Shown in pieces: positions 1 to 64,000 of a stretch of DNA of 64,000 bases. Each line of letters opens with the position of its first letter. Within the stretch, counting starts at the first letter, position 1. The translations under genes were made by a program, and so were the position numbers. The stretch is from sequence record NC_017972.1. One strand, 5' to 3'. Under the pieces are notes generated by a model. That model was not told the origin of the DNA and searched no databases. It worked only from the letters and a program-made list of their open reading frames with translations.

Positions 1-2376
1 TACTTCCTCGGCCAGCTAAACGGCCCGGTGACAATCTGGTACGACCGTGAAAGTCTCGAAGACGAAATTTACGTCTATCAGAATGGGGAGGTTATTGCTG
101 CTGCACCGTTAAAAGATCAGAAAGGTTCGATGACCTTCGATTATGCTCCAGTGCATGATGGTCCGGGCGGTGACGAGATTGTTTTAACGCACGAAGGCAT
201 GACCAAAACCTCGCGTGTGCATATTCACCTGCTTTGTCCGGTTGATCCGTGCTTGCCGGAATTCGCGGCAAAACCGGAACCGATTGATACCGTTACGCCA
301 TGCGGTCGCGCTTGGCACCAGTCTGGATACGTGCGTAAAAACACATTCGATTTAGGTGACAAGCCGGGGCGTGTGGATGTTATTTGGAGCGTGGTTGGTT
401 CGTCGCTGGTGGTTATTTATCAGGACAACCAACCGCTGTTGACAATGGAGCCTGATCGAGAAGGGTTTTTCCAGTTCGATTATGATCCAGAAAAAGGCGA
501 AGTTTACGCAATCACACAGGGCATCGGTTCTGTCGATTATGTGTTTACCTGTCCGTATCTGGAAGAGACTCCAGAAGAGGAAGTTTTCCGCTTCGCGTGT
601 GGTGCTGCCGATTACTACGTCTTCAACGCGCCGCAATTAACGCAAGTAGATTTTCCTGTAATGGAAGGCACCATTGAATTCAGTGCGTCCGTGGTTGAAA
701 CTGCGCAGCTGGTTTTCTCGCAAAACAACGTGCCGTTTTACGTGGTGTCCGGGCATACCGGCGTTGTGGATTTCACCTTTGATTACATGCCCGACAAAGG
801 CAAAATCACAATCAACACGCAGGGTTACGGTGAAATCAAAGTAAAGGCGAAATGTCCTTATACGGCGCCCGATCCAATTCCAGAAGAGCTGGATGCGGAT
901 TGCGGTTCGACGCTAAACACTTACCCCGGTTTCAGTAATATTCGCCTCGATTTGAAAGGCATTAGCGGTGACGCGTTGCTTGACCTAGTGCTGACTGATA
1001 CGACGGTCGGCGTGGTGCATACTGGCACGCAATTAATCACGAAATCCGGTACGTACCCAATCGTTTACGACAAAACGGTGCCGCTGATTTTGCAGGCACG
1101 CGGAAACGATTTCCAAATGCGGATTAGTTGCCCAGTCAGAAAGCCGATTGAGGCCACGCTTGATTGCGGCGTAATTCGCAACTTTGATTCACTGGCAAAT
1201 ATCACGGTGCGCTACGGTTCAACGCCGGGTAATACCACGATTACGACTAGCCAAGACGTGACAGTTTATCGCGACGGTGTGCTGGTTGGTTTTGGTCGCA
1301 ACGTGACGTTTTTCTATCCGGGTTCTGGTGTAGTTCTAGTCAAGTGTGATGTGCTGGATGAATACCTGACAATTAGCGCAACTTGCCCGTCTGTTCAGCA
1401 AATCCATTGCGGCGATCCAATCAAGCAATTCAACGCGGGCGATGTTGTGGACGTAGTTTTCAATACGCCTGCAATTACCGGCCATGTCGCGGTCACTGTA
1501 GAAATCACAGGAAATACAACTGTCGATTTCCGCCTCGGTAACAACGTGGTGAAAACAGTTACACAAACTGAAACGTTTGAAGCGATCTGGAATACCGCTT
1601 CTGCCCTACGCGTAGTCTCGCGTGGTACTGGTCAATTCAAGCTATCGATTGGTTGTGCGCGACCGATTTATATCGTTAACGACGTGGTGAAAACAGAAAA
1701 GGTAAACTGCCAACCGGGTGAAACCGCCGGAGGCTTACCGAACGGAGATACTTTCGTTACTGCAACGTGGCACGAAATTACATGGTCGGACGGTCGTGTA
1801 GAAGTGACGCCGAAAACTTACGATGGGGTGTGCAAACCCGTGGCAGAAATCCCAATTCCACCTGCGCGTTGGGGCGTTGCAATGTTTGCAAACCGTTTGT
1901 TTACTGGCGGTCCAATTGCAGCGGAAATTACCGAGGAAGAAGCCGCATATGGCGTGGTCGCAAACCCAAGCCCGAGCGGAAAGAATTACCAGCACTGGAC
2001 GGGAATTCAGCAATTCTGCGATCAGGTAATGACGCATGAGTTTTCGCCGACTACCGCTGTCGCTGCGCAGATTGAAACCACGATTACCGTGGATGATTTC
2101 CTGTATGTCATGTGGGATAAACGTGCTGCTCAGGCAATCCACATTATCAACCTCGGCAACAGTTTTGAAGTAACATTTGACGGCATTTTGTGGCGTAACG
2201 ATTTGCTTGGCAACTATTCGGGAATGCCTGAATACGATCCTAATCTGCCGAAATATCTGACCGTTCAGTATGACGACGGTACAGGTCTGCGTGATTGGGT
2301 TATTGTTCGTCAAGAAACCACGACGCTGCCGCAATTCAGTCCGCGTACCGACAAATACGCGATTAAATACGTGTGA
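1..2376 (+). CDS. Virion structural/fibre protein with tandem beta-sandwich repeats (5'-truncated by window)
   Basis: Frame is open from base 1. Repeated ~85-100 aa modules (YQNG...FDY.P..G...CP) are joined by CP-x(6-20)-CG linkers. Lies at the head of the structural cluster. Confidence 0.7.
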   Translation, partial: YFLGQLNGPVTIWYDRESLEDEIYVYQNGEVIAAAPLKDQKGSMTFDYAPVHDGPGGDEIVLTHEGMTKTSRVHIHLLCPVDPCLPEFAAKPEPIDTVTPCGRAWHQSGYVRKNTFDLGDKPGRVDVIWSVVGSSLVVIYQDNQPLLTMEPDREGFFQFDYDPEKGEVYAITQGIGSVDYVFTCPYLEETPEEEVFRFACGAADYYVFNAPQLTQVDFPVMEGTIEFSASVVETAQLVFSQNNVPFYVVSGHTGVVDFTFDYMPDKGKITINTQGYGEIKVKAKCPYTAPDPIPEELDADCGSTLNTYPGFSNIRLDLKGISGDALLDLVLTDTTVGVVHTGTQLITKSGTYPIVYDKTVPLILQARGNDFQMRISCPVRKPIEATLDCGVIRNFDSLANITVRYGSTPGNTTITTSQDVTVYRDGVLVGFGRNVTFFYPGSGVVLVKCDVLDEYLTISATCPSVQQIHCGDPIKQFNAGDVVDVVFNTPAITGHVAVTVEITGNTTVDFRLGNNVVKTVTQTETFEAIWNTASALRVVSRGTGQFKLSIGCARPIYIVNDVVKTEKVNCQPGETAGGLPNGDTFVTATWHEITWSDGRVEVTPKTYDGVCKPVAEIPIPPARWGVAMFANRLFTGGPIAAEITEEEAAYGVVANPSPSGKNYQHWTGIQQFCDQVMTHEFSPTTAVAAQIETTITVDDFLYVMWDKRAAQAIHIINLGNSFEVTFDGILWRNDLLGNYSGMPEYDPNLPKYLTVQYDDGTGLRDWVIVRQETTTLPQFSPRTDKYAIKYV

Positions 2377-2385
2377 GAATAAACC

Positions 2386-3435
2386 ATGCCGATGACGAGA
2401 GTTCCAACGAATATGATTCGTGCTCCCGGCGAGCGCGATGCAAGTATTCTTGAAGTTAAAAACGAACGTCTTTCTGCAACCGCTCCAGTAGACGCAGACG
2501 TATCGGAAATTTCCGGTGGCCTTTATGACGAAACGCAGGGTGTAATTACTTTGCGTTTTTACAATGGCCAAGAATTGCGTATTACTGGCCTTCCAGTTCC
2601 GTCGCGAATTCCTGTAGGCCCTACGGGGCCGCAGGGTTTGCCGGGATTGGATGGGAAAAATGGTAAAGACGGACGCGACGGTGCGCCCGGTCCTGCTGGC
2701 TGCGAAGGCCCTCAAGGTGTAATTGGTCAAACTGGGCCAAAAGGTGAAACCGGGCGAACTGGACAACCGGGGCCAGCTGGACCTACCGGGCCAACCGGAC
2801 CGCAAGGTTTACAAGGTCCAATGGGGCCAACCGGACCACAAGGGCCAGAGGGACCACAGGGGCCACGCGGCGAACAAGGCCCGCAGGGAAGGCCCGGACC
2901 AAAAGGCCCGGAAGGTTATATGAACATTATTGTTTCCACGACCGAACCGGAAGAAAAAGATCGTGTAGATGGTTTACTTTGGGTAAATCCAAACGCAGAT
3001 TATGCGTGTGGTGACGAACCTATCTCTACGCGCCCAAGTCGTATCGCTGACGTTGCGTCGGATTTGATTTGCGGCCCGGCTAGCGTGTATTACACCCAAG
3101 GCCCGGCAGGCGTAACCAACGCACAAAAAGACCAAATCATTCAAGCGTATTACACAATTCCAAATGGCCTTGGCCGTTGCCCGGAATTGGATGGTTGGAT
3201 TTTCTGGCAAAACCACTTGGTCGGTCTGCCGCCTGCGCAAAAAGTGTTTACCATTGCGGAGGTTGTTGCACTTATCCATAAAGCTGGCGTTGAAAACAAC
3301 GAAGGTGGCAGTAAAAGCCGCGCCACTGTTAACGCGAAATGTCGTGCATCTGCTGACGCGTTGCTTGGCGCTGGTACTTACTCGGACGCTACGTTTATTG
3401 TTGGTTCCGGCAACCAGTGCGCCATTACCTATTAA
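2386..3435 (+). CDS. Collagen-like (Gly-X-Y) fibre protein
   Basis: About 33 uninterrupted GXY triplets ([22 protein letters not shown]...GPKGPEG) followed by a [11 protein letters not shown]...LLWVNP motif typical of phage fibres. Confidence 0.85.
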
Positions 3436-3444
3436 AGGTGTCGT

Positions 3445-3966
3445 ATGTCTAGTTCTTTAACGAAATTGCCAGTCAATATGCTGGTCGCTCGCGGACGTAC
3501 AGGCGGAAACCTAAAAAATACAGGTTCCTCGGTACAGGTTGCGCAAAGCGACGATGCTGAATTTCCGGTGCTTGTTTCGGGATCGGTGAACCAGTTAAAT
3601 GGTACATTGGTTCTAGTAATGTCCAACGGAGAAAAGATTGAGATTAGCGGATTGTTTACCGCAAACTCAATTGTGCAAGGCCCGCCCGGTCCGCGTGGTT
3701 TTCCCGGTAATGACGGGCGCGACGGAACAAACGGGCGCGATGGTGAACAGGGTGCAACAGGTTGCCAAGGCCCACCCGGTCCTCGCGGTGATACAGGCCC
3801 CGAAGGTCCACGCGGTCCGCAAGGTATCCAAGGCCCGCCCGGTCCAAAAGGTGAACCGGGACCGCGTGGTTCTGATGGCTTTGTGCAGGTTTATATTCAA
3901 TCGCAAGACCCCAGTGCGCAGGAAGGTAGCGTAGTAAAAGCCGGTGCGCTCTGGATAAAGCCGTAA
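3445..3966 (+). CDS. Short collagen-like fibre protein, paralog of 2386..3435
   Basis: GXY run [16 protein letters not shown]...GPRGSDG, with the same N-terminal and post-collagen (VYIQSQDP...ALWIKP) motifs. Confidence 0.85.
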
Positions 3967-3969
3967 TGG

Positions 3970-3997
3970 AAAAGGGGCCTTAAAAAGCCCCTTTTTT
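3970..3997 (+). terminator. Rho-independent terminator
   Basis: AAAAGGGGC-CTTAAAAA-GCCCCTTTTTT immediately after the stop at 3966. Confidence 0.85.
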
Positions 3998-4005
3998 GTT
4001 TGCGA

Positions 4006-4015
4006 ATAATTTAAA
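4006..4015 (+). promoter_or_regulatory. Candidate phage late-promoter motif ATAATTTAAA
   Basis: Intergenic, after a terminator and 27 bp before the 4043 start. An identical 10-mer sits at 14091-14100. Confidence 0.35.
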
Positions 4016-4042
4016 TGTATTAAACAACTGTGGGACTTACCA

Positions 4043-7000
4043 ATGAGCGATTTAAGAGCGCTGTCTCCGAACGGCGCATGGCTCAACATTTGCGAAAGCG
4101 AATGGAAAGTTTTGCAAGAGGATGGAACGTGGAAGGAGATTGAGCCGGGCAATGATTTGCGCGTGCGCCACGGTTCCAACGATTATTGGCTGCAAATTAA
4201 TTGCGATTTAGATGTGGGTTATTGCCCACCAGAACAGCTTGCTGGTTGCTGGCCCGGTTACAGCGGAAACTTTGATTCTGCTGAATTCAAAATCGGTGGC
4301 CCGACTGGTTATCTCGTTTGCGATTGCGACGGCCTGAATTGCAAAACATACACTGGCCACACGCCGGATTATGATAAGGCGGGCGGTCGCTTTTTCTCTA
4401 CTGCGCCAGTTGTCGAAAACACGGTTGCGCATTCCCTGCCTACGACTTTGTTTGGTTCGTCTGAGGCAGAAATCACTGAAATGTTGGTATATGCTGGTGA
4501 ACGATCTGGACACATTGAAGTCAGTTTGCATGATCTTGACCCCGGTGTGCGTGTACGTATTTACAACGATTGCGTTCTACTCGGGGACTCGGACGTAAGC
4601 GGTCCGTTTTTCAACGTTTTCTTTACCACGGAAATTCCGAAAAAAGCGGTAGAGGAAGACCCGTGCGGCGATCCGCCTGTACCGAATAAATTCTTGACCG
4701 TTCGTGTGGATGCTCCGACCGGTCGCCGCTGGCGTGTAAAACTGGGTGCGGTTTCCGTAGTGCAGGCCACCAACTATGAACGCCCAGCGCCGTGCTTTGG
4801 CACTTTCGGTCCTAGCTTGCCTTGCTTTGTAAACGATCAAAACAACGTTATTCCGGGCGAAGCCGTTTACGAAAACGTGCATATCCTTGAAGGCATTTCT
4901 GGCCGTGTTGATATCGACCTGACTGTTAACGGCCCCGAGCCTGTTAAGTTCGAGGTTTTCTACAACGGTGGTTTGATCGGTACTCACGTAACAGGCAATA
5001 GTGAAACGCTTCTGAAATTCGCGTCTACTCTGACGTTCAATTTCAATCCGGTTGGCGGTGATCAGTTTATTGTCGTTCGGTATAGCGCTCCGCGTGCGTA
5101 CAATTCGTGGACATATTCCATGTATTGCCCGACCATGCAGGGTTCGCGTATCAACATGCGCCGCCCTATGCAGGTTCCGAACGACGTTTTGTGTTTGCCG
5201 CTGAATGAAAGTTTGGCGCCAGCGCATGCGGTTACTGGTCGAGGTGCGCACACTTCTGATATTTACTACAATTACGCTGGCTACAGTTTGGGCGATATTG
5301 TCGTAGAATTCTTTGCGCCGGACGAAGTGCAATTCGTATTTTTCCAAGGCAATTACCCGAACGAGACAATTCTATCTGGCACCACGTCCGTGGTTAACGG
5401 CCATCGTCGTTTCTATTTCCGCTTTGATCCGCGAAATGGTACGACCGTTCACGTTCGCGTAGTTGGCCCGTGCTGCCCTGATTGGATTTTCACAATGTCC
5501 AATCCTGTACCGCCGCCAGTTATTGACGTTTTTGATGCGTCGATTGTGCGCGGTCGTGCTGGTCAAGTTTCTCTGCTTTGCTTCGACGTGAAGCTGCGAA
5601 ACAAAACACCAAAACGCGTTACGTTCGATTGGAATACAGCGCCATTAACTGCAATTGTTTCCACTGACGGCACCTGTACTGTAACTGAGGATGTTCCTGA
5701 TTCGCCGTTCTGTAATATCGTCGGCACGGGTGGCGTGCGTGGCGGCAGTTATTCCAACGACCACAATATCGGATATTCCTGCTCGCGAATTTCCAGTACG
5801 TTGCATAGTCCCAACTGCGCGCAAGGTGGCCAGTATTATGTGGTAGAAACGGATTTCAATTTTCCGTATACCGGCACATATACCGTGGTTGGTACGGCGG
5901 ATGACTGTATCGACGTTTACGTTGCCTGTAAGCACGTTCTGGCAGGCCCTCGCGGCACCGGCCAATGGGAACGAACTCACAGAGCCACGTTTACCGCAGA
6001 AGCTGGATGGAATACCGTTTCCGCAATGTACCTCAACATTCCGAACTGTACGCCGGGCTGGGTTAAGTTCGTTATTTTGAATAGCAGCGGACAAGTTATT
6101 TTTGCAACCAATCCAGACGCGTACACATGGCGCTCTAAAGCAGGCGCAATTACCGTCGAACCTCCACCTGTGCCAATGGTTTACGGTGCCGATTACAATC
6201 AGGTAAAAGGCAGCGGCGCAATTGAACCGTGTACCGATTCCACGCGGGTTTGTGTGCCTATTTGCGGCACGAATTTGATGGGGCCTGACGTTACGTTCCA
6301 GCTCAGTTTGAGCAAAGTTGTAAACGCAGAAATTGGCGATCTTGTCGCAATCGGCACAATCAAAAACGGCAACCAGTACAGCTGCGATCAAAATACGTCG
6401 CTCACTGTATATGATGCAGGTTTGAATGGCTACGTAAACCGTGGCGCGCATTCCATGTTTGTTAATCAATTGATTGGCAACTCTGGTGCAACCTACGTGA
6501 TGGATGCGGATATTAATATTCCTGCATCTGGTTTGTACACGATTTATTTCCACGGTATCGACTACGCGGAATTTTTCATTGACTGCAATCGGGTAGCGGT
6601 GTCCTCGGGTTCGGCTGTTCGTATTCGTACACCGCTGAATAGTGGTGTGCGGAAATGCCATATCAACTACTCCACTGCATCGCTAAACGGTTTGCGTACC
6701 GGCTATGCTGCTGTGGCAATTGTTGACTCGTTAAACCGTGTAGTTTACGCGTCTCTTCCTGCGCACTGGCGTGGACGCATTGCGAGTGCAGGTTCGCCAC
6801 CCAGCTGTGTGCAATTCCCACCATGCGCGCCGATTAGTGGTAACTCGATTCAACAACAAAATTCTGGCGGTGGCGGTTCTACCAACTTCACCGTCGGTTA
6901 CGGCGCCGTGCAGGTGCGTAGTTCTTTGCATGGAAACGGCTCACAGCCGAACGGCGTTAGCTACACGTTGCAATTTAGGCCGACATTACCGGCAGGCTCG

Positions 7001-7693
7001 TATACGTTGGTGTGGTCGTGTGACGATGAAGGTGATTTCTATGTGAATTGCCAACACGTTGCATCGAAGCGTTCCGGTTGGCGTACAATTCAGCGAAATG
7101 CGTTCTACATTTCCGATGGATCAAAACCGACAACCATGTCCCTCGTCTACAGAAACACGGGCGGTTCTGTTATGTGGACGAACTTTGCAATTCTCAACGC
7201 GGCGGGAACCGCTGTATTGGTTTCTAGCCCAAGTCTGCCAAATGGTGCGTCGGCGGCAGGAAACGCAGTGGCTGCAACTAGCGCGGCGCCGCTTTACGAA
7301 ACCAATATGGGCGGACGTTATGTGCAGCATTACAGCACGTCGGCATACGGTGGTGGCCCTTCGTACCAGTGGTATATCGCAGAACAAGAAATCAATATTC
7401 CTGCTAACGGCCAATACCGTTTGGTAATGGGGCAGGATTTGGAATCTATGCAGATTTATATTGATTGCGCTCTGCGCGGCCAAGCGTTGGATACCACGTC
7501 GGGTTCCTCCGGTTTGTTCACGCTGCGCGCCGGTCCTAACCGATTCATTGTGCGGAAATATAACGCCCGCTCCGACAAACAAGACTGGTGGTGGTTCGAT
7601 CTGTACGATGCTGCCGGTAATCTGGTTTATCGTAGCCGCGCCGCTGGTTGGAAAGCTGCCGCACGCGACATGAATTTCTCGGGTATTTCTTAA
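4043..7693 (+). CDS. Large multidomain fibre/adhesin: beta-sandwich repeats + split Calx-beta + four PA14-like modules
   Basis: Modules ending in CP as in ORF 1..2376. Calx-beta-like halves IDVFDASIV...VTFDWNT...TA and GADY..VKGS...TFQLSL...NAEI...AIGTIKN. Four repeats of G.Y.l...DD...fYv.C. Confidence 0.7.
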   Translation: MSDLRALSPNGAWLNICESEWKVLQEDGTWKEIEPGNDLRVRHGSNDYWLQINCDLDVGYCPPEQLAGCWPGYSGNFDSAEFKIGGPTGYLVCDCDGLNCKTYTGHTPDYDKAGGRFFSTAPVVENTVAHSLPTTLFGSSEAEITEMLVYAGERSGHIEVSLHDLDPGVRVRIYNDCVLLGDSDVSGPFFNVFFTTEIPKKAVEEDPCGDPPVPNKFLTVRVDAPTGRRWRVKLGAVSVVQATNYERPAPCFGTFGPSLPCFVNDQNNVIPGEAVYENVHILEGISGRVDIDLTVNGPEPVKFEVFYNGGLIGTHVTGNSETLLKFASTLTFNFNPVGGDQFIVVRYSAPRAYNSWTYSMYCPTMQGSRINMRRPMQVPNDVLCLPLNESLAPAHAVTGRGAHTSDIYYNYAGYSLGDIVVEFFAPDEVQFVFFQGNYPNETILSGTTSVVNGHRRFYFRFDPRNGTTVHVRVVGPCCPDWIFTMSNPVPPPVIDVFDASIVRGRAGQVSLLCFDVKLRNKTPKRVTFDWNTAPLTAIVSTDGTCTVTEDVPDSPFCNIVGTGGVRGGSYSNDHNIGYSCSRISSTLHSPNCAQGGQYYVVETDFNFPYTGTYTVVGTADDCIDVYVACKHVLAGPRGTGQWERTHRATFTAEAGWNTVSAMYLNIPNCTPGWVKFVILNSSGQVIFATNPDAYTWRSKAGAITVEPPPVPMVYGADYNQVKGSGAIEPCTDSTRVCVPICGTNLMGPDVTFQLSLSKVVNAEIGDLVAIGTIKNGNQYSCDQNTSLTVYDAGLNGYVNRGAHSMFVNQLIGNSGATYVMDADINIPASGLYTIYFHGIDYAEFFIDCNRVAVSSGSAVRIRTPLNSGVRKCHINYSTASLNGLRTGYAAVAIVDSLNRVVYASLPAHWRGRIASAGSPPSCVQFPPCAPISGNSIQQQNSGGGGSTNFTVGYGAVQVRSSLHGNGSQPNGVSYTLQFRPTLPAGSYTLVWSCDDEGDFYVNCQHVASKRSGWRTIQRNAFYISDGSKPTTMSLVYRNTGGSVMWTNFAILNAAGTAVLVSSPSLPNGASAAGNAVAATSAAPLYETNMGGRYVQHYSTSAYGGGPSYQWYIAEQEINIPANGQYRLVMGQDLESMQIYIDCALRGQALDTTSGSSGLFTLRAGPNRFIVRKYNARSDKQDWWWFDLYDAAGNLVYRSRAAGWKAAARDMNFSGIS

Positions 7694-7702
7694 AGGTGAT
7701 TT

Positions 7703-9730
7703 ATGCCCCGGTTAACTAAAATTTCGCCGTCGATGATTTCCACACAGGGATCGAATGTCGGCGACGTGCTCAAGGATGACGGGATTAAATATTCCCCGAA
7801 TCCTGAGCGTGTGCATATTACTGGCGCTGTAAAAAGCGCCTCGTATGACAAAGAAACTGGCGTATTTCGTATCGTAAACAGTGACGACTCTGAAATCGTT
7901 GTAACTGGTTTGCCTACTTCGTCAAATATTGGGGTTGGCGCTACCGGCCCAACTGGCCCGCAAGGCGCAAAAGGAGATAACGGAAGAAATGGTAAAGATG
8001 GGCGCGATGGTCCTGCGGGCTGTATTGGCCCGAAAGGTGATGCAGGCCCTGCTGGTCCTCCCGGTGGTTATGGCGGTATCGGCCCCCGTGGCCCAGTAGG
8101 CGCAACAGGTCCGCAAGGCCCGCAAGGTTTACCCGGTGAAAAAGGCCCGATTGGTCCTACCGGGCCTGCTGGCCCTACGGGGCCTAGCGGTGGCGCTGGT
8201 CAAATTGGCCCTACCGGTCCACAAGGAATTATTGGTTTAACTGGTGCAACCGGTCCAACTGGCCCGCAAGGCGAAATTGGCCCGATTGGTCCTACTGGTC
8301 CAAAAGGTGAAAGCGGAACGGAAGGTGCAACCGGTTTGCAAGGCCCGCCCGGTGAACCCGGTCCTGCTGGCGTTGGTTTGCCCGGTCCGCCCGGAGCATC
8401 TGCAATTTTCACCAATGATTTTTGGACGCACGAAAACCCGTCTGTTGGTCGCTACGGTTCCATTGAAGTCGGCGACAAAACAATGGAAATTATGGGCACC
8501 TATAAATCCAGTTCGTCGGTGCAGGATATTTCTCTAACACTGCCGTTTAATGGAAAGGGTGCGCGTCGTGCAATTGCGTACATTAGTTTCAACAAATTCC
8601 CTACGGAATTGCGCACGACCGGTAACTACACGGCGACCGTTGAAAACACGATAGACGGTGATACTTCCTGTACGTTGAAGTTCAACGGCACGGTTCCTTT
8701 TGCGTCCCTTGATTTCAACTGGCGTGTGGCTCTGCTTTCCACTTCGCCTACGCCAGATTTGAATGCGCAAAATGGTTATCTTGATGTTGAGCGTCCGGGC
8801 GCCGGATACACCGCGCCTATGACGTTCTCGATTGCAGCCACTGCGGAATCTGATGAAACAATCGTGACTGAATACGAAACTGTTTCTGATACCAGTGTCG
8901 GCACCATGATCGATGCACCAAATACCGTGGATATTTTCAACCGCTGGCAGCGTGCGGCGGGTGGTGATTACTTCGGCACTTCGGTAACGGTTCCGCTGTC
9001 GAACGATGCTTCCACTTTGCTGTTCGATAATAACCGAATTGAAGTGCAGCGCAATACCACAAACTACACCATGCTGCTGTCGCCCGTTTCTTACAAGAAA
9101 TTCGATTATCAATGTGTTGTAGGTTCGCAGGACAACGATGACGATGCCATCGGTATGGTTGTCGCGTTTGCCCGCGTGGATGGCGTAAACCATTCCATTC
9201 TGGCAATGCGTAACCGTGGTGGCGCGGGTGGCCTCGCTCCGCTGAAAAACTTCATGCTGATTTACGTGCGCAATAACACAATTGTGCGCAACCTCGGCTC
9301 GGCGGATATTGGTACGGGTACTGGCGCATGGCGTGACCACACGACGAAAATTCGTGTAGTGCGAAATGGCGATTCCGTGCAGTGCTACGCAACGCCGTTT
9401 GATTCGACCGTTTTCGATCCTACGCCGCTGACTGTCGATTTGAGCAGCTCGCCAGACCTCGCCGTCTTCCGCGACTTCTGCCGGTTTGGTTTTGTTGCTT
9501 ACTCGCAAGCATTTGCCTACTTTGACGATATCGATTTTGTGCAGCCTGCAAATCCTGATTATGTCACTACGTATGGTTCGGTCGCAATTGCGCCGGGCGA
9601 TATCGAGGCAGAAGTGGCAGTGACCATTAACGGCACCGATGCAGTTCCGAACACTGGTTCTGTAATGCTGCGAATTGCAAACGCAAGAAATGCCAAGATT
9701 GTTAACGCAATCGGCACCGGCAATTTCTGA
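7703..9730 (+). CDS. Collagen-like fibre protein with Calx-beta scaffold and inserted L-type lectin (TSP-C-like) domain
   Basis: About 50 GXY triplets. [13 protein letters not shown] resembles the Ca-binding DDD motif of thrombospondin C-terminal-like lectins. Ends with [15 protein letters not shown]...EVAVTI...[11 protein letters not shown]. Confidence 0.7.
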
Positions 9731-9748
9731 CGATAGGGGCCTTCGATA

Positions 9749-9773
9749 AGGGGGCCTTTTTCTAGGCCCCTTT
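9749..9773 (+). terminator. Probable weak terminator/stem-loop
   Basis: GGGGCCT-TTTTCT-AGGCCCC followed by only TTT, then the GGAG RBS of the next gene. Confidence 0.55.
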
Positions 9774-9782
9774 GGAGTTTTT

Positions 9783-12700
9783 ATGGCAAAACTTATAGGC
9801 ACCGCGCAGGCCACATCATCGTTTCCTGATTATGGATCGGGCGCAGCCGCTTCCGTACAAGACGGCAATATTGCAACCGCGTGGTCTTCTGGCACCGCAT
9901 ACGCGGCGACTGATATTATTGCTTTTGTTTTTCCAGAAGCAGTAAAACTACGAACGCTTAAAGTTCTATTTCGTTCGTGGGCACGAACTATCCAAATCGG
10001 CTATGCAGACGCATGGTCTACAAGCAAAGCTGCGTATACCATTGCCCGCACAGTTGATACGCACGCTACGGCCTCTACTACCGGCGACAGCACCGATGCC
10101 AACGGCAAAGCGTGGTATGCGCCTGCCGGGCCTGCTAGTAGCTATGATGCGGCAAACGTTATCGCACTTCCTGATAATGAAGTTTACGCAAAAGTTTGGG
10201 CGCTTTTTGCTCCCAACGTAGCCTCCGGTTTGGGAGGTGCCACAGGCTCCGTAGACCGGCTGCGTATTTATGAAATGGAAATGTTTGATGACGATAGTTT
10301 GGTATCGTTTGAAAGGCGTCCCGTAAACCCAAGGGTTCCTTTGCCGGCTCCGTCCGCTCCGTATACGGCAGTTCCTAACTCCAAATGGACACGCACGGAA
10401 TATTCCACGGTCGGGCAGCATTCGTTTACGCCGAAACCTGATACCACGCTGGTATTAGCTATCGCAGTTGGTGCCGGTGCGGCTGGTTTTATTGAAACTG
10501 ACGTAGACGGGAATAGCAGCCCGCTAACTTCGTCTTTGTTCGGCGGAAATACCAAAGTTTCTAACGCTGCCGGTCCTATTTTGGAAGCGGGCGGCGGTGG
10601 TGATCGCAGCGCTCCGCTTTTATCGTGGCAAGGCGGCACAATAGTAAACGATGTTAACGGCAGTTCCTCGGACTGGATTAGCGGCCAAGACTTACTAGGC
10701 AACAGCGCACCTTCTGGCGCACCTTCCAATTTCACCAATGGTACAGGCGGCGCAAACAGCAAAATTGGTGGTTTGGGCGGTACTGGTGGATTTACTATAC
10801 CCGCGGGCGCAATGAATGGCGACCTGCTATCCACCACAACGTTTACAGGCAGCGCAGCAATTGTCGGTATTTCCGTACAAAGCCAAGTAAACTTTTTCCG
10901 CGACGTTTCTTACGGGTATCGCAGTAACGGTTCCGTTAACGCAGGTGCAGGCTCCATTACCTTCACCCCGATTAAAATGGTCGCTGGGCAGAAACTTGTT
11001 TTAAACTTCACGAAAGTTTCTAACGGTGCGACCTACGCCTACATGAACGGCGTTCAGTTCGGTGTGGTAGGCGGAACGTCGGGCGGTTCATTTACGTTTA
11101 ACTGTACCGTGACGGGCATGTATACGTTGCAATACGTGCAAAACGGTTCGAGTACCGGACATTTTTCTGCAATTACCAGCCTTTCCATAACCTCTTACGG
11201 GTATGGCAGAAGCTCAGGCGGCGGCTCTGGTGGTGCAGCACTTGCGTATTTAATCCCCGAACCTTTGACGATTGACGTTGGTGCAGGCGGCACGCCTCTA
11301 ACTAGCGGTTATACAATTCCCGCAAATGCTGCGGGTGCGCGTGGTGGTGGCGGTGCGGCGGGCGGTGCTGGCGGTGACGGCGTTGTAATTGTTTACGAAT
11401 ATAGCGGACCTTTGCCTTCAGCGGTTCCGCCCGCACCAGTTTTTTCCAACTACAACACCGCACCGGGATCAACTGTAGCTGGTACATTCCGAACTGATTA
11501 TTTAGGCGAACGATCCACGGCCCTTTACAAAGACCCGACGCTGTATAATCACAGACTGCGGCCTTCGACAAAAACCGTTTTGTTTGTGATGGTTGGCGCG
11601 GGTGGTGGTGGCAACCTTGGCGCTAGTCTGAATTCCCCGCCGACAAAAGTAACGATTGGCGATAAACAATTTATTGCAGAGTCTGGTACTGGTGGGGGCA
11701 ACAGTGGTGGTGCCGGTGGTACGTTTAGTTCCGTACCGGGCGACATTGTAATTATGTCTTCTTCCGGCTCTGGCGGCATGGCTAGCTATCAGGGTTCGAC
11801 GTTACCGGATCAGGCTGTGGTTGCAGGTCGTTATGGTGGCGCGACCAGTAACACGTCGAGTTCAGTTAGTGGTGGTGGTACAGGTGCATATGCGTTTGCG
11901 GCCACTCAAGATTTGCCAGAAGACGGAATTATTCAGATTGAAGTAGCGAATACTTACCCGTCTAATGGTTTTGCTTACAGCAATATGGGTGGTGCGGTTT
12001 TCGTATATGAATCTGAAAGCGATTTCGGTCCGTTTATTTCGCAACTCAGCGAACAAACGCTGATCAAAAGCCCAACCTTTTCGCAGACACAAACCACTCA
12101 GGTTAGCGAGCAGGTTCTGGTAAAGGAAAAACAAACTGCTACGCAAATTTCGCAGGTTAGCGAGCAGACATTTATTCGCGCACGCTGGGCTGATACATGG
12201 ATTTCGCAGCTGTCCGAGCAGGTTTTAATCAGGGAAGATGAAAGCAATAACCCGCTGCAAGTTTCCTATGCAGACGTGGCTTACGTTGTCGATGCAACCG
12301 ATCCAGAAACGGCAGTAACACAACTTTCTCAGCAATCGTTGGTGCGGGATAAAGTAGCGGATACGTGGACTACGAATTCTGTACAGCAAATCCTGCTTAA
12401 AGCGTTCCCTGCAACTTTCCGATTTACGCAGGTTCCACAGCAGGTTTTGATTGCAGAAAACCCGTCCGTTTTCTTCATGAATTTCGGCACGCTGGAAAAC
12501 CCACGAAAGCACGTTTTGTATGATTCTCGGACAGCGCGTGCCACCTCGGTTCCCGAAGGCGCGGTCATTCAGCTGGAGGGCAATTTTGCGCCCGGTTCGT
12601 ACATGGTGATTAACGGTGTAAACGTCGGCCTGTCTAGTCCGATTTCCAATAACGATCAGGTGTCGCTGCATTCCGGCGTTACCAACTACTACCAAAAGTC

Positions 12701-14084
12701 TATTAACGTTTACGCGTATTTCCTGATTAATGGTGAAACTACCCGTGAAATGGTTGGTATCTGGAACGTCATTCAGCCGGATTTGAAACCTGTTGTAACC
12801 CGTGCTTATTCCATTCACTGGACCGCGAAATCGTTCCTGTTCCTGCCTGCGAAATCCACACTTGCCACTGCTGCTAAGTCGGTATTTGCTAGCGCCCGGA
12901 CAATGCTGGCTGCGCTCGTTGAAATCCTCGTTGGTTCCAATAACAGCAAAGCTGTGCAGCTGGTGGAAATCCTGTTTGCGCGTGCGAATATCTCTACCGC
13001 TGCTTCGATGGAATCTGTTTTCACCAAAGCGTTGTCCGCCGCTTCCGATGCAATGGAATCTGTTTTCACCAAAGCGTTGTCCACCGCTTCCGATGCAATG
13101 GGATATGTTTTCACCAAAGCAAAAATTGCGCTGTCCAATCCGTTTAAGTGGGATTACACGCAAGCCAAAGTGGACAAGTTTAAGGCTGACAAATTCGTTG
13201 GCACAGCTGCCTACTACGGCACCTTTGATTCCACGAAAAACTTTGTGCAAACCAAAGATGGGGCTTCGTTTGTACTTCCTGAATACCTCGAAACCAAAGC
13301 CGGTTACGGGAATTATGACAACGCTACGTTTGAACAAAGTTCGGTTAATGACTCTGATTTCAAAATCACGGAGTCGGATCACACTACTGCATATTCAGCA
13401 TTCGACGGAACTGATTATGAGTATAACGACGTAGGAAAATCCACTGAATCCAGCGTTACATGGACTGCTATTCTCGGTTCTGGCTTTGCGCGTCTGTTTG
13501 AAGTCGGCACACTGGGCACAATTGCCTATAGCGTATTGAGCGGCGTTAAATACGAAAAAGGCGGTGGCGTTTCGCTCGATTGGTGGGCAATGCCTACCGG
13601 TACAGCAGCAATAACCAAAGCTGTTTACGGCATGTTTGGCGCCAACGGAATGGATAATGCGAAGTCCAAAATCTCGATGTTTGAGCAAGGGTCTATCGCA
13701 CGTAAATCGGAAAACTTTGATACGTTCCCGACTACACCACTTTGGTTGCAACGGCATAGCTCGACGTTCCAAGCGAAGACGGAAAAGACTCAGCAGCATT
13801 CGAGTATTTTCAACGTCAAGCCGATCTACACAACCAACAGTCACAAACTCGCAGCGCTCTATCCGTATTTGAAATCCGAATTGGTTGTTAAGGGCAATGC
13901 GCCTGCGCTGACCTACATGGGCTTCAATACGCGACAAGACGCGCTTGATTTCACAGAAAACTTCTACGGCGTTAGCGTACTTAATGCCTACAACGGATTC
14001 ATCTACAATCTAGACGTAGACCGTTCGTTCATTTGTGAAATTTCCTACGTTGGACCTATTTCCGGTTTAATGCAGGGCGGTTAA
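9783..14084 (+). CDS. Long tail-fibre-like protein (N-terminal discoidin/F5-8C-like domain, two Gly-rich domains, repeat shaft)
   Basis: A.DGN..TAWSS...RIYEMEMF discoidin-like motif. Two VGAGxxG Gly-rich blocks, QxSEQ repeats and 15-aa repeats. Confidence 0.7.
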   Translation: MAKLIGTAQATSSFPDYGSGAAASVQDGNIATAWSSGTAYAATDIIAFVFPEAVKLRTLKVLFRSWARTIQIGYADAWSTSKAAYTIARTVDTHATASTTGDSTDANGKAWYAPAGPASSYDAANVIALPDNEVYAKVWALFAPNVASGLGGATGSVDRLRIYEMEMFDDDSLVSFERRPVNPRVPLPAPSAPYTAVPNSKWTRTEYSTVGQHSFTPKPDTTLVLAIAVGAGAAGFIETDVDGNSSPLTSSLFGGNTKVSNAAGPILEAGGGGDRSAPLLSWQGGTIVNDVNGSSSDWISGQDLLGNSAPSGAPSNFTNGTGGANSKIGGLGGTGGFTIPAGAMNGDLLSTTTFTGSAAIVGISVQSQVNFFRDVSYGYRSNGSVNAGAGSITFTPIKMVAGQKLVLNFTKVSNGATYAYMNGVQFGVVGGTSGGSFTFNCTVTGMYTLQYVQNGSSTGHFSAITSLSITSYGYGRSSGGGSGGAALAYLIPEPLTIDVGAGGTPLTSGYTIPANAAGARGGGGAAGGAGGDGVVIVYEYSGPLPSAVPPAPVFSNYNTAPGSTVAGTFRTDYLGERSTALYKDPTLYNHRLRPSTKTVLFVMVGAGGGGNLGASLNSPPTKVTIGDKQFIAESGTGGGNSGGAGGTFSSVPGDIVIMSSSGSGGMASYQGSTLPDQAVVAGRYGGATSNTSSSVSGGGTGAYAFAATQDLPEDGIIQIEVANTYPSNGFAYSNMGGAVFVYESESDFGPFISQLSEQTLIKSPTFSQTQTTQVSEQVLVKEKQTATQISQVSEQTFIRARWADTWISQLSEQVLIREDESNNPLQVSYADVAYVVDATDPETAVTQLSQQSLVRDKVADTWTTNSVQQILLKAFPATFRFTQVPQQVLIAENPSVFFMNFGTLENPRKHVLYDSRTARATSVPEGAVIQLEGNFAPGSYMVINGVNVGLSSPISNNDQVSLHSGVTNYYQKSINVYAYFLINGETTREMVGIWNVIQPDLKPVVTRAYSIHWTAKSFLFLPAKSTLATAAKSVFASARTMLAALVEILVGSNNSKAVQLVEILFARANISTAASMESVFTKALSAASDAMESVFTKALSTASDAMGYVFTKAKIALSNPFKWDYTQAKVDKFKADKFVGTAAYYGTFDSTKNFVQTKDGASFVLPEYLETKAGYGNYDNATFEQSSVNDSDFKITESDHTTAYSAFDGTDYEYNDVGKSTESSVTWTAILGSGFARLFEVGTLGTIAYSVLSGVKYEKGGGVSLDWWAMPTGTAAITKAVYGMFGANGMDNAKSKISMFEQGSIARKSENFDTFPTTPLWLQRHSSTFQAKTEKTQQHSSIFNVKPIYTTNSHKLAALYPYLKSELVVKGNAPALTYMGFNTRQDALDFTENFYGVSVLNAYNGFIYNLDVDRSFICEISYVGPISGLMQGG
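13008..13120 (+). repeat. 45-bp in-frame tandem repeat (about 2.5 copies) within the fibre gene
   Basis: ATGGAATCTGTTTTCACCAAAGCGTTGTCC(G/A)CCGCTTCCGATGCA at 13008 and 13053 (1 mismatch), with a partial third copy at 13098. Confidence 0.95.
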
Positions 14085-14090
14085 TTCGTG

Positions 14091-14100
14091 ATAATTTAAA
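14091..14100 (+). promoter_or_regulatory. Candidate phage late-promoter motif ATAATTTAAA
   Basis: Intergenic, identical to 4006-4015. Confidence 0.35.
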
Positions 14101-14126
14101 CAAAATGGCCTTTCTTGGATGACACC

Positions 14127-14546
14127 ATGCTTATACCAAAGAAAAGGCTCAGCGAGGTAGGCAACCGAGTACGACAAAAGTTCAACTTTGTTACGACACT
14201 GTTGACACCGGGAGCACACGAAGACTTTGTATTGGAAAGCGGCGCGTCCGCAATCGTGCAACGTCTTCGTGTTTCTTCTCCGTGCGTGGTGGAATTTTTC
14301 GGGACCGAAGACCACAGCCCGATTATTGACCCCACGCCGTATCGGTTTAAAGCCGTAGCTGGGCACCTGATGGATGACGGCACAACGCAAATGTCGGATG
14401 GAACCGTCATTAAATCGCGACAATATTCCAACTTTATCAACCTTGAAGACCCAGTAAAACCACGGGTTTACGGGCGGATAACAAATACTCAGCCAGTGAA
14501 TGCAACCATTACACTGGACCTGCTTTTTCTGACTGTAGAGGATTAA
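14127..14546 (+). CDS. Hypothetical virion-associated protein
   Basis: ORF track gives a TTG start at 14115. The in-frame ATG at 14127 has a GGA 7 nt upstream. Located in the structural cluster. Confidence 0.7.
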   Translation: MLIPKKRLSEVGNRVRQKFNFVTTLLTPGAHEDFVLESGASAIVQRLRVSSPCVVEFFGTEDHSPIIDPTPYRFKAVAGHLMDDGTTQMSDGTVIKSRQYSNFINLEDPVKPRVYGRITNTQPVNATITLDLLFLTVED

Positions 14547-14549
14547 AGA

Positions 14550-15740
14550 ATGGGCATTGCAATCATGAAAGAAAAGTTCACAACTGCGGGGGAAATCACC
14601 CTCGACATTGTGAACGCTATGATCGCGAATGGTTTTAAAGCGATTTTCCCTGTAGACGAAGGTGGGGTTTTCAAACCGCCTGTTGGTTCTGCAATTGATA
14701 AATGGATTTGCGTGCTGGAAGCAACCGGCGATGTTGACCCGCTGAATAAAACCGAGGTTGTTACTAAGCAACCTTGGCGCATTGCGTTTCAGGTTTATAA
14801 CAACGCCACTATGGGCATGTTTGCTGGTAGTGCGCAGGCGCTGAAAGATGACGGTACTTTGCCGTACACTACTGCAATTGTTCCAGTTGGTTCTCAGGGT
14901 ACGAAAACTACCAAAGTTATTGGCGCTCGCGGTATCATCGGCGACGACTACTCCCCGTATAAAGCTAGCACTACCGACCCAACCAACTACTTCACCGACC
15001 TAGATAAATTCCAGCCACACTGGAACCAAAAAACAGAAGGGTTTATCGACCGTCGTACTAAGGTTTGGGTAGACGCTATTTCCAGCCCGGCCTCCAGCGG
15101 CACTGAAACCCCGCCGGTTCAGCCGACCGATCCGCTGAAAGACGTATCGAACACTTACCCAATGTCGTACTATTTGGTAATTGGTCCGCATGGTTTCTTC
15201 CTGTCGGTTTGGCAGGGCGCCGCAACCAACATGAAAGGTACGGATTTCTCGTGGGTTCTGGTGCAACGCCCCGTTAAACGCGATACCGGCGCCGTTGTTA
15301 CCGAGGGCAAAGCCCCTGTATTCTGTGTTAACAGCGTTGGTAACGTTATTAACCGTTTTGTTGTACGCGAAGCCGACCTGTCGGACGCCAGTGCAATTAC
15401 TCTGGCAACCGAAGACACCAAAGACGGCACCGCGATTATCAACGACAAGAAACAAATCGGCGTTTCTGAAAATAACCAGTACATTGTAAACTATCCGTCG
15501 CGCCTCAACACCCCGCGCTACGCTTACACTTACGAACTGGATATGATCGGTTATGCGTCTGCTACCGTGGTTTCTGGCACTACCGAAATTCCACAAACGC
15601 TTTACGGCGAAAGCACCCCGCGTACCTACATCGGTATGCACTCCAACCTCGAAAACAACAACGGCATGCGCATTGTTGCCGTAAAGGTTGCTCCGGGTAT
15701 TGATAAGCTCGGTGGCCTGCTGGCTCCGCCTGCACCTTAA
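14550..15740 (+). CDS. Virion structural protein, paralog A of tandem pair
   Basis: Shares KQPWRI.FQV, SW.L.QRPV.RDTGAV, GKAPVFCV and RLNT.RYAYTYELDM.GY with 15772..16848. Confidence 0.75.
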   Translation: MGIAIMKEKFTTAGEITLDIVNAMIANGFKAIFPVDEGGVFKPPVGSAIDKWICVLEATGDVDPLNKTEVVTKQPWRIAFQVYNNATMGMFAGSAQALKDDGTLPYTTAIVPVGSQGTKTTKVIGARGIIGDDYSPYKASTTDPTNYFTDLDKFQPHWNQKTEGFIDRRTKVWVDAISSPASSGTETPPVQPTDPLKDVSNTYPMSYYLVIGPHGFFLSVWQGAATNMKGTDFSWVLVQRPVKRDTGAVVTEGKAPVFCVNSVGNVINRFVVREADLSDASAITLATEDTKDGTAIINDKKQIGVSENNQYIVNYPSRLNTPRYAYTYELDMIGYASATVVSGTTEIPQTLYGESTPRTYIGMHSNLENNNGMRIVAVKVAPGIDKLGGLLAPPAP

Positions 15741-15771
15741 CTGATCGCCGAAGAAATAGAGGGTAAAACAA

Positions 15772-16848
15772 ATGGCAGTTTCTGGATTCTATGTTCGTCG
15801 CAGCGGTTATTCGCACGTTGGCGAACTCATGCTTGCTGTAATTAACGACCTGACAGCAAACGGGTTTTCTACTCGTTTTCCTGCTAACTGGGTTCCGCCT
15901 GTAGACCCAGCTGGCCGCGCAGCTTTTTCGGTTTTGCTGGAAGCTGGCGAAAAGGTCGATCCGTTGAATGAAACTTCGCTGCAAAATAAGCAGCCGTGGC
16001 GCATTCACATTCAGGTTTTTGACAAACACACCTGTGGCATTACTGCCGGTTCTCAGCAATCTCTGCGTACCGACGGCACCATGTCGTATACCACTACGGG
16101 CACCACTACCAAAACCCTGCAAGGTCCGCTCGGCGCAATGGGTGGTTACTACACCAAAAACAATAACAACCTCGCAACTTTCTGCCCGGATGATACAAAA
16201 CCTGCCGAAGGTTTTATTAACCGGAAATCGCGTGTAACTATCGGCACCAACGGCGCTACTGATTTGTCGGAATCTTTCCCGATGACCTACAGCCTGTCGA
16301 TCACTCCACGCGGTATTGTTTTCTGCGTGTGGGAAGACTTCCTGTCGGATAACAGCGCTGGTGCAATTTCGTGGTTCCTGATTCAACGTCCGGTAAACCG
16401 CGACACTGGCGCGGTAATCAAAGACGGTAAAGCTCCGGTCTTCTGCGTGTACGGAGCTAACGGCAAGATTAACCGTTTTGTTGTGCGTGAATCTGACGTG
16501 CTGCGTCCGTCCGAACCGGTAGACGCCACCAAAGACACCGATTACAACAACGCGATTATCAACGGTATGGAACAGGTAGCGATTTCGGAGGGCAACCGCT
16601 ATGTGGTTAGTTTCCCTTCGCGCCTGAATACCACGCGTTATGCCTATACCTACGAACTGGATATGCTGGGTTACACCTCGGCAGACGTGGTATCGGAAAA
16701 CACTGATATTCCGCTTCTGGTTTACGGCGAGAAAAACGCTGGCGTCGATGCTCCGCGCACCTACGTTTCGCTGATGGCTAACGGTCCGTCTAACACCGGT
16801 ATGCGTATTGCAGCACTCAAACTCGGCGGCGGGATTTCGCTGACTTAA
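15772..16848 (+). CDS. Virion structural protein, paralog B of tandem pair
   Basis: Same shared motifs as 14550..15740. GAGG RBS upstream. Confidence 0.75.
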   Translation: MAVSGFYVRRSGYSHVGELMLAVINDLTANGFSTRFPANWVPPVDPAGRAAFSVLLEAGEKVDPLNETSLQNKQPWRIHIQVFDKHTCGITAGSQQSLRTDGTMSYTTTGTTTKTLQGPLGAMGGYYTKNNNNLATFCPDDTKPAEGFINRKSRVTIGTNGATDLSESFPMTYSLSITPRGIVFCVWEDFLSDNSAGAISWFLIQRPVNRDTGAVIKDGKAPVFCVYGANGKINRFVVRESDVLRPSEPVDATKDTDYNNAIINGMEQVAISEGNRYVVSFPSRLNTTRYAYTYELDMLGYTSADVVSENTDIPLLVYGEKNAGVDAPRTYVSLMANGPSNTGMRIAALKLGGGISLT

Positions 16849-16871
16849 TACGGGGAAATAAAGCCCCTTTG

Positions 16872-16903
16872 AAGGGGACTCTTTGTAGTCCCCTTTCTTT
16901 TTT
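16872..16903 (+). terminator. Rho-independent terminator
   Basis: AAGGGGACT-CTTTGT-AGTCCCCTT followed by TCTTTTTT. Confidence 0.85.
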
Positions 16904-16920
16904 CTTCTGGAGATTTTTAT

Positions 16921-18018
16921 ATGTCTCTTTTGCAACAAGATGGTTTCGACCACTACGGCACGACCGCGTTTCAATCTGCCACCGCTGTTGCGTCTATTCT
17001 GCTGGTTAGTGGCGGCTATATTCTGCCTACCGGTACATGCAGCGCCGCCACTACCTACGGTAAAAACACCGGTAGCCTTGGCGTTGGTTTGACCGCATCT
17101 ACTGCCGATTTGATCTGGCTGAAAAAAGCAGTAAAACCGCAGAAATGGTTTGCCGAAGGTGGCACCTACGATCCTGCAACAAAATCCACAATTGTTGCGG
17201 GCGCTGCCATTCGCTTCCCGATTAACCCGACTGGCCGTCTGCATTTCGCCAAGCTGGGCAATATCGACATTTTCCTCGGCACTGACTGGTATGTTTATGT
17301 CGGCGACGTTTCCACTGGCTACCAGTGCGAACTGAACATTTGGAACTTCGTTGAACTGGAAATCGATTATACCGCTGGCAAATTCCGCCTGTGGATGACC
17401 GATGCCAACGTGTTTGAAATGAATTTACCCGGTGATTTTGTTGCCGATTTTTGGGAACTTAAAGCTCGCTACGTTACCGGTTCTGGTTCGGGCGTTGTGG
17501 TACACGTTGACGATTTCTACATGATCGACGGTGCAGGCACTTACAATAACCAGCGCGTCGGGAAATCCTACACGCTGACCCGTATGCCAACCGCTGACGC
17601 TGAAATTCAAATGACGCCAAACACCGGCACAAACAACTACAGCCGGGTATCGGAAGTAACGCCAGATTTGGATAGTTCGTATGTGACTTCCTCGACTCCG
17701 GGCGCAACTGATTTTTACACAAACCTTACTGCATTCCCAACCGTGGACGAAGGCGCAGTGCGGGCTGTAACTATTGTGCCTTGCGTGCGAATGCTGGAAC
17801 CGGATTCCCTGTCTGTTACCGCTGTTGTAAAAGTCGGTACAGCTGTGTCGGAAGGCTACCGCATGAAATTGAAAGCGGCGACCTACACTTCCCAAGGCCA
17901 CATTTTTGAAGTGAACCCGCAAACCAACATGCCGTGGAGTCCTTCGGAAGTTCAGAACGCTAAATTCGGTCAGAAGATTCTGGCTAAAGCGCCTGCGCAA
18001 CCTCCGGTAACTCCGTAA
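16921..18018 (+). CDS. Virion protein with ConA/lectin-like beta-sandwich
   Basis: N-terminal LLQQDGFDHY motif, WNFVELEID...FRLWM...VHVDDFYMID beta pattern, GGAG RBS. Confidence 0.6.
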   Translation: MSLLQQDGFDHYGTTAFQSATAVASILLVSGGYILPTGTCSAATTYGKNTGSLGVGLTASTADLIWLKKAVKPQKWFAEGGTYDPATKSTIVAGAAIRFPINPTGRLHFAKLGNIDIFLGTDWYVYVGDVSTGYQCELNIWNFVELEIDYTAGKFRLWMTDANVFEMNLPGDFVADFWELKARYVTGSGSGVVVHVDDFYMIDGAGTYNNQRVGKSYTLTRMPTADAEIQMTPNTGTNNYSRVSEVTPDLDSSYVTSSTPGATDFYTNLTAFPTVDEGAVRAVTIVPCVRMLEPDSLSVTAVVKVGTAVSEGYRMKLKAATYTSQGHIFEVNPQTNMPWSPSEVQNAKFGQKILAKAPAQPPVTP

Positions 18019-18034
18019 CAGTTAAGGAGCGAAA

Positions 18035-19417
18035 ATGGCAATTATTTTCGCAGACGATTTCCAACAATGGCCCGCTGCCCTCGGTAGCGGGTTCGTCGGT
18101 TCGTCTAGTCCGTTCTTAATCACGGAAATGTCAAACCTTCATCTGGTTTATCAGCGTGTCGAGGCAATGGGTTTTCATTTGCCTGCGCTCGGCTATAGCA
18201 GCAACGGCGGCGCGTGGAGTTATCCGACCGTCTACTACGATATCAACAAAAAATTGCTGCAAATCAGTGACTACCGACCGTCCCGCAATCAGTACGCATT
18301 TAGCGGTGCGTCTGGTCTGCGCAGAACAATTTCGTACAAAGGCGATAAACTGTACGCAAGTTTTGCACTGGAATTCGGCGGCGCGGCCACTGATAAAGGC
18401 GATTTCCTTTTGTTCGGCACAGTGCCTGCCGGGCCGAATGACTACACAGCATTCAACGCGGTTCCGCAGCCGTTTCTGTATGCGGTTGGCATTGACGCAA
18501 ACGGCTTCTACACGTTCAACGGTATTTCCACCGAGGCGCAGGCGTTTTATCGCCCTGCGTCTGTGCGCGCTTTTATCGACGTTGTTTTTGCTTCGGATTA
18601 CATGGAGCTTTGGGTTAACGACGTGATGGTTTCGCGACAAGATAGTCTCGGTATTATGCCAACTGAAATTGCGCTAACTATGGGCAAGATTGGTGGCACC
18701 AACGGAACTAGCGGCGTCGTTATTTGGGTGCATAGCTACATGCTTTCGGATAATTCCGGTGGCTTTGGTCAGCGTATGGGCCGCAAGGTCGTGAAAACCC
18801 AACAGGTCCAAGCGATAACTACCGACGCCACGGTTTCCGCGTCTCCGGCAAACTCTACCGCGCTTTCTGTAATTCGGAAATATGCGGATGATCCGGCGGC
18901 TTTGACCAGCACCAATATGATCGGCCATTTGACCTCAAGCGCTGGCTACACAAATATGGAATTTACCGTGCCTGCTTACACCGGAAATGGGAACGTATAT
19001 GCTGTGATTGTACATGCACAGTTTAAACGCCTTACTCCGTCCGGCGACGGTTTAGGATTGCGTCCATATGCTACGGTTTCCGGCACCAAAAAATGGGGCA
19101 ATGTCACGGCACCTAGCTCGACGTGGAAGCTGCACACATTGGAACTGGAAGCTGTACCAAAAGACACAACCACTTTTGGATTCCTGTACGACTATGCAGA
19201 CACTAACAAGCTGTATATTTCCGACGTGGAAAAAGTCGAAGTGTATGGCAACCCTGCGCCCGCACATAAACTATATTCGTATCTAGGACAGCCCACCTTT
19301 AATCTGACGGGCGCGGAGACTGCGACGTTCGATGCCTACGTGTTCGATTACGCGCGTAGCAATCTCAGCCTGACAAAAACAGATATTCAGAACATTTCGT
19401 TTATGCAAAATCAGTAA
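18035..19417 (+). CDS. Virion protein, distant paralog of 16921..18018
   Basis: N-terminal IIFADDFQQW mirrors LLQQDGFDHY. MELWVNDV...VHSYMLSD mirrors the paralog core. AAGGAG RBS. Confidence 0.6.
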   Translation: MAIIFADDFQQWPAALGSGFVGSSSPFLITEMSNLHLVYQRVEAMGFHLPALGYSSNGGAWSYPTVYYDINKKLLQISDYRPSRNQYAFSGASGLRRTISYKGDKLYASFALEFGGAATDKGDFLLFGTVPAGPNDYTAFNAVPQPFLYAVGIDANGFYTFNGISTEAQAFYRPASVRAFIDVVFASDYMELWVNDVMVSRQDSLGIMPTEIALTMGKIGGTNGTSGVVIWVHSYMLSDNSGGFGQRMGRKVVKTQQVQAITTDATVSASPANSTALSVIRKYADDPAALTSTNMIGHLTSSAGYTNMEFTVPAYTGNGNVYAVIVHAQFKRLTPSGDGLGLRPYATVSGTKKWGNVTAPSSTWKLHTLELEAVPKDTTTFGFLYDYADTNKLYISDVEKVEVYGNPAPAHKLYSYLGQPTFNLTGAETATFDAYVFDYARSNLSLTKTDIQNISFMQNQ

Positions 19418-19430
19418 GGAGTAGCCCGCT

Positions 19431-20822
19431 ATGGCTTTCGTTTCAATAGATAACCCTGCTGGAATCCTACACCATGGCGGGCAGATGGCGTGGGATGCTG
19501 TATCAGACGAGCGCGTTGTGATGATCACGTTCACAAAGAATTACAAAGCTCTGATTCAGGAAATCAACTTTGTTGCAGGGGCGCCCGTCGTGGGCGTTCC
19601 TTCTTTCATTGCGGATATTTCCAGCACGCCCGGCATCGCTGAAAGATTCCACCTGCGCCCAAAAGTCAAAGCCATTGCCGGAACAAACTACGTTTTTGCA
19701 ATGATTCCTTCTGCGTTTTTGCCAGCGTCTAGTTCTACGATCAAACTCACCGGTAGTACAGCGGCTCTAGCTTACATGGGTGCTGGGGCTGGCCGTATGT
19801 ATATGCCTTCTGTTTACACAGGTTATATTTTGGAACGCGCAGGAGACGGCACGTACAGCGTTAAATCCAGTGCGACTATAAATATGCCGGTCGGTGCCAT
19901 TTCCAGTGGTTCCTTTGGTGTTGGCGTATCTGTTTTTATCGAAGAGGCAACCGCCACCTCGATAAAAATCAAAATTCCCGGTTACATCAACTCGTATGAT
20001 AACCAATATCATCAGGTCACGACTGCAACCATTAACAACGGCGTCCTTTCTGCATTTACAAACGCGATTCAAGGTTTCGGCACCGGCCAGCGCCAGATCA
20101 TTTGGATGGTTTACGACGCAAAACGTGTACGTGACATAAAGGGGCGTTACAAAGATTTGCAGGTAACGGGCAGCGCTTTGCAGGCGCTCGAAACCACAGC
20201 AAACCGAACCGTAGTTACCGGTATGTATGACCCGACCGGTTATAAATTTACCTACATTTGCCGAAGAGACGCAGCCAGCACAAACGTTGGCGTAGGTGAT
20301 AACTACCACTACGGCGCCTCCATTGCCAACACAGTTTTGATCGACGGTGATATTAACGAAAAAGCGTATTATTCTGTCGGCCACAACGCAGCTGGACAGA
20401 ATGCGCTGCTCGCTTCGACGGCATTCAGCTATCTGGCTGGCGTGACTCCCGTTTATTCTCCGCTGGATACAGGCTTTGTTCACAGCTCCGGTACAGTTTG
20501 CGTAGTCGGAGGACAAACCGATCCTACTTATGCTAGTTATTTCGACATTGATTTGGCATACGCGATTGATTTCGCTGCGTCTGGCGGTTCGCCGGGTGCT
20601 GCTATTCCGTTGCGCTTGTCATTCCGGCAGATTACGGGCCTCGGCCACTATGCAGGCCCGTTCGATCCAATTCAAACGGGTTATCATTACAATCCATATC
20701 ACAACAATAATCAGATTTTGCACAAAGTAAGCGACTCGCAATTCTGGCTGATTGGTTGCTTTATGGATTCGCCGACCGCTGATCCAAAACTTGGCGTTAT
20801 TTCTGTAAGCCCTCCAGCCTAA
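19431..20822 (+). CDS. Hypothetical virion/fibre protein (beta-rich)
   Basis: 463-aa ORF with AAGGAG RBS in the structural operon. Confidence 0.65.
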   Translation: MAFVSIDNPAGILHHGGQMAWDAVSDERVVMITFTKNYKALIQEINFVAGAPVVGVPSFIADISSTPGIAERFHLRPKVKAIAGTNYVFAMIPSAFLPASSSTIKLTGSTAALAYMGAGAGRMYMPSVYTGYILERAGDGTYSVKSSATINMPVGAISSGSFGVGVSVFIEEATATSIKIKIPGYINSYDNQYHQVTTATINNGVLSAFTNAIQGFGTGQRQIIWMVYDAKRVRDIKGRYKDLQVTGSALQALETTANRTVVTGMYDPTGYKFTYICRRDAASTNVGVGDNYHYGASIANTVLIDGDINEKAYYSVGHNAAGQNALLASTAFSYLAGVTPVYSPLDTGFVHSSGTVCVVGGQTDPTYASYFDIDLAYAIDFAASGGSPGAAIPLRLSFRQITGLGHYAGPFDPIQTGYHYNPYHNNNQILHKVSDSQFWLIGCFMDSPTADPKLGVISVSPPA

Positions 20823-20833
20823 GTGAGGCATTC

Positions 20834-22714
20834 ATGCAGTTACTAAATACGATTGCAAAACCAAACTCGTTGGTCGCACACGCGCTAGACTACGTGGCGA
20901 TTTACAGCGATCCAAAAGTTAGCCTGTACAAAAAGCTGCCAGACACTAACGATTTGTCGCTTGTCACCGAATACACACTGGCTGGCGTAAAGCGGCTGGC
21001 GCTTTCTGACAACGGCCAAGTTTTAAGTGCGCAAACCGCAACGCAAACGCATAGGCTTTCCGTTGCTGGCGCCAGCCCATACGACGTTGTAGGTCAATTG
21101 GCTGTAGCTGATAGAAACTACACGGTTGTTTTAACGCCTACCGCTGTGCAGGTAATTCGTGAAACCGTTGTGAATATGAACACCACGCTAGGCACGGGCG
21201 ACCGTGTGGTTTGTGGTTTGAAAACCTTCGTGGTTTACAACAGTTCCCGCTCCATTTTGGGTTCCTATGACGCTGGTTTGCAGGCCCCGGTTTCGCCCGG
21301 ACGGACAATCAGTCATGTGGCGCACATAGGCGGGGATAAATTCGCGTATTTTTATTTGGATGGAACCGTGAGTGTCGGCGCTGCCGTGCGGGCCTCCGCT
21401 GCATTGATGGGGCACCGGGATTCCGGGCGGCATATCGTGGCCAACAACAATACGCACGAATATGCGTATATGAAAAATGCGCCACTCACGGCGCCCGTGC
21501 TGGTGCGGCCTTTCACCCCGCCACCAATTCCTAACGAAATGTTCTCGATTGTTTCGGAAAGTGCTGCTCCGACTTTCACAATTGAACGAACGATTGGCGC
21601 ATCCGTAGAAGACCCTCCGAGTCTCGGCGTTGCCTCTGTAATCATTGCGCATGGCGGACAGGATAACGTCAGATTCGTTTTGGATCAGCCGTTAAATCTG
21701 GCGTCCACCGATTGGACTCTGGAATGGTCGTCGCTGAATTTGTCTGGTGCAGACGGCAATTATTATGCGGAAATCGCATTGCTACCAACTACTGGAAATA
21801 ACGGACTTACTGCGCGCTGGGGTGATGGTGGATTCCAGAACCGTTTGCAGTTTGGCGGTCGCGTAGACTTGGCGTCCAACAACTACAACGTAAACCTGAC
21901 AAAAGCTGCGGTCGTTAACGTACTGAAAAAATACAGATTGGTAAAACAAGGCGTAAATGTCGAGGCTTACATAGACGACGTGCGCCAGAATTTTGCAGCT
22001 GGTACTGGCACCACCTACGACATGGCCACGTTCCCGCTCGATACCGATTTGTCTGCAATTAAACACATTGTTATCGGTGCCTTCGCTTGGGGCGGTTACG
22101 CGCTCGGTGCAATACGCGGCCCGGTTAAGCTAACACTGGCTGCCGTCCGACCGCCATTTAGCATGATTACTGACGGCACTTTGAATCCTTCGCTGACGCC
22201 AGTAGGATCGCCTGTAATTATCGGAAACGAAATCCAGTTTGGTTCTGGTAAGTATTTGTCGATGCCTGCCACTTCCGCGCCTACTCTGGGTACGAGCGAT
22301 TTCGAGATTTACGCCGAAGTTAACTTAGTTAGTTCTAACGCCGCAGCCGGGTCGTCACTGTTCCCAATTATTTATTGGGGCACATGGGCCGCACCGGGTC
22401 AGCCTATAAACTTTGAGTTTTACTACAACGACGACACAAACTCGTGGGGCTTTGCGAACGATTTTAGCACGTATGCTTTATTCCCTCACGACACGTCTAA
22501 ATCGGCATGGCACAAAGTTCGTCTTACCCGCATAGCTGGGGTTATGACGGTGACAGTTGATGACGTTGTAATTGGCACGCAAGCGTACCCGCATAACATT
22601 TCGTTTGACGCAAACGTTCCGCTGACTATCGGACGCCGCGCAGGCGGAACATCCGGTAACGTCGTTTGGTATGCAAACATGGCTATACGCGCACTGGATA
22701 TAAAATTTTTATAA
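20834..22714 (+). CDS. Fibre/receptor-binding protein with two C-terminal LamG/ConA-like domains
   Basis: TDWTLEW...YRLVKQG...AYIDD...IVIG and SDFEIYAEV...WHKVRLTR...VTVDD...LTIGR patterns. Confidence 0.7.
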   Translation: MQLLNTIAKPNSLVAHALDYVAIYSDPKVSLYKKLPDTNDLSLVTEYTLAGVKRLALSDNGQVLSAQTATQTHRLSVAGASPYDVVGQLAVADRNYTVVLTPTAVQVIRETVVNMNTTLGTGDRVVCGLKTFVVYNSSRSILGSYDAGLQAPVSPGRTISHVAHIGGDKFAYFYLDGTVSVGAAVRASAALMGHRDSGRHIVANNNTHEYAYMKNAPLTAPVLVRPFTPPPIPNEMFSIVSESAAPTFTIERTIGASVEDPPSLGVASVIIAHGGQDNVRFVLDQPLNLASTDWTLEWSSLNLSGADGNYYAEIALLPTTGNNGLTARWGDGGFQNRLQFGGRVDLASNNYNVNLTKAAVVNVLKKYRLVKQGVNVEAYIDDVRQNFAAGTGTTYDMATFPLDTDLSAIKHIVIGAFAWGGYALGAIRGPVKLTLAAVRPPFSMITDGTLNPSLTPVGSPVIIGNEIQFGSGKYLSMPATSAPTLGTSDFEIYAEVNLVSSNAAAGSSLFPIIYWGTWAAPGQPINFEFYYNDDTNSWGFANDFSTYALFPHDTSKSAWHKVRLTRIAGVMTVTVDDVVIGTQAYPHNISFDANVPLTIGRRAGGTSGNVVWYANMAIRALDIKFL

Positions 22715-22725
22715 GGGATTAAGGC

Positions 22726-23529
22726 GTGAAGACGATAATTGCATGTTTGTTTTTGTGTATAAGCTCGGTGCAGGCCGCGCCCCCGCCAGTCAAGGAAACC
22801 ACGCCTACCAAACTGACGATTCAGTCACAAACAATCACAGACCTTTACGGGTTCAATTTCCTGTACGCTTTAAACGCCGACAAAGCCATATTGCTTAACC
22901 GTGGGCCGCGCCAGCAAGACGTTTTCCACACGGTTACGCAATATGCAACCACACACAACTATGTCATAACTGATTTCACGGTTATTGGGCAGTTTCAAAA
23001 GCTTGAAGGCCAACATTATCCAGTCCTTACGCAATTCGACATTCCTGAATTCCTAAAGAAGGGCGATCCAGTCTATATCCTCCAAGGAAAGACAAAATTG
23101 GAAGATGAAAGATCAAAGCTTTTTTCTAATTTGAATCCAAAGCCTCAAGTTTTCCCAATCCGCACTATGCACGACCTGTCCAAAACCTTAGTCGCGCTAA
23201 AGAAACAGCCGCCCGGATTCCTGATTCTGGACGTGTTCGGCGTGACTGATGAATGGGGCGACAAGCGTTCATATTTGGCGATTGAGGAAACTGTTTTAAG
23301 CCACCGCCTGCCTCATGTCGAAGTGGGCGTTTGCTACCGAGGATTCAAAACAGCATTAGCTTTAGGTCCGACCTATTCGCATGAAGATGCGGCGCTTATC
23401 ACACAACATAAAAATTCATCCAGCATCTGCGCAAACCTAGATCGCTTGCGTGCGTTAGGTAGACTGGACCTGTATATTCAGTCTGCTGGGAAATTCTATC
23501 GTGTCAAGGATAAACCAAACCCGCATTAG
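22726..23529 (+). CDS. Secreted/periplasmic protein, possibly periplasmic-binding-protein-like sensor fold
   Basis: Signal peptide MKTIIACLFLCISSVQA. C-terminal half loosely resembles ABC substrate-binding-type sensor domains (by eye). Confidence 0.5.
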   Translation: MKTIIACLFLCISSVQAAPPPVKETTPTKLTIQSQTITDLYGFNFLYALNADKAILLNRGPRQQDVFHTVTQYATTHNYVITDFTVIGQFQKLEGQHYPVLTQFDIPEFLKKGDPVYILQGKTKLEDERSKLFSNLNPKPQVFPIRTMHDLSKTLVALKKQPPGFLILDVFGVTDEWGDKRSYLAIEETVLSHRLPHVEVGVCYRGFKTALALGPTYSHEDAALITQHKNSSSICANLDRLRALGRLDLYIQSAGKFYRVKDKPNPH

Positions 23530-23785
23530 CAAATGGATTGTATTGGCGCTGATTGGGGTGATGTTCTACATTTTCATCCTCAGTCTGCAAAGAGAAAAAG
23601 AAGAAGAGGTTGTAAACGAAATACATGCTTGCGTCACGTCCGTGTGTTATGAGCTAGAAGGGGCCGGGCTAGCTTGCAGTATCCAAAAACCAAGAATAAC
23701 TAAAATAACAATAAGTAGATTTGAAGGCGCAGTGACATATAGATTCACACCAACCACAGATAGGTGCGCCGATGGGAGCGATTGA
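23501..23785 (+). CDS. Small single-TM protein with 4-Cys extracytoplasmic domain
   Basis: WIVLALIGVMFYIFILSL TM segment, then C..C..C..C. Overlaps both neighbours. Confidence 0.65.
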   Translation: MSRINQTRISKWIVLALIGVMFYIFILSLQREKEEEVVNEIHACVTSVCYELEGAGLACSIQKPRITKITISRFEGAVTYRFTPTTDRCADGSD

Positions 23786-24278
23786 CGTTCTTTACTCCAG
23801 TCCAATCCCTGTTGCCTTGGCTATGGGTTTCAATGTAATTCTGCTCGCAGTGTTTTACTTTTACGTTTTTCCTTTGCAGGAAGAGGTAAAAGCGTTGCGA
23901 CTCCGCTCTGCCGACTTTGACGCAAAATATATGGACTCCGTTACCACCATTTCGGAGTCCGTCGAAGTGATCGAACAAATGAGCGGTAAGCTCAGTGAGA
24001 TTCACGTCTTTCTAAAAACGCCTAGCGCCGACGTGGCCGCTTTAGCTTCGGTCTGCACCAGCATCCTCGCGGTCGTACAGGATATCCGTTCCAGCGCAAG
24101 CCACGGCGATCCTAGAAAACATGCAGAATTGTTGTCGTTAATCGAAGCACTGGGACGTAACTCCGAACGGATTCTGCGTACTGTTTCTGATGTAAGCGAT
24201 AAACAAAGTCAGGTAACTGGCATCATGTTAGGCATGGGTATGCAGCGCCATTCGGGGGACGGCCCGCGTGGCGTCTGA
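23772..24278 (+). CDS. Single-TM protein with helical/coiled-coil domain
   Basis: PVALAMGFNVILLAVFYFYVFPL TM segment followed by heptad-like helices. Confidence 0.7.
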   Translation: MGAIDVLYSSPIPVALAMGFNVILLAVFYFYVFPLQEEVKALRLRSADFDAKYMDSVTTISESVEVIEQMSGKLSEIHVFLKTPSADVAALASVCTSILAVVQDIRSSASHGDPRKHAELLSLIEALGRNSERILRTVSDVSDKQSQVTGIMLGMGMQRHSGDGPRGV

Positions 24279-24293
24279 CCTTCGAGGCTTCCA

Positions 24294-25079
24294 ATGGTAA
24301 CATTCACTCCGAACAACATTCGTTATAGATCGGTTGCAGCGTGTGCCCTAGAACATTTCTATGGGGCGAAGTCGTACATGCTTAACGTGGTTATAAACGA
24401 ACAAAACCAGTTCAGCGAAACAGCAAAGGAAACTTTGCTTTTGCTGTTCAATTCGTACTGCAAGTGGGCGCAGGAAGTCGAATCTCTTTTCCTAAACAGG
24501 CCGACACTAACTGACAAGGAAGTCGGTGCCTGCATAGAACTCGCAAACGAGATTCAGAGCGATCACTTGCAAATCTTCGCTGAAAATCCGCAAATCTTTG
24601 AACCTCGGTTTATAGAAATTTGGTGGCAGGCGAATACGGGCACTAGGCAAGCTTTCCGCTCAGCGGTTAAGGGCACCGAAGGCCAGTCCCATCTGGAAGC
24701 CTACCCGCTAATCATTTCGGCACTTAGTTCTGCGTTGCAAATGTGCATGTACGAGCTGTACGAAATTGATTGTTTACTGGGTTCTGATTTGGTCGCCGAC
24801 CAATGCAGTACCAACCGCACTAATAGAAATCGAATGATTCTCTATGTAAACAATTACGCAATAGAATGCTATAAAGCCACGGGCGTTTTCATGTGCGCGG
24901 AACGCCTAAAGATTTACCGGCGTTATACGTGCAGCCGAATCCCGGTTTTGATAAAAAACCATTCGTCGAGTAATTTAACGTATAACGGAATTATCGAAGG
25001 GGACGAGCCACTCGCGTCCTTAATCCGTCAATGTGTAGGTGAAAACATCGACATTGTTGACATTGAAACACCAATGTAA
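24294..25079 (+). CDS. Hypothetical cytoplasmic protein
   Basis: 261-aa ORF with GAGG RBS and no TM segment. Confidence 0.7.
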   Translation: MVTFTPNNIRYRSVAACALEHFYGAKSYMLNVVINEQNQFSETAKETLLLLFNSYCKWAQEVESLFLNRPTLTDKEVGACIELANEIQSDHLQIFAENPQIFEPRFIEIWWQANTGTRQAFRSAVKGTEGQSHLEAYPLIISALSSALQMCMYELYEIDCLLGSDLVADQCSTNRTNRNRMILYVNNYAIECYKATGVFMCAERLKIYRRYTCSRIPVLIKNHSSSNLTYNGIIEGDEPLASLIRQCVGENIDIVDIETPM

Positions 25080-25093
25080 AGAGGAAATAAAGC

Positions 25094-26086
25094 ATGGCAA
25101 ATATTAACGGTGATTTGCAGGTCGTAGGTAAACACCTTGATCTGAAACTGGAAGCGCTGGGCGTTGACCCCGGCTCTCCCGTAGCTGGCCGCGTCTGGTT
25201 CGACACCGTAACTGGCAACATTAAGTTCGGTAATGGTACTGTCGCAAAAGCGGTTGGTGAAGTTACCAACGCCCAGCTGACTGCCGCTACCGCTGGTTTC
25301 GTAACTGAATCGGCAATGGATAGCGCAATTGAAAACGCGCTGGCCGGTCTGGATTTCCAAGCTGACGTTCTCGGCAAGGAAACCGATTTCGTCGATGCTG
25401 CTGGTCGTTACATTTACGTCGATGGCACCACCTTCGCAACCGGCGTTGCTGCCGCTGCTGGTGATATCGTCGAAGTCGATGCTGCTGGTGTAATTCTGTC
25501 GGTTGCTTACGACGTTTCTGTCGCCGGTCCGGGCGCCCTTTCGTGGAACCGCACCGATTCCAAATGGTATCGTTGGGACGGCGCCACTTGGGATGTTTTC
25601 GGTGGCCTGTCGGGTAATACCGCTGGTAACGGTTTGCAGGATACCGCTGGCACTTTCAGCGTTAAACCTGCGGACGCTACCATTGTTGTCGATGCTTCTG
25701 GTGTAAAAGTTGGTGATTTGTCGGGCACTTATGTGACCCCGGCTGCACAAACTGCCGCACTGGCCGACTACGACACCAGCACCGAAGTAGATGGTAAAAT
25801 CAGCACCGCCGTTTCTGGTCTGGCTACTGCCGCATCGGTTACTGCTGTTTCTGATCGTCTGGTAGGTTCGTGGTACACCGTTACCACTTCCGCACCAAAC
25901 ACCACTCACACCGTAACTCACAACATCGGCAACCGTTATCCGGTTGTTCAAGTTGTGGACAAAGCAACCAATAAACCGGTTGTTCCAGACTCCATCGAGT
26001 TCACTACCGATAACGAATTCGTGATTACTTTCGCGAGCGCTATCGACGTGATTGTTTCGGTGGTCGGTCTGAAACCAGCTGCCTAA
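25094..26086 (+). CDS. Abundant virion protein (head/tail fibre or decoration-like)
   Basis: Strongly biased codons (GCT, ACC, GGT, TTC). GRVWFDT motif and C-terminal HTVTHNIG.RYPVVQV motif seen in phage fibre proteins. Has its own terminator. Confidence 0.65.
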   Translation: MANINGDLQVVGKHLDLKLEALGVDPGSPVAGRVWFDTVTGNIKFGNGTVAKAVGEVTNAQLTAATAGFVTESAMDSAIENALAGLDFQADVLGKETDFVDAAGRYIYVDGTTFATGVAAAAGDIVEVDAAGVILSVAYDVSVAGPGALSWNRTDSKWYRWDGATWDVFGGLSGNTAGNGLQDTAGTFSVKPADATIVVDASGVKVGDLSGTYVTPAAQTAALADYDTSTEVDGKISTAVSGLATAASVTAVSDRLVGSWYTVTTSAPNTTHTVTHNIGNRYPVVQVVDKATNKPVVPDSIEFTTDNEFVITFASAIDVIVSVVGLKPAA

Positions 26087-26099
26087 TCTAGGCATTGAG

Positions 26100-26122
26100 A
26101 AAGGGGCCTAGCGCCCCTTTTT
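26100..26122 (+). terminator. Rho-independent terminator
   Basis: AAAGGGGC-CTAGC-GCCCCTTTTT. Confidence 0.85.
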
Positions 26123-26143
26123 CTTTTTCGGGGGAAAATAAAG

Positions 26144-26317
26144 ATGATGGTTTTGATTGATACTCAGCCGATTAAAAACAAGGTCGTGCTGGCGCGGATG
26201 AAACGGCTGAATCGCCGCAAGATGCTCAATCGTCAAGATACCGTGGACGACGAAGGCGAGAAGGTGGGTTCGGACCGTGGCGGAAAAGAAGCGACTTTCA
26301 CTAAGCGGAGTATGTGA
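26144..26317 (+). CDS. Small basic hypothetical protein (57 aa, not in ORF track)
   Basis: ATGATG...ATGTGA translates as MMVLIDTQPIKNKVVLARMKRLNRRK...; GGGG RBS-like tract upstream. Confidence 0.55.
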   Translation: MMVLIDTQPIKNKVVLARMKRLNRRKMLNRQDTVDDEGEKVGSDRGGKEATFTKRSM

Positions 26318-26319
26318 CC

Positions 26320-26586
26320 ATGTGGGGATGGTTGAAGACTAGAGCAAACTGGAAATACGTTGTAGGATCACTGATCTTCTTTGTGAGTTTGTTCGCCATT
26401 GTTTTTCAGCGCAAAGAAACGCCAGAACCGGATAACTACAAAGGCGATGCGCTAGAATCTCAGGTGAACGTGGCGCCAATCGAAAAAGCGCACAAGGAAA
26501 TCTCGGACGTACTCAAGCCAGTACCTAGCACCAAATCAAACGAAATTGATGACGCCATAAGGACGTGGAAGAATCTAGGAGGCTAA
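26320..26586 (+). CDS. Single-TM membrane protein (candidate i-spanin-like or antiholin)
   Basis: YVVGSLIFFVSLFAIVF TM segment plus short helical tail. GGAG 9 nt before the ATG at 26320. Confidence 0.55.
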   Translation: MWGWLKTRANWKYVVGSLIFFVSLFAIVFQRKETPEPDNYKGDALESQVNVAPIEKAHKEISDVLKPVPSTKSNEIDDAIRTWKNLGG

Positions 26587-26590
26587 AAAT

Positions 26591-27088
26591 ATGGAATTCA
26601 TTATAACCAGCATTGAGAAGGCAATCGAAGTGCCTCTCGATGAAGCATTCGGTTATTTCTTTATCACCCTATGCGGTGTACTTGTTAGCTGGATTTACAA
26701 GTGCCGACGCGAAGGGATCAAACTGTCGTCGTACTGGCTGGAAAACGTGTGGAGTTCGCTGGGCGTTTTCAGCGCGGCACTCGCTGCGTTTCTGGTGACG
26801 ATTATCACAGAACCGGGCGTGGGAAAAATAACGTATCTTGCAATCGGTTTGGCTGCGGATTCCATGCTGAATAAACCGCCGCTGCCAATTGCCGTGCGTG
26901 ACGCCCTGACGAAAATTCAGGCGGTACAAAATGAGAACGCTAATCCTACTGGCACTGTTGTTCCTCCCGGCGTGCTCAAGCCAGATGCCACAAACGCCGC
27001 AATCGAACATGCAATTGAAAAAGTTGGACGAACTTACGTTGCAGGCGTCCCTACCGGCGCGGCCCAGTCCGATAGCGATCCAAAATAA
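26591..27088 (+). CDS. Holin-like membrane protein
   Basis: 2-3 hydrophobic segments (FGYFFITLCGVLVSWIY; LGVFSAALAAFLVTII; ITYLAIGLAA), between other lysis-like genes. GGAGG RBS. Confidence 0.55.
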   Translation: MEFIITSIEKAIEVPLDEAFGYFFITLCGVLVSWIYKCRREGIKLSSYWLENVWSSLGVFSAALAAFLVTIITEPGVGKITYLAIGLAADSMLNKPPLPIAVRDALTKIQAVQNENANPTGTVVPPGVLKPDATNAAIEHAIEKVGRTYVAGVPTGAAQSDSDPK

Positions 27089-27377
27089 CGGCGTTTCGTA
27101 TGCTGGTTTTACTGTGTCCCAGTTAGACCAGCTTACCGACTACGCCAAGCAGGCAGAAGCAAATACCAAAGCTTTGAATTTGCTGGCGGATGCGCACAAC
27201 AGCACAATCCGGCAGTACAATTTAATGGTGGATATTGCGAAGCAGCAGGAAGCACGGGCGAACGAAAACTATAGTCGCTACGTGCAGGAATTTGAAGCGC
27301 ACCAGAGTGACAAGCACTGGTGGGCAATTGAGAAAGTTTTCTGGCAGGCGCTAGCCATTATCGGCCTAGCGTTATAA
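26931..27377 (+). CDS. Lipoprotein, spanin candidate
   Basis: MRTLILLALLFLPAC lipobox, long helical body, hydrophobic C-terminus. Overlaps the upstream gene by 158 bp. Confidence 0.65.
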   Translation: MRTLILLALLFLPACSSQMPQTPQSNMQLKKLDELTLQASLPARPSPIAIQNNGVSYAGFTVSQLDQLTDYAKQAEANTKALNLLADAHNSTIRQYNLMVDIAKQQEARANENYSRYVQEFEAHQSDKHWWAIEKVFWQALAIIGLAL

Positions 27378-27402
27378 GGCGGGATTTGCGAGGGGAATAG
27401 TT

Positions 27403-27849
27403 GTGAAAATCAGTGAACACTACACCGACCTAGACGTTAGCTTTGACTTGCTGGCGCTCAAATCAAAGATCGACAACACGCCATCGCGTGCGGTCCTGAT
27501 CAATGCGGAAGTTTTGGCCGCAAACATTCTGGAACCGCTGCGCGACGAAGGATTTGATTTCAGGATTGCCAGCTGGTACAGAAGCAATGCGCTGGAACGC
27601 GAATATTGCAAACTGAGTTTCCACAACTGGACCCGTGAACAGGGGTTGCCATTTAACGAATCCAGCTGGGCGCAATACCTGCGAGACAAACAGCACATTC
27701 ACGGTTACGCCGTGGCGATTGTATCCAACGATTCACAACAGATTTTCGAGTGGCTGCAAAACCACACGTTCGACCTGTTGCAGCTGCGCAACGGATATAT
27801 CTACGTCTCGTATGTAGATGGTAAAAACCGTAAGATGGTACTGAAATAA
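27403..27849 (+). CDS. Peptidase M15A-family protein, probably degenerate active site
   Basis: KISEHYT...IDNTP...LAANILEPLR...SWYRS...QH..G.A matches the M15A pattern, but the expected Asp and second His are Ala and Tyr. Confidence 0.75.
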   Translation: MKISEHYTDLDVSFDLLALKSKIDNTPSRAVLINAEVLAANILEPLRDEGFDFRIASWYRSNALEREYCKLSFHNWTREQGLPFNESSWAQYLRDKQHIHGYAVAIVSNDSQQIFEWLQNHTFDLLQLRNGYIYVSYVDGKNRKMVLK

Positions 27850-27887
27850 AAAAGCCCCCGTTTCCTTCGTGGATTCGGGGGCTTTTT
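27848..27887. terminator. Bidirectional terminator at the convergence of the two transcription blocks
   Basis: AAAAAAGCCCCCG-15nt-CGGGGGCTTTTT between a + stop (27849) and a - stop (27893). Confidence 0.9.
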
Positions 27888-27892
27888 CGTTT

Positions 27893-28339
27893 CTAGCCTA
27901 CAGCAATTTCGTCTTCAAAGCCTTGCTCAAGCGCACCCAAGAAAATCTTGGGCGTGTGGGCTGTAGGTTCGCGCAATTTCTCAAGCAGCTTCACAATGTC
28001 ATCGCTGGGTTTATTCCAACGGAAATCTACGGTTTCGCGGTCGATGCGTACCACGTCCACCGTGATAGCAACTGCAACAAACTCGGAAAGTTTGCGTTTG
28101 CTGTGCAGCATGAATTTTTGTACGTCGTTTAAGACGATTGGAACAAACAGCATGTTAGTAGGGTTGCCGCCGTGTTCCAGAATCCCGTTGCGCACGTCGA
28201 GGAACTGGTGCGTGCCCCCGAGCACTAGCACACGTCCGCTCTTTGTGGAATGCGCGATCATGGACAGTAATGCAAAGGTTTTACCGGAGCGTTGGGCACC
28301 GATAAACATGCAGGTTCTTTTTGGTACTTTGACTTCCAT
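27893..28339 (-). CDS. Small P-loop NTPase-like protein
   Basis: Walker A-like MFIGAQRSGKT near the N-terminus. Confidence 0.6.
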   Translation of the reverse strand: MEVKVPKRTCMFIGAQRSGKTFALLSMIAHSTKSGRVLVLGGTHQFLDVRNGILEHGGNPTNMLFVPIVLNDVQKFMLHSKRKLSEFVAVAITVDVVRIDRETVDFRWNKPSDDIVKLLEKLREPTAHTPKIFLGALEQGFEDEIAVG

Positions 28340-28367
28340 AAAACGATCCTCTTATTTGGGATTTTGT

Positions 28368-28934
28368 TTAGATTTGCCACTTGGAGCGCAGCAGCTCAAA
28401 CAGTTTTTCAACCGTGAGTTCTGTAGCGCCCATAATCGCGTCGAGATTGTCGCGATTCATGTTCGGCTGCGTGCAAAGATTTCGGAACGCAATCAGGTCT
28501 TCATGCTTCAACATCAGCAGGAAATTGGCGTCGGCTTTTGCATCTTTTTCGTCGTGGACTTCGGCAGCGAGGAACTGCACACGCGGCGACTTTTCAGAGG
28601 ACGCGACGACCGGGCGACGAATTGCTTTCAGCAGAGATTTATACAAACGATCCATGCCGCCCGCGATCATATCCTGTACGCTCAGGTACGCATACGACGG
28701 GAAGAAATCTACAGGACCGACAGAATCGATTTTGTGAATTTGCGAGCCGATAAACAGGTTTGGCGTATCGTGGAAAACCGGGATATCGCCAACATGAATT
28801 CGCGCAGCCGGATCACCGTCACAGGCGTGGACGTAGAAGGGCACACCGTCTTTTGTGTACGACGGGAACAGTGCGAGATTTCCGTCTTCTTTCAGGATGC
28901 GATTCAGCTGGGCAGCGGAAACAATAAACGACAT
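28368..28934 (-). CDS. Hypothetical protein
   Basis: 188-aa ORF abutting the upstream stop (TAA ATG). Confidence 0.75.
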   Translation of the reverse strand: MSFIVSAAQLNRILKEDGNLALFPSYTKDGVPFYVHACDGDPAARIHVGDIPVFHDTPNLFIGSQIHKIDSVGPVDFFPSYAYLSVQDMIAGGMDRLYKSLLKAIRRPVVASSEKSPRVQFLAAEVHDEKDAKADANFLLMLKHEDLIAFRNLCTQPNMNRDNLDAIMGATELTVEKLFELLRSKWQI

Positions 28935-29618
28935 TTATTCGCCCTCTTCTCGGTTGTAGGTTGGGAGCGCAGCAGCCGTGCGGTACTTGGCTTTTTCGCC
29001 CATGATGAAATTGTAGAATGCTCGGCTAGGCGGAACGCCCAAGCGAATGTATTCCAGATAACCGGCAGGCCAAGACCAGCCGTTGAATTCGTATTCGCCA
29101 CAGCCACGATTTACGTTGGTGAGTCGGCAGAAACTCATACCGCGATACAGCACCTGCTCCAAAACTTCTTCGATTTCGACCAGATGGTTGATGAAATCTT
29201 GGCGGTCAAATTCTGGAATATCCATGACGACCGGCCACGGATAAAGCGAAACTTCTTTTTCGTAGTGCGTGCGGAAACTGGAACGGCCACTTTGGATAGG
29301 CGCGGGCAGCTCTTCTTTGTTGCGCCAGTAGCCTTCGATACGCTTGGGGAATCTCGACGTAGCATTCAGCGCTTCAAACTGCCGCTTCTGCGCGCTGTAC
29401 GTTGCGTGCTTCAAAGCCTCGATACCCATGTCGGTCGGCTCTACCAGTTTCACAAAACGATATTCGCTTTGTGGATATTCGCCGTCCAAAGAATATTCGT
29501 GCTCGTTACCGGTATAGCAGTAGGTGCGGTCGTCATATAGGCGCACAATAGCGGGCTTATCTACCGGTGTCAGCAGCCAGTAATAACCGGGTTCCTTCAC
29601 TTCATACCATTGCAGCAT
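28935..29618 (-). CDS. Hypothetical protein with EPGYYW N-terminal module
   Basis: 227 aa. N-terminus is similar to the adjacent 29602..29859. Confidence 0.75.
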   Translation of the reverse strand: MLQWYEVKEPGYYWLLTPVDKPAIVRLYDDRTYCYTGNEHEYSLDGEYPQSEYRFVKLVEPTDMGIEALKHATYSAQKRQFEALNATSRFPKRIEGYWRNKEELPAPIQSGRSSFRTHYEKEVSLYPWPVVMDIPEFDRQDFINHLVEIEEVLEQVLYRGMSFCRLTNVNRGCGEYEFNGWSWPAGYLEYIRLGVPPSRAFYNFIMGEKAKYRTAAALPTYNREEGE

Positions 29619-29859
29619 TTTTCGCTTCCTTTTCTGCGACCAGCTTGGCCATTTCTGCTTTCGGGAAATCGATCTTTACGTAGTATTTGAAATCGTCCTG
29701 CTCGGTCAGCTCTTCGCCGCGTTCATCGGACGGCGTGAACATTCGCCCCTCCCACAGCTCGGCAACTACAGCAGTAAGAAATTCAGGATCGTTTTTCTGA
29801 AAAATCCAGTAGTAGCCCGGCTCTTCCAGATTTACTTCGTGCCATTCCAACAGTTTCAT
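29602..29859 (-). CDS. Hypothetical protein with EPGYYW module
   Basis: Start re-assigned to ATG 29859 (ATGA overlap with the upstream stop): MKLLEWHEVNLEEPGYYWIF. Confidence 0.7.
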   Translation of the reverse strand: MKLLEWHEVNLEEPGYYWIFQKNDPEFLTAVVAELWEGRMFTPSDERGEELTEQDDFKYYVKIDFPKAEMAKLVAEKEAKNAAMV

Positions 29860-30185
29860 GATGCACCCATGATTAATTTGCGGATGGTTTGACCGTGGCA
29901 GCGCTTTGGGTAGCAGTGACAAAGCAGACGTAGTTTTGCGCCTGCTAAATATTGCTGCCGCAAAGCAAGAATCCTGCGGCGATACTTACTTTTCGGTTTC
30001 CTCATGCGAGAAAACGCCCAAGCTTCGTATCGGTCGCAGGATTCTTTTCGGCTGCCTGTCAGGCTTATGGGAAATTTGTTCCCGAATATGGTCTTTCTAT
30101 CAATGCGCACATCTACAAAACCAGCTAGCGGTGCGTCACTAACTTTCCCTATCCGTATTTCCCCATTTCCAAACAGGCCCGCCAA
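29856..30185 (-). CDS. DUF4326-family protein
   Basis: IDR.TIFGN.F and L.CHCYPKRCHG..I motifs. Confidence 0.75.
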   Translation of the reverse strand: MAGLFGNGEIRIGKVSDAPLAGFVDVRIDRKTIFGNKFPISLTGSRKESCDRYEAWAFSRMRKPKSKYRRRILALRQQYLAGAKLRLLCHCYPKRCHGQTIRKLIMGAS

Positions 30186-31220
30186 TTACAGCGATTTGAA
30201 CGGAGTGAAGCTGTACGAATCCGGGCCTTCCTTACGGAAAACACCAGAGGTCAGCAGCAGGCCGGTGCCTTTGCGCCACAGCAGCCAAGGCTTGTCGGCC
30301 TCGACAGCTTTGGTCACTTGCTCAGCTTTCAGAATATCGTTTACATCCTCGGTAGTAACGAATTCGCCGTTACGCCAGAATTTGTAACCGTCTTCCATAA
30401 CGCGCAGCAACAGAATTTCCGCGCAATCCGCCAGAACGAAATCGACCAACGGAACGTCGTGGTGATACGACGGGCGCTGTACGAGATTGTGGCGGAACAT
30501 GTGCATCGGAATTGCTGCGAGTCGTTGCTGAACTTTGGTGCAGGCACCGATATGCCAAACCTTGGCAATCTTTGCAGTTTTTTCCAGCATACGCAGGTAA
30601 TTAGCCGCATGTTGGAAATCAGTCATCAGGATTTCATCTTGACGACTGCCCACGCCGGATTTGTAACGGATGCTGTACGCTTGCTTACTCGGCACAACGG
30701 TAATGGTGATAACGCCACCAGTACCGCTAGCTTTGTAGGTTTGAATCTTGCGCAGCTCCCGCTCGGTCAGCTCCACGCCTTTCGGTGCGCGAGTTTTAAT
30801 CGAGTCAGAGAATCCAACTGGCGAACCAATATACTCAGCTGCCATTTGCATGAATTCTTTGAGGCCGAAGTAGCACTCACGATCCCGCTTAGAAGCAGCG
30901 AGAATTTTCTCCTTCATTTCCTCGACTTTCGACAGTTGCATGTTTTCTTTTTCTGGATGGGAGAACATCAGTTCACCGTCCGAGTACAGATGCACGCTGA
31001 ACTTGAATTGAGCATCGTTGTAGGCGTCGTACATATCGTACATTACACCAACAAATTTGCGACCTTCGTGTTCACCATCGAACGGCAGGATTTTGCCGTC
31101 TACGCTGTAAGCCGTGTTACGGGCAGGCAGCGCGAAATCAAGAATGCTGTCCAGTTCGGTTCGCAGGGCGATAGTTTCTGCGGCCAGCACAGGAGTTTCA
31201 GCAGTCATAGTCGAAGTCAT
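30186..31220 (-). CDS. Hypothetical protein
   Basis: 344-aa ORF with AGGG RBS. Confidence 0.8.
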   Translation of the reverse strand: MTSTMTAETPVLAAETIALRTELDSILDFALPARNTAYSVDGKILPFDGEHEGRKFVGVMYDMYDAYNDAQFKFSVHLYSDGELMFSHPEKENMQLSKVEEMKEKILAASKRDRECYFGLKEFMQMAAEYIGSPVGFSDSIKTRAPKGVELTERELRKIQTYKASGTGGVITITVVPSKQAYSIRYKSGVGSRQDEILMTDFQHAANYLRMLEKTAKIAKVWHIGACTKVQQRLAAIPMHMFRHNLVQRPSYHHDVPLVDFVLADCAEILLLRVMEDGYKFWRNGEFVTTEDVNDILKAEQVTKAVEADKPWLLWRKGTGLLLTSGVFRKEGPDSYSFTPFKSL

Positions 31221-31265
31221 GATTTTTCCCTTTGGTATTTTGGGTTAACTGGGATTGGATTATCC

Positions 31266-32009
31266 CTAGTTTGCTTCTACAAAAATTTCCGTCATAGGCA
31301 TGTAGCGCTCACGGAAATATTGCTCATGGCGACCGCTATCGGGTGCGTTGTGCGTGTACTGCACTTTCACTTCGATAACTTTCGTCAAGCCTTTGGTTTG
31401 CAGATAGGCGGCGGTTTTCCCGGTAGGAGGCATGATGCGCCGTCCCTCTTCTACAAAACATTTAATCGGGTCTTTCAGTGGACGATCCGTAGCGGATTTA
31501 AACCAGCGATCAACCGAACCCAACAAGAAAGGTTCCGTCGAGCCTTGCGGGTGAATCAGCAGGCCTTGGCCCTCGGCAGTTACGCCAATGCGCAGCGCTT
31601 CGATGCTGGTGCCGTGCAGCTGAATAATCGTCATTGGGCGGTGACGATAAATCGTAGGAATCTCTTCCACAAAACGTCGAATATGCGAGCGCGCCTGCTT
31701 CACAATAGCGGCCAGACAATCTTGGTAATGCGGATGATCGAATTGCGCGCGGCTGTAGCATTGCTGGATTTGATCCAGAACATCCTCGGCGCGCAAATCT
31801 TTTGGCAAGAAAAGGGAGCCGGAGTTGTAAATTACATGGATCAAACCGCGCCCATTGTTGACGAGAAACCGACCGTCGTTTTCTTTTGTGGAATCCTCGA
31901 TGCTAACAGTCATCAGGTCGCTTTGGCATTCGTGATTTTTATTCGCGTAGTGCCAACCAGCTCCGCCGTTAATCTTTGAGATATGCCGCATCAGATCATT
32001 CAGGTCCAT
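31266..32009 (-). CDS. Hypothetical protein
   Basis: 247-aa ORF with AAGG RBS. Confidence 0.8.
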   Translation of the reverse strand: MDLNDLMRHISKINGGAGWHYANKNHECQSDLMTVSIEDSTKENDGRFLVNNGRGLIHVIYNSGSLFLPKDLRAEDVLDQIQQCYSRAQFDHPHYQDCLAAIVKQARSHIRRFVEEIPTIYRHRPMTIIQLHGTSIEALRIGVTAEGQGLLIHPQGSTEPFLLGSVDRWFKSATDRPLKDPIKCFVEEGRRIMPPTGKTAAYLQTKGLTKVIEVKVQYTHNAPDSGRHEQYFRERYMPMTEIFVEAN

Positions 32010-32027
32010 CGTCGTCTACCTTTTCGT

Positions 32028-32534
32028 TTATGCTGCGTTTAAATTTTTCGGCTTGGGTATCTTGAAAGCTGGCGTTGAATCTTTACGCGGCAGCTCTTTG
32101 ATTGCGTCAAGGAACTTGTGGTGTTCGCGGCTCAGCTTATCGCGAGCTTCTGGCAGAGTGAACCACTTGCGTTTGCGCATGTGTTTTTCTTGCCACGAAT
32201 CGAACTGCGATAGGTATTCCATTGCGTACATGACGACGACTTGTTTCATGCCGTCTTTTTCGTATTCAAAGGTTCCGATCTTTTTGGTACATGTGCCGGT
32301 GACGCCTGCCTCTTCAAAGCATTCTTTCGCTGCGTTTTCCCGCGCGTCAAGGTGCTTTTCTTGACCGCCTTTAGTGAATCCCCACCACGCACTTTTCTTC
32401 AACTTTTTAACCAGCAGAACCTGCCGGATACCGTCCTTGTCACGGTAAGGAATACAACCCGATTGCTTGCGTACTTTGAGTTTTGTTTTCGGCAGCTCAG
32501 CGGGGGAAGCTTGAAGCGAAACCATCATCTGCAA
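32028..32534 (-). CDS. Nudix hydrolase (DIPP/Ap(n)A-hydrolase-like subfamily)
   Basis: SGCIPYR...VLLV...WGFTKGGQEKHLDARENAAKECFEEAGV Nudix box. Confidence 0.85.
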   Translation of the reverse strand: MQMMVSLQASPAELPKTKLKVRKQSGCIPYRDKDGIRQVLLVKKLKKSAWWGFTKGGQEKHLDARENAAKECFEEAGVTGTCTKKIGTFEYEKDGMKQVVVMYAMEYLSQFDSWQEKHMRKRKWFTLPEARDKLSREHHKFLDAIKELPRKDSTPAFKIPKPKNLNAA

Positions 32535-32594
32535 ATCCTCTAGGTATTAGTCGGGTACGCCGCTGTGCAACGTACCTTCTTAAATTACACCTTA

Positions 32595-32605
32595 TATTTA
32601 CAGTT
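32595..32605 (-). promoter_or_regulatory. Repeated motif AACTGTAAATA (candidate phage promoter), copy 1
   Basis: Exact 11-mer at a gene junction, 60 bp upstream of the Nudix start. Confidence 0.65.
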
Positions 32606-32774
32606 AACGGCGCATGTCGTGAATGGCTTGCTCAGCCGCATCCACAAACGTCAAACCGCTATGGCCCCACGACCACGGCGCGGTCCAATCGGGATGGGAA
32701 ATCAACTTTTTGCGGAAGCAAACGGTCAGCTTGAGGTCTTCCAAATCTTCAAGGAGTATCCGGTAATCAATCAT
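32604..32774 (-). CDS. Small hypothetical protein (56 aa, not in ORF track)
   Basis: MIDYRILLEDLEDLKLTVCFRKK...DMRR. Fills the gap between two motif copies. Confidence 0.6.
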   Translation of the reverse strand: MIDYRILLEDLEDLKLTVCFRKKLISHPDWTAPWSWGHSGLTFVDAAEQAIHDMRR

Positions 32775-32811
32775 TTTATTCTCAGTGCGAGAGCGTTGTG
32801 GTTATACTGTA

Positions 32812-32822
32812 TATTTACAGTT
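32812..32822 (-). promoter_or_regulatory. AACTGTAAATA motif, copy 2
   Basis: Intergenic, directly after the stop of 32823..33677. Part of the inverted repeat ACTGTA-TATT-TACAGT. Confidence 0.65.
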
Positions 32823-33677
32823 TTACGAACGGAAGGTAATGATGAATTTTGGCTCTTTGTAAACGCTTTCAGGCGAATCAAGCAAGGCCGCGACGTGCGG
32901 GTCAGCGGAACCCAAAACAACCTCGACCATTTCGTGCTTAACGGATTCCAGACCACGCGCCAGCATATCGAACAGGAAATAACTCGGCTGGTGCATTGTC
33001 ACGAAACTATTACCGACTTCCACTTGGCGGCGGTGTGGTTTGGACAAAGCTGCATCGGCAGTCAGGCCAGCGATAACATCGTCAAAGTTTTTGACCAGAG
33101 CGCTAGTCGAATCTTCGATGTATCTATAGAAATCGCTGTAGCGGTCGTTTGCGAACGACGCATCCATTTGTGCATCAGGGTGGCGGTGCGCGTAAAACGC
33201 AATCGACAAGATGAAGTGTTTGTCGTTATCTCTTGCGTCCGGTTTACCGAGGTACAGATCGATACTCTGACCGACTTGCGTTTGGTACGTTTCGATACCG
33301 GCTAGACCGAACACATCTTGCACCTGCGCTACGATAGCTTTTACTTTCGTTTCCAGAACGCCGGAACGCTCAGCCAAATCGACAACGTGCGCAACCAATT
33401 GTTGGCGCGTTTTTTCGTCGGTGATGTTGTGGCCCGACCATTCCTGTTTACCGCCACCAACCACAGCGAATCTGCGCGCTCCGTCTTCGACTTTGTAGAA
33501 CCAAATACCGTAACCGTTTTTGACCAGACGGCGATGGGAATCCGGGCCGCTGTTAACCCACGCATTGCTGTCTGTGTGTTGGTTAGGGCGTTTGTGGGAA
33601 ACGCTCACAAAACCCAGCTCTTCCAACTCCGTCATCAGCTGGTTGGCGACTTCGACGGAAATGATATTTTTACTCAT
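32823..33677 (-). CDS. Hypothetical protein
   Basis: Start re-assigned to ATG 33677 (MSKNIISVEVA), overlapping the upstream stop. Confidence 0.75.
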   Translation of the reverse strand: MSKNIISVEVANQLMTELEELGFVSVSHKRPNQHTDSNAWVNSGPDSHRRLVKNGYGIWFYKVEDGARRFAVVGGGKQEWSGHNITDEKTRQQLVAHVVDLAERSGVLETKVKAIVAQVQDVFGLAGIETYQTQVGQSIDLYLGKPDARDNDKHFILSIAFYAHRHPDAQMDASFANDRYSDFYRYIEDSTSALVKNFDDVIAGLTADAALSKPHRRQVEVGNSFVTMHQPSYFLFDMLARGLESVKHEMVEVVLGSADPHVAALLDSPESVYKEPKFIITFRS

Positions 33678-34581
33678 TGGGTTCGCCCACAAAAGGTTGT
33701 TTGAACAGAATGCGTGTATCGGTGACTTTGTAGCTTGCCGCGTCAAGGTCTTGCTTAACCAACAAACCGTCGATTGTAGCATTGCCGGTTGTCGATCTTA
33801 CGGTGTGTTCTTTGCTGCCAACGCCCAGCACGCCAAGGTCGAGCATGTATTGCAGATATTCGCCGGGGCAACCGAGCGTAACGATCAGGCCGTTACCTTC
33901 GTTCGCACAAATCAGGAATTTTTTGAAGCGGTCGTGCTGGTCGCGAATCACGCGCAGGCAGTCTTCCAGCGTTTCGACTTTATTCCGGGGAGTATCGTCG
34001 TCTTCGCATTCGCCGTCGTCCGGTTCGGCGCAGCCTGTATCCTCGAAAATGCGCCAGTCATTACCGACGAAAATTGCAGACTGCAAAACCATTGCGCCGG
34101 GGCGGTTGAATTTCAAGGTAAACAGATCGGGTTTTGCGTCCGAGTCCGCGTCTTCCAACGGCAGCGCCGGGCTGATATCCAGCTTGAAATGAATTCGTTC
34201 TTTTTTCTCGACGCGCAGGAAAGGAATACCTGCCGCTTCCAGCACAGGCGCCAATTGATCAGCCAGTGCATTGAGTGCGGCGTGTTTCCGATCCAGACTG
34301 TTGGCTGCGCTGATAATGCGTTCGGCCAACTTGTTCACGTCTTTGGCCTGCTTCGGACCGCATATTCTGAACTTAGGAACAAACGCAGTAAAACTAGCTT
34401 CTTTTTTCGGCGTCGTGTAGTAGGAAGTGCGTACCCACGCGAGGCCGCGACGGTACATGTTTTCGGTGCGAGCGGTACGCGATTCAGCGTTGCCCGTTTC
34501 TACGCCGTGCTCAGTGCAAATAAAACCGGCATCGTGCAGCAGGGCTTCCAGTTGCTGGATAAATTCTACTTCATAGCGCAT
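33670..34581 (-). CDS. Hypothetical protein
   Basis: 303-aa ORF, TAA ATG coupling. Confidence 0.75.
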   Translation of the reverse strand: MRYEVEFIQQLEALLHDAGFICTEHGVETGNAESRTARTENMYRRGLAWVRTSYYTTPKKEASFTAFVPKFRICGPKQAKDVNKLAERIISAANSLDRKHAALNALADQLAPVLEAAGIPFLRVEKKERIHFKLDISPALPLEDADSDAKPDLFTLKFNRPGAMVLQSAIFVGNDWRIFEDTGCAEPDDGECEDDDTPRNKVETLEDCLRVIRDQHDRFKKFLICANEGNGLIVTLGCPGEYLQYMLDLGVLGVGSKEHTVRSTTGNATIDGLLVKQDLDAASYKVTDTRILFKQPFVGEPNE

Positions 34582-34890
34582 TTAATTTGCCTCCACGGCT
34601 GTTCTGTTCCACTGGCTTGCGTTGCGAATCAATACGTCGTCAATCTCGCCGCGAGAATCCAAATCCAAAGTTTCCGAACGCCCGTGGCAATTAGGATCGC
34701 CGCTGACTTCGCAGAAACCTGCGCTAACCACATTCAGCGTTGGCTTGATATCGCCGCCTGTACGATCCATTGCGCGAATCGTCATTTGCGACATTACATC
34801 GTGGTTGATGCACTTTGGAAAAATGATCGGCAGTTCGTGAATCACGCCGGTCTGATAATCGCGTCCTTGCATAACAATGTACTTCATCAT
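34582..34890 (-). CDS. Conserved-type phage hypothetical protein
   Basis: MKYIV...ELPIIFP...H..M...VSAGFC...C.G.SETL.L.S pattern seen in phage small proteins. AAGG RBS. Confidence 0.7.
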   Translation of the reverse strand: MMKYIVMQGRDYQTGVIHELPIIFPKCINHDVMSQMTIRAMDRTGGDIKPTLNVVSAGFCEVSGDPNCHGRSETLDLDSRGEIDDVLIRNASQWNRTAVEAN

Positions 34891-34905
34891 TTCTCGTTTT
34901 CCTTG

Positions 34906-35040
34906 TTAACGACGAATAGCGAAACCGGAATGCCCAGTTTGTGCAGCGAATCCCTTGGAGACTTTTGGTTCGTTGCAACCGATCAACGCGACAAGCGCGA
35001 AGACCGGCAACAGCGGCATAATATTGCGGAGATTTTTCAT
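34906..35040 (-). CDS. Small lipoprotein (44 aa, not in ORF track)
   Basis: MKNLRNIMPLLPVFALVALIGC lipobox. ATGA overlap with the 35037 stop. Confidence 0.6.
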   Translation of the reverse strand: MKNLRNIMPLLPVFALVALIGCNEPKVSKGFAAQTGHSGFAIRR

Positions 35041-35468
35041 AGCAATACTTTCCTAAACCCTTGGTCAAAGAAAATCGTTACGCCTTGTGTTTTGGAGCCG
35101 TGGCCTGTGATGCACACTGCACCGGGACTGCGTGAAATCTTGTGCTCGAAATCTACCCGTTTGAACAAAGCGCCATTCTCTTTGCAGCGCGCTTTCATTT
35201 TATTTACAGTTTCGTAGGAGAAGCGTGGCGGCTCACGGAGCTGGAATTCTGTGTACCAATACTGCGCCCACTCTTCGCGCTTCTGCACATCCCTTGCACG
35301 TTCTGCGTGGCGTTCGGAATAGCCGTTAAACGAATTACTCTTTGGGCCGTTTATGTACCACACAATCCCGAGGAAAAACAGCAAGGCAAACACAGCAAGG
35401 AACAGAGCGGTCAGGGCATCGCTCTTAGCATGACGGTCGCATTTGCAACAGCAACATTTAGTCGTCAT
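35037..35468 (-). CDS. Membrane-anchored hypothetical protein
   Basis: ALTALFLAVFALLFFLGIVWYI TM segment. Confidence 0.7.
   Translation of the reverse strand: MTTKCCCCKCDRHAKSDALTALFLAVFALLFFLGIVWYINGPKSNSFNGYSERHAERARDVQKREEWAQYWYTEFQLREPPRFSYETVNKMKARCKENGALFKRVDFEHKISRSPGAVCITGHGSKTQGVTIFFDQGFRKVLL
35201..35211 (-). promoter_or_regulatory. AACTGTAAATA motif, copy 3 (intragenic)
   Basis: Exact 11-mer, 160 bp upstream of the 35040 start. Confidence 0.5.
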
Positions 35469-35772
35469 TTTTGCACACCTTTTTGAAGCCTTGGCCTAGC
35501 GGCGGAATACCCGGCATCGCAGGCCAGTGTGCGTTAATGCGTTTGATCGAACCGTCTGGCGCTTCGCACACAGCAAACACAGGCGTAGGGGCGTTGGCTC
35601 GCAAATCGGTTTCTTTGCCTTGGTATTTCAGGCCTTCCAATTCACAAGTTTTCTTTGCAGAATCGCCCCACGGGTCTTTCGACAAATCACGCTGCGCAGG
35701 AGGCACGCACTCTTCTTTGGAACAGCCAACCAGCGCCAGCGCTACAGCCAAAACAATAGAAATCTTTTTCAC
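35458..35772 (-). CDS. Lipoprotein
   Basis: Start re-assigned to GTG 35772: MKKISIVLAVALALVGC lipobox. Confidence 0.75.
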   Translation of the reverse strand: MKKISIVLAVALALVGCSKEECVPPAQRDLSKDPWGDSAKKTCELEGLKYQGKETDLRANAPTPVFAVCEAPDGSIKRINAHWPAMPGIPPLGQGFKKVCKNDD

Positions 35773-35825
35773 GTCATCTGCCTCTTTCGTGGTTGGTGCC
35801 CGCCGAAGCAGGCACCGTTTACTTT

Positions 35826-36041
35826 TTACTTGTTGAATTTCTGCCGGATTTTCTGAGCGAGAATACCCAGCCCGGAATGGGCAACATACGCAAACTCGGC
35901 GGCACTGAGCACAAAGCCCAGCAGCACCATGACTGCGAAATCGCCAGCGCCCGACCGACTGTGCTGCCATGCGTATTTAAACGCGGAGTAAATCCACATG
36001 GACAGGACAACCAGCAGGAAAAGAGCAAGAATACGCATCAC
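35826..36041 (-). CDS. Small multi-TM membrane protein
   Basis: 71 aa, mostly hydrophobic. ATGA-coupled to the ATP-grasp gene. Confidence 0.7.
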   Translation of the reverse strand: MMRILALFLLVVLSMWIYSAFKYAWQHSRSGAGDFAVMVLLGFVLSAAEFAYVAHSGLGILAQKIRQKFNK

Positions 36042-37426
36042 AGATATTCCTCTTCATCGTCATCTTCGTCTTCGATATCGTCGATCAGAATGTGTGGAAT
36101 GAACCGCTCATTTTTCCACGACAAAGTAGGCGATTCAAATTCACGAATGCACAGCGTAGCGGCAGTGGATTCGCGCATGGTGACGTAGTTGGTCGAAACA
36201 TCCGGCACCATAAACATGCCGATGATGAAATTGTTGCGGCCCGGAACTTGGAACGGCGGCGCGTACATTTGATAAACTACGTCGTCACCATCGTATGCGC
36301 CATCGGTCGAATAATTATGCGAACCGTCAGCATTGAAAATGGTGATGTTGTTCGACATGCGTCCGATTTTTGGCTTGCTTACGAATTTCTCGCCAACTTG
36401 CAGGAAGCGCTGGTTGTTGAGGTAGGTCGGCAGCACCGGAACGTTTTCATAACGAAGCCGGAAATCTTCGTCGGTTTCGATCAGGTGGGTGATGAATGCC
36501 CAAATGCCTTTGTTCGACGCAAACCAGCGCCATGCAGGCTCAAGGAAGGTAACGTGTTGGCCCCAGTTCGTCCATTCCTTGAATGCGTGCGGCGCAACTT
36601 TCACCATCGATTCAATCATTTCTTCCCACGGCAGCAGGGCGAAAATAACCGACGCCGGGGTATCGCCAATCACAAACGGATTGGAGCGGTTGGTGAAGTC
36701 GTAATCCATTTCGGTAATGTCGGCGAACATACATTCGTTTTCTTCACCGAGAATTTGCTGGATAACTTCACTGGTCGCCACGTCTTCAAACGTGTTGTGG
36801 TCACAGATTACGGCGGCGGTGCCGGGGATAGCGCCCATGTTGCGGATCAGTTCTTGTAGCGTCGGATAGAAACTATTCAACTGCAAGAAATTGTCGCCGG
36901 TCAGCGTTTCGCAAATCATGTTTTGCTGCGAAACAGCTTCAAACAGCATGGTCGGCGTATCGCCGTTGAATTCGTAGATGCCTTCGACTTGATTGGTGTC
37001 AGGATTCAGCGTGGCGTCGAAGCGGCCATAAATTGCTTGGCGGGCACTTCCAACATCGCGGTAAGTGAAGCGGGCATAGTCGAGGAAATACGGGTGGCGG
37101 CGCAGGAAAGCGCAACCCATATATTTCATGACTTCTGCATCAGGAAGCGCGAACAATTTGCCGACAGCTTCGACCAGCATTGCGTAAGCATTCTCGAATG
37201 TGGTTTCGATTTCTGCACACGCGGAAAGCGGCAGTTCGTAGACCGGCATATTGCGCGAATTTTTGAGGGTAAAATCGAAATAATCATGCACGTCTTTGTA
37301 GAACGCTGCGTCGCACGCGGCTTGGCTTTGGCCGGGAGCTTGGCGGTAGAAGGCCTGCGTATACGGCAGTTCTTCGTTCATCATTTTGTTCAGATCGAAA
37401 TTGATATCGTAGTGCGTGCAGTGCAT
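36038..37426 (-). CDS. ygiC: Glutathionylspermidine-synthase-like ATP-grasp ligase (YgiC/YjfC family)
   Basis: IYGRFD...IYEFNGDTPTMLFEA, FALLPWEEM, FLEPAWRWFASNKGIWA and VSKPKIGRMSNNI motifs. No amidase domain. Confidence 0.9.
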   Translation of the reverse strand: MHCTHYDINFDLNKMMNEELPYTQAFYRQAPGQSQAACDAAFYKDVHDYFDFTLKNSRNMPVYELPLSACAEIETTFENAYAMLVEAVGKLFALPDAEVMKYMGCAFLRRHPYFLDYARFTYRDVGSARQAIYGRFDATLNPDTNQVEGIYEFNGDTPTMLFEAVSQQNMICETLTGDNFLQLNSFYPTLQELIRNMGAIPGTAAVICDHNTFEDVATSEVIQQILGEENECMFADITEMDYDFTNRSNPFVIGDTPASVIFALLPWEEMIESMVKVAPHAFKEWTNWGQHVTFLEPAWRWFASNKGIWAFITHLIETDEDFRLRYENVPVLPTYLNNQRFLQVGEKFVSKPKIGRMSNNITIFNADGSHNYSTDGAYDGDDVVYQMYAPPFQVPGRNNFIIGMFMVPDVSTNYVTMRESTAATLCIREFESPTLSWKNERFIPHILIDDIEDEDDDEEEYL

Positions 37427-37455
37427 AAATCACTAATCCTTAGAGAAAGAGAATG

Positions 37456-37481
37456 AGCGGCCCGTTCTCTGAGCCGCTTTT
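37456..37481 (-). other. Intergenic stem-loop between lipoprotein and ligase genes
   Basis: AGCGGC...GCCGCT inverted repeat. Weak U-tract on the coding strand. Confidence 0.5.
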
Positions 37482-37497
37482 GTAGCTTTGATTTTAA

Positions 37498-38169
37498 TCA
37501 GCTCGACGAACCGCCATGCGCCGAACTACGGCCACCGCCACCGGATGCAAATATCGCTTTTGCACGCGATTGCGTAGCACTTTGTACCGAGGCCGGGGCA
37601 CTGGAAGGCGAAGCGCGCCATTGCGAAACACGGGAATTCAGGTTTTGTCGGTAGTTCGGCGCAGCGCGGACAGCTGCGCGATTTTGGTTCATCATCGCAG
37701 CCGCATAACCTGCGGTGTTGCTGTTACGGCAACGGCGGCGTTCGTCGCGATTATCACACTGCGTTGTTTGCAGCGGTTGGTGCTGTTGCTGGTATTGCTG
37801 TACGCCCCCGGAACTGGTCATTGCTTTTGCCAGCAGATAACCGCCCAGCGCACCAGCACCAGCAGAGGCAACCATCGGCCACACGGAATCACTGCTTTGT
37901 CCGTTCGCTTCTTCGCGGACAACGTGCATTTGCTTTTTGCCGTTTTCATCCAAGGTAAAGTAAACGTCTTTTACCGTTGGGTCTTGCGCTTGCAATTCCT
38001 TCAACGCGGCTTGACGATCTTTTTCATCATCGGCCAATTGCTGGCGGGTCTGCGCGCCCGCTTGTTCATCGACGTAAGCCTGCTCTTCGTCTGGATATGC
38101 AGCATCACCGCTGTCACAACCTGCGAGCAAGGCCAAAGCCGACGCCAAAACGACTACCTTTTTACTCAC
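37498..38169 (-). CDS. YgiB/YjfM (DUF1190)-like lipoprotein with Gly/Ser-rich C-terminus
   Basis: LASALALLAGC lipobox. WPM...GYLLAKAM..GG..QPL resembles YgiB WMPLMAGYMMGRLM..QPL. Ends ASGGGGRSSAHGGSSS. Directly upstream of the ygiC-like gene. Confidence 0.7.
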   Translation of the reverse strand: MSKKVVVLASALALLAGCDSGDAAYPDEEQAYVDEQAGAQTRQQLADDEKDRQAALKELQAQDPTVKDVYFTLDENGKKQMHVVREEANGQSSDSVWPMVASAGAGALGGYLLAKAMTSSGGVQQYQQQHQPLQTTQCDNRDERRRCRNSNTAGYAAAMMNQNRAAVRAAPNYRQNLNSRVSQWRASPSSAPASVQSATQSRAKAIFASGGGGRSSAHGGSSS

Positions 38170-38522
38170 ACTTTTTTCCTCTTTAGCTTAGTGAATGCTA
38201 ACGCGGCGAAGTGTTCCGCGCTAACGTGGTTTTTGATGAATTCGTAACCCTTTTCGTCCACGTACATTATCGTGTCCACGCAAGGGTAAAGCGAAGTTTC
38301 CAAACGCTTGCGCTTGTACTCCATAGACGAAACGTGCATCGACGTAGGCATACCGTTGGCGTCTTCAAGCAAGATAAAACGCGCTTTCTCGCAAGGGTCA
38401 GGTTTGATCAGGCAGCAAACGTAGTCGAAGCCGCTCAGGGCAATATGCTTGCCCAGCGCTGCGCGGCGAACCACCTCAGACTGCGGAACGAAATGCACAT
38501 GACCGTTATCCGTTTTCTTCAC
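38166..38522 (-). CDS. Hypothetical protein
   Basis: 118 aa, GTG start, ATGA coupling downstream. Confidence 0.7.
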   Translation of the reverse strand: MKKTDNGHVHFVPQSEVVRRAALGKHIALSGFDYVCCLIKPDPCEKARFILLEDANGMPTSMHVSSMEYKRKRLETSLYPCVDTIMYVDEKGYEFIKNHVSAEHFAALAFTKLKRKKV

Positions 38523-38532
38523 GTCTATATCC

Positions 38533-38543
38533 TATTTACAGTT
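38533..38543 (-). promoter_or_regulatory. AACTGTAAATA motif, copy 4
   Basis: Gene junction, 10 bp upstream of the GTG at 38522. Heads the unit containing the ygiB/ygiC-like genes. Confidence 0.65.
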
Positions 38544-39378
38544 ACACCGTGTTGAGTTCTTTGCAGTCTTCGTCAGACACCAGTTCTTTGAAGCGGATAG
38601 CGTAATAGATATCCTCTTTGCGGTCATTGCCTACAATCCGGTTCATTCGCTTATCCGGCGCGCAGTAACGAATCTCCGAACGAACGCGTCTGATGCTGGT
38701 CAGGCCGTAGCGGAAAAGGAACGAGAAATAATCACAAGGTTCCAATCGCGTGTACAGCACGTTGTCTTCGATAAACGAACCGCTGTGTGCGTTGTTGAAC
38801 AGTTCGTGATCCTGCATGTGCGCCATGATTTCTTCGGCGTTTTTTACGTTGAACGATTGGTAGCACTCTTCCAACCACACGCGCATATCGGCGAAGCCTT
38901 TGTGCAGGCTAATTTCCAGCAATTTTTCATTGCGGAAACGGAACGTGTAACGGAAATATTCGCGGTCGTAGGCCCAGCGTAGTTTGATACCTTTTTCTGC
39001 CGCCAGCACTTTGAACAATGCCGCCGTTTCGCTAAGCAGTGCCAGCCGCCGCTCAATGGCCTCGATCAATTCGTCCACGTACTTTTGCAAGCCTTCACCT
39101 TCTGGCAAGAATTTACCAGTTGGATCGACTTCAATTTCATGGCTGGTAAAGCGCACATTTGCCCAGCCGGGTGGCGTGCCTTCGTAAGTGTCGCGGTCGT
39201 GCTTCGGCGCGTATTCGATTTTGGTTACGCGAACATCCAGCGGTGTAAACGGGCGCGAGAAAGTAAACTCGACGTTGCTAATGGATCGGCTTTTGTCGAT
39301 CTTGAAACCGTGTTTGACTAGCAGGTCGGAAAGAATCTGAATTCCTTCCGGGCTAAGCCGCACAAATTTCTGACTCAT
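38542..39378 (-). CDS. Hypothetical protein
   Basis: 278 aa, ATGA overlap. Confidence 0.75.
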   Translation of the reverse strand: MSQKFVRLSPEGIQILSDLLVKHGFKIDKSRSISNVEFTFSRPFTPLDVRVTKIEYAPKHDRDTYEGTPPGWANVRFTSHEIEVDPTGKFLPEGEGLQKYVDELIEAIERRLALLSETAALFKVLAAEKGIKLRWAYDREYFRYTFRFRNEKLLEISLHKGFADMRVWLEECYQSFNVKNAEEIMAHMQDHELFNNAHSGSFIEDNVLYTRLEPCDYFSFLFRYGLTSIRRVRSEIRYCAPDKRMNRIVGNDRKEDIYYAIRFKELVSDEDCKELNTV

Positions 39379-40181
39379 TTCAATTCTCCTTCAAGAATCC
39401 TGCGATCTGCGTCCGAAACTTTGGAACGCAAGTTGATCATTGTATAGGTAAAACTACGCTGTTCATCTTGCAGCAATTTATTCAGATACGAATCATCGGA
39501 GGTCATGTTGGCCTTGCCTTCGATTTCCCGCATAGAGCGCACGCCATACTTGAACATAAACGGGATAAAATTCTGCCAGCCGCCGGTGGAAAGAATACGG
39601 GATTCGTAAACGCGAACCGTCCGAACATCGTTATCGAAATTCAGGGCGCGCAGAGTGTCCAGCGCCTGCTCATGTGTCATGCAAAGATCGGAAACTTCGC
39701 CGCCCGGTGTAAATACCGTGAACTTAACGCCCGACGTAAAGTCACGCTTTAGTTTTACGTTCATCAGCAATTTGCCTTGCAGCTGGAAAGTCCAGCAGGC
39801 CGACAAATGGTTGTAAAACAATTTGGTGCGGATGCCAAGATTGGCGCTAGCTGCTCTGAGGTTCTCGCAAAACTCTTCGGCGCGACTTACGATGTTTTCT
39901 GCGTGGTAAACCCGTTCGTCAATGTACGAAATGATTTCAGCAAGCGTCGGCTGTTGCACGGTCATGCCGCGATAGGCGATGTACTTACTGCCAATGGCAA
40001 ACCCGTTAATGGCGGTGTTGCTTTTAGGCCCAACGAATTGCAGGCGAACGGACAGCGGCAAGCGCTTGTGCCCGTAGTCAGAGAATGAGGCCCAGTTAGA
40101 AATAGAAAAGTTTTTCGATTTCAGGTAGGCCTTGAGGCGTTTGGTTTCGTCAGTGGTCAAAGGCGCGAAGATCATTTGCAC
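39375..40181 (-). CDS. Hypothetical protein (possible distant paralog of 38542..39378)
   Basis: 268 aa. Both have N-terminal L..e..k.L...l.k..f.I and C-terminal F.PF.FkYGv.S.R patterns. Confidence 0.7.
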   Translation of the reverse strand: MQMIFAPLTTDETKRLKAYLKSKNFSISNWASFSDYGHKRLPLSVRLQFVGPKSNTAINGFAIGSKYIAYRGMTVQQPTLAEIISYIDERVYHAENIVSRAEEFCENLRAASANLGIRTKLFYNHLSACWTFQLQGKLLMNVKLKRDFTSGVKFTVFTPGGEVSDLCMTHEQALDTLRALNFDNDVRTVRVYESRILSTGGWQNFIPFMFKYGVRSMREIEGKANMTSDDSYLNKLLQDEQRSFTYTMINLRSKVSDADRRILEGELK

Positions 40182-40834
40182 ATATCCGCGTAGGTGACGA
40201 CGGCAGCGTTCTTACCGTTGTCGGTGAAAATTGAGTAAGATTTTGCGGGCGCCAGCGGGTAGCGGCCCGGCTCACCGTCGCTGATATTCAGCTTCTGGTG
40301 CGTACCGTCCGCGTTATGCGCAAGAATCGAAGAGGCACTGCTAGGCATTTCGATAAAGGTTTTTTCTTCGACAGTTCGCATGTCGTAGAATTTCCAATTG
40401 AACACGATGTAGTAGCGATACGAATAATCGCGAGTGCCTTTCATCGTGCGGTCGCCTACCTTGAAAACACAGGTAGCCGTGTGCGAGCCGTATTTGTCCC
40501 ACGCTTGCACGTATTGATCGCGATTATTCCACGCGATAGCCGCAAGGATGGTCAGCACGCCAGCAATGGCCGACAGCCAACCCACAACCTTCAAGGTTTT
40601 AACCAACCAACGAGGCGCCTGCATTTCCTTATCGGATTCAACCTGCTTTTTCTTCGTCCGGCGAATTTTCCCCAGCATCGATTCCTTGGCCGCTTTGGAT
40701 TCGGCATCACGTTGGAGAATTTCCGCTTCTTTTTCAGCGGCGGCGCGAGCATCCGCGTCCAACTGTTGGGCGATTTGTTCGCCAAGGCTTACTTCGCAGA
40801 TTTCCGGGGCTTGGGATTCGTTAGCGTGTTGCAT
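40172..40834 (-). CDS. Membrane-anchored hypothetical protein
   Basis: Charged N-terminal helix, then VVGWLSAIAGVLTILAAIAW TM segment. Confidence 0.75.
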   Translation of the reverse strand: MQHANESQAPEICEVSLGEQIAQQLDADARAAAEKEAEILQRDAESKAAKESMLGKIRRTKKKQVESDKEMQAPRWLVKTLKVVGWLSAIAGVLTILAAIAWNNRDQYVQAWDKYGSHTATCVFKVGDRTMKGTRDYSYRYYIVFNWKFYDMRTVEEKTFIEMPSSASSILAHNADGTHQKLNISDGEPGRYPLAPAKSYSIFTDNGKNAAVVTYADMCK

Positions 40835-40865
40835 TGTGATTCCTTATCTAGCTTTCGTGGTTGGA

Positions 40866-41390
40866 TCAGAGGTATTTGTTAGCAAAGAACTCGATTCGAT
40901 CTTTGTGCATCAGGAGCAAAAACGTGTTGTGTGTCCAAACCAAATCCGTGCCCATGAATACTTGGGTATCATCGCACACGAATTGACAACGGCTTTGTGC
41001 GCGCACGTCCTCGGCCTTTTCCCATTCCATGACCATTTTTACGCGGGTTAAATTTACCATGACGTTTGCATACGCCACCTGATAAACGTTGGCCTCGCCT
41101 CGGGGAATGTAGTTGTAGAGGATCGCCCTACTGGTGCCCTCTACCCAAAACAAATTCGCGGGCCTTTCCAGAAAATGCTTTTGTGGAAGCCAGCCCTGTT
41201 TTTCAATCACGATTCGCTTGCGTAGCTTAGCCACATATTCCCGCAAACCGGTGTCACGACCGTAGGCAGCGCCTTCGGCTAATTGCTTGAGCACCATGTA
41301 AGCATTTCGCATGGCATTCCGTTTTTCCGCAAGGGCATCACGCGTCTGCTTCGACAGCTTGACCTTGGGCGACTCGGAAGTATTTTGCAT
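40866..41390 (-). CDS. Hypothetical protein
   Basis: 174 aa, AAGG RBS. Confidence 0.75.
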   Translation of the reverse strand: MQNTSESPKVKLSKQTRDALAEKRNAMRNAYMVLKQLAEGAAYGRDTGLREYVAKLRKRIVIEKQGWLPQKHFLERPANLFWVEGTSRAILYNYIPRGEANVYQVAYANVMVNLTRVKMVMEWEKAEDVRAQSRCQFVCDDTQVFMGTDLVWTHNTFLLLMHKDRIEFFANKYL

Positions 41391-41407
41391 CGGACTTTTC
41401 CTTGTAC

Positions 41408-41797
41408 CTAAACCTTACGACCTAGCGTCGTTGGGTCAGTTTCATCAGTCACGTATTGATAGCCGCCTTTGTTATACAAAGGCGCTACCCGTTTTTTCTT
41501 TTTCTCGATTTCTACTTGTGCTGCGGCTTCGCGTTCTTGCCAGCCATCATACTGCAAAATTTCGTCACGGGAAATCTTGTTGTCGGAGGCCCGTGCTGGC
41601 GCCTCAGTAATCAACTTAACATCCAGATGCTTTGCGTTTTTGCTCACGTCTAAAGTGCTAGACGCTTTCGCCTTTCTTTTCTCTTTGGGCAGAGAACCAT
41701 CCGGGTTCCGGCCAAGCTGTTTTGCAAGCTTAGCCTTCTCCGCTGCTTCTTTCTGCTCACGCTGCTTTCGTTGTTGTAACTGCTTGCGTGTAAGCAC
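41408..41797 (-). CDS. Basic protein with C-terminal APLYNKGGYQY motif
   Basis: Motif recalls a conserved uncharacterised family of T4-like/large myoviruses (AP.YNKG.YQ). Confidence 0.6.
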   Translation of the reverse strand: MLTRKQLQQRKQREQKEAAEKAKLAKQLGRNPDGSLPKEKRKAKASSTLDVSKNAKHLDVKLITEAPARASDNKISRDEILQYDGWQEREAAAQVEIEKKKKRVAPLYNKGGYQYVTDETDPTTLGRKV

Positions 41798-41807
41798 GGC
41801 AAAATCC

Positions 41808-42122
41808 TTATTCGGATTGTTGGATCAGTTGGCGTTCCTCGGTGGAAAGCTTTTCAGCGATTTCTTCCAGCGGATGCGCGCCAGTTTCTTCGGCTTCGAT
41901 GTGGTCGGCCATACGTAGCAGGATTTCGTCTTTCAGGCCCCGGCTGCCGTACTCGACGCCGCCGATGGTTTGTGTGTGCTGGCAGGAAATAAACATGCTC
42001 TGCACAACGCCCACGCCAGCGGCTTTGATCGGCCACGGGAATTGCACTTGATCAAGATCGACCGCGTGCCCGAAAATCATTGGTACTTCTTTGCCATCGA
42101 TTTCAACAACTACGTATTTCAT
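41808..42122 (-). CDS. Hypothetical protein
   Basis: MKYVVVE...PMIF pattern similar to 34582..34890. Confidence 0.7.
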   Translation of the reverse strand: MKYVVVEIDGKEVPMIFGHAVDLDQVQFPWPIKAAGVGVVQSMFISCQHTQTIGGVEYGSRGLKDEILLRMADHIEAEETGAHPLEEIAEKLSTEERQLIQQSE

Positions 42123-42361
42123 CAGTGCTTGCTCCCCGAGACTACATGCTCGAACATGTCCACGATTTCATCGTAGGAAATTTGAACTTCGTTGCGCTCA
42201 ATGGTGAACGCGGTTTCTGTTGCGGTTGCCACGATTTCAAACGAACCGGACAGCTCACGCGGCACAGCAACTACGTAGTAATCGCCGTGCTTCTGAATGT
42301 CGGTTGCCCTTACGCCCGCAAAGTCGGACATGGAATGTGAAGCGTATATACGAGTGACCAT
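42122..42361 (-). CDS. Hypothetical protein
   Basis: Start re-assigned to ATG 42361 (GGAG upstream). Confidence 0.65.
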   Translation of the reverse strand: MVTRIYASHSMSDFAGVRATDIQKHGDYYVVAVPRELSGSFEIVATATETAFTIERNEVQISYDEIVDMFEHVVSGSKH

Positions 42362-42476
42362 TTCAATTTCTCCAAAGACATAATTTTCCCTCGACTCCCT
42401 TAAAGGCGGTCCCAAAGACTGAACAGCCTATCCATTTCGCCAGCTGGCGTTGCCATTTTTCTTGTCGGTGTTGCTG

Positions 42477-42680
42477 TTACAGCTCCCGCTCCCACGTTGC
42501 TTTTAGGCGAGTGGACTGGGGGAATGCGATTAGCAGTCTCCGGCTTTGTTCCGATGTGAATTGCCGGGCGCGTAACCTGCTTTTGCATAAATAAGCTCGT
42601 TTTAAATCAAAGTTGTAGATATAGTCGCCCGTAGACAACCTCACTACATATTTACAGTTTTCATCGACTGGCGTAGCCAT
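42477..42680 (-). CDS. Hypothetical protein
   Basis: TAAAGGTC-ATG RBS directly after the HD gene stop. Confidence 0.65.
   Translation of the reverse strand: MATPVDENCKYVVRLSTGDYIYNFDLKRAYLCKSRLRARQFTSEQSRRLLIAFPQSTRLKATWEREL
42649..42659 (-). promoter_or_regulatory. AACTGTAAATA motif, copy 5 (intragenic)
   Basis: Exact 11-mer near the 5' end of 42477..42680. Confidence 0.5.
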
Positions 42681-42685
42681 GACCT

Positions 42686-43351
42686 TTACTCCCGTGCAAG
42701 CGTCTCCATGACGGCAATACGGGCGTCCAGCGTGGCGTTCCAGATAAAGCGTCCGGCATCAGTGAACAACTCGCTGCTTTCCATGAATGCAATTTGCGAT
42801 TTGAGCAGGGACCGAGGGTCAAGGCCCAGCTCAGCGCAAAGATTATTCATGACATATTCTGTGCCGCGTGGTTCCAGCGATTCCATAATGTCGGCATCGC
42901 GCAGCGCCATTTGCACAATGTCTACTGGTGGCACAGGGAAGCGGCCTTCGTGGAATTCCGTGCAGCGAATGCACGACTCAATGTAGGCAATTGCGTCCGG
43001 TTTGAAATACGCTTTCACGCAGTCAGCGGCACGCAAACCTGCAATGGCAATTTCAATGTTATGCGAATCGGGCGGCATACCGGTGTGGCCGAAATCATGG
43101 AACATCGCAGCCACCAACAAATGCGCATAATCGGTACGCAAACGCCAGCCAGTTGCCGACAGCAATTCATAGCCGCGCAACGCCACGCGCAGGCAGTGAT
43201 CGGTGTTGTGGTACGGCTGGTTTGTGTCGAAGTGCGGTTGCCGAACGTAGTCATAAATTTCGTTCAAGCGGTAGCGGTCGATGATCGCGCCCAGCATTGC
43301 CGTGCGGTAATCGGTGGCGAGATTCAGCTGCACATTTGGATCGATATTCAT
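42686..43351 (-). CDS. HD-domain phosphohydrolase (class I PDE-like motif)
   Basis: YHNTDH, AAMFHDFGHTG and RDADI motifs. Start re-assigned to ATG 43351. Confidence 0.8.
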   Translation of the reverse strand: MNIDPNVQLNLATDYRTAMLGAIIDRYRLNEIYDYVRQPHFDTNQPYHNTDHCLRVALRGYELLSATGWRLRTDYAHLLVAAMFHDFGHTGMPPDSHNIEIAIAGLRAADCVKAYFKPDAIAYIESCIRCTEFHEGRFPVPPVDIVQMALRDADIMESLEPRGTEYVMNNLCAELGLDPRSLLKSQIAFMESSELFTDAGRFIWNATLDARIAVMETLARE

Positions 43352-43352
43352 T

Positions 43353-43547
43353 TCACTTCCTCTGTTTTCTGATGACGGTGACGTTAAAGCGAAAACGAAT
43401 TTCTTCGATGTACGAATTAAACAGCCCAATAGCTGCGCCACCTGCAATCAGAATGGCGCCAGCCGCATAGCCGCCGTTGAACGCACAGAACAGACCTGCA
43501 ACCAACAGCATGAGGGTTATCAGGTTCCAGAAAGTTTCCCGTGTCAT
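43353..43547 (-). CDS. Small two-TM membrane protein
   Basis: Start at ATG 43547 (ATGA overlap): MTRETFWNLITLMLLVAGLFCAF. Confidence 0.65.
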   Translation of the reverse strand: MTRETFWNLITLMLLVAGLFCAFNGGYAAGAILIAGGAAIGLFNSYIEEIRFRFNVTVIRKQRK

Positions 43548-44071
43548 TTGTCGTGCTTTTCCTTGTAGGCCGCAATGTCGGCGTTGAATTTCTTTTTCCA
43601 ATCGCGCACAACCTGCGAGCGGCACGGAACCTCACGCACGATTTTCAGTTGCGGGCCAACCATACGGCGCAGACGACGAATAACCGAGTTAATGTCGCAC
43701 GACCATTCGTAGTATTTGCCTTTCACGCGGCCTTGCAACGCTTCGTCTTCGACCTCAAGGCAGTATTTATATTCGACTACAAACGCTTTGCCTTTTTGCC
43801 GTTCGTTCCACACGTAGTCTTCGGCAGTTTCGTTGTGATGAACAGCAGTACCGACACAAGGCGAACTGTAGCAGGTGCGCCCACGGTAATACTCGCGCAT
43901 ATCCGTTTCCAGAATACGCAGCGTTGATTTAGCACCACGGAACAGCTTGCGGTACTTCGGCATAATCTGAATGTGGTTGCGTTTCCACTTGCGCATGATC
44001 CAGCCGCCACCGTAGACCGGGCAGTTTGGATATTCGTCAGAAAACTCACAAATCTTTTCAATCGCAGCCAC
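43544..44071 (-). CDS. Conserved-type phage hypothetical protein
   Basis: MAAIEKICEFS...KRNHIQI.P.YRK.FRG pattern. AAGG RBS. Confidence 0.7.
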   Translation of the reverse strand: MAAIEKICEFSDEYPNCPVYGGGWIMRKWKRNHIQIMPKYRKLFRGAKSTLRILETDMREYYRGRTCYSSPCVGTAVHHNETAEDYVWNERQKGKAFVVEYKYCLEVEDEALQGRVKGKYYEWSCDINSVIRRLRRMVGPQLKIVREVPCRSQVVRDWKKKFNADIAAYKEKHDK

Positions 44072-44127
44072 AATCGTTTCCTTTTTCTTCTACGTCTTCG
44101 TCTCTACGGTTTGCCATGGGGCCTAGT

Positions 44128-45102
44128 TTAGCGGGCTTCTTTTTTGGATTGTTCATACTCAGCCCCAACCGTTTCCAGATAAAGCGCCAGACGTTTTGCA
44201 TCGCACGGGCCTTGGCGTTTCGCCTGCTTCACCACACGCCGCACAGCCGCTTCGTGTTTGTGCTTTTTGCGTTCCTTTTCGTACAGCGCCGGAACGTCTT
44301 TGTAGAACAGCCGGTCGATGCGTGTAGGGAAGTGCGAGTAGGAATCCCACAAAACCGTTTTGCCAATGCCCGGTTCGATTTCCATTTCCACTACAGGCGG
44401 TGGATTACCGAGATATTTATGAAAACGTTCCAGCGCATCTGCGGTAATGTCCGCTTCCAGCCCAGCCAACGGGTCCGGGTCTTCCAAGCAAATATGCGCA
44501 ATATCTTTGCCTTCGCGCTTCAAACGTTCCAGCACTTGCTTGTAGAAATAACCAGAGAAACGCGCAGGTGTGCCGAACACCGGAATGACGCCAACCGGAA
44601 ACCCACCAGTCAGCATACGATTATTCTCGATGATTTCGCTTACCAGTTTATCGGCACCACAGGTTAAAATGGGCATACGCGGTTTATTCGCTGCATTTTC
44701 TGCCAGCTTTGCCATTACATTCGACGCGCCGTGGCTGGTGTCCGCCATTTTCACAACCAACCCACCAGCACGGACAGCCTGTTCGGCACGGGCACCGTAA
44801 CGCATACCGAAAAGCGCACTGCGCATTTCACGACGTTCTGCTTCGGCACCTTCAAAAAACTTTGCAGCATTTTCTTCGTGCATCAGGAACTCCGACAGGA
44901 ACGTTTGGATTGGGGAATTTTTGGTTTGCTTCGGGATTTGATCGACGGAAAACGGCGACATTTTCCAGCGACCATGTGCGCGGTTCTGGTAGTCTACAGC
45001 GGTGTTGTGGAACGCGCTGTGATCCTCGGGGCCACACACGAACAGGTCACGCACGCGGCGCCAGCCAAGACTATCAACGAGTTTTTGGATCGATGGAGAC
45101 AC
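44128..45102 (-). CDS. Hypothetical protein
   Basis: 324-aa ORF, AAGG RBS. Confidence 0.75.
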   Translation of the reverse strand: MSPSIQKLVDSLGWRRVRDLFVCGPEDHSAFHNTAVDYQNRAHGRWKMSPFSVDQIPKQTKNSPIQTFLSEFLMHEENAAKFFEGAEAERREMRSALFGMRYGARAEQAVRAGGLVVKMADTSHGASNVMAKLAENAANKPRMPILTCGADKLVSEIIENNRMLTGGFPVGVIPVFGTPARFSGYFYKQVLERLKREGKDIAHICLEDPDPLAGLEADITADALERFHKYLGNPPPVVEMEIEPGIGKTVLWDSYSHFPTRIDRLFYKDVPALYEKERKKHKHEAAVRRVVKQAKRQGPCDAKRLALYLETVGAEYEQSKKEAR

Positions 45103-45343
45103 AGTTAATTCCTTTCTCTTCCTTCATTACTTTTGCAAGGTGATCGGCCACAACTTGCTTACCGGTTTTCTGCTTTTGCTGCATCACTTGGCGCACAGCA
45201 GATTGCAGAATATTGCTGCGCTTTTTCATTGGCACCGTTTTGTAACGCTCGGCCAGTTCAGCCAGTACGGTTTGTGCGTTAGCGCCCGCTGCAATACGCT
45301 CAGCCATGAATTGCATGGCGTCCTGCTCCATCGACTTAATCAC
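45074..45343 (-). CDS. Hypothetical protein
   Basis: 89 aa, overlaps both neighbours. Confidence 0.6.
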   Translation of the reverse strand: MIKSMEQDAMQFMAERIAAGANAQTVLAELAERYKTVPMKKRSNILQSAVRQVMQQKQKTGKQVVADHLAKVMKEEKGINCVSIDPKTR

Positions 45344-45800
45344 GGTTGCGATTCTCTGCGATGGTTTGTTGGCCTTCGACGTAGGCGAATGCGTATTGGA
45401 TGTTTTTGCGCATCTTGGAAACCGCCATGCGGAATGTGTCTTTGCTCAATTTCAGCAGCACGGAATCGCGTGGCGTTTCCGCTGCGTTTTCCGGCAGAAC
45501 AAAATAGGTTTTGATCAGCGGCATTGCAGTGTCATTGCTTTTGATCAGGGACACCGCTCCCGTTGCTGGCGCAGTTTCAATCGCTTTCTTGATGTGGCGC
45601 TCTACCAACATCACAGAAACTTCCAGCATTTCGTCCAGCGATTCCGCAACCACGCGCTCGCCTTCCACTTCCATCAGAAACAGCGAATTATCGGTGTTGA
45701 AATCGTGGTGATACGAACGGCCCATGCCGTTGAAAATTGCACAGGCAGAATCGCCAATGCTGTTGAGCAGTTCGATTTTGTAAGCGGTGGAATTGTTCAC
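45336..45800 (-). CDS. Hypothetical protein
   Basis: Start re-assigned to GTG 45800 (GTGA overlap, GAGG RBS). Confidence 0.7.
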   Translation of the reverse strand: MNNSTAYKIELLNSIGDSACAIFNGMGRSYHHDFNTDNSLFLMEVEGERVVAESLDEMLEVSVMLVERHIKKAIETAPATGAVSLIKSNDTAMPLIKTYFVLPENAAETPRDSVLLKLSKDTFRMAVSKMRKNIQYAFAYVEGQQTIAENRNRD

Positions 45801-45967
45801 GCAAAAGCCCTCAGTACGAAAGTGATAACATCGCCGCAATTCATGATGCCGATAACGTGGAACGCGAAACGCCACGGCCCGTCAGGTCCGTTCGGATGTT
45901 CCTCGCTTGGGCGCAGCTGCCACAGGCACAAACCGACCATCAGTAAACTCAAAAACAGATTCGTCAT
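45797..45967 (-). CDS. Small membrane protein (56 aa)
   Basis: ATG 45967 overlaps the NADAR stop (ATGA): MTNLFLSLLMVGLCLW. Confidence 0.55.
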   Translation of the reverse strand: MTNLFLSLLMVGLCLWQLRPSEEHPNGPDGPWRFAFHVIGIMNCGDVITFVLRAFA

Positions 45968-46491
45968 TCCACCAGTTCCGCCAGCCGCATCATCGTGTGT
46001 TCTTTGCAGACTTTCCACACGTCTACGCCTTTCATAGAATCGCGGAATTCCATAAGCAGAACGCCCATCATATCCGCGCCCTTGCCTGCATCGTTCACGC
46101 CCCAGCCGCCTTTATCCCACTGCGCTAAATGGGACAGCTTTGTTTTGCCGGTTGCCAGCAGCGCCAGCAGACGCAGCGGGTTTTGCATATACGATTCTTT
46201 GATCATTCGACGCATCGTGTCGATACGTTTTACGTCGTGATCTTTGCGCTGTTTTCCCTTCGCTTTGTCTGAGCCATAATACTTGGCTTTGTACGGGTCG
46301 AAGGCGTTGAGGATTTTGCGGCGCAGTTCCTCTTCTGACTTCGCCAGTTTGAAATACTGGTAGCCGTGCTCAATCGATTTGAACGTGAGCTTTTTGTAGA
46401 TGAACGGCGCAGGCCACAGCGCGCTAAAGACTTCGTTCTGGTACGAATTGAACTGAATTACTTCAACGCTTTTTCTTGGACTTTTTGCCAC
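45964..46491 (-). CDS. ybiA: NADAR (YbiA-like) hydrolase
   Basis: FSALWPAPF...FKSIEHGYQYFK, LLATGKT.L, D..WG and G.dmMG.LLME.RD match the NADAR consensus. Confidence 0.85.
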   Translation of the reverse strand: MAKSPRKSVEVIQFNSYQNEVFSALWPAPFIYKKLTFKSIEHGYQYFKLAKSEEELRRKILNAFDPYKAKYYGSDKAKGKQRKDHDVKRIDTMRRMIKESYMQNPLRLLALLATGKTKLSHLAQWDKGGWGVNDAGKGADMMGVLLMEFRDSMKGVDVWKVCKEHTMMRLAELVE

Positions 46492-46630
46492 TAGGTTCTC
46501 CCTTAATCACGCTTTCAATTGCAGCGGATACGCTTGGGCTAAGTTTTACCAGCACAGGGCGCTTGCGCTTGCCCTGCTCGTCCAGTTCCCACACGGTTGT
46601 CCAGAGGCCTTGCGAATTAGGCACGATCAT
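46463..46630 (-). CDS. Small basic hypothetical protein (55 aa, not in ORF track)
   Basis: MIVPNSQGLWTTVWELDEQGKRKRPVLV...; fills the gap between 46617 and 46491. Confidence 0.45.
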   Translation of the reverse strand: MIVPNSQGLWTTVWELDEQGKRKRPVLVKLSPSVSAAIESVIKGEPSGKKSKKKR

Positions 46631-46835
46631 AAATTTCCAGCAGCACGAAATCGGCGTTGGAGTAATTCTTTTTCAGCGCTTCATCCAACGCTTCAAGTGC
46701 GTCGGCTTTTTCGCTGTAGTCGTTGGTCAAATCCAAATCGCGATTCGGCGTCATCATCACCGTTTCTTGTTTGGTGTAGTTTTCGTCCCAACGCCAATCC
46801 AGTTGGCGCCATTCGTAACGAACTTTAATTGCCAT
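46617..46835 (-). CDS. Hypothetical protein
   Basis: Start re-assigned to ATG 46835 (GAGGG RBS). Confidence 0.65.
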   Translation of the reverse strand: MAIKVRYEWRQLDWRWDENYTKQETVMMTPNRDLDLTNDYSEKADALEALDEALKKNYSNADFVLLEIYDRA

Positions 46836-46895
46836 TTTACTTGTACCCTCGGTTGAATTGAGCGAGTGCCGAAACACCCGCCCAATTTTTACGGT

Positions 46896-47459
46896 TTAAT
46901 CGCAGCCACCGCCACCGCCAGAATCACCGGAGCTGCCGGAATCACCACCACCGCCCCAGCCGCCAGAATCACGCGAAGGCGTATCGTAGGAATCCGACCG
47001 CGACGGACTGCACGAAGGCGCAGGCGTAGAGCGAACAGCAATTGGATCATCTGCAATAAGAGCAGGGTTAATGTGATAATCCCCGCTGTCATCACGACGG
47101 TCAGTGCGGCGACGAACTTCACCGGATTCAACACGCGCACCCATGCTTACAGGCAATTGCTTTTCTGGATATTGCGCACGGAGCGGTTCCCGCCGCCCCA
47201 TATTTTCCCGGTCCAGTTTTTCTTGCTTGTCGCGTTCTTTCCGCGCCATTTCCGCGTCGTAGAAATCCAGCGTAGGTTTCAACGCGGATTCAACACGCTG
47301 CAATTGGAGGCTCAGCTTCTGGCACAAAGACTCTTGCGCCTTTGCTTTAGCGGCCATAACAGCCGTATTGTCGTTAACGCGAACCAGCTCGTTAAACAGC
47401 AACTTGTATTTGCGGCGACCGAACAAAAAGTCGTACCAGCGCAATGGCAATTGACGCAT
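46896..47459 (-). CDS. Coiled-coil protein with Gly/Ser/Asp-rich C-terminal tail
   Basis: Ends SRDSGGWGGGGDSGSSGDSGGGGGCD. Confidence 0.7.
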   Translation of the reverse strand: MRQLPLRWYDFLFGRRKYKLLFNELVRVNDNTAVMAAKAKAQESLCQKLSLQLQRVESALKPTLDFYDAEMARKERDKQEKLDRENMGRREPLRAQYPEKQLPVSMGARVESGEVRRRTDRRDDSGDYHINPALIADDPIAVRSTPAPSCSPSRSDSYDTPSRDSGGWGGGGDSGSSGDSGGGGGCD

Positions 47460-47471
47460 GAAAAATCCCTT

Positions 47472-48323
47472 TTAGTAGTAGAGGGCTTGCAGCAGGTCGT
47501 CGTGCGAAACACCTTCGGAAGTGCTCAGGTGCTCAGCGAAGATTTTCGACCAGTTTTCAAACGTGACGTGCGGGTAAGCATCATGCAGCGCGGTAACGCG
47601 AACCGGATCAATGAAATCCAGATGTTTTTCGCGGTTGCCGATAGTGACGCCCGGTTTCAGTTTCATGCGCCACGCGAACGCCAGATGCAGACGGCCAACG
47701 TTGTCGCTGTTGTCGAAAATCAAACCTTCAAAATGCACGGAGGCCATGCGGGCCAGATCATGCGCGGTGCCGATCAGAATTTCTTTATCGGTGCCTTCGT
47801 TGAGATAGGCCTCGAATTTCAGACCGTCAATGTAGAAGGACATTTCCTCGAAAGCTTCGCGATAAATGTTATTGATCGCGGTAGCAATTGGGTCGATGAT
47901 CGAAGTCGGACGGCCTTGAGCGTCGATAACTTTTTCGATATCAACCAAATCGCAGTGACCGCCCGGAGCAATGGAGCCACGGCCTTTCAGATCGGATTCA
48001 CCGGAGCCTTCACGCGAACGCATGTACGGGTAGATTTCACCGTCTGCATTTTCGACTACGAAATAGTTGAGCCACTGCGCATAATCGCGGTTGCCTTTGA
48101 ACGATTCGCCCCAGTTGAAAGCTTCGTCCAAATCTTGGCGCTGGCCGATAACCAGCGCGTGCTGCACGTAGCGCACCAGACGCATGAAATCTACGTACAG
48201 GAAACCGGACGGATTAGGCGAACCCATTGCGGTGAAAGCATCACGCAGCGCGGTACGGCGGATAGCCAGAATCGACTCAGGATATTTGACTTCGGCAGGT
48301 TCAAACTTGAATGGCTTGTACAC
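47472..48323 (-). CDS. Nudix-fold phosphoesterase (COG4112-like)
   Basis: Y.RS..GSGES.L.GR.SI..GGH motif. Confidence 0.7.
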   Translation of the reverse strand: MYKPFKFEPAEVKYPESILAIRRTALRDAFTAMGSPNPSGFLYVDFMRLVRYVQHALVIGQRQDLDEAFNWGESFKGNRDYAQWLNYFVVENADGEIYPYMRSREGSGESDLKGRGSIAPGGHCDLVDIEKVIDAQGRPTSIIDPIATAINNIYREAFEEMSFYIDGLKFEAYLNEGTDKEILIGTAHDLARMASVHFEGLIFDNSDNVGRLHLAFAWRMKLKPGVTIGNREKHLDFIDPVRVTALHDAYPHVTFENWSKIFAEHLSTSEGVSHDDLLQALYY

Positions 48324-48370
48324 GTTTACTTCCTTTCAATGTAGAGGCACACCATTGCACCTCTACTTCC

Positions 48371-48381
48371 TATTTACAGTT
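48371..48381 (-). promoter_or_regulatory. AACTGTAAATA motif, copy 6
   Basis: Intergenic, directly after the 48383 stop and 47 bp before the GTG at 48323. Confidence 0.65.
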
Positions 48382-48382
48382 T

Positions 48383-48916
48383 TTACGACAGGCAGCTAAA
48401 GCCGTGCGAATGCAGGCGCGGATCATGCGCCAGAATCATGCTGGCCGACACATGGCGCAGCACAATCGAGCGCGACGAATTGATAACGTCAGCCAGATTG
48501 CGGTCACAGCAAACCAGCGATTGCGGATTGCCGTTAACCGGCAGCGACGGAATGATTTTGAACACGTTGAGCAGATCGGCGTAAACGCGGATTTGTTTGT
48601 TCGGGTTTTCTTCTGCGCATTGGCGAATCAGCTTAGCCATTGCAACAGCGTTACCGAGTTCGACAGTCAGGAACTGCACGTTGGTGTCGTATTCCTGAAA
48701 ACGTGCGACGTAGGCTTCCGGCGAACCACAGAACAGCGCCATGCGGCGATGCAAATCTTGCTCGGTCATTTCGTCGTTGAAGAACAGGAAAATCGTGTCT
48801 TCGTTACGACCAGCAAAACGGATAACGTCAGCCAGCAAACTCAGCATGACTGTATCGGTAGCGCCTACACCAACGCCGCATTTGCCGACAACCACATCAG
48901 GAAAAACCGGTTTCAT
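48383..48916 (-). CDS. Hypothetical protein
   Basis: 177 aa, TAA ATG coupling. Confidence 0.7.
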   Translation of the reverse strand: MKPVFPDVVVGKCGVGVGATDTVMLSLLADVIRFAGRNEDTIFLFFNDEMTEQDLHRRMALFCGSPEAYVARFQEYDTNVQFLTVELGNAVAMAKLIRQCAEENPNKQIRVYADLLNVFKIIPSLPVNGNPQSLVCCDRNLADVINSSRSIVLRHVSASMILAHDPRLHSHGFSCLS

Positions 48917-49351
48917 TTATTCTTGCTCCATTTCGTCAACGAAAATAGACACGACGTTAACGCGCTCGTCGCGCATGATACGCCGGACAAAATCGCTTTT
49001 GACTTTGATCGGCAGGCCGAAATTGGAATCGCTGAATTCGCCTACGGCTTCCTCGTATTCAAACAGTTCAGGCGTAACGAACGCGATATGCACGCGGCGC
49101 TGTTCGAGAATCGCTTTTTCCAGCCATTCATCGATAGCGGTAACGCCTTTGCAGATATGGCAACCGTCTGCAACGCGCACAAGGGATTCGCCTTTGTCGG
49201 AGTGGCATTTGAAAGCGAGGATTTCGTCTGCACCCTGCACGATCAAAACCGTTTCGTTTAAATCGTCACGGCTACCGATGATGCGACCGATATACAGGTC
49301 GCGGATAGTGGCACGCCTTGCGTTGGAAATAACGTTGTAAGTTTTGAACAT
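48917..49351 (-). CDS. Hypothetical protein
   Basis: 144 aa, TAATG coupling. Confidence 0.7.
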   Translation of the reverse strand: MFKTYNVISNARRATIRDLYIGRIIGSRDDLNETVLIVQGADEILAFKCHSDKGESLVRVADGCHICKGVTAIDEWLEKAILEQRRVHIAFVTPELFEYEEAVGEFSDSNFGLPIKVKSDFVRRIMRDERVNVVSIFVDEMEQE

Positions 49352-50037
49352 TACAATTCTCCCATCTGCTCACGCAGCTTCGTGATAAATGCCATCGCGT
49401 CATTGTCGGTCAGGAATACCATACGGCGGTGCTGCTTACCGATGAACAACATTTGCGAAGGCTGGCGCTGGTTCGGGTCAATTTCGTTTACCGCAATTAC
49501 CCATGCGTGGTGCGAGCCGTCGCGCTTTTTCGCGTTGTACGGTTTGAGGATTGGGAATGCCGCGTTGCTCAATTCCCGGCCACGTCTTGCGGCCTCAACC
49601 AGCGCGTCCGCTTGGATTGTGGTATGCGGGGTTTTCCCTGCGATTACATCCTCACGCTGCACGCGCAATTTGTACTGGCGCGCTTGGGCTTCTTTAGCAT
49701 CTTTGTCGCGCTTCGCTTCGATTGCCGTTTTATCGTTGGAAATTTCCGCTTCCAATTCGTCGGCCATTTTGGTCCCAGCGAACATACCGGAAGTGACCAG
49801 CGCTTGGCGGGCCTTCATCGCCACGATTGGATTAGCTTTCAGCTTGGCAGCAGGCACCAGATCAAAGATGCCAGACAGCGCGACTTCGGCGTTTACGCGC
49901 AGCTCGGAATGTTCGTCTGCTTTGTTCTGCAAACCACGGGTAGCCCGGTCTACAATTCGCGCCAGCAGGCTAGGGTTATCTTGCACTGCCTTTTCAACCA
50001 TCAGCAGCAGCGCTTCGATTTGATCAAAATCTCTCAT
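49351..50037 (-). CDS. Hypothetical protein
   Basis: Start re-assigned to ATG 50037 (ATGA overlap). Confidence 0.7.
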   Translation of the reverse strand: MRDFDQIEALLLMVEKAVQDNPSLLARIVDRATRGLQNKADEHSELRVNAEVALSGIFDLVPAAKLKANPIVAMKARQALVTSGMFAGTKMADELEAEISNDKTAIEAKRDKDAKEAQARQYKLRVQREDVIAGKTPHTTIQADALVEAARRGRELSNAAFPILKPYNAKKRDGSHHAWVIAVNEIDPNQRQPSQMLFIGKQHRRMVFLTDNDAMAFITKLREQMGEL

Positions 50038-50396
50038 GCTTTTTCTTGTTCCTTGCACCATTCGTTGAATTGCTGCCACGCGATTTTACGGCCCTTGAAA
50101 TCTGCAAAGCGTTCGATTGCTTTGTCGAAGTGCTGGCGCGCTGCTTTCTCGATTTGCGCATCCAGATTTTTCACGTAGGCGCCAGAGTCCCAAAGCTCGT
50201 TAAGCTTTTGCTCCACAGCTTCGCGAATCAGCAAATGGCCTGCACCCTCGACACCGCCCCATTGCTTGCCAAAGGCGCAGCCAGCGTTGAAAAACACATT
50301 GAGCGAATTGCGCACCACAGAACTTTGTACGTCAGCGGCTGCATCGAAAATGCGCTTCTCGATTTCGGTAGTGCTGATTTTAACTTTGATTTCCAC
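50034..50396 (-). CDS. Hypothetical protein
   Basis: 120 aa, abuts the upstream stop. Confidence 0.7.
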   Translation of the reverse strand: MEIKVKISTTEIEKRIFDAAADVQSSVVRNSLNVFFNAGCAFGKQWGGVEGAGHLLIREAVEQKLNELWDSGAYVKNLDAQIEKAARQHFDKAIERFADFKGRKIAWQQFNEWCKEQEKA

Positions 50397-50744
50397 TTAG
50401 CTTTCCTTGTTCTTGGTTTTGTGTTCGTCCAGCAGATTCCACAGGTCTTGGAAATCGGAATCTTGCTGCGCCACGCGACATTTCATAATGGCATTCAGGA
50501 CCACGCCAGAATCCACATCACTCAGGTATTTGAACAGCGCCACTTGCAAACGATGCAGGCCGTTCGCTTTTACGCCGAAACGCTTTACCCATTCGTCACG
50601 TTCGTTTTCACGGGCAGACGCATAGTGATTGTCACCCGTGGCGTTTGCGCGTGGCCCGTTGCTGCGCTTTGGCTTGGTGGGCGTTTTCGTTACCTCGCCT
50701 TTTTCAGCAAGGAAAGTATCAAGGGTTTTTGGCGTTTTGGTCAT
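50397..50744 (-). CDS. Hypothetical protein
   Basis: 115 aa, GAGG RBS. Confidence 0.7.
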   Translation of the reverse strand: MTKTPKTLDTFLAEKGEVTKTPTKPKRSNGPRANATGDNHYASARENERDEWVKRFGVKANGLHRLQVALFKYLSDVDSGVVLNAIMKCRVAQQDSDFQDLWNLLDEHKTKNKES

Positions 50745-51246
50745 TTTTGATTTCCTCGTCTTTCTTCTCTTCTTTTTTCGGCAGGCCCGGATTCGCGATG
50801 GTCATAGACTTCGGCGTAAACTGGGAGCCGAACCGGCATTTCGTGTAGATGCGCTCCAGCGCCATATCGGCAGGCGTCTGGCCGTTGTAACCCTTGCGGC
50901 CAAATTTCCGTTCCATCCGATCCAGATCGACCTTGTAAGAAATGCTGGATTCCCGCAGGAACAACGCGCCAACCATTGCGTCTTTCCATTGCTGCTTTGC
51001 CGTGTTGTGTTTCGCCGCGTTGGCTTCGTTGTAGAAACCCCACGCCATGCGCTGCGCCACGTCGTCAAGGTCGATCAATTTACGGTCGGCAGGTTTCAGG
51101 TCCAGATACTGGTTGCCCACTTCCATACCGATTTGATACATACGCCCGCAAATGTTGTCGTCCAGCGTATAGGTCACGTCGGTTGTAACCACGTCGGCAT
51201 TTGCCAGCACAGGAACAAACAGCAGAGACAGCAGAATCTTTTTCAT
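50719..51246 (-). CDS. Secreted hypothetical protein
   Basis: Start re-assigned to ATG 51246. Signal peptide MKKILLSLLFVPVLANA. Confidence 0.7.
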   Translation of the reverse strand: MKKILLSLLFVPVLANADVVTTDVTYTLDDNICGRMYQIGMEVGNQYLDLKPADRKLIDLDDVAQRMAWGFYNEANAAKHNTAKQQWKDAMVGALFLRESSISYKVDLDRMERKFGRKGYNGQTPADMALERIYTKCRFGSQFTPKSMTIANPGLPKKEEKKDEEIKNDQNAKNP

Positions 51247-52019
51247 TTCAGTTTTACATCCTTGGATGGCATCAGCACATAAACGGAAGTCGAGCCAGCG
51301 CACGGAGGCACGGCGAATTCGCTTTCGTACTGGTAGGTTTCTCGCGCAGGCACCAGCGTATAAGGCCCGGTCATGAAGTTGTAGCCGTCGAGCTGCACCC
51401 GATGATCAACGTTGAAAGCGGGCGCTTCTTTTTCGATAGAAATGCCGCCTTCAATCGCGTTACGAATCGCCGGGAAATTGTTGTCCATAACGCGGGTCGT
51501 GCTGCCGCCGTATTTGCCGTTAATGACGCGGAAATTATCGCGTGCCAAAAACACATAGCGGCGGACGACTTCGTGTTTCTTGTGGCCTTCGTCGTCATCC
51601 TCGGGCATGATTTCGTCCAGCGCACACCACAGCGCCACGTCCATCGAGCCAATGCCCTTGTACCGCGACAGCTTGTAATCGCAGACGATATGAATGTAAT
51701 CAGGCAGGTTGAAATGCCCGCGTGTTTCGTGTGCGAAGTGGATAGCGCACAACGCCGATTTGAGCAATTCCAAATCCGGCTCATTTACGTCGAGGTCCAC
51801 GGTCTGCCAATAAATATCAGCGTGGTTTACCTCTTTGAAACTGACCGTGAATTTGTAATCGCTGTAGGCGAAGCAAACGCACTCGGTTTCGAGGATGTTG
51901 CCGCCGAACGCTTCGCCTTGGCCGTGGGTGAAAGGCACGACGTAGCTATGCAGATAATGCACAATCATATCGACACAGCTTTGCACTTTTTCGTTATTCA
52001 TTTTCAGCATTGGGAACAA
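51243..52019 (-). CDS. Hypothetical protein
   Basis: 258 aa, GAGG RBS. Confidence 0.7.
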   Translation of the reverse strand: MFPMLKMNNEKVQSCVDMIVHYLHSYVVPFTHGQGEAFGGNILETECVCFAYSDYKFTVSFKEVNHADIYWQTVDLDVNEPDLELLKSALCAIHFAHETRGHFNLPDYIHIVCDYKLSRYKGIGSMDVALWCALDEIMPEDDDEGHKKHEVVRRYVFLARDNFRVINGKYGGSTTRVMDNNFPAIRNAIEGGISIEKEAPAFNVDHRVQLDGYNFMTGPYTLVPARETYQYESEFAVPPCAGSTSVYVLMPSKDVKLK

Positions 52020-52806
52020 TCCTCGGTACTTGCACCAGATAGAAAATTTCTTTTGGTTTTGCCAGCGTTGCTTTCAAGTCAACGCCCAGCTTTCGCAGAT
52101 TGCCTTCGTCGCCCGGTGCCAGAATGGAACTGACTTCGGTGCGGTAAAGCTTTGCGGTGAATTCCGGCATCGGCACACGGAAGCCGCTGTAGCCGTCCCA
52201 CAGGTGCGGAACAAACGGCAATTCTCGCGTAGCCAATCGGCGGTTGATCTTGTAGCGCTCTTCCAGATAGCGCGGGCGTTTATAGCCGTCCACGTCATAC
52301 GGCGGCGCGTAGCGCTTTGCCAGCCCGTGGTCGTCATGCAGCTGGATATAATCGGAGCGCTTATGGTTGATCGAATCGAGCCGATAAAACAGCGTCATAC
52401 CGACCGATTCTTTTCCGGTGTCGCCGAACGTGTGGTTAAGCGCGTCCGGTTTCATTGCGCACACCAGCTCTTCGCGATTGTGGTAGCAGTCACACCAGAG
52501 CAGCAATTCTTTAGCCACGCAAATAAACACATTCAACAAACGGAAATGTTCTACACGCCCGGTTGCGGTCTTTGCGTACTGGCGCGCTGCGCATTTCTTG
52601 TTGAGCGTTACCTTGTCGTCCATCCACGTTTCGTCAACGTTGGCGTAGAGGGTAAAACCATGTTTGCGCATTGCAATACGCATGGCGGTTGCGCCCAGTG
52701 TGAAAACGCCGTCGCTTTCACTGAATGGAATATCCACAGTGCGCAGGCGTTTGCGCAGATATTCCATGTACGGCTCGCCCCATGCAGATTCGCGTGGCCC
52801 ATTCAT
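51994..52806 (-). CDS. Hypothetical protein
   Basis: 270 aa, TAATG coupling. Confidence 0.7.
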   Translation of the reverse strand: MNGPRESAWGEPYMEYLRKRLRTVDIPFSESDGVFTLGATAMRIAMRKHGFTLYANVDETWMDDKVTLNKKCAARQYAKTATGRVEHFRLLNVFICVAKELLLWCDCYHNREELVCAMKPDALNHTFGDTGKESVGMTLFYRLDSINHKRSDYIQLHDDHGLAKRYAPPYDVDGYKRPRYLEERYKINRRLATRELPFVPHLWDGYSGFRVPMPEFTAKLYRTEVSSILAPGDEGNLRKLGVDLKATLAKPKEIFYLVQVPRIVPNAENE

Positions 52807-53894
52807 TACTTCGCTTCCTTGTGTTCGATGCCCAGCAGCGAAAGAATGCCGCTGTAAAAATCAGGGAATTCGCCCGGCATGTTACAGGCCAAAACGGTAT
52901 TGAAATTGTCAACGTGGTGGAAACGCGCAGACAACGCGAAACCTTCGCCTTCAACGTCACCGACTTTGAAAACAGTCATTGTTACGTGGACGCCTTTGTT
53001 ACTTTTCCGGCGCAGCATGAAAGTGGTGCCGCTACGGTCGCGCAGAATCTCCAGCTCTTCGTTGTCGAGCATTTGATTCATGACTTTGTGGACGGCGCCA
53101 ACGTTGCCGAAAAACATTGCCGGGTCTTGCAGATCAATCCACGCATTTACATATGCGTAGAACGCAGGCATTTCGTTATAGCTGCGCGTGAAGCGGGCAA
53201 TCTCGCCGCCGTCGTATTTGCAGGTCATGCCTGCCGCGTCTACGACGATGCAAAGATTATTCTTTCTGCCGGTAATGTAGACTTCGGTTTTCCACGTAGT
53301 AGGTTCAAACTTCACCTCAAAGCGCATACCCGCCTCGGAGGCAGAACGCCACAAACCGAACTCGATTTCCCAAATGTGGGTATCGTGCTCGCTCCAATCA
53401 AAATGCGCTTCGTGTCGTCGGAAATACCGGGCAGCAGCCATATCGTTGAAGTGCGTAGCGCAGGCACGGCGCAGCTCATGCGTATCACTCAGCAACGCGC
53501 TGTCTGCCAGCGTGATATATTCGCCCAATTGCGTCGGATTTTCGTCCGGGTTTTTGTGAACGCGCAGGCCGTGGCCGACAGAAAGGCTTTCGATTTTTCC
53601 GGTGAGCAAATCCACGACTTTATCGCGGTTCAAACCAAAGAACGGAATGCAGCTTACTTGCCCGTTGTAGCCAGCCGGGAAATCTTCACGCGCCGCAACG
53701 TGATTCCACAATGCCTTGTTAAGAACTTTCGGATCATAACGCAGGCTTTTCGATTCCGCCGGATCGCGCAGAGACAGGCGACCAAAGATCGAACGGATAT
53801 ACAAACCGGCGCCGTCGAATACCGCGACTTCAAAAGCTGGGCGGTCGTGCTCGCCGCAGTAATCAACGTTGAAAGCTTTGTCGAAATGGGTCAC
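52806..53894 (-). CDS. Hypothetical protein
   Basis: Start re-assigned to GTG 53894 (GAGG upstream). Confidence 0.7.
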   Translation of the reverse strand: MTHFDKAFNVDYCGEHDRPAFEVAVFDGAGLYIRSIFGRLSLRDPAESKSLRYDPKVLNKALWNHVAAREDFPAGYNGQVSCIPFFGLNRDKVVDLLTGKIESLSVGHGLRVHKNPDENPTQLGEYITLADSALLSDTHELRRACATHFNDMAAARYFRRHEAHFDWSEHDTHIWEIEFGLWRSASEAGMRFEVKFEPTTWKTEVYITGRKNNLCIVVDAAGMTCKYDGGEIARFTRSYNEMPAFYAYVNAWIDLQDPAMFFGNVGAVHKVMNQMLDNEELEILRDRSGTTFMLRRKSNKGVHVTMTVFKVGDVEGEGFALSARFHHVDNFNTVLACNMPGEFPDFYSGILSLLGIEHKEAK

Positions 53895-53898
53895 GAAA

Positions 53899-54243
53899 TT
53901 ATTCCTCTTCTTCCTGTTTTCTTTTGCGGTGATCGTCCACAAAACGCTCGCGCATTTCCATAGCTTCGATCAGTTTAGTTTCGTAGTTGCGCTCGTATGT
54001 GTTCTGGTTGCCGATGTAAATAATCACTGGTCGGCGTGCGCCCGGATCGCATACCGCAAAACGGTGTTTCGTTTGATTGCCGTCCTGCACGGTGTAATGG
54101 GTGATCCCCACAACATCGCATGACAATTTGTTTGACCGCGCTTGCGTTTCGGTTTCGCGCAGTTTGTGCCGCGCTCGCGTTTTCCGCTGGGGCACGGCGG
54201 CGGGAATGTCCTTACCGCCTTTGGGTTTCTTTTGCGTGTTCAT
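53899..54243 (-). CDS. Basic hypothetical protein
   Basis: 114 aa, TAATG coupling. Confidence 0.7.
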   Translation of the reverse strand: MNTQKKPKGGKDIPAAVPQRKTRARHKLRETETQARSNKLSCDVVGITHYTVQDGNQTKHRFAVCDPGARRPVIIYIGNQNTYERNYETKLIEAMEMRERFVDDHRKRKQEEEE

Positions 54244-54899
54244 TAGGCCACGTACAACGCAACAGGCGGCACATTGGAACCAATCACCGCTGTAAGCGTC
54301 CCTGTGAGGTCTAGGCGATGCAAACGCCCTTCATCGATCAGCTGCACGCCACACGCCAACAAACGATTCCTAAGCGCGTCTAGGGCCTCCTGTGAGGTCG
54401 CCAGATACACGCACGCGCCCGGTGCGAATTCGTGGAAGCGGTAAACGTCGCCGTCAATCTCCAGCGCGGTGCGGCGCATGTCCAGCGTCAGGACTGGCCC
54501 CGGCTTTGCGACGTAAACGAATCGACGACTGACCGGCACTTCGTCCATGTCAACGCCAAAAGTTTCTTTGATCGCTTTCAGCTTTTGCGTGGAAATTCCA
54601 GCGCGACCGAGAACCCAAGCGCGGAAAGTTTCCGGCTTTGCGATTTCGTAGATTTTCGCGCCGTGCAAACGCTCCAACTCCAGAACGTGGTAGGAATACA
54701 GCGCGTTGCGCCATTCCTTCAAAAACGAATCGGAACGGCTGATTGCTCGCATTTGTTCGTAGGTGGGGAAATACAGGCCAGACGCGAAGGCACGCATTGC
54801 AGATTGCGCGTGGACATAATCCACATTGAGCGCACGGGCGTAACCTTCCACGACATTTCGGTTTTCCGCCAGCGCGCTAACCGATACGTTAAACATCAT
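54243..54899 (-). CDS. Protein with two Cro/C1-like HTH-type segments
   Basis: SAMRAFASGLYFPTYEQMRAI and ETFRAWVLGRAGISTQKLKAIKETFGV. Confidence 0.55.
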   Translation of the reverse strand: MMFNVSVSALAENRNVVEGYARALNVDYVHAQSAMRAFASGLYFPTYEQMRAISRSDSFLKEWRNALYSYHVLELERLHGAKIYEIAKPETFRAWVLGRAGISTQKLKAIKETFGVDMDEVPVSRRFVYVAKPGPVLTLDMRRTALEIDGDVYRFHEFAPGACVYLATSQEALDALRNRLLACGVQLIDEGRLHRLDLTGTLTAVIGSNVPPVALYVA

Positions 54900-54946
54900 T
54901 CTTATTCCCTTAGAGTAGCGACTACGTTCTGCTACTGGTGTGCGGA

Positions 54947-54968
54947 AAGCGGGGCGCGAACCCCGCTT
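54947..54968 (-). terminator. Stem-loop (weak terminator or RNA-stability hairpin)
   Basis: AAGCGGGG-6nt-CCCCGCTT right after the 54978 stop. Confidence 0.6.
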
Positions 54969-54977
54969 ATTTTGTAT

Positions 54978-56714
54978 TTACAGGAAAACGATTTTGCTGA
55001 CTGCCAGTTGCGGATTCAGATCGTCCAGCACGGATTCATCGTAAGGAATATGCAGCGTGTTGGTTTCCGTGTCGAACCACAGACCGAACGAAAGCAGCTC
55101 GCGACGGCCCTGCGCGGTTTTCAGGAATTCCGGCATTGCCGATAGTGGCGCAGCAGCCGGGTAGACGCCGTGACTGCGATTCTGCGTGTAACCGATCAGT
55201 GATGCTTCGATTTCAAAATCTTGATCGGGCGAAACGCCGCTGATAATGATGGCGCCGTTGTCCTCGTAGGAGGCCTGCACGTTGCGCGAAACGTGGCCGA
55301 CCATGCTCAGGATTTTACGCAGTGGCAATTGATCGCCGTCCACGTCAATCGTTGGCTCGCGGTTGTCGAGCGAATAAAACGCAGCGATGTTTTCGGTGGA
55401 ATCCGCTTCGATTTCAACCGCCGATTGGAAACCGAGGGTGATTTGACGTTTTTCGATCAGGAAGCCTGCCGAATCCAGCAGCTCGCCAATGGTGCCGCCA
55501 GTGGCGTACTCTTCGTCGTCGCCCAGCGTATCGAAATAATCGAAAACGTGATTCATGCAATTGCGCAGCGAGCTGGTTGGCGTCGGTTTGCTGTAGGTGG
55601 CAAAACCGTCACCAATCGGAACCTGCACAGTGATGCGGGATTCATAAACCGAAATTTTCAGTTTGTAGAATTCCAGCACCAGACAATCGATAAACGCGCC
55701 ATTCATTACCAGATTGTGCCCAAAGTCCGGCCACATGGTCATGATCGAAATCATGTTGGGCGCACGCAGCGCGCTTTGGTAGGATTCCAGCGCGTATTCA
55801 TGGTCGGATTTCCCGGCGTCGTTATCGTCGGGAATAGTGTTGATCCTTTCCAAGCAGGAAACGAAATCGTTAAACAGGTGCGGGCAGTGCTCATGCTTGC
55901 GCACGTCGAGCGTTTCAAGGAACAGATTCGATTCTGGCGAGATTGGCAGCTCTTTAACCACGTCTGCCGTTTTCACTGCCAGCAGTGCGTCGTCATGCGC
56001 TGCGCGCTTTGGAGACGGACGGCCTTTAGCTTTCGGCTTCGCGGCTACTGCCTTTTTCAGCACGGGTTTTGCGACCGCCTGCTTTTTCGCCGCTGGTTTT
56101 TTCACAGCAACGGTTTTGATCGGGGCGATTGCTTGCGGCTGGGTGTTTTTCATTGCGTCGTCTTCCTTCGATTTTTTGGTTTGCTTTTTCTGTTTAGGGT
56201 TAGCAGCTTTTTGGTGGAACAGGTTGGCGTGGTCGTAGTGACCGGCCAGCAGATCAATGCCCAATTCGACAAAGGCGCGCTCAATAGTTTTCGAGCTAGG
56301 CACCGCTTTGCCTTTCAGCCACGCGCCGATAGATTGCGCGGAAATCATGCCGCGCAGTGCGTCCCATTGCGAGCGGTTCAGCTTCCAGACGTTGTAGGCG
56401 ACCAACGCTTTGTAATAAGCGTGCTGCCAATCCGGGTGCGCACGAAAAAGAATACGCAAATCTTGCTCGCGCAGATCGGGCGCGTGGCGGTGGCCCGACC
56501 ATTGGTTGTAAAGATCGCTCAGCAGCTCTTCGCAATCGTGCTCGGTCAGTTCGCCGCTGATTTCCTCGCCCAGCAGCCACGTCATGAAATCAATCGGGTT
56601 TTGATCTTCTGGCGTTTTTGGCGCACCGGGCAGCGATTGCCAGAATTCGGTAAAGGCTTTCAGGCCGGGGGCTTGTGAGGCAGGTACAGGGGAGCCGAGT
56701 TTTGCAGAGGTCAT
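54978..56714 (-). CDS. Large protein with Cro/C1-like HTH and Lys/Ala/Pro-rich histone-H1-like linker
   Basis: ISAQSIGAWLKGKAVPSSKTIERAF; KKPAAKKQAVAKPVLKKAVAAKPKAK. Confidence 0.65.
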   Translation of the reverse strand: MTSAKLGSPVPASQAPGLKAFTEFWQSLPGAPKTPEDQNPIDFMTWLLGEEISGELTEHDCEELLSDLYNQWSGHRHAPDLREQDLRILFRAHPDWQHAYYKALVAYNVWKLNRSQWDALRGMISAQSIGAWLKGKAVPSSKTIERAFVELGIDLLAGHYDHANLFHQKAANPKQKKQTKKSKEDDAMKNTQPQAIAPIKTVAVKKPAAKKQAVAKPVLKKAVAAKPKAKGRPSPKRAAHDDALLAVKTADVVKELPISPESNLFLETLDVRKHEHCPHLFNDFVSCLERINTIPDDNDAGKSDHEYALESYQSALRAPNMISIMTMWPDFGHNLVMNGAFIDCLVLEFYKLKISVYESRITVQVPIGDGFATYSKPTPTSSLRNCMNHVFDYFDTLGDDEEYATGGTIGELLDSAGFLIEKRQITLGFQSAVEIEADSTENIAAFYSLDNREPTIDVDGDQLPLRKILSMVGHVSRNVQASYEDNGAIIISGVSPDQDFEIEASLIGYTQNRSHGVYPAAAPLSAMPEFLKTAQGRRELLSFGLWFDTETNTLHIPYDESVLDDLNPQLAVSKIVFL

Positions 56715-56749
56715 CGTCTTCTTCCTTCTTTCTTCGCAGTAATTGCGGG

Positions 56750-57550
56750 TTAGGCTTCTTTTGCAACCAATTCAGCAAAGCGCGAATCGATTGCACAAAG
56801 GCGTTTCAGGTTGCGTTTCGGGAAATCCAGCAGCGAGATAGCGCCGCTGTAAAAATCGCACGACGAATAGGTGCCGTTGTTCATATCGTGGAAGAACAGC
56901 AGCTCGCCAGCAGTCATGCCGTAGTAACGGGTAACGCCAAAATTCGGCATGGATTCGCGCAGCTTATCCCACGCGACCATTGAACCACAGCCATTGGCGC
57001 AGGCGTCGAATTCATCTTGCGAAATCACGCGCAGCACGTAGGCGCGACCGTATTTTTCAACGGTGTTTTCAAACCACTTCGCACGGAATTCCTGTTGAAC
57101 CAATGCGTCAATGTGTTCGGCGCGCACGCCCAATTCATCGGCCAGAATGTGAATGTGTTCGGGCGTAGGAATTGTGGTGCCACGGTGGCGCAACAATTGA
57201 TCGCGCAGCTTTGGCATTGGCAGCGCTGCAATACCGGATTTGTAAAGCTTCACAAAATCAGTGAACGGCGTAGGCGAAGCATCACCTTCCAGATAAGGCC
57301 CGACGTGCGAAACGTGCGAGCGATTCATTTTCACTTTACGACCGCCAATGATCCACGCTTTGCCGATTCCCAGCTCGCGAACGTCGATCATAAACCACAC
57401 GTTCGGGCACTTTTGGCGGAAAAGCATATCAGCCTCTTCGCGGCTCAGTGCGAAAACGTGGGCTTCCATACGCTGCACGGTGATTTCTTTTACGGTGTAC
57501 AGGTAGTGGAATTGCAGCAGTGGGGCAGCAGTGCGAGAAAGAATAGCCAT
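56750..57550 (-). CDS. Hypothetical protein with possible Cro/C1-like HTH
   Basis: RGTTIPTPEHIHILADELGV. AAGG RBS. Confidence 0.65.
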   Translation of the reverse strand: MAILSRTAAPLLQFHYLYTVKEITVQRMEAHVFALSREEADMLFRQKCPNVWFMIDVRELGIGKAWIIGGRKVKMNRSHVSHVGPYLEGDASPTPFTDFVKLYKSGIAALPMPKLRDQLLRHRGTTIPTPEHIHILADELGVRAEHIDALVQQEFRAKWFENTVEKYGRAYVLRVISQDEFDACANGCGSMVAWDKLRESMPNFGVTRYYGMTAGELLFFHDMNNGTYSSCDFYSGAISLLDFPKRNLKRLCAIDSRFAELVAKEA

Positions 57551-57563
57551 GACAAGAACCTTA

Positions 57564-57860
57564 TTAGACGGAGACGACGTTAAAAGCGAGCAGAGCGAAC
57601 AGGAGGCTAAAGGCGCACATATTAAAGCGCTCCAGCTTTCGCGTTGCCGCGTCCGTTTCCTTGCCGACGAAAATTTGCATGGCCCAGCTTAATGCAAAGC
57701 CAACGGTTGCGACTTCCGTTTGATAGCCGATCAATACAGGCGACCACATAAAGGCACTAAGGCCGACGACCGCTATTGAATGCGGGCGCCTAACCAGTGA
57801 CCAAACTTTACTTGTACCTAAGCGATTGGGGCGCATCGGGGCGCCCGTATTGATGTTCAT
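57564..57860 (-). CDS. Membrane protein, first gene after the sigma70-type promoter
   Basis: Three hydrophobic stretches. Confidence 0.65.
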   Translation of the reverse strand: MNINTGAPMRPNRLGTSKVWSLVRRPHSIAVVGLSAFMWSPVLIGYQTEVATVGFALSWAMQIFVGKETDAATRKLERFNMCAFSLLFALLAFNVVSV

Positions 57861-57932
57861 CGGAAACTTCCCTAAAACCGTGAGTTAGAACCTAGCGGGC
57901 ACATTTCGGCCCTGACCTAAGCCAGGGCCGCC

Positions 57933-57961
57933 ATAGTGCCAGCATAGGGCGCCCCTGTCAA
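57933..57961 (-). promoter_or_regulatory. Host sigma70-type early promoter
   Basis: On the - strand TTGACA-N17-CACTAT with an extended -10 TG (TGG CACTAT), in a 150-bp intergenic gap. Confidence 0.7.
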
Positions 57962-58010
57962 GTAGTGCTTACCAGACAAGGGCTTACACGCGGTTAGAGG
58001 CCCGTGCGCG

Positions 58011-58499
58011 TTAGGCTTCGGCGTGGTCTTCGTCTTCGGCCAGTGCTTCGGCTTCGTCCGCTACAACGCCCGCGATTTGCGCACGCAATACAGCCTGATA
58101 CTGGTGCGGCGCCATTTGCTTTGCCAGTTCATCGTTGATTTCAAACCATTCACGGCGGCGCAATTGGAACTCTTCCCAAGGCACGTTAGAAAGGAACGAC
58201 GCACGGAAATAAACTTCGCGCTGAATTTTTGCCGGTTGGGTATCGGTTGCCTCGTATTGCAGAACCTCGTCATATACGGATTCGTGCAAGGTAACAGCCA
58301 TACCCGCTTCCTCGCGCATTTCTTTCTGCGCGTTTTCCTCATGGGTCAGATTTGGTTCCAAACCGCCTTTCGGCAAAACCCACAGGCCGGGGAATTTAAG
58401 CGAAGTAACCAGCAGCACTTTCTTTTTGTCGTCGCTCAGCAGCGCAACGCCGGTAGCGATACGGATGTAGTTTTTGATTTTAGCGATAGAAACGTTCAT
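58011..58499 (-). CDS. Nudix hydrolase (DIPP-like subfamily), paralog of 32028..32534
   Basis: VLLVTS...WVLPKGGLEPNLTHEENAQKEMREEAGM. Confidence 0.85.
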   Translation of the reverse strand: MNVSIAKIKNYIRIATGVALLSDDKKKVLLVTSLKFPGLWVLPKGGLEPNLTHEENAQKEMREEAGMAVTLHESVYDEVLQYEATDTQPAKIQREVYFRASFLSNVPWEEFQLRRREWFEINDELAKQMAPHQYQAVLRAQIAGVVADEAEALAEDEDHAEA

Positions 58500-58523
58500 A
58501 GGTCAATGCCTCTTCTGTAGTGA

Positions 58524-59294
58524 TTAGTTTGCGGAGAAATCAAGCGGAGACAAGCCACCGATATGATCGGTCAAGTCGTCTTTAAAGCTTTGGCACAGCG
58601 CCCTGTAGACACCGAACGGCAACATAAACGAGATTTCAAAATCGATGCAACGCACAAAGAATTTAAAGCTCCCCCACGGGCTGGGGAAACTCACTTCATA
58701 CTGAATATCCAGAATGTCAGAATCTTGCACGACGCGGTAACTGATTGGCGCACGCGCTAACCGCTGGGCGCCGGACGTGTGGCGCACGTTCATCAGCAGG
58801 TTTTCCATTGCGTGAGAATACAGCATAGCCATAGGCATTCCGTTGAGAATGTCAGAGCGCTGCATTCCCTGCAAACCGATTGCGCATTGCGGCTTAACCC
58901 AAACGTCGTGGTAATAACGCAACGTATTGAGCAGAGTGGCAAGGCCCAACAGATCGTGCATGGACAATTCATCAGTGGCTTTTGCGTATTGCGTGATGCA
59001 GGTCATGCCCGGACCGTGACGCAACCAACCAAAGCCATTTTTAAACAACGTTTCGCGCTGCACGTCGCTGATTCGTTTCCAGTCAAACGCAGCAGCGTTC
59101 AACGGCATACCGGACAGCGAACGGCCACCATCGCGGATATGCTTTTCGAGCAGAGTTGCAATAACGAATTCCCCGTGCGGGAATTTTTCCATCGCAGCGT
59201 ACATGTAGAAACCTGAAACCTGTGTGTTCAGGCAGGCGTCCAGATCGAAAGAAACATTAATAGATGGAATCGCATATTGCAGAGTAATGTTCAC
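58524..59294 (-). CDS. Hypothetical protein
   Basis: 256 aa, GTGA overlap. Confidence 0.7.
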   Translation of the reverse strand: MNITLQYAIPSINVSFDLDACLNTQVSGFYMYAAMEKFPHGEFVIATLLEKHIRDGGRSLSGMPLNAAAFDWKRISDVQRETLFKNGFGWLRHGPGMTCITQYAKATDELSMHDLLGLATLLNTLRYYHDVWVKPQCAIGLQGMQRSDILNGMPMAMLYSHAMENLLMNVRHTSGAQRLARAPISYRVVQDSDILDIQYEVSFPSPWGSFKFFVRCIDFEISFMLPFGVYRALCQSFKDDLTDHIGGLSPLDFSAN

Positions 59295-59665
59295 AGCAGT
59301 CCCCGTTCTTCCAGAATTGATAGTGCGGCTTCGCGTGCAACGTGATCGATTTGTTGCGCACGTTTTGTCTTCTTTGCAGCTTTTAATTTTTCACGCCGGG
59401 AACGCATCATACGGTCATGCACCAACATGCCCGCAACCCAACCTGCACCGGCCCCGAAACAGCCGAACAACGCAAGGTAAGGATTTTCAGTTTTCAACGC
59501 AGCGGATGCCAGCGTAAGAGTCACCAGCAACTCACACGCAGACATTGCAGCACCGCCAATAAACGACAAGGTTTTATGACCACCTGCTACGCTTTTGTTT
59601 TGGATGCCGCGTAGAAAAGTCGTCACAAACAAAACAGACGCTGTTGTGAGGACCGTTTGAATCAT
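59291..59665 (-). CDS. Multi-TM membrane protein
   Basis: Three hydrophobic segments plus a basic tail. Confidence 0.7.
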   Translation of the reverse strand: MIQTVLTTASVLFVTTFLRGIQNKSVAGGHKTLSFIGGAAMSACELLVTLTLASAALKTENPYLALFGCFGAGAGWVAGMLVHDRMMRSRREKLKAAKKTKRAQQIDHVAREAALSILEERGLL

Positions 59666-60015
59666 TTCGGTGGCCTCTCGTCTTCATATGTCGTATTCAA
59701 TTCGCCGTTTGCTTTTCGAGCGTTGTACAGCTTATTGAGGTAATCCCGTTGAACCGGTGCGCAGGTTGTACCATCGTCGCCAATGCTGTAACAGGCTAAA
59801 TTGGTGTCGGCGTCAAAGCAGCGCGTAACACTGATTTGATTTGCGATGTAAGTATCACACATGATTGGCATGATTACTTTTGCGGCCTCAGCTTCTTGCG
59901 CTTCGCGCTCAGCTTCGGAAATGCCGCGTGCGTCTGCTTTTGGTGGCGCGCTAATCAGCAAGGCAGCACCAATAACCAGCAGAGGGAGCCAGTGTTTTTC
60001 AATGAACTTGTGCAT
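59662..60015 (-). CDS. Secreted/anchored protein with 4 Cys
   Basis: WLPLLVIGAALLISA leader. C...RC.D..T...CYS...TTC. Confidence 0.7.
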   Translation of the reverse strand: MHKFIEKHWLPLLVIGAALLISAPPKADARGISEAEREAQEAEAAKVIMPIMCDTYIANQISVTRCFDADTNLACYSIGDDGTTCAPVQRDYLNKLYNARKANGELNTTYEDERPPK

Positions 60016-60331
60016 TCGCTTTTTCCTCGGGCAGCATGTAGCGGGCGCGGCTAATCGTTTTCACTTCGTCACAATCCATAATGCGCTGGCTGGCGCCGTT
60101 GGGATTGGTGCGCACCGAGTACAGATAGCAAATTTTGTTGAAGTCGGGATCGTAGTAGCGCATCACGGTTCCACTCGGGGAATCCACGATAATTTCCATC
60201 GGCAACATTTCTTTGTTGCGGATAATCTCGGACGAACGCTTTTCCAGTTCGCCAGTAATGGTCGCTTCTTTGTTGCAGCCCGCTACGGACAGCAGGGCAA
60301 CGGTAATCAGTAGTGCTCTTCGGATTATCAT
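59999..60331 (-). CDS. Lipoprotein
   Basis: MIIRRALLITVALLSVAGC lipobox. Confidence 0.75.
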   Translation of the reverse strand: MIIRRALLITVALLSVAGCNKEATITGELEKRSSEIIRNKEMLPMEIIVDSPSGTVMRYYDPDFNKICYLYSVRTNPNGASQRIMDCDEVKTISRARYMLPEEKANAQVH

Positions 60332-60801
60332 TCTTTCTCTTCCTCTTCCTTGCGCAAAATTGCGGATTCCAACAGGTCAAAAAATTGGTCTACACTGTCG
60401 GCAAATTTGTGGGCTTCATACGGCGAATTGTAGCGCGTCGCTAGCGACAATCCCCACGGGCGCCCAGCCTCTTCCAAATCCAGCATGTTCGGGATCAAGC
60501 GGACGAAATAAAATCCACGGTCCCAATATACCCGCGTCCATTTACTTTCTGGACGGCTATGCAGCAAGCGCGGCATTTCAGGCAGCTTGGAAACATCGCC
60601 GGTCACACCCATCATTTCAGCGGTGTATTTTCCGATGGTTGTTACGTGCAATTCCGGCACGGTTTCCATGTACGCTTTTGCCACACGGTTGCAGCAAGGC
60701 GTAGTAAACGTTGGTTCTGCGTATTCCTTTAACGGCGTGTTGCAGTAGGGGCACCAAATCGGATCGGGGCCGAGTACCGCAAAAAGTTGTTGATTTTCCA
60801 T
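60328..60801 (-). CDS. Hypothetical protein with zinc-ribbon-like Cys pairs
   Basis: CPYC...PCCN. Confidence 0.7.
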   Translation of the reverse strand: MENQQLFAVLGPDPIWCPYCNTPLKEYAEPTFTTPCCNRVAKAYMETVPELHVTTIGKYTAEMMGVTGDVSKLPEMPRLLHSRPESKWTRVYWDRGFYFVRLIPNMLDLEEAGRPWGLSLATRYNSPYEAHKFADSVDQFFDLLESAILRKEEEEKE

Positions 60802-60816
60802 GTCAAGTCTCGGTGA

Positions 60817-61617
60817 TTATTCGTCTTCTTCCAGTATGGATAGAGCGTGTTTCAGTGCTGGCTCAACCAGCGGTTGGATTCGTTCGGCACAGCGCTTCAA
60901 AAACTCTGGCGATAGTGCGGTTTCTTTTACGGTGCGCTGGCCTCGCATAATGTCGATGATTGCATCCGCGCCTTCGTTGGCGCCGCGTGTGGAATGCGCA
61001 CGCAAACCAAAGTCTTCCAGCGTTGGCGTAACGGTGCCATTTTCAACAACGAAAGAGATAACGCATTTTACTGCGTCGTCACAGTGCTCGCCGCCGTACA
61101 TGGACGATTTGAAACGCAGATAAGGGAACGCCTCAGCCAGCGCAAGCAAATCTTCATAATACGATTGCGTACTCGGGTAGCTGCCACGCGAATTGTCGCA
61201 GTAGAAAATTTTACCTTCGGGGCTACAGAAACCGTAAGCGCCATGCAGGTAAGACGAAGCGGCCCAAGTGTTGTGGATGCACTCGAACGAACAAAAGCCA
61301 AGCGCATCACGAATGTATTTTTGCGCGTGGTATTTCAAAAAGAAAACTACGCCTTCGTGGTCGTGCTTGTTAGCAGCCTTGACGATTGCGTCCATACCGC
61401 TTTGCTTGTGGATCAAAGCGCGTAGCTGGGTAAAGCGACGGCTCATCGGTTCGGAAATTCCGGTGATGAATTTGTCGGTACGCAGGATGATATCCAGCGC
61501 CTGCTCTTCGGTTACGCTGTCACCGACAATCATGATTTGCGGCCACTTCGGCAAACCTAGATCAGCCATTTCTTTCGGCAGCTGCGGGAACAGCTTTTCT
61601 TCTTCCTTATCTTCCAT
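60817..61617 (-). CDS. Conserved-type phage hypothetical protein
   Basis: 266 aa. LPKWPQ...V...QA..II.RTD and SSY..G..G...P.G.I motifs. Confidence 0.7.
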   Translation of the reverse strand: MEDKEEEKLFPQLPKEMADLGLPKWPQIMIVGDSVTEEQALDIILRTDKFITGISEPMSRRFTQLRALIHKQSGMDAIVKAANKHDHEGVVFFLKYHAQKYIRDALGFCSFECIHNTWAASSYLHGAYGFCSPEGKIFYCDNSRGSYPSTQSYYEDLLALAEAFPYLRFKSSMYGGEHCDDAVKCVISFVVENGTVTPTLEDFGLRAHSTRGANEGADAIIDIMRGQRTVKETALSPEFLKRCAERIQPLVEPALKHALSILEEDE

Positions 61618-61628
61618 TTACAGATTCC

Positions 61629-61871
61629 TCAGCAGGACACGTTTAGGGAGCGGACGTATTGAACGTTACCGCAATTAGGGCAGACGTGACGGTAACGCAT
61701 ACCACGCGGAACAACCATACCCGTTGGCGGGTTGTGGCTGTAGCTGGTGCATGGATTGTATTGCGCGTATTCAGGATCAGGCTCAAAACCAGAAACAGAT
61801 TTGTGATCGAAATCTTCTGGCAATTCCATACCGTTAAGCGCAGCAAACAAAATCGGATCGGAGGTGTACAT
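61629..61871 (-). CDS. Small zinc-ribbon protein
   Basis: Start re-assigned to ATG 61871 (TAATG coupling). HNPP...HVCPNCG. Confidence 0.65.
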   Translation of the reverse strand: MYTSDPILFAALNGMELPEDFDHKSVSGFEPDPEYAQYNPCTSYSHNPPTGMVVPRGMRYRHVCPNCGNVQYVRSLNVSC

Positions 61872-62419
61872 TAAAAGCCCTCGGATTTTTCGACCAAAAC
61901 TCTTACGTCTTCCTCGCCCGGTTCGGCGCCCATGCAGGTAATCCAACCGAGGGGAGAAACGCTACTTTTCAGGCCCATACCGATTGCCACTTTTTCACCC
62001 AGCTGCATAGCCTCGCCTAAAGTCAACCAGCGGTGCAAAACTTCGCGGCGAGTTTCCACATTGTCCACGTCGTAAACAATGCTGACTTTCCATTTTTCTC
62101 TGGAGGCTTGCAGATCAACCAGAACGCCGTGGCGTTGTGCAATTTCTGCCGCCAGTTGTGCGTAGATTGGATGGTTTTCCGGGTAGCGGTCCATGTAGTC
62201 GTATTGGTGCATACGCATACGCTGCTCCAGCGCAAACAATTCATCCTCTTTGTCACGAATGTAATTGATTGCTTGCTCAACGTTTTTGAACTGGCCACCA
62301 CAGCCGGGCAGGAAACGCCCGCCGTGCCGCTCGCGCTCCATTTGCTCAAGTTCTTGCTTACGGTCATTAACACGTTTGTGCAGCGCGTTGTAAATGGCGA
62401 TCAGGTCGCTTTTCAGCAT
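61871..62419 (-). CDS. Hypothetical coiled-coil protein
   Basis: Start re-assigned to ATG 62419 (TAATG overlap with a small upstream ORF). Confidence 0.65.
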   Translation of the reverse strand: MLKSDLIAIYNALHKRVNDRKQELEQMERERHGGRFLPGCGGQFKNVEQAINYIRDKEDELFALEQRMRMHQYDYMDRYPENHPIYAQLAAEIAQRHGVLVDLQASREKWKVSIVYDVDNVETRREVLHRWLTLGEAMQLGEKVAIGMGLKSSVSPLGWITCMGAEPGEEDVRVLVEKSEGF

Positions 62420-62532
62420 TAGCATTTTTTGGCCTTCGGTTTGTACACGTATTTCTTTTTGACCAGCGCCCACACCAGAACGGCAGCAGGCAGCAGGGAC
62501 ACGACAAATACCAGCGCAGCAATCGCAGTCAT
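62419..62532 (-). CDS. 37-aa single-TM peptide with basic tail (not in ORF track)
   Basis: MTAIAALVFVVSLLPAAVLVWALVKKKYVYKPKAKKC. ATGA and TAATG coupled on both sides. Confidence 0.6.
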   Translation of the reverse strand: MTAIAALVFVVSLLPAAVLVWALVKKKYVYKPKAKKC

Positions 62533-62855
62533 TTTGCTTTCTTCTTTTTCTTTACAGGTTTCGTGTTGATCGGCTCTTCTTCGACTTCCAGTTCATCGTC
62601 ATCTGCGAAGTCTTCTGGCGGAGTAACCATGAATTTCATTTCACAACCGAGCGCACCTGCGAAAATAATCAGGCGAGAAAGCGCAACTTGGCGCCCGGTA
62701 ATGATGTTGTGTACGTCGGCCTTGTTGACCGCGAACTGGCGTTGCAGCTCTTCGATTGGCAAATTGCGTTTTGCCAGCTCCGATTTTACTGCTTGGCGCA
62801 AAGACGAATCGATTTCTTCAATGGCAACACGGCCACGCTCTTCGCACGGGTGCAT
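62529..62855 (-). CDS. XRE-family HTH protein (HigA-antitoxin-like)
   Basis: IEELQRQFAVNKADVHNIITGR...LSRLIIFAGALG. Confidence 0.7.
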   Translation of the reverse strand: MHPCEERGRVAIEEIDSSLRQAVKSELAKRNLPIEELQRQFAVNKADVHNIITGRQVALSRLIIFAGALGCEMKFMVTPPEDFADDDELEVEEEPINTKPVKKKKKAK

Positions 62856-63220
62856 TAGACGGCCTCAGTGCGAACGTAAACGGAGTGACCTTGGTTGGTT
62901 TTACGGGTCAGTTTGTACGGAACTTTTTCAGTGCGAGCCTTGCGCGCCAAGCGACGGCCCAGCATCTTTTTCATCATAGGTTCCAGTTGTTCGCCATCGG
63001 TCAGGGCGCTAACCGTGAACTCTTCACCGACCGGCAAACCGTCAATCTGTTTTACCAGTTCATTAAAACGCGAAGTAACCGGGCAAGTTTCTTTCAGCTC
63101 TTCGGTATTCAGGCCCAACCACATGTATTGCACGATAGCCTGTTCCAGCTTTTCACCGCCAGTTGCTACGACCAGTTTGTGCAGCAGGTCGTCGGGTACA
63201 TCGATCAGAATTTTAGGCAT
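62855..63220 (-). CDS. Protein with N-terminal ribbon-helix-helix-like DNA-binding motif
   Basis: MPKILIDVPDDLLHKL. Confidence 0.55.
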   Translation of the reverse strand: MPKILIDVPDDLLHKLVVATGGEKLEQAIVQYMWLGLNTEELKETCPVTSRFNELVKQIDGLPVGEEFTVSALTDGEQLEPMMKKMLGRRLARKARTEKVPYKLTRKTNQGHSVYVRTEAV

Positions 63221-63647
63221 TGCTTTTTCCTTGGAGGTCTTTGATTAGTTCGCTGCGCACTTGTTGCTCGATGTTTTCGCCGGTCAGCCAGCGGAAAGCT
63301 TCCAGCACTTTCGTAAATTCATCCAGCAATTCGTTGATCGAAACGACGACGTTTTGGAAGGGTTCTTTGTCGAACAACAGCTGCGGCGGTCGGGGCTGTA
63401 CGTAGATGGTATTCGGCTCTACAAACGCATCGCGCTCGGTGTAGACTAGCGAATAATTACCGAGGCCTTCCAACAGGCCGCGCTGCATCTGCACAATTTC
63501 TTTTTGCAGAAACTCGACGTAGTGCCTGCGCTCGGAGAAAGTCAGCGATGAAAGCTTACGTTTTCCTTCGCGGCATTCTCGCACCGCTTCGTCAAGCATT
63601 GCACGATCTAAAAGGCTAGGCACGTTTACGGGACTCCACAGGAACAT
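63213..63647 (-). CDS. Hypothetical protein
   Basis: 144-aa ORF. True start may be ATG 63599. Confidence 0.65.
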   Translation of the reverse strand: MFLWSPVNVPSLLDRAMLDEAVRECREGKRKLSSLTFSERRHYVEFLQKEIVQMQRGLLEGLGNYSLVYTERDAFVEPNTIYVQPRPPQLLFDKEPFQNVVVSINELLDEFTKVLEAFRWLTGENIEQQVRSELIKDLQGKSNA

Positions 63648-63999
63648 GCGCGTTTTTCTGTACCGTCATTGGTACGCCTTTGGTCTTCATACTCGGGCCT
63701 TTCTTGGCTTTCGGTTTCGGACCTTTTTTCGCTTCGGCATTCGCTTTTGCTGGCGCTTTGAGAACCTTTTTCTTCGGTGGCGACAACTCGGTTTCGCGCA
63801 GAATCAATTCGATCAGTGCCAGTGGGCGCGGGTGAATCACTACGGCTTCCATAACAACGGCGGTTTCTACATAAACTTTCTGCTCGCCGTTTTGATCGGG
63901 CAGCGCTTCGGAATCGTAGACCGGAGTACGCGTGCAATTTTGCAGCATTCCCCAAGCGGCGCGACGCACAGCTTTGTCGGTGCCGTGAATACGCGCAGC
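63616..63999 (-). CDS. Basic hypothetical protein (5'-truncated by window)
   Basis: Frame is open to the window end. Lys-rich C-terminus. Confidence 0.6.
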   Translation of the reverse strand, partial: AARIHGTDKAVRRAAWGMLQNCTRTPVYDSEALPDQNGEQKVYVETAVVMEAVVIHPRPLALIELILRETELSPPKKKVLKAPAKANAEAKKGPKPKAKKGPSMKTKGVPMTVQKNAHVPVESRKRA

Positions 64000-64000
64000 C

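Follow-up and report, generated by a model that had tools for sequence, protein, structure and literature searches.

A candidate single-box promoter of non-structural genes in Pseudomonas phage Lu11

Described promoters and the Lu11 box

Host sigma-70 promoters consist of TTGACA and TATAAT separated by 16-18 nt, with an A at -11 and a T at -7. The late promoter TATAAATA of phage T4 is read by gp55 together with gp33 and the gp45 clamp, and RNA synthesis from single-box promoters of this type begins about 6-8 nt beyond the box. For the middle/late promoters of phiEco32 (gp36) and the middle promoters of SPO1 (gp28), a phage sigma factor redirects the host core RNA polymerase to a phage motif, and SPO1 promoters keep a -35 element.

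The DNA analysed here, termed the window, is a stretch of 64,000 nt from Pseudomonas phage Lu11 (JQ768459, bases 186001-250000), the phage whose genome was reportedly described by Adriaenssens et al. in 2012 (J Virol 86:6369). In its GenBank record the same box was annotated by the depositors as 'putative middle/late promoter' (20 features of 16 nt each, corresponding to CTGTAAATA plus 7 nt), and so the idea of the box as a promoter is not new. Among the annotated features are two exact window copies (32812 and 48371) and the partial one at 54975, whereas four of the six exact window copies are unannotated although they share the same extended logo. The record also lumps middle and late promoters together, whereas here the box was confined to non-structural genes and TAATTTA was found before structural ones. 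Searches of literature full text for the 9-mer returned unrelated papers only, and the motif is unmentioned in the Dickeya and PaBG phage papers.

The overall reading, held at a probability of about 0.75, is that the box is a single-box phage promoter of non-structural genes, most likely read by the sigma-70-family protein Lu11_0170. As in T4, there is one A/T-rich box near -10 without a conserved -35 element, the Lu11 core TGTAAATA matches TATAAATA at 7 of 8 positions, the genome encodes a sigma-family protein with no RNA polymerase of its own found, and this candidate reader likewise has sigma region 2 and no clear region 4. In contrast to T4, where late genes are served, the Lu11 box stands before replication and accessory genes, adds conserved A-rich and CTG positions upstream, and is paired with a protein resembling primary sigma domain 2 and not gp55. 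TATAAATA itself occurs 6 times in Lu11 against 2.1 expected, which is no clear enrichment. A T4 late promoter proper was rejected on the core TGTAAATA, the non-late downstream genes and a sigma factor outside the gp55 family, and the link to gp55 is an analogy only. The sigma families and motifs of phiEco32 gp36 and SPO1 gp28 differ from those of Lu11. Phages Alexandra and AD1 carry the same box before the same gene class, including the SSB and sigma genes, whereas the Lu11 sigma gene has no direct box.

Census, orientation and shape of the box

The sequence-only reading had claimed six exact copies of an 11-mer in one orientation, and the count bore this out: TATTTACAGTT was found on the + strand of the window at 32595, 32812, 35201, 38533, 42649 and 48371, and no exact copy was found on the other strand of the window. 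Its figure of about 0.03 copies expected by chance was reproduced by dinucleotide shuffles of the window (mean 0.03; six copies reached in 0 of 100). It had placed four copies at gene junctions, and according to the GenBank gene table, against which the window sites were rechecked by hand, four copies lie there (32595, 32812, 38533 and 48371); CCTGTAAATA is present as the partial copy at 54975-54984. When one mismatch was allowed, the sole additional window site was 26347-26357, in the opposite orientation and within the + strand block. The sites are as follows.

32595..32605, minus strand: exact box AACTGTAAATA, PWM 23.3 bits, not annotated in GenBank; overlaps the Lu11_0263 stop codon, and 66 nt separate its end from the NUDIX gene Lu11_0262 downstream.
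32812..32822, minus strand: exact box, 26.8 bits, GenBank 'putative middle/late promoter' at window 32805-32820; directly follows the Lu11_0264 stop and ends 37 nt upstream of the Lu11_0263 start.
35201..35211, minus strand: exact box, 26.9 bits, not annotated; intragenic, truly within Lu11_0268, with Lu11_0267 following 160 nt downstream; may act as an internal promoter.
38533..38543, minus strand: exact box, 25.6 bits, not annotated; overlaps the Lu11_0274 stop, with the annotated GTG start of Lu11_0273 only 10 nt away.
42649..42659, minus strand: exact box, 26.6 bits, not annotated; lies 21 nt inside the small annotated ORF Lu11_0281A, and 26 nt beyond the stop codon of the phosphohydrolase gene Lu11_0281.
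48371..48381, minus strand: exact box, 29.7 bits, the top score of the genome, GenBank promoter at window 48364-48379; ends 47 nt upstream of Lu11_0292.
54975..54983, minus strand: partial copy (C)CTGTAAATA, 21.1 bits, GenBank promoter at window 54968-54983; its TAA is the Lu11_0304 stop codon and a G+C-rich hairpin lies 8 nt downstream; promoter function doubtful.
61615..61623, minus strand: degenerate copy CTGTAAATG, 23.4 bits; its ATG is the Lu11_0313 start codon, so it may be a gene-junction coincidence.
62549..62557, minus strand: degenerate copy CTGTAAAGA, 20.1 bits, inside Lu11_0317.
26349..26357, plus strand: one-mismatch copy CTGGAAATA, 18.2 bits, weak; at the 5' end of Lu11_0252 and co-oriented with the + strand block.

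Across the whole Lu11 genome, 21 exact 11-mers were counted, divided 14 to 7 between the two strands and in every case running in the direction of the local genes. ACTGTAAATA was the top over-represented 10-mer genome-wide (28 copies against 0.29 expected), and CTGTAAATA occurred 33 times against about 1.6 expected. The genome-wide motif scan which that reading had proposed was done by using a weight matrix with a threshold of 13 bits or more, and it gave 53 sites against 3 in the reversed-sequence control, with the local gene strand matched by 53 of 53. Co-orientation persisted within small strand-flip blocks, at genome positions 103181 and 106017 (before the primase gene) and at 171935 and 175204 in the 170.4-175.1 kb minus block. 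Intergenic or stop-codon locations accounted for 27 of the 53 sites, with coding sequence making up about 96% of the genome (about 12-fold enrichment in non-coding DNA), and the other 26 lay inside genes, these genome-wide counts being approximate as they rest on a crude gene model.

The logo of 33 sites extends over about 22 nt with the consensus a-W-W-A-CTGTAAATA-n-n-a-a-G-t-A-n-R; its core is invariant, less than 0.15 bit was found at positions -20 to -5, and no -35 element is conserved. The upstream flank of the Lu11 box is AAA/AA, unlike the AAT of the box in Erwinia and Yersinia jumbo phages, purines are conserved 5-9 nt downstream, and the box is asymmetric and non-palindromic with a fixed orientation. 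Distances to the next start codon cluster at 25-50 nt (typically, the box ends about 30 nt before it) and vary between about 20 nt and over 60 nt, and several sites in Lu11 and PaBG are closely preceded by T-runs resembling terminators. Several sites are too near the next start for a normal leader, with 10 nt at 38533 and an ATG overlap at 61615; at 38533 this implies either a very short leader or a mis-called start codon. A T at -7 is absent in every register of the box, a sigma-70 consensus scan gave no minus-strand matches at the six sites, and sigma-70-type matches in the 30-50 kb part of the window were fewer than in shuffles (8 against 15.5). A host sigma-70 promoter was rejected on the lack of -35 information, of a T at -7 and of a consensus match at the six sites.

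Gene classes and conservation in other phages

The genes downstream of the box include those for DNA polymerase, primase, clamp, SSB, topoisomerase and thymidylate synthase. The blocks of tail and baseplate genes yielded no CTGTAAATA-type box; they carry TAATTTA instead, a separate conserved box before structural and lysis genes. The claim of the sequence-only reading that the motif drives accessory and not structural genes thus agrees with what lies downstream. TAATTTA was located in the window at four positions.

4007..4013, plus strand: TAATTTA, candidate late promoter; ends 29 nt before the Lu11_0237 start in the tail-fibre block.
14092..14098, plus strand: TAATTTA; ends 28 nt before the Lu11_0240 start.
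24971..24977, plus strand: TAATTTA; within the 3' end of Lu11_0249, with Lu11_0250 beginning about 116 nt further on.
32581..32587, minus strand: TAATTTA; situated 7 nt downstream from the 32595 box, with which it forms a tandem pair ahead of the NUDIX gene.

Conservation of the box ahead of orthologous DNA polymerase, primase, clamp and SSB genes extends to the phages HRDY3, PaBG, Alexandra and AD1, in which protein identity is only 37-75%. For the DNA polymerase I gene, the orthologues in four phages have the same box at corresponding spacings of 42-48 nt, and the SSB gene is preceded by it in five phages. The HRDY3 orthologue of the gene behind the box at 32595, and both the HRDY3 and PaBG orthologues of the gene behind the box at 48371, are also preceded by a box. 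CTGTAAATA was counted 18, 22 and 28 times in HRDY3, Alexandra and AD1, respectively (controls 0-1), 18 times against 2 in Xanthomonas phage PhiXhv-12, where TAATTTA has 0 copies, and 9 times against 3 in Vibrio phage GR7B, a weak enrichment. PaBG has the sigma protein at 51% identity and the box only in a weak, degenerate form.

Taken together, co-orientation, intergenic enrichment, the missing -35 element, spacing and conservation support in silico the proposal of the sequence-only reading, a -10-only phage-specific promoter of a non-structural (middle) class. As judged from these features, AACTGTAAATA is very probably a promoter, and its assignment to the middle class is probable. It would form the core of a single-box (-10-type) promoter of about 22 nt without a -35 element for non-structural ('middle') genes, at which the host core RNA polymerase with a phage-made specificity factor would bind. 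The RNA would then begin a few bases beyond the box, with the conserved purines at 5-9 nt as the probable start points, and leaders would be about 20-25 nt long.

Candidate readers, rival explanations and significance

No matches to the RNA polymerase catalytic domains PF00562 or PF00623 were found in Lu11, and PF00940 gave no match either, but its control likewise gave none, so that this single absence carries little weight. A search for a gp55-like or ECF-like sigma factor had been suggested by the sequence-only reading; a sigma-70-family protein was found, and it is not of the gp55 family. This protein, Lu11_0170 (336 aa, genome 129287-130297, outside the window), matches Sigma70_r2 at 30-33 bits, above the cut-off, and its hits among PHROGs are general sigma families and not a gp55 family. 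Against the PDB, the profile of its family matched region 2 of RpoD/SigA, and its structural model matched sigma-70 domain 2; region 2 is clear and the C-terminal part is only short. Two further proteins are annotated 'transcriptional regulator', of which Lu11_0021 has an HTH_3 domain and Lu11_0140 gave no domain match.

The weaker candidate, Lu11_0178, is an unannotated, very divergent protein of two domains. It gave no match in Pfam, nothing in a sequence-profile search of the PDB, and a probability of 0.3% by hhalign against the sigma family. For its model, Foldseek E-values were 0.1 or worse, and sigma factors (ECF and sigma-28, sigma domains 2 and 4) were the top VIA-align matches for both halves at Z 5-7.4, values that chance alone can give for helical proteins; this is suggestive only of a sigma factor. 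By tblastn in Xanthomonas, Vibrio and Burkholderia phages the sigma protein was found and Lu11_0178 was not, whereas a profile search detected Lu11_0178 homologues in all five of these phages (E 1.8e-5 to 4.6e-25), and a pairing of the sigma protein with CTGTAAATA by co-occurrence was therefore dropped. Since Lu11_0178 is present in every relative tested, co-occurrence cannot separate the two candidate readers, and the observation that the better-conserved protein travels with the better-conserved box is a weak hint to the reader.

Lu11_0170 is the most likely reader, at somewhat less than even odds. In Alexandra and AD1 the box lies 33 nt before the sigma gene itself, which fits self-regulation, a common property of alternative sigma factors; the Lu11 sigma gene, with no box directly in front, lies within a box-headed operon, and no box was found within 1.4 kb upstream of the sigma gene in PhiXhv-12, GR7B, BcepSauron, BCSR5 or Aura. 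A box before the sigma gene fits equally a cascade with a different reader, which weakens the case for Lu11_0170. In such a cascade, of the classical early-middle-late type known from T4 and SPO1, the host polymerase would be redirected to the box by Lu11_0178 or by an early factor altering the sigma-70 holoenzyme, and Lu11_0170, made from middle promoters, would read the late TAATTTA. The position of the sigma gene in Alexandra, AD1 and Lu11, the separate conserved box heading structural and lysis genes, the sigma-like top matches of the Lu11_0178 model, and a box letter-for-letter identical in phages of six host genera, which could mean a very conserved reader, all favour this course. However, the box is a poor sigma-70 -10 element, Lu11_0178 has no sequence-profile similarity to sigma factors and Z scores reachable by chance, and in Lu11 and PaBG its gene is within a TAATTTA-headed operon, which places it among the late genes, and a product made that late could not serve a middle box. 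Promotion by another reader keeps an appreciable but minor chance.

That the box is no promoter, and serves as an operator for a phage regulator or as a signal for RNA processing, stability or translation, is quite improbable. Half of the sites are within genes, some are too near a start codon for a promoter, and the word is A/U-rich, as many RNase E sites are. Nevertheless, an operator or other transcription-factor site was rejected because the box is asymmetric and strictly oriented and has no nearby sigma-70-type promoter to control; the variable distance to the start codon does not fit a translation signal, the sequence between box and ribosome site is not conserved at orthologous sites, and at several sites the terminator-like elements just upstream give the usual order of terminator, then promoter. 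Highly improbable is a DNA-level signal in replication, packaging or recombination (Chi-like), or a coding or mutational bias. The 11-mer is strand-biased across large genome stretches, but its orientation flips with single genes and transcription units of 2-5 kb and not with large replication or packaging domains, and a polarity signal was rejected on this and on the non-coding or stop-codon location of half the sites; the reverse complement, stop-free in all frames, would fit genes more easily yet never occurs.

An extension of the single-box promoter reading is put forward as speculative and unlikely. Two single-box promoter classes would exist in a wide clade of jumbo phages infecting Pseudomonas, Erwinia, Dickeya, Yersinia, Xanthomonas and Vibrio, with a shared geometry (9-bp box, about 4 nt, (G)TA). 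The reader of CTGTAAATA would be the sigma protein, which would have retained region 2 and lost a normal region 4, and that of TAATTTA would be Lu11_0178; each divergent sigma-like factor would be encoded behind its own box, giving two self-reinforcing regulons and not a simple cascade.

The principle of a phage sigma redirecting the host polymerase is textbook, and the box itself stands already in GenBank. For a poorly annotated phage of 280 kb, the box provides a ready map of transcription units and flags likely mis-called small ORFs and start codons, such as Lu11_0281A and Lu11_0273. As a compact, host-independent pair, promoter and sigma factor could find use in Pseudomonas putida as an orthogonal expression part. 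Beyond the public annotation, two box classes are distinguished here, one (CTGTAAATA) associated with replication and accessory genes and the other (TAATTTA) with those of the virion and lysis, and the CTGTAAATA box is conserved across phages of different host genera.

Copies and shape of the motif in Lu11

A 12-kb piece of the window matched Pseudomonas phage Lu11 (JQ768459 / NC_017972), a jumbo myovirus of 280,538 bp with Pseudomonas putida var. Manila as the host, at 100% identity, and the window was placed at Lu11 genome 186001-250000. The sequence-only reading had reported six exact copies of the 11-mer TATTTACAGTT, with about 0.03 expected by chance. The window scan recovered all six on the + strand, in a region where the coding strand is the minus one, and none on the other strand; the shuffle mean was 0.03. 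When one mismatch was allowed, a single extra copy was obtained, in the opposite orientation and within the + strand gene block.

Exact copies in the window (+ strand), positioned by the GenBank gene table
32595, +: overlaps the Lu11_0263 stop codon, 66 nt before the NUDIX gene
32812, +: 37 nt before Lu11_0263
35201, +: within Lu11_0268
38533, +: overlaps the Lu11_0274 stop codon, 10 nt ahead of the GTG annotated as the start of Lu11_0273 (38166-38522)
42649, +: 26 nt past the Lu11_0281 stop codon, 21 nt inside the small ORF Lu11_0281A (42477-42680)
48371, +: 47 nt before Lu11_0292

The box in Lu11_0281A is high-scoring. Possibly the ORF call of Lu11_0281A and the start codon of Lu11_0273 are in error; alternatively, these mRNAs may have almost no leader. 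At 54975 the partial copy was found as described, with the Lu11_0304 stop codon within it and a hairpin directly behind it, which makes its function doubtful.

In the whole Lu11 genome, 21 exact copies of the 11-mer were counted, the 9-mer core CTGTAAATA (the box) occurred 33 times (about 1.6 expected), and the 10-mer form ACTGTAAATA was the top over-represented 10-mer. The genome-wide scan that had been proposed as a check was done by using an iterated weight matrix with a site threshold of at least 13 bits, and 53 sites were obtained, against 3 in the reversed sequence as the control. Other strongly over-represented words, such as GAAGACGAAG in Lu11 and GAAGAGGAAG in HRDY3 (88 copies), most likely represent runs of acidic residues in proteins.

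The logo of 33 sites extends over about 22 nt and consists of a-W-W-A, the invariant CTGTAAATA, two free positions and a-a-G-t-A-n-R. No information was present at logo positions -20 to -5, so the box lacks a -35 element. All 53 weight-matrix sites had the orientation of the local genes, intragenic boxes included, and this was also the case where the gene direction is local (genome coordinates):

103181, +: box co-oriented with a small + block at 102.5-104.9 kb
106017, minus: box co-oriented with a lone minus-strand primase gene
171935 and 175204, minus: boxes co-oriented with a minus block at 170.4-175.1 kb

The bias is not accounted for by coding constraints, because the reverse complement of the box word is free of stop codons in every frame. 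Of the 53 sites, 27 (about half) were located on a stop codon or in non-coding DNA, in a genome that is about 96% protein-coding, and the distance from the end of the box to the next start codon was most often 25-50 nt.

Conservation, rival explanations and existing annotation

The 9-mer was enriched in HRDY3 (18 copies), Erwinia phage Alexandra (22) and Dickeya phage AD1 (28; controls 0-1), the proteins of which are far diverged, and also in Xanthomonas phage PhiXhv-12 (18 versus 2); for Vibrio phage GR7B the counts were 9 versus 3. No exact 9-mer was detected in PaBG, where a degenerate form, ACTGTAAAYN, stands ahead of several genes. The intergene between the sigma and SSB genes carries the box in all five phages compared, and the DNA polymerase I gene is preceded by it at 42-48 nt from the start in Lu11, HRDY3, PaBG and Alexandra; the primase and clamp genes are likewise preceded at orthologous places. 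Within the window, the box before Lu11_0292 was matched ahead of the HRDY3 and PaBG orthologues, and that before the NUDIX gene ahead of the HRDY3 orthologue. No conservation of the flanking sequence was found at orthologous sites. Judged from these comparisons, the box is a phylogenetic footprint of a functional DNA signal. The SSB-RecA intergene (Lu11 131826-131890) contains a terminator-like G+C-rich hairpin followed by a T-run, which is kept in all five phages.

The data are a poor fit for an operator, for a signal in RNA and for a replication/packaging signal: the word lacks symmetry, it follows single transcription units, its distance to the start codon is variable, and no sigma-70-type promoter match was found at the box sites. 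The proposed -10-only, phage-specific promoter is supported in silico by the orientation, placement and conservation of the box and by the uninformative -35 region. At window 30000-49999, 8 sigma-70-type matches were counted in 20 kb, about half of the 15.5 in shuffled sequences, which suggests that host-type promoters are avoided in this minus-strand block.

The box as a putative promoter has been in public annotation since 2012. The GenBank record of Lu11 contains 20 features named "putative middle/late promoter", each of 16 nt and beginning with CTGTAAATA, together with three sigma-70-like "early" promoters. The middle/late features cover the copies at 32812 and 48371 as well as the partial one at 54975; the other four of the six exact copies are not annotated. 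One such regulatory feature of JQ768459, 107991..280538, spans 172 kb with a wrong end coordinate and should properly be 16 nt long, at 107991. The box is an ordinary though sound case of a probable phage-specific promoter.

Candidate readers of the box

RNA polymerase catalytic domains gave no match in Lu11; for the single-subunit type this absence is of little weight, as the control matched nowhere. The search for a sigma factor elsewhere in the genome, also proposed earlier, yielded Lu11_0170 (genome 129287-130297), named sigma factor in RefSeq, which matches Sigma70_r2 above the cut-off. Its family profile matches region 2 of RpoD/SigA structures, and its AlphaFold model (pLDDT 81) matches sigma-70 domain 2. 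In the family, region 2.4 is followed by an invariant stretch, E228-P236. Region 2 is succeeded by a disordered segment and then by three helices, all short, and a region 4 was not recognised. The second candidate, Lu11_0178 (369 aa, genome 137298-138407; L066:3298-4407:+ in our locus numbering), is unannotated and kept in all relatives tested, and its homologue PaBG gp112 was called possibly sigma-like in the PaBG paper (PMC7412058). No sequence similarity of Lu11_0178 to sigma factors was found; for both halves of its model the best structural matches were sigma factors, the matches being ECF and sigma-28 factors and sigma domains 2 and 4, with only middling Z of 5-7.4.

Profile search detected both proteins in every relative, and the co-occurrence test therefore failed. 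Given the sigma evidence, the alternative offered by Lu11_0178 and this failed test, the chance that Lu11_0170 is the reader is put slightly below even (about 0.45). The box lies 33 nt ahead of the sigma gene in Alexandra and AD1, and the Lu11 sigma gene belongs to an operon headed by two boxes, a placement that would fit either self-regulation or a cascade.

Gene classes and a second box

The genes behind the boxes include those for DNA polymerase, primase, clamp, SSB and thymidylate synthase, a topoisomerase operon and numerous small genes with no known function, and no box was found in the tail (26-57 kb) and baseplate/fibre (175-214 kb) blocks. By k-mer search of the Lu11 intergenic gaps, a second, co-oriented word, TAATTTA(A), in fuller form (G/C)TAATTTA(A), was detected in 13 gaps, preceding both tail-sheath genes, the baseplate block, the fibre block, an endolysin and others.

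TAATTTA in the window
4007-4013, +: TAATTTA box
14092-14098, +: TAATTTA box
24971-24977, +: TAATTTA box
32581-32587, minus: TAATTTA box

TAATTTA was strongly enriched in PaBG (14 versus 1.3) and its longer form TAATTTAA in HRDY3 (9 versus 1.5), in both mostly 25-45 nt ahead of the start codon. The two box types share the layout of a 9-bp box, about 4 nt and (G)TA. They stand back to back in a 94-nt divergent intergene of Lu11 (genome 175135-175228), TAATTTA towards the baseplate operon and CTGTAAATA towards the thymidylate synthase operon, and the same arrangement was observed in HRDY3 near 89298.

TAATTTA is a candidate late promoter that is absent from the GenBank annotation. The earlier idea of a middle class, with the box on accessory rather than structural genes, is supported by the gene classes behind the box and by the placement of TAATTTA, the structural genes apparently having a signal of their own.
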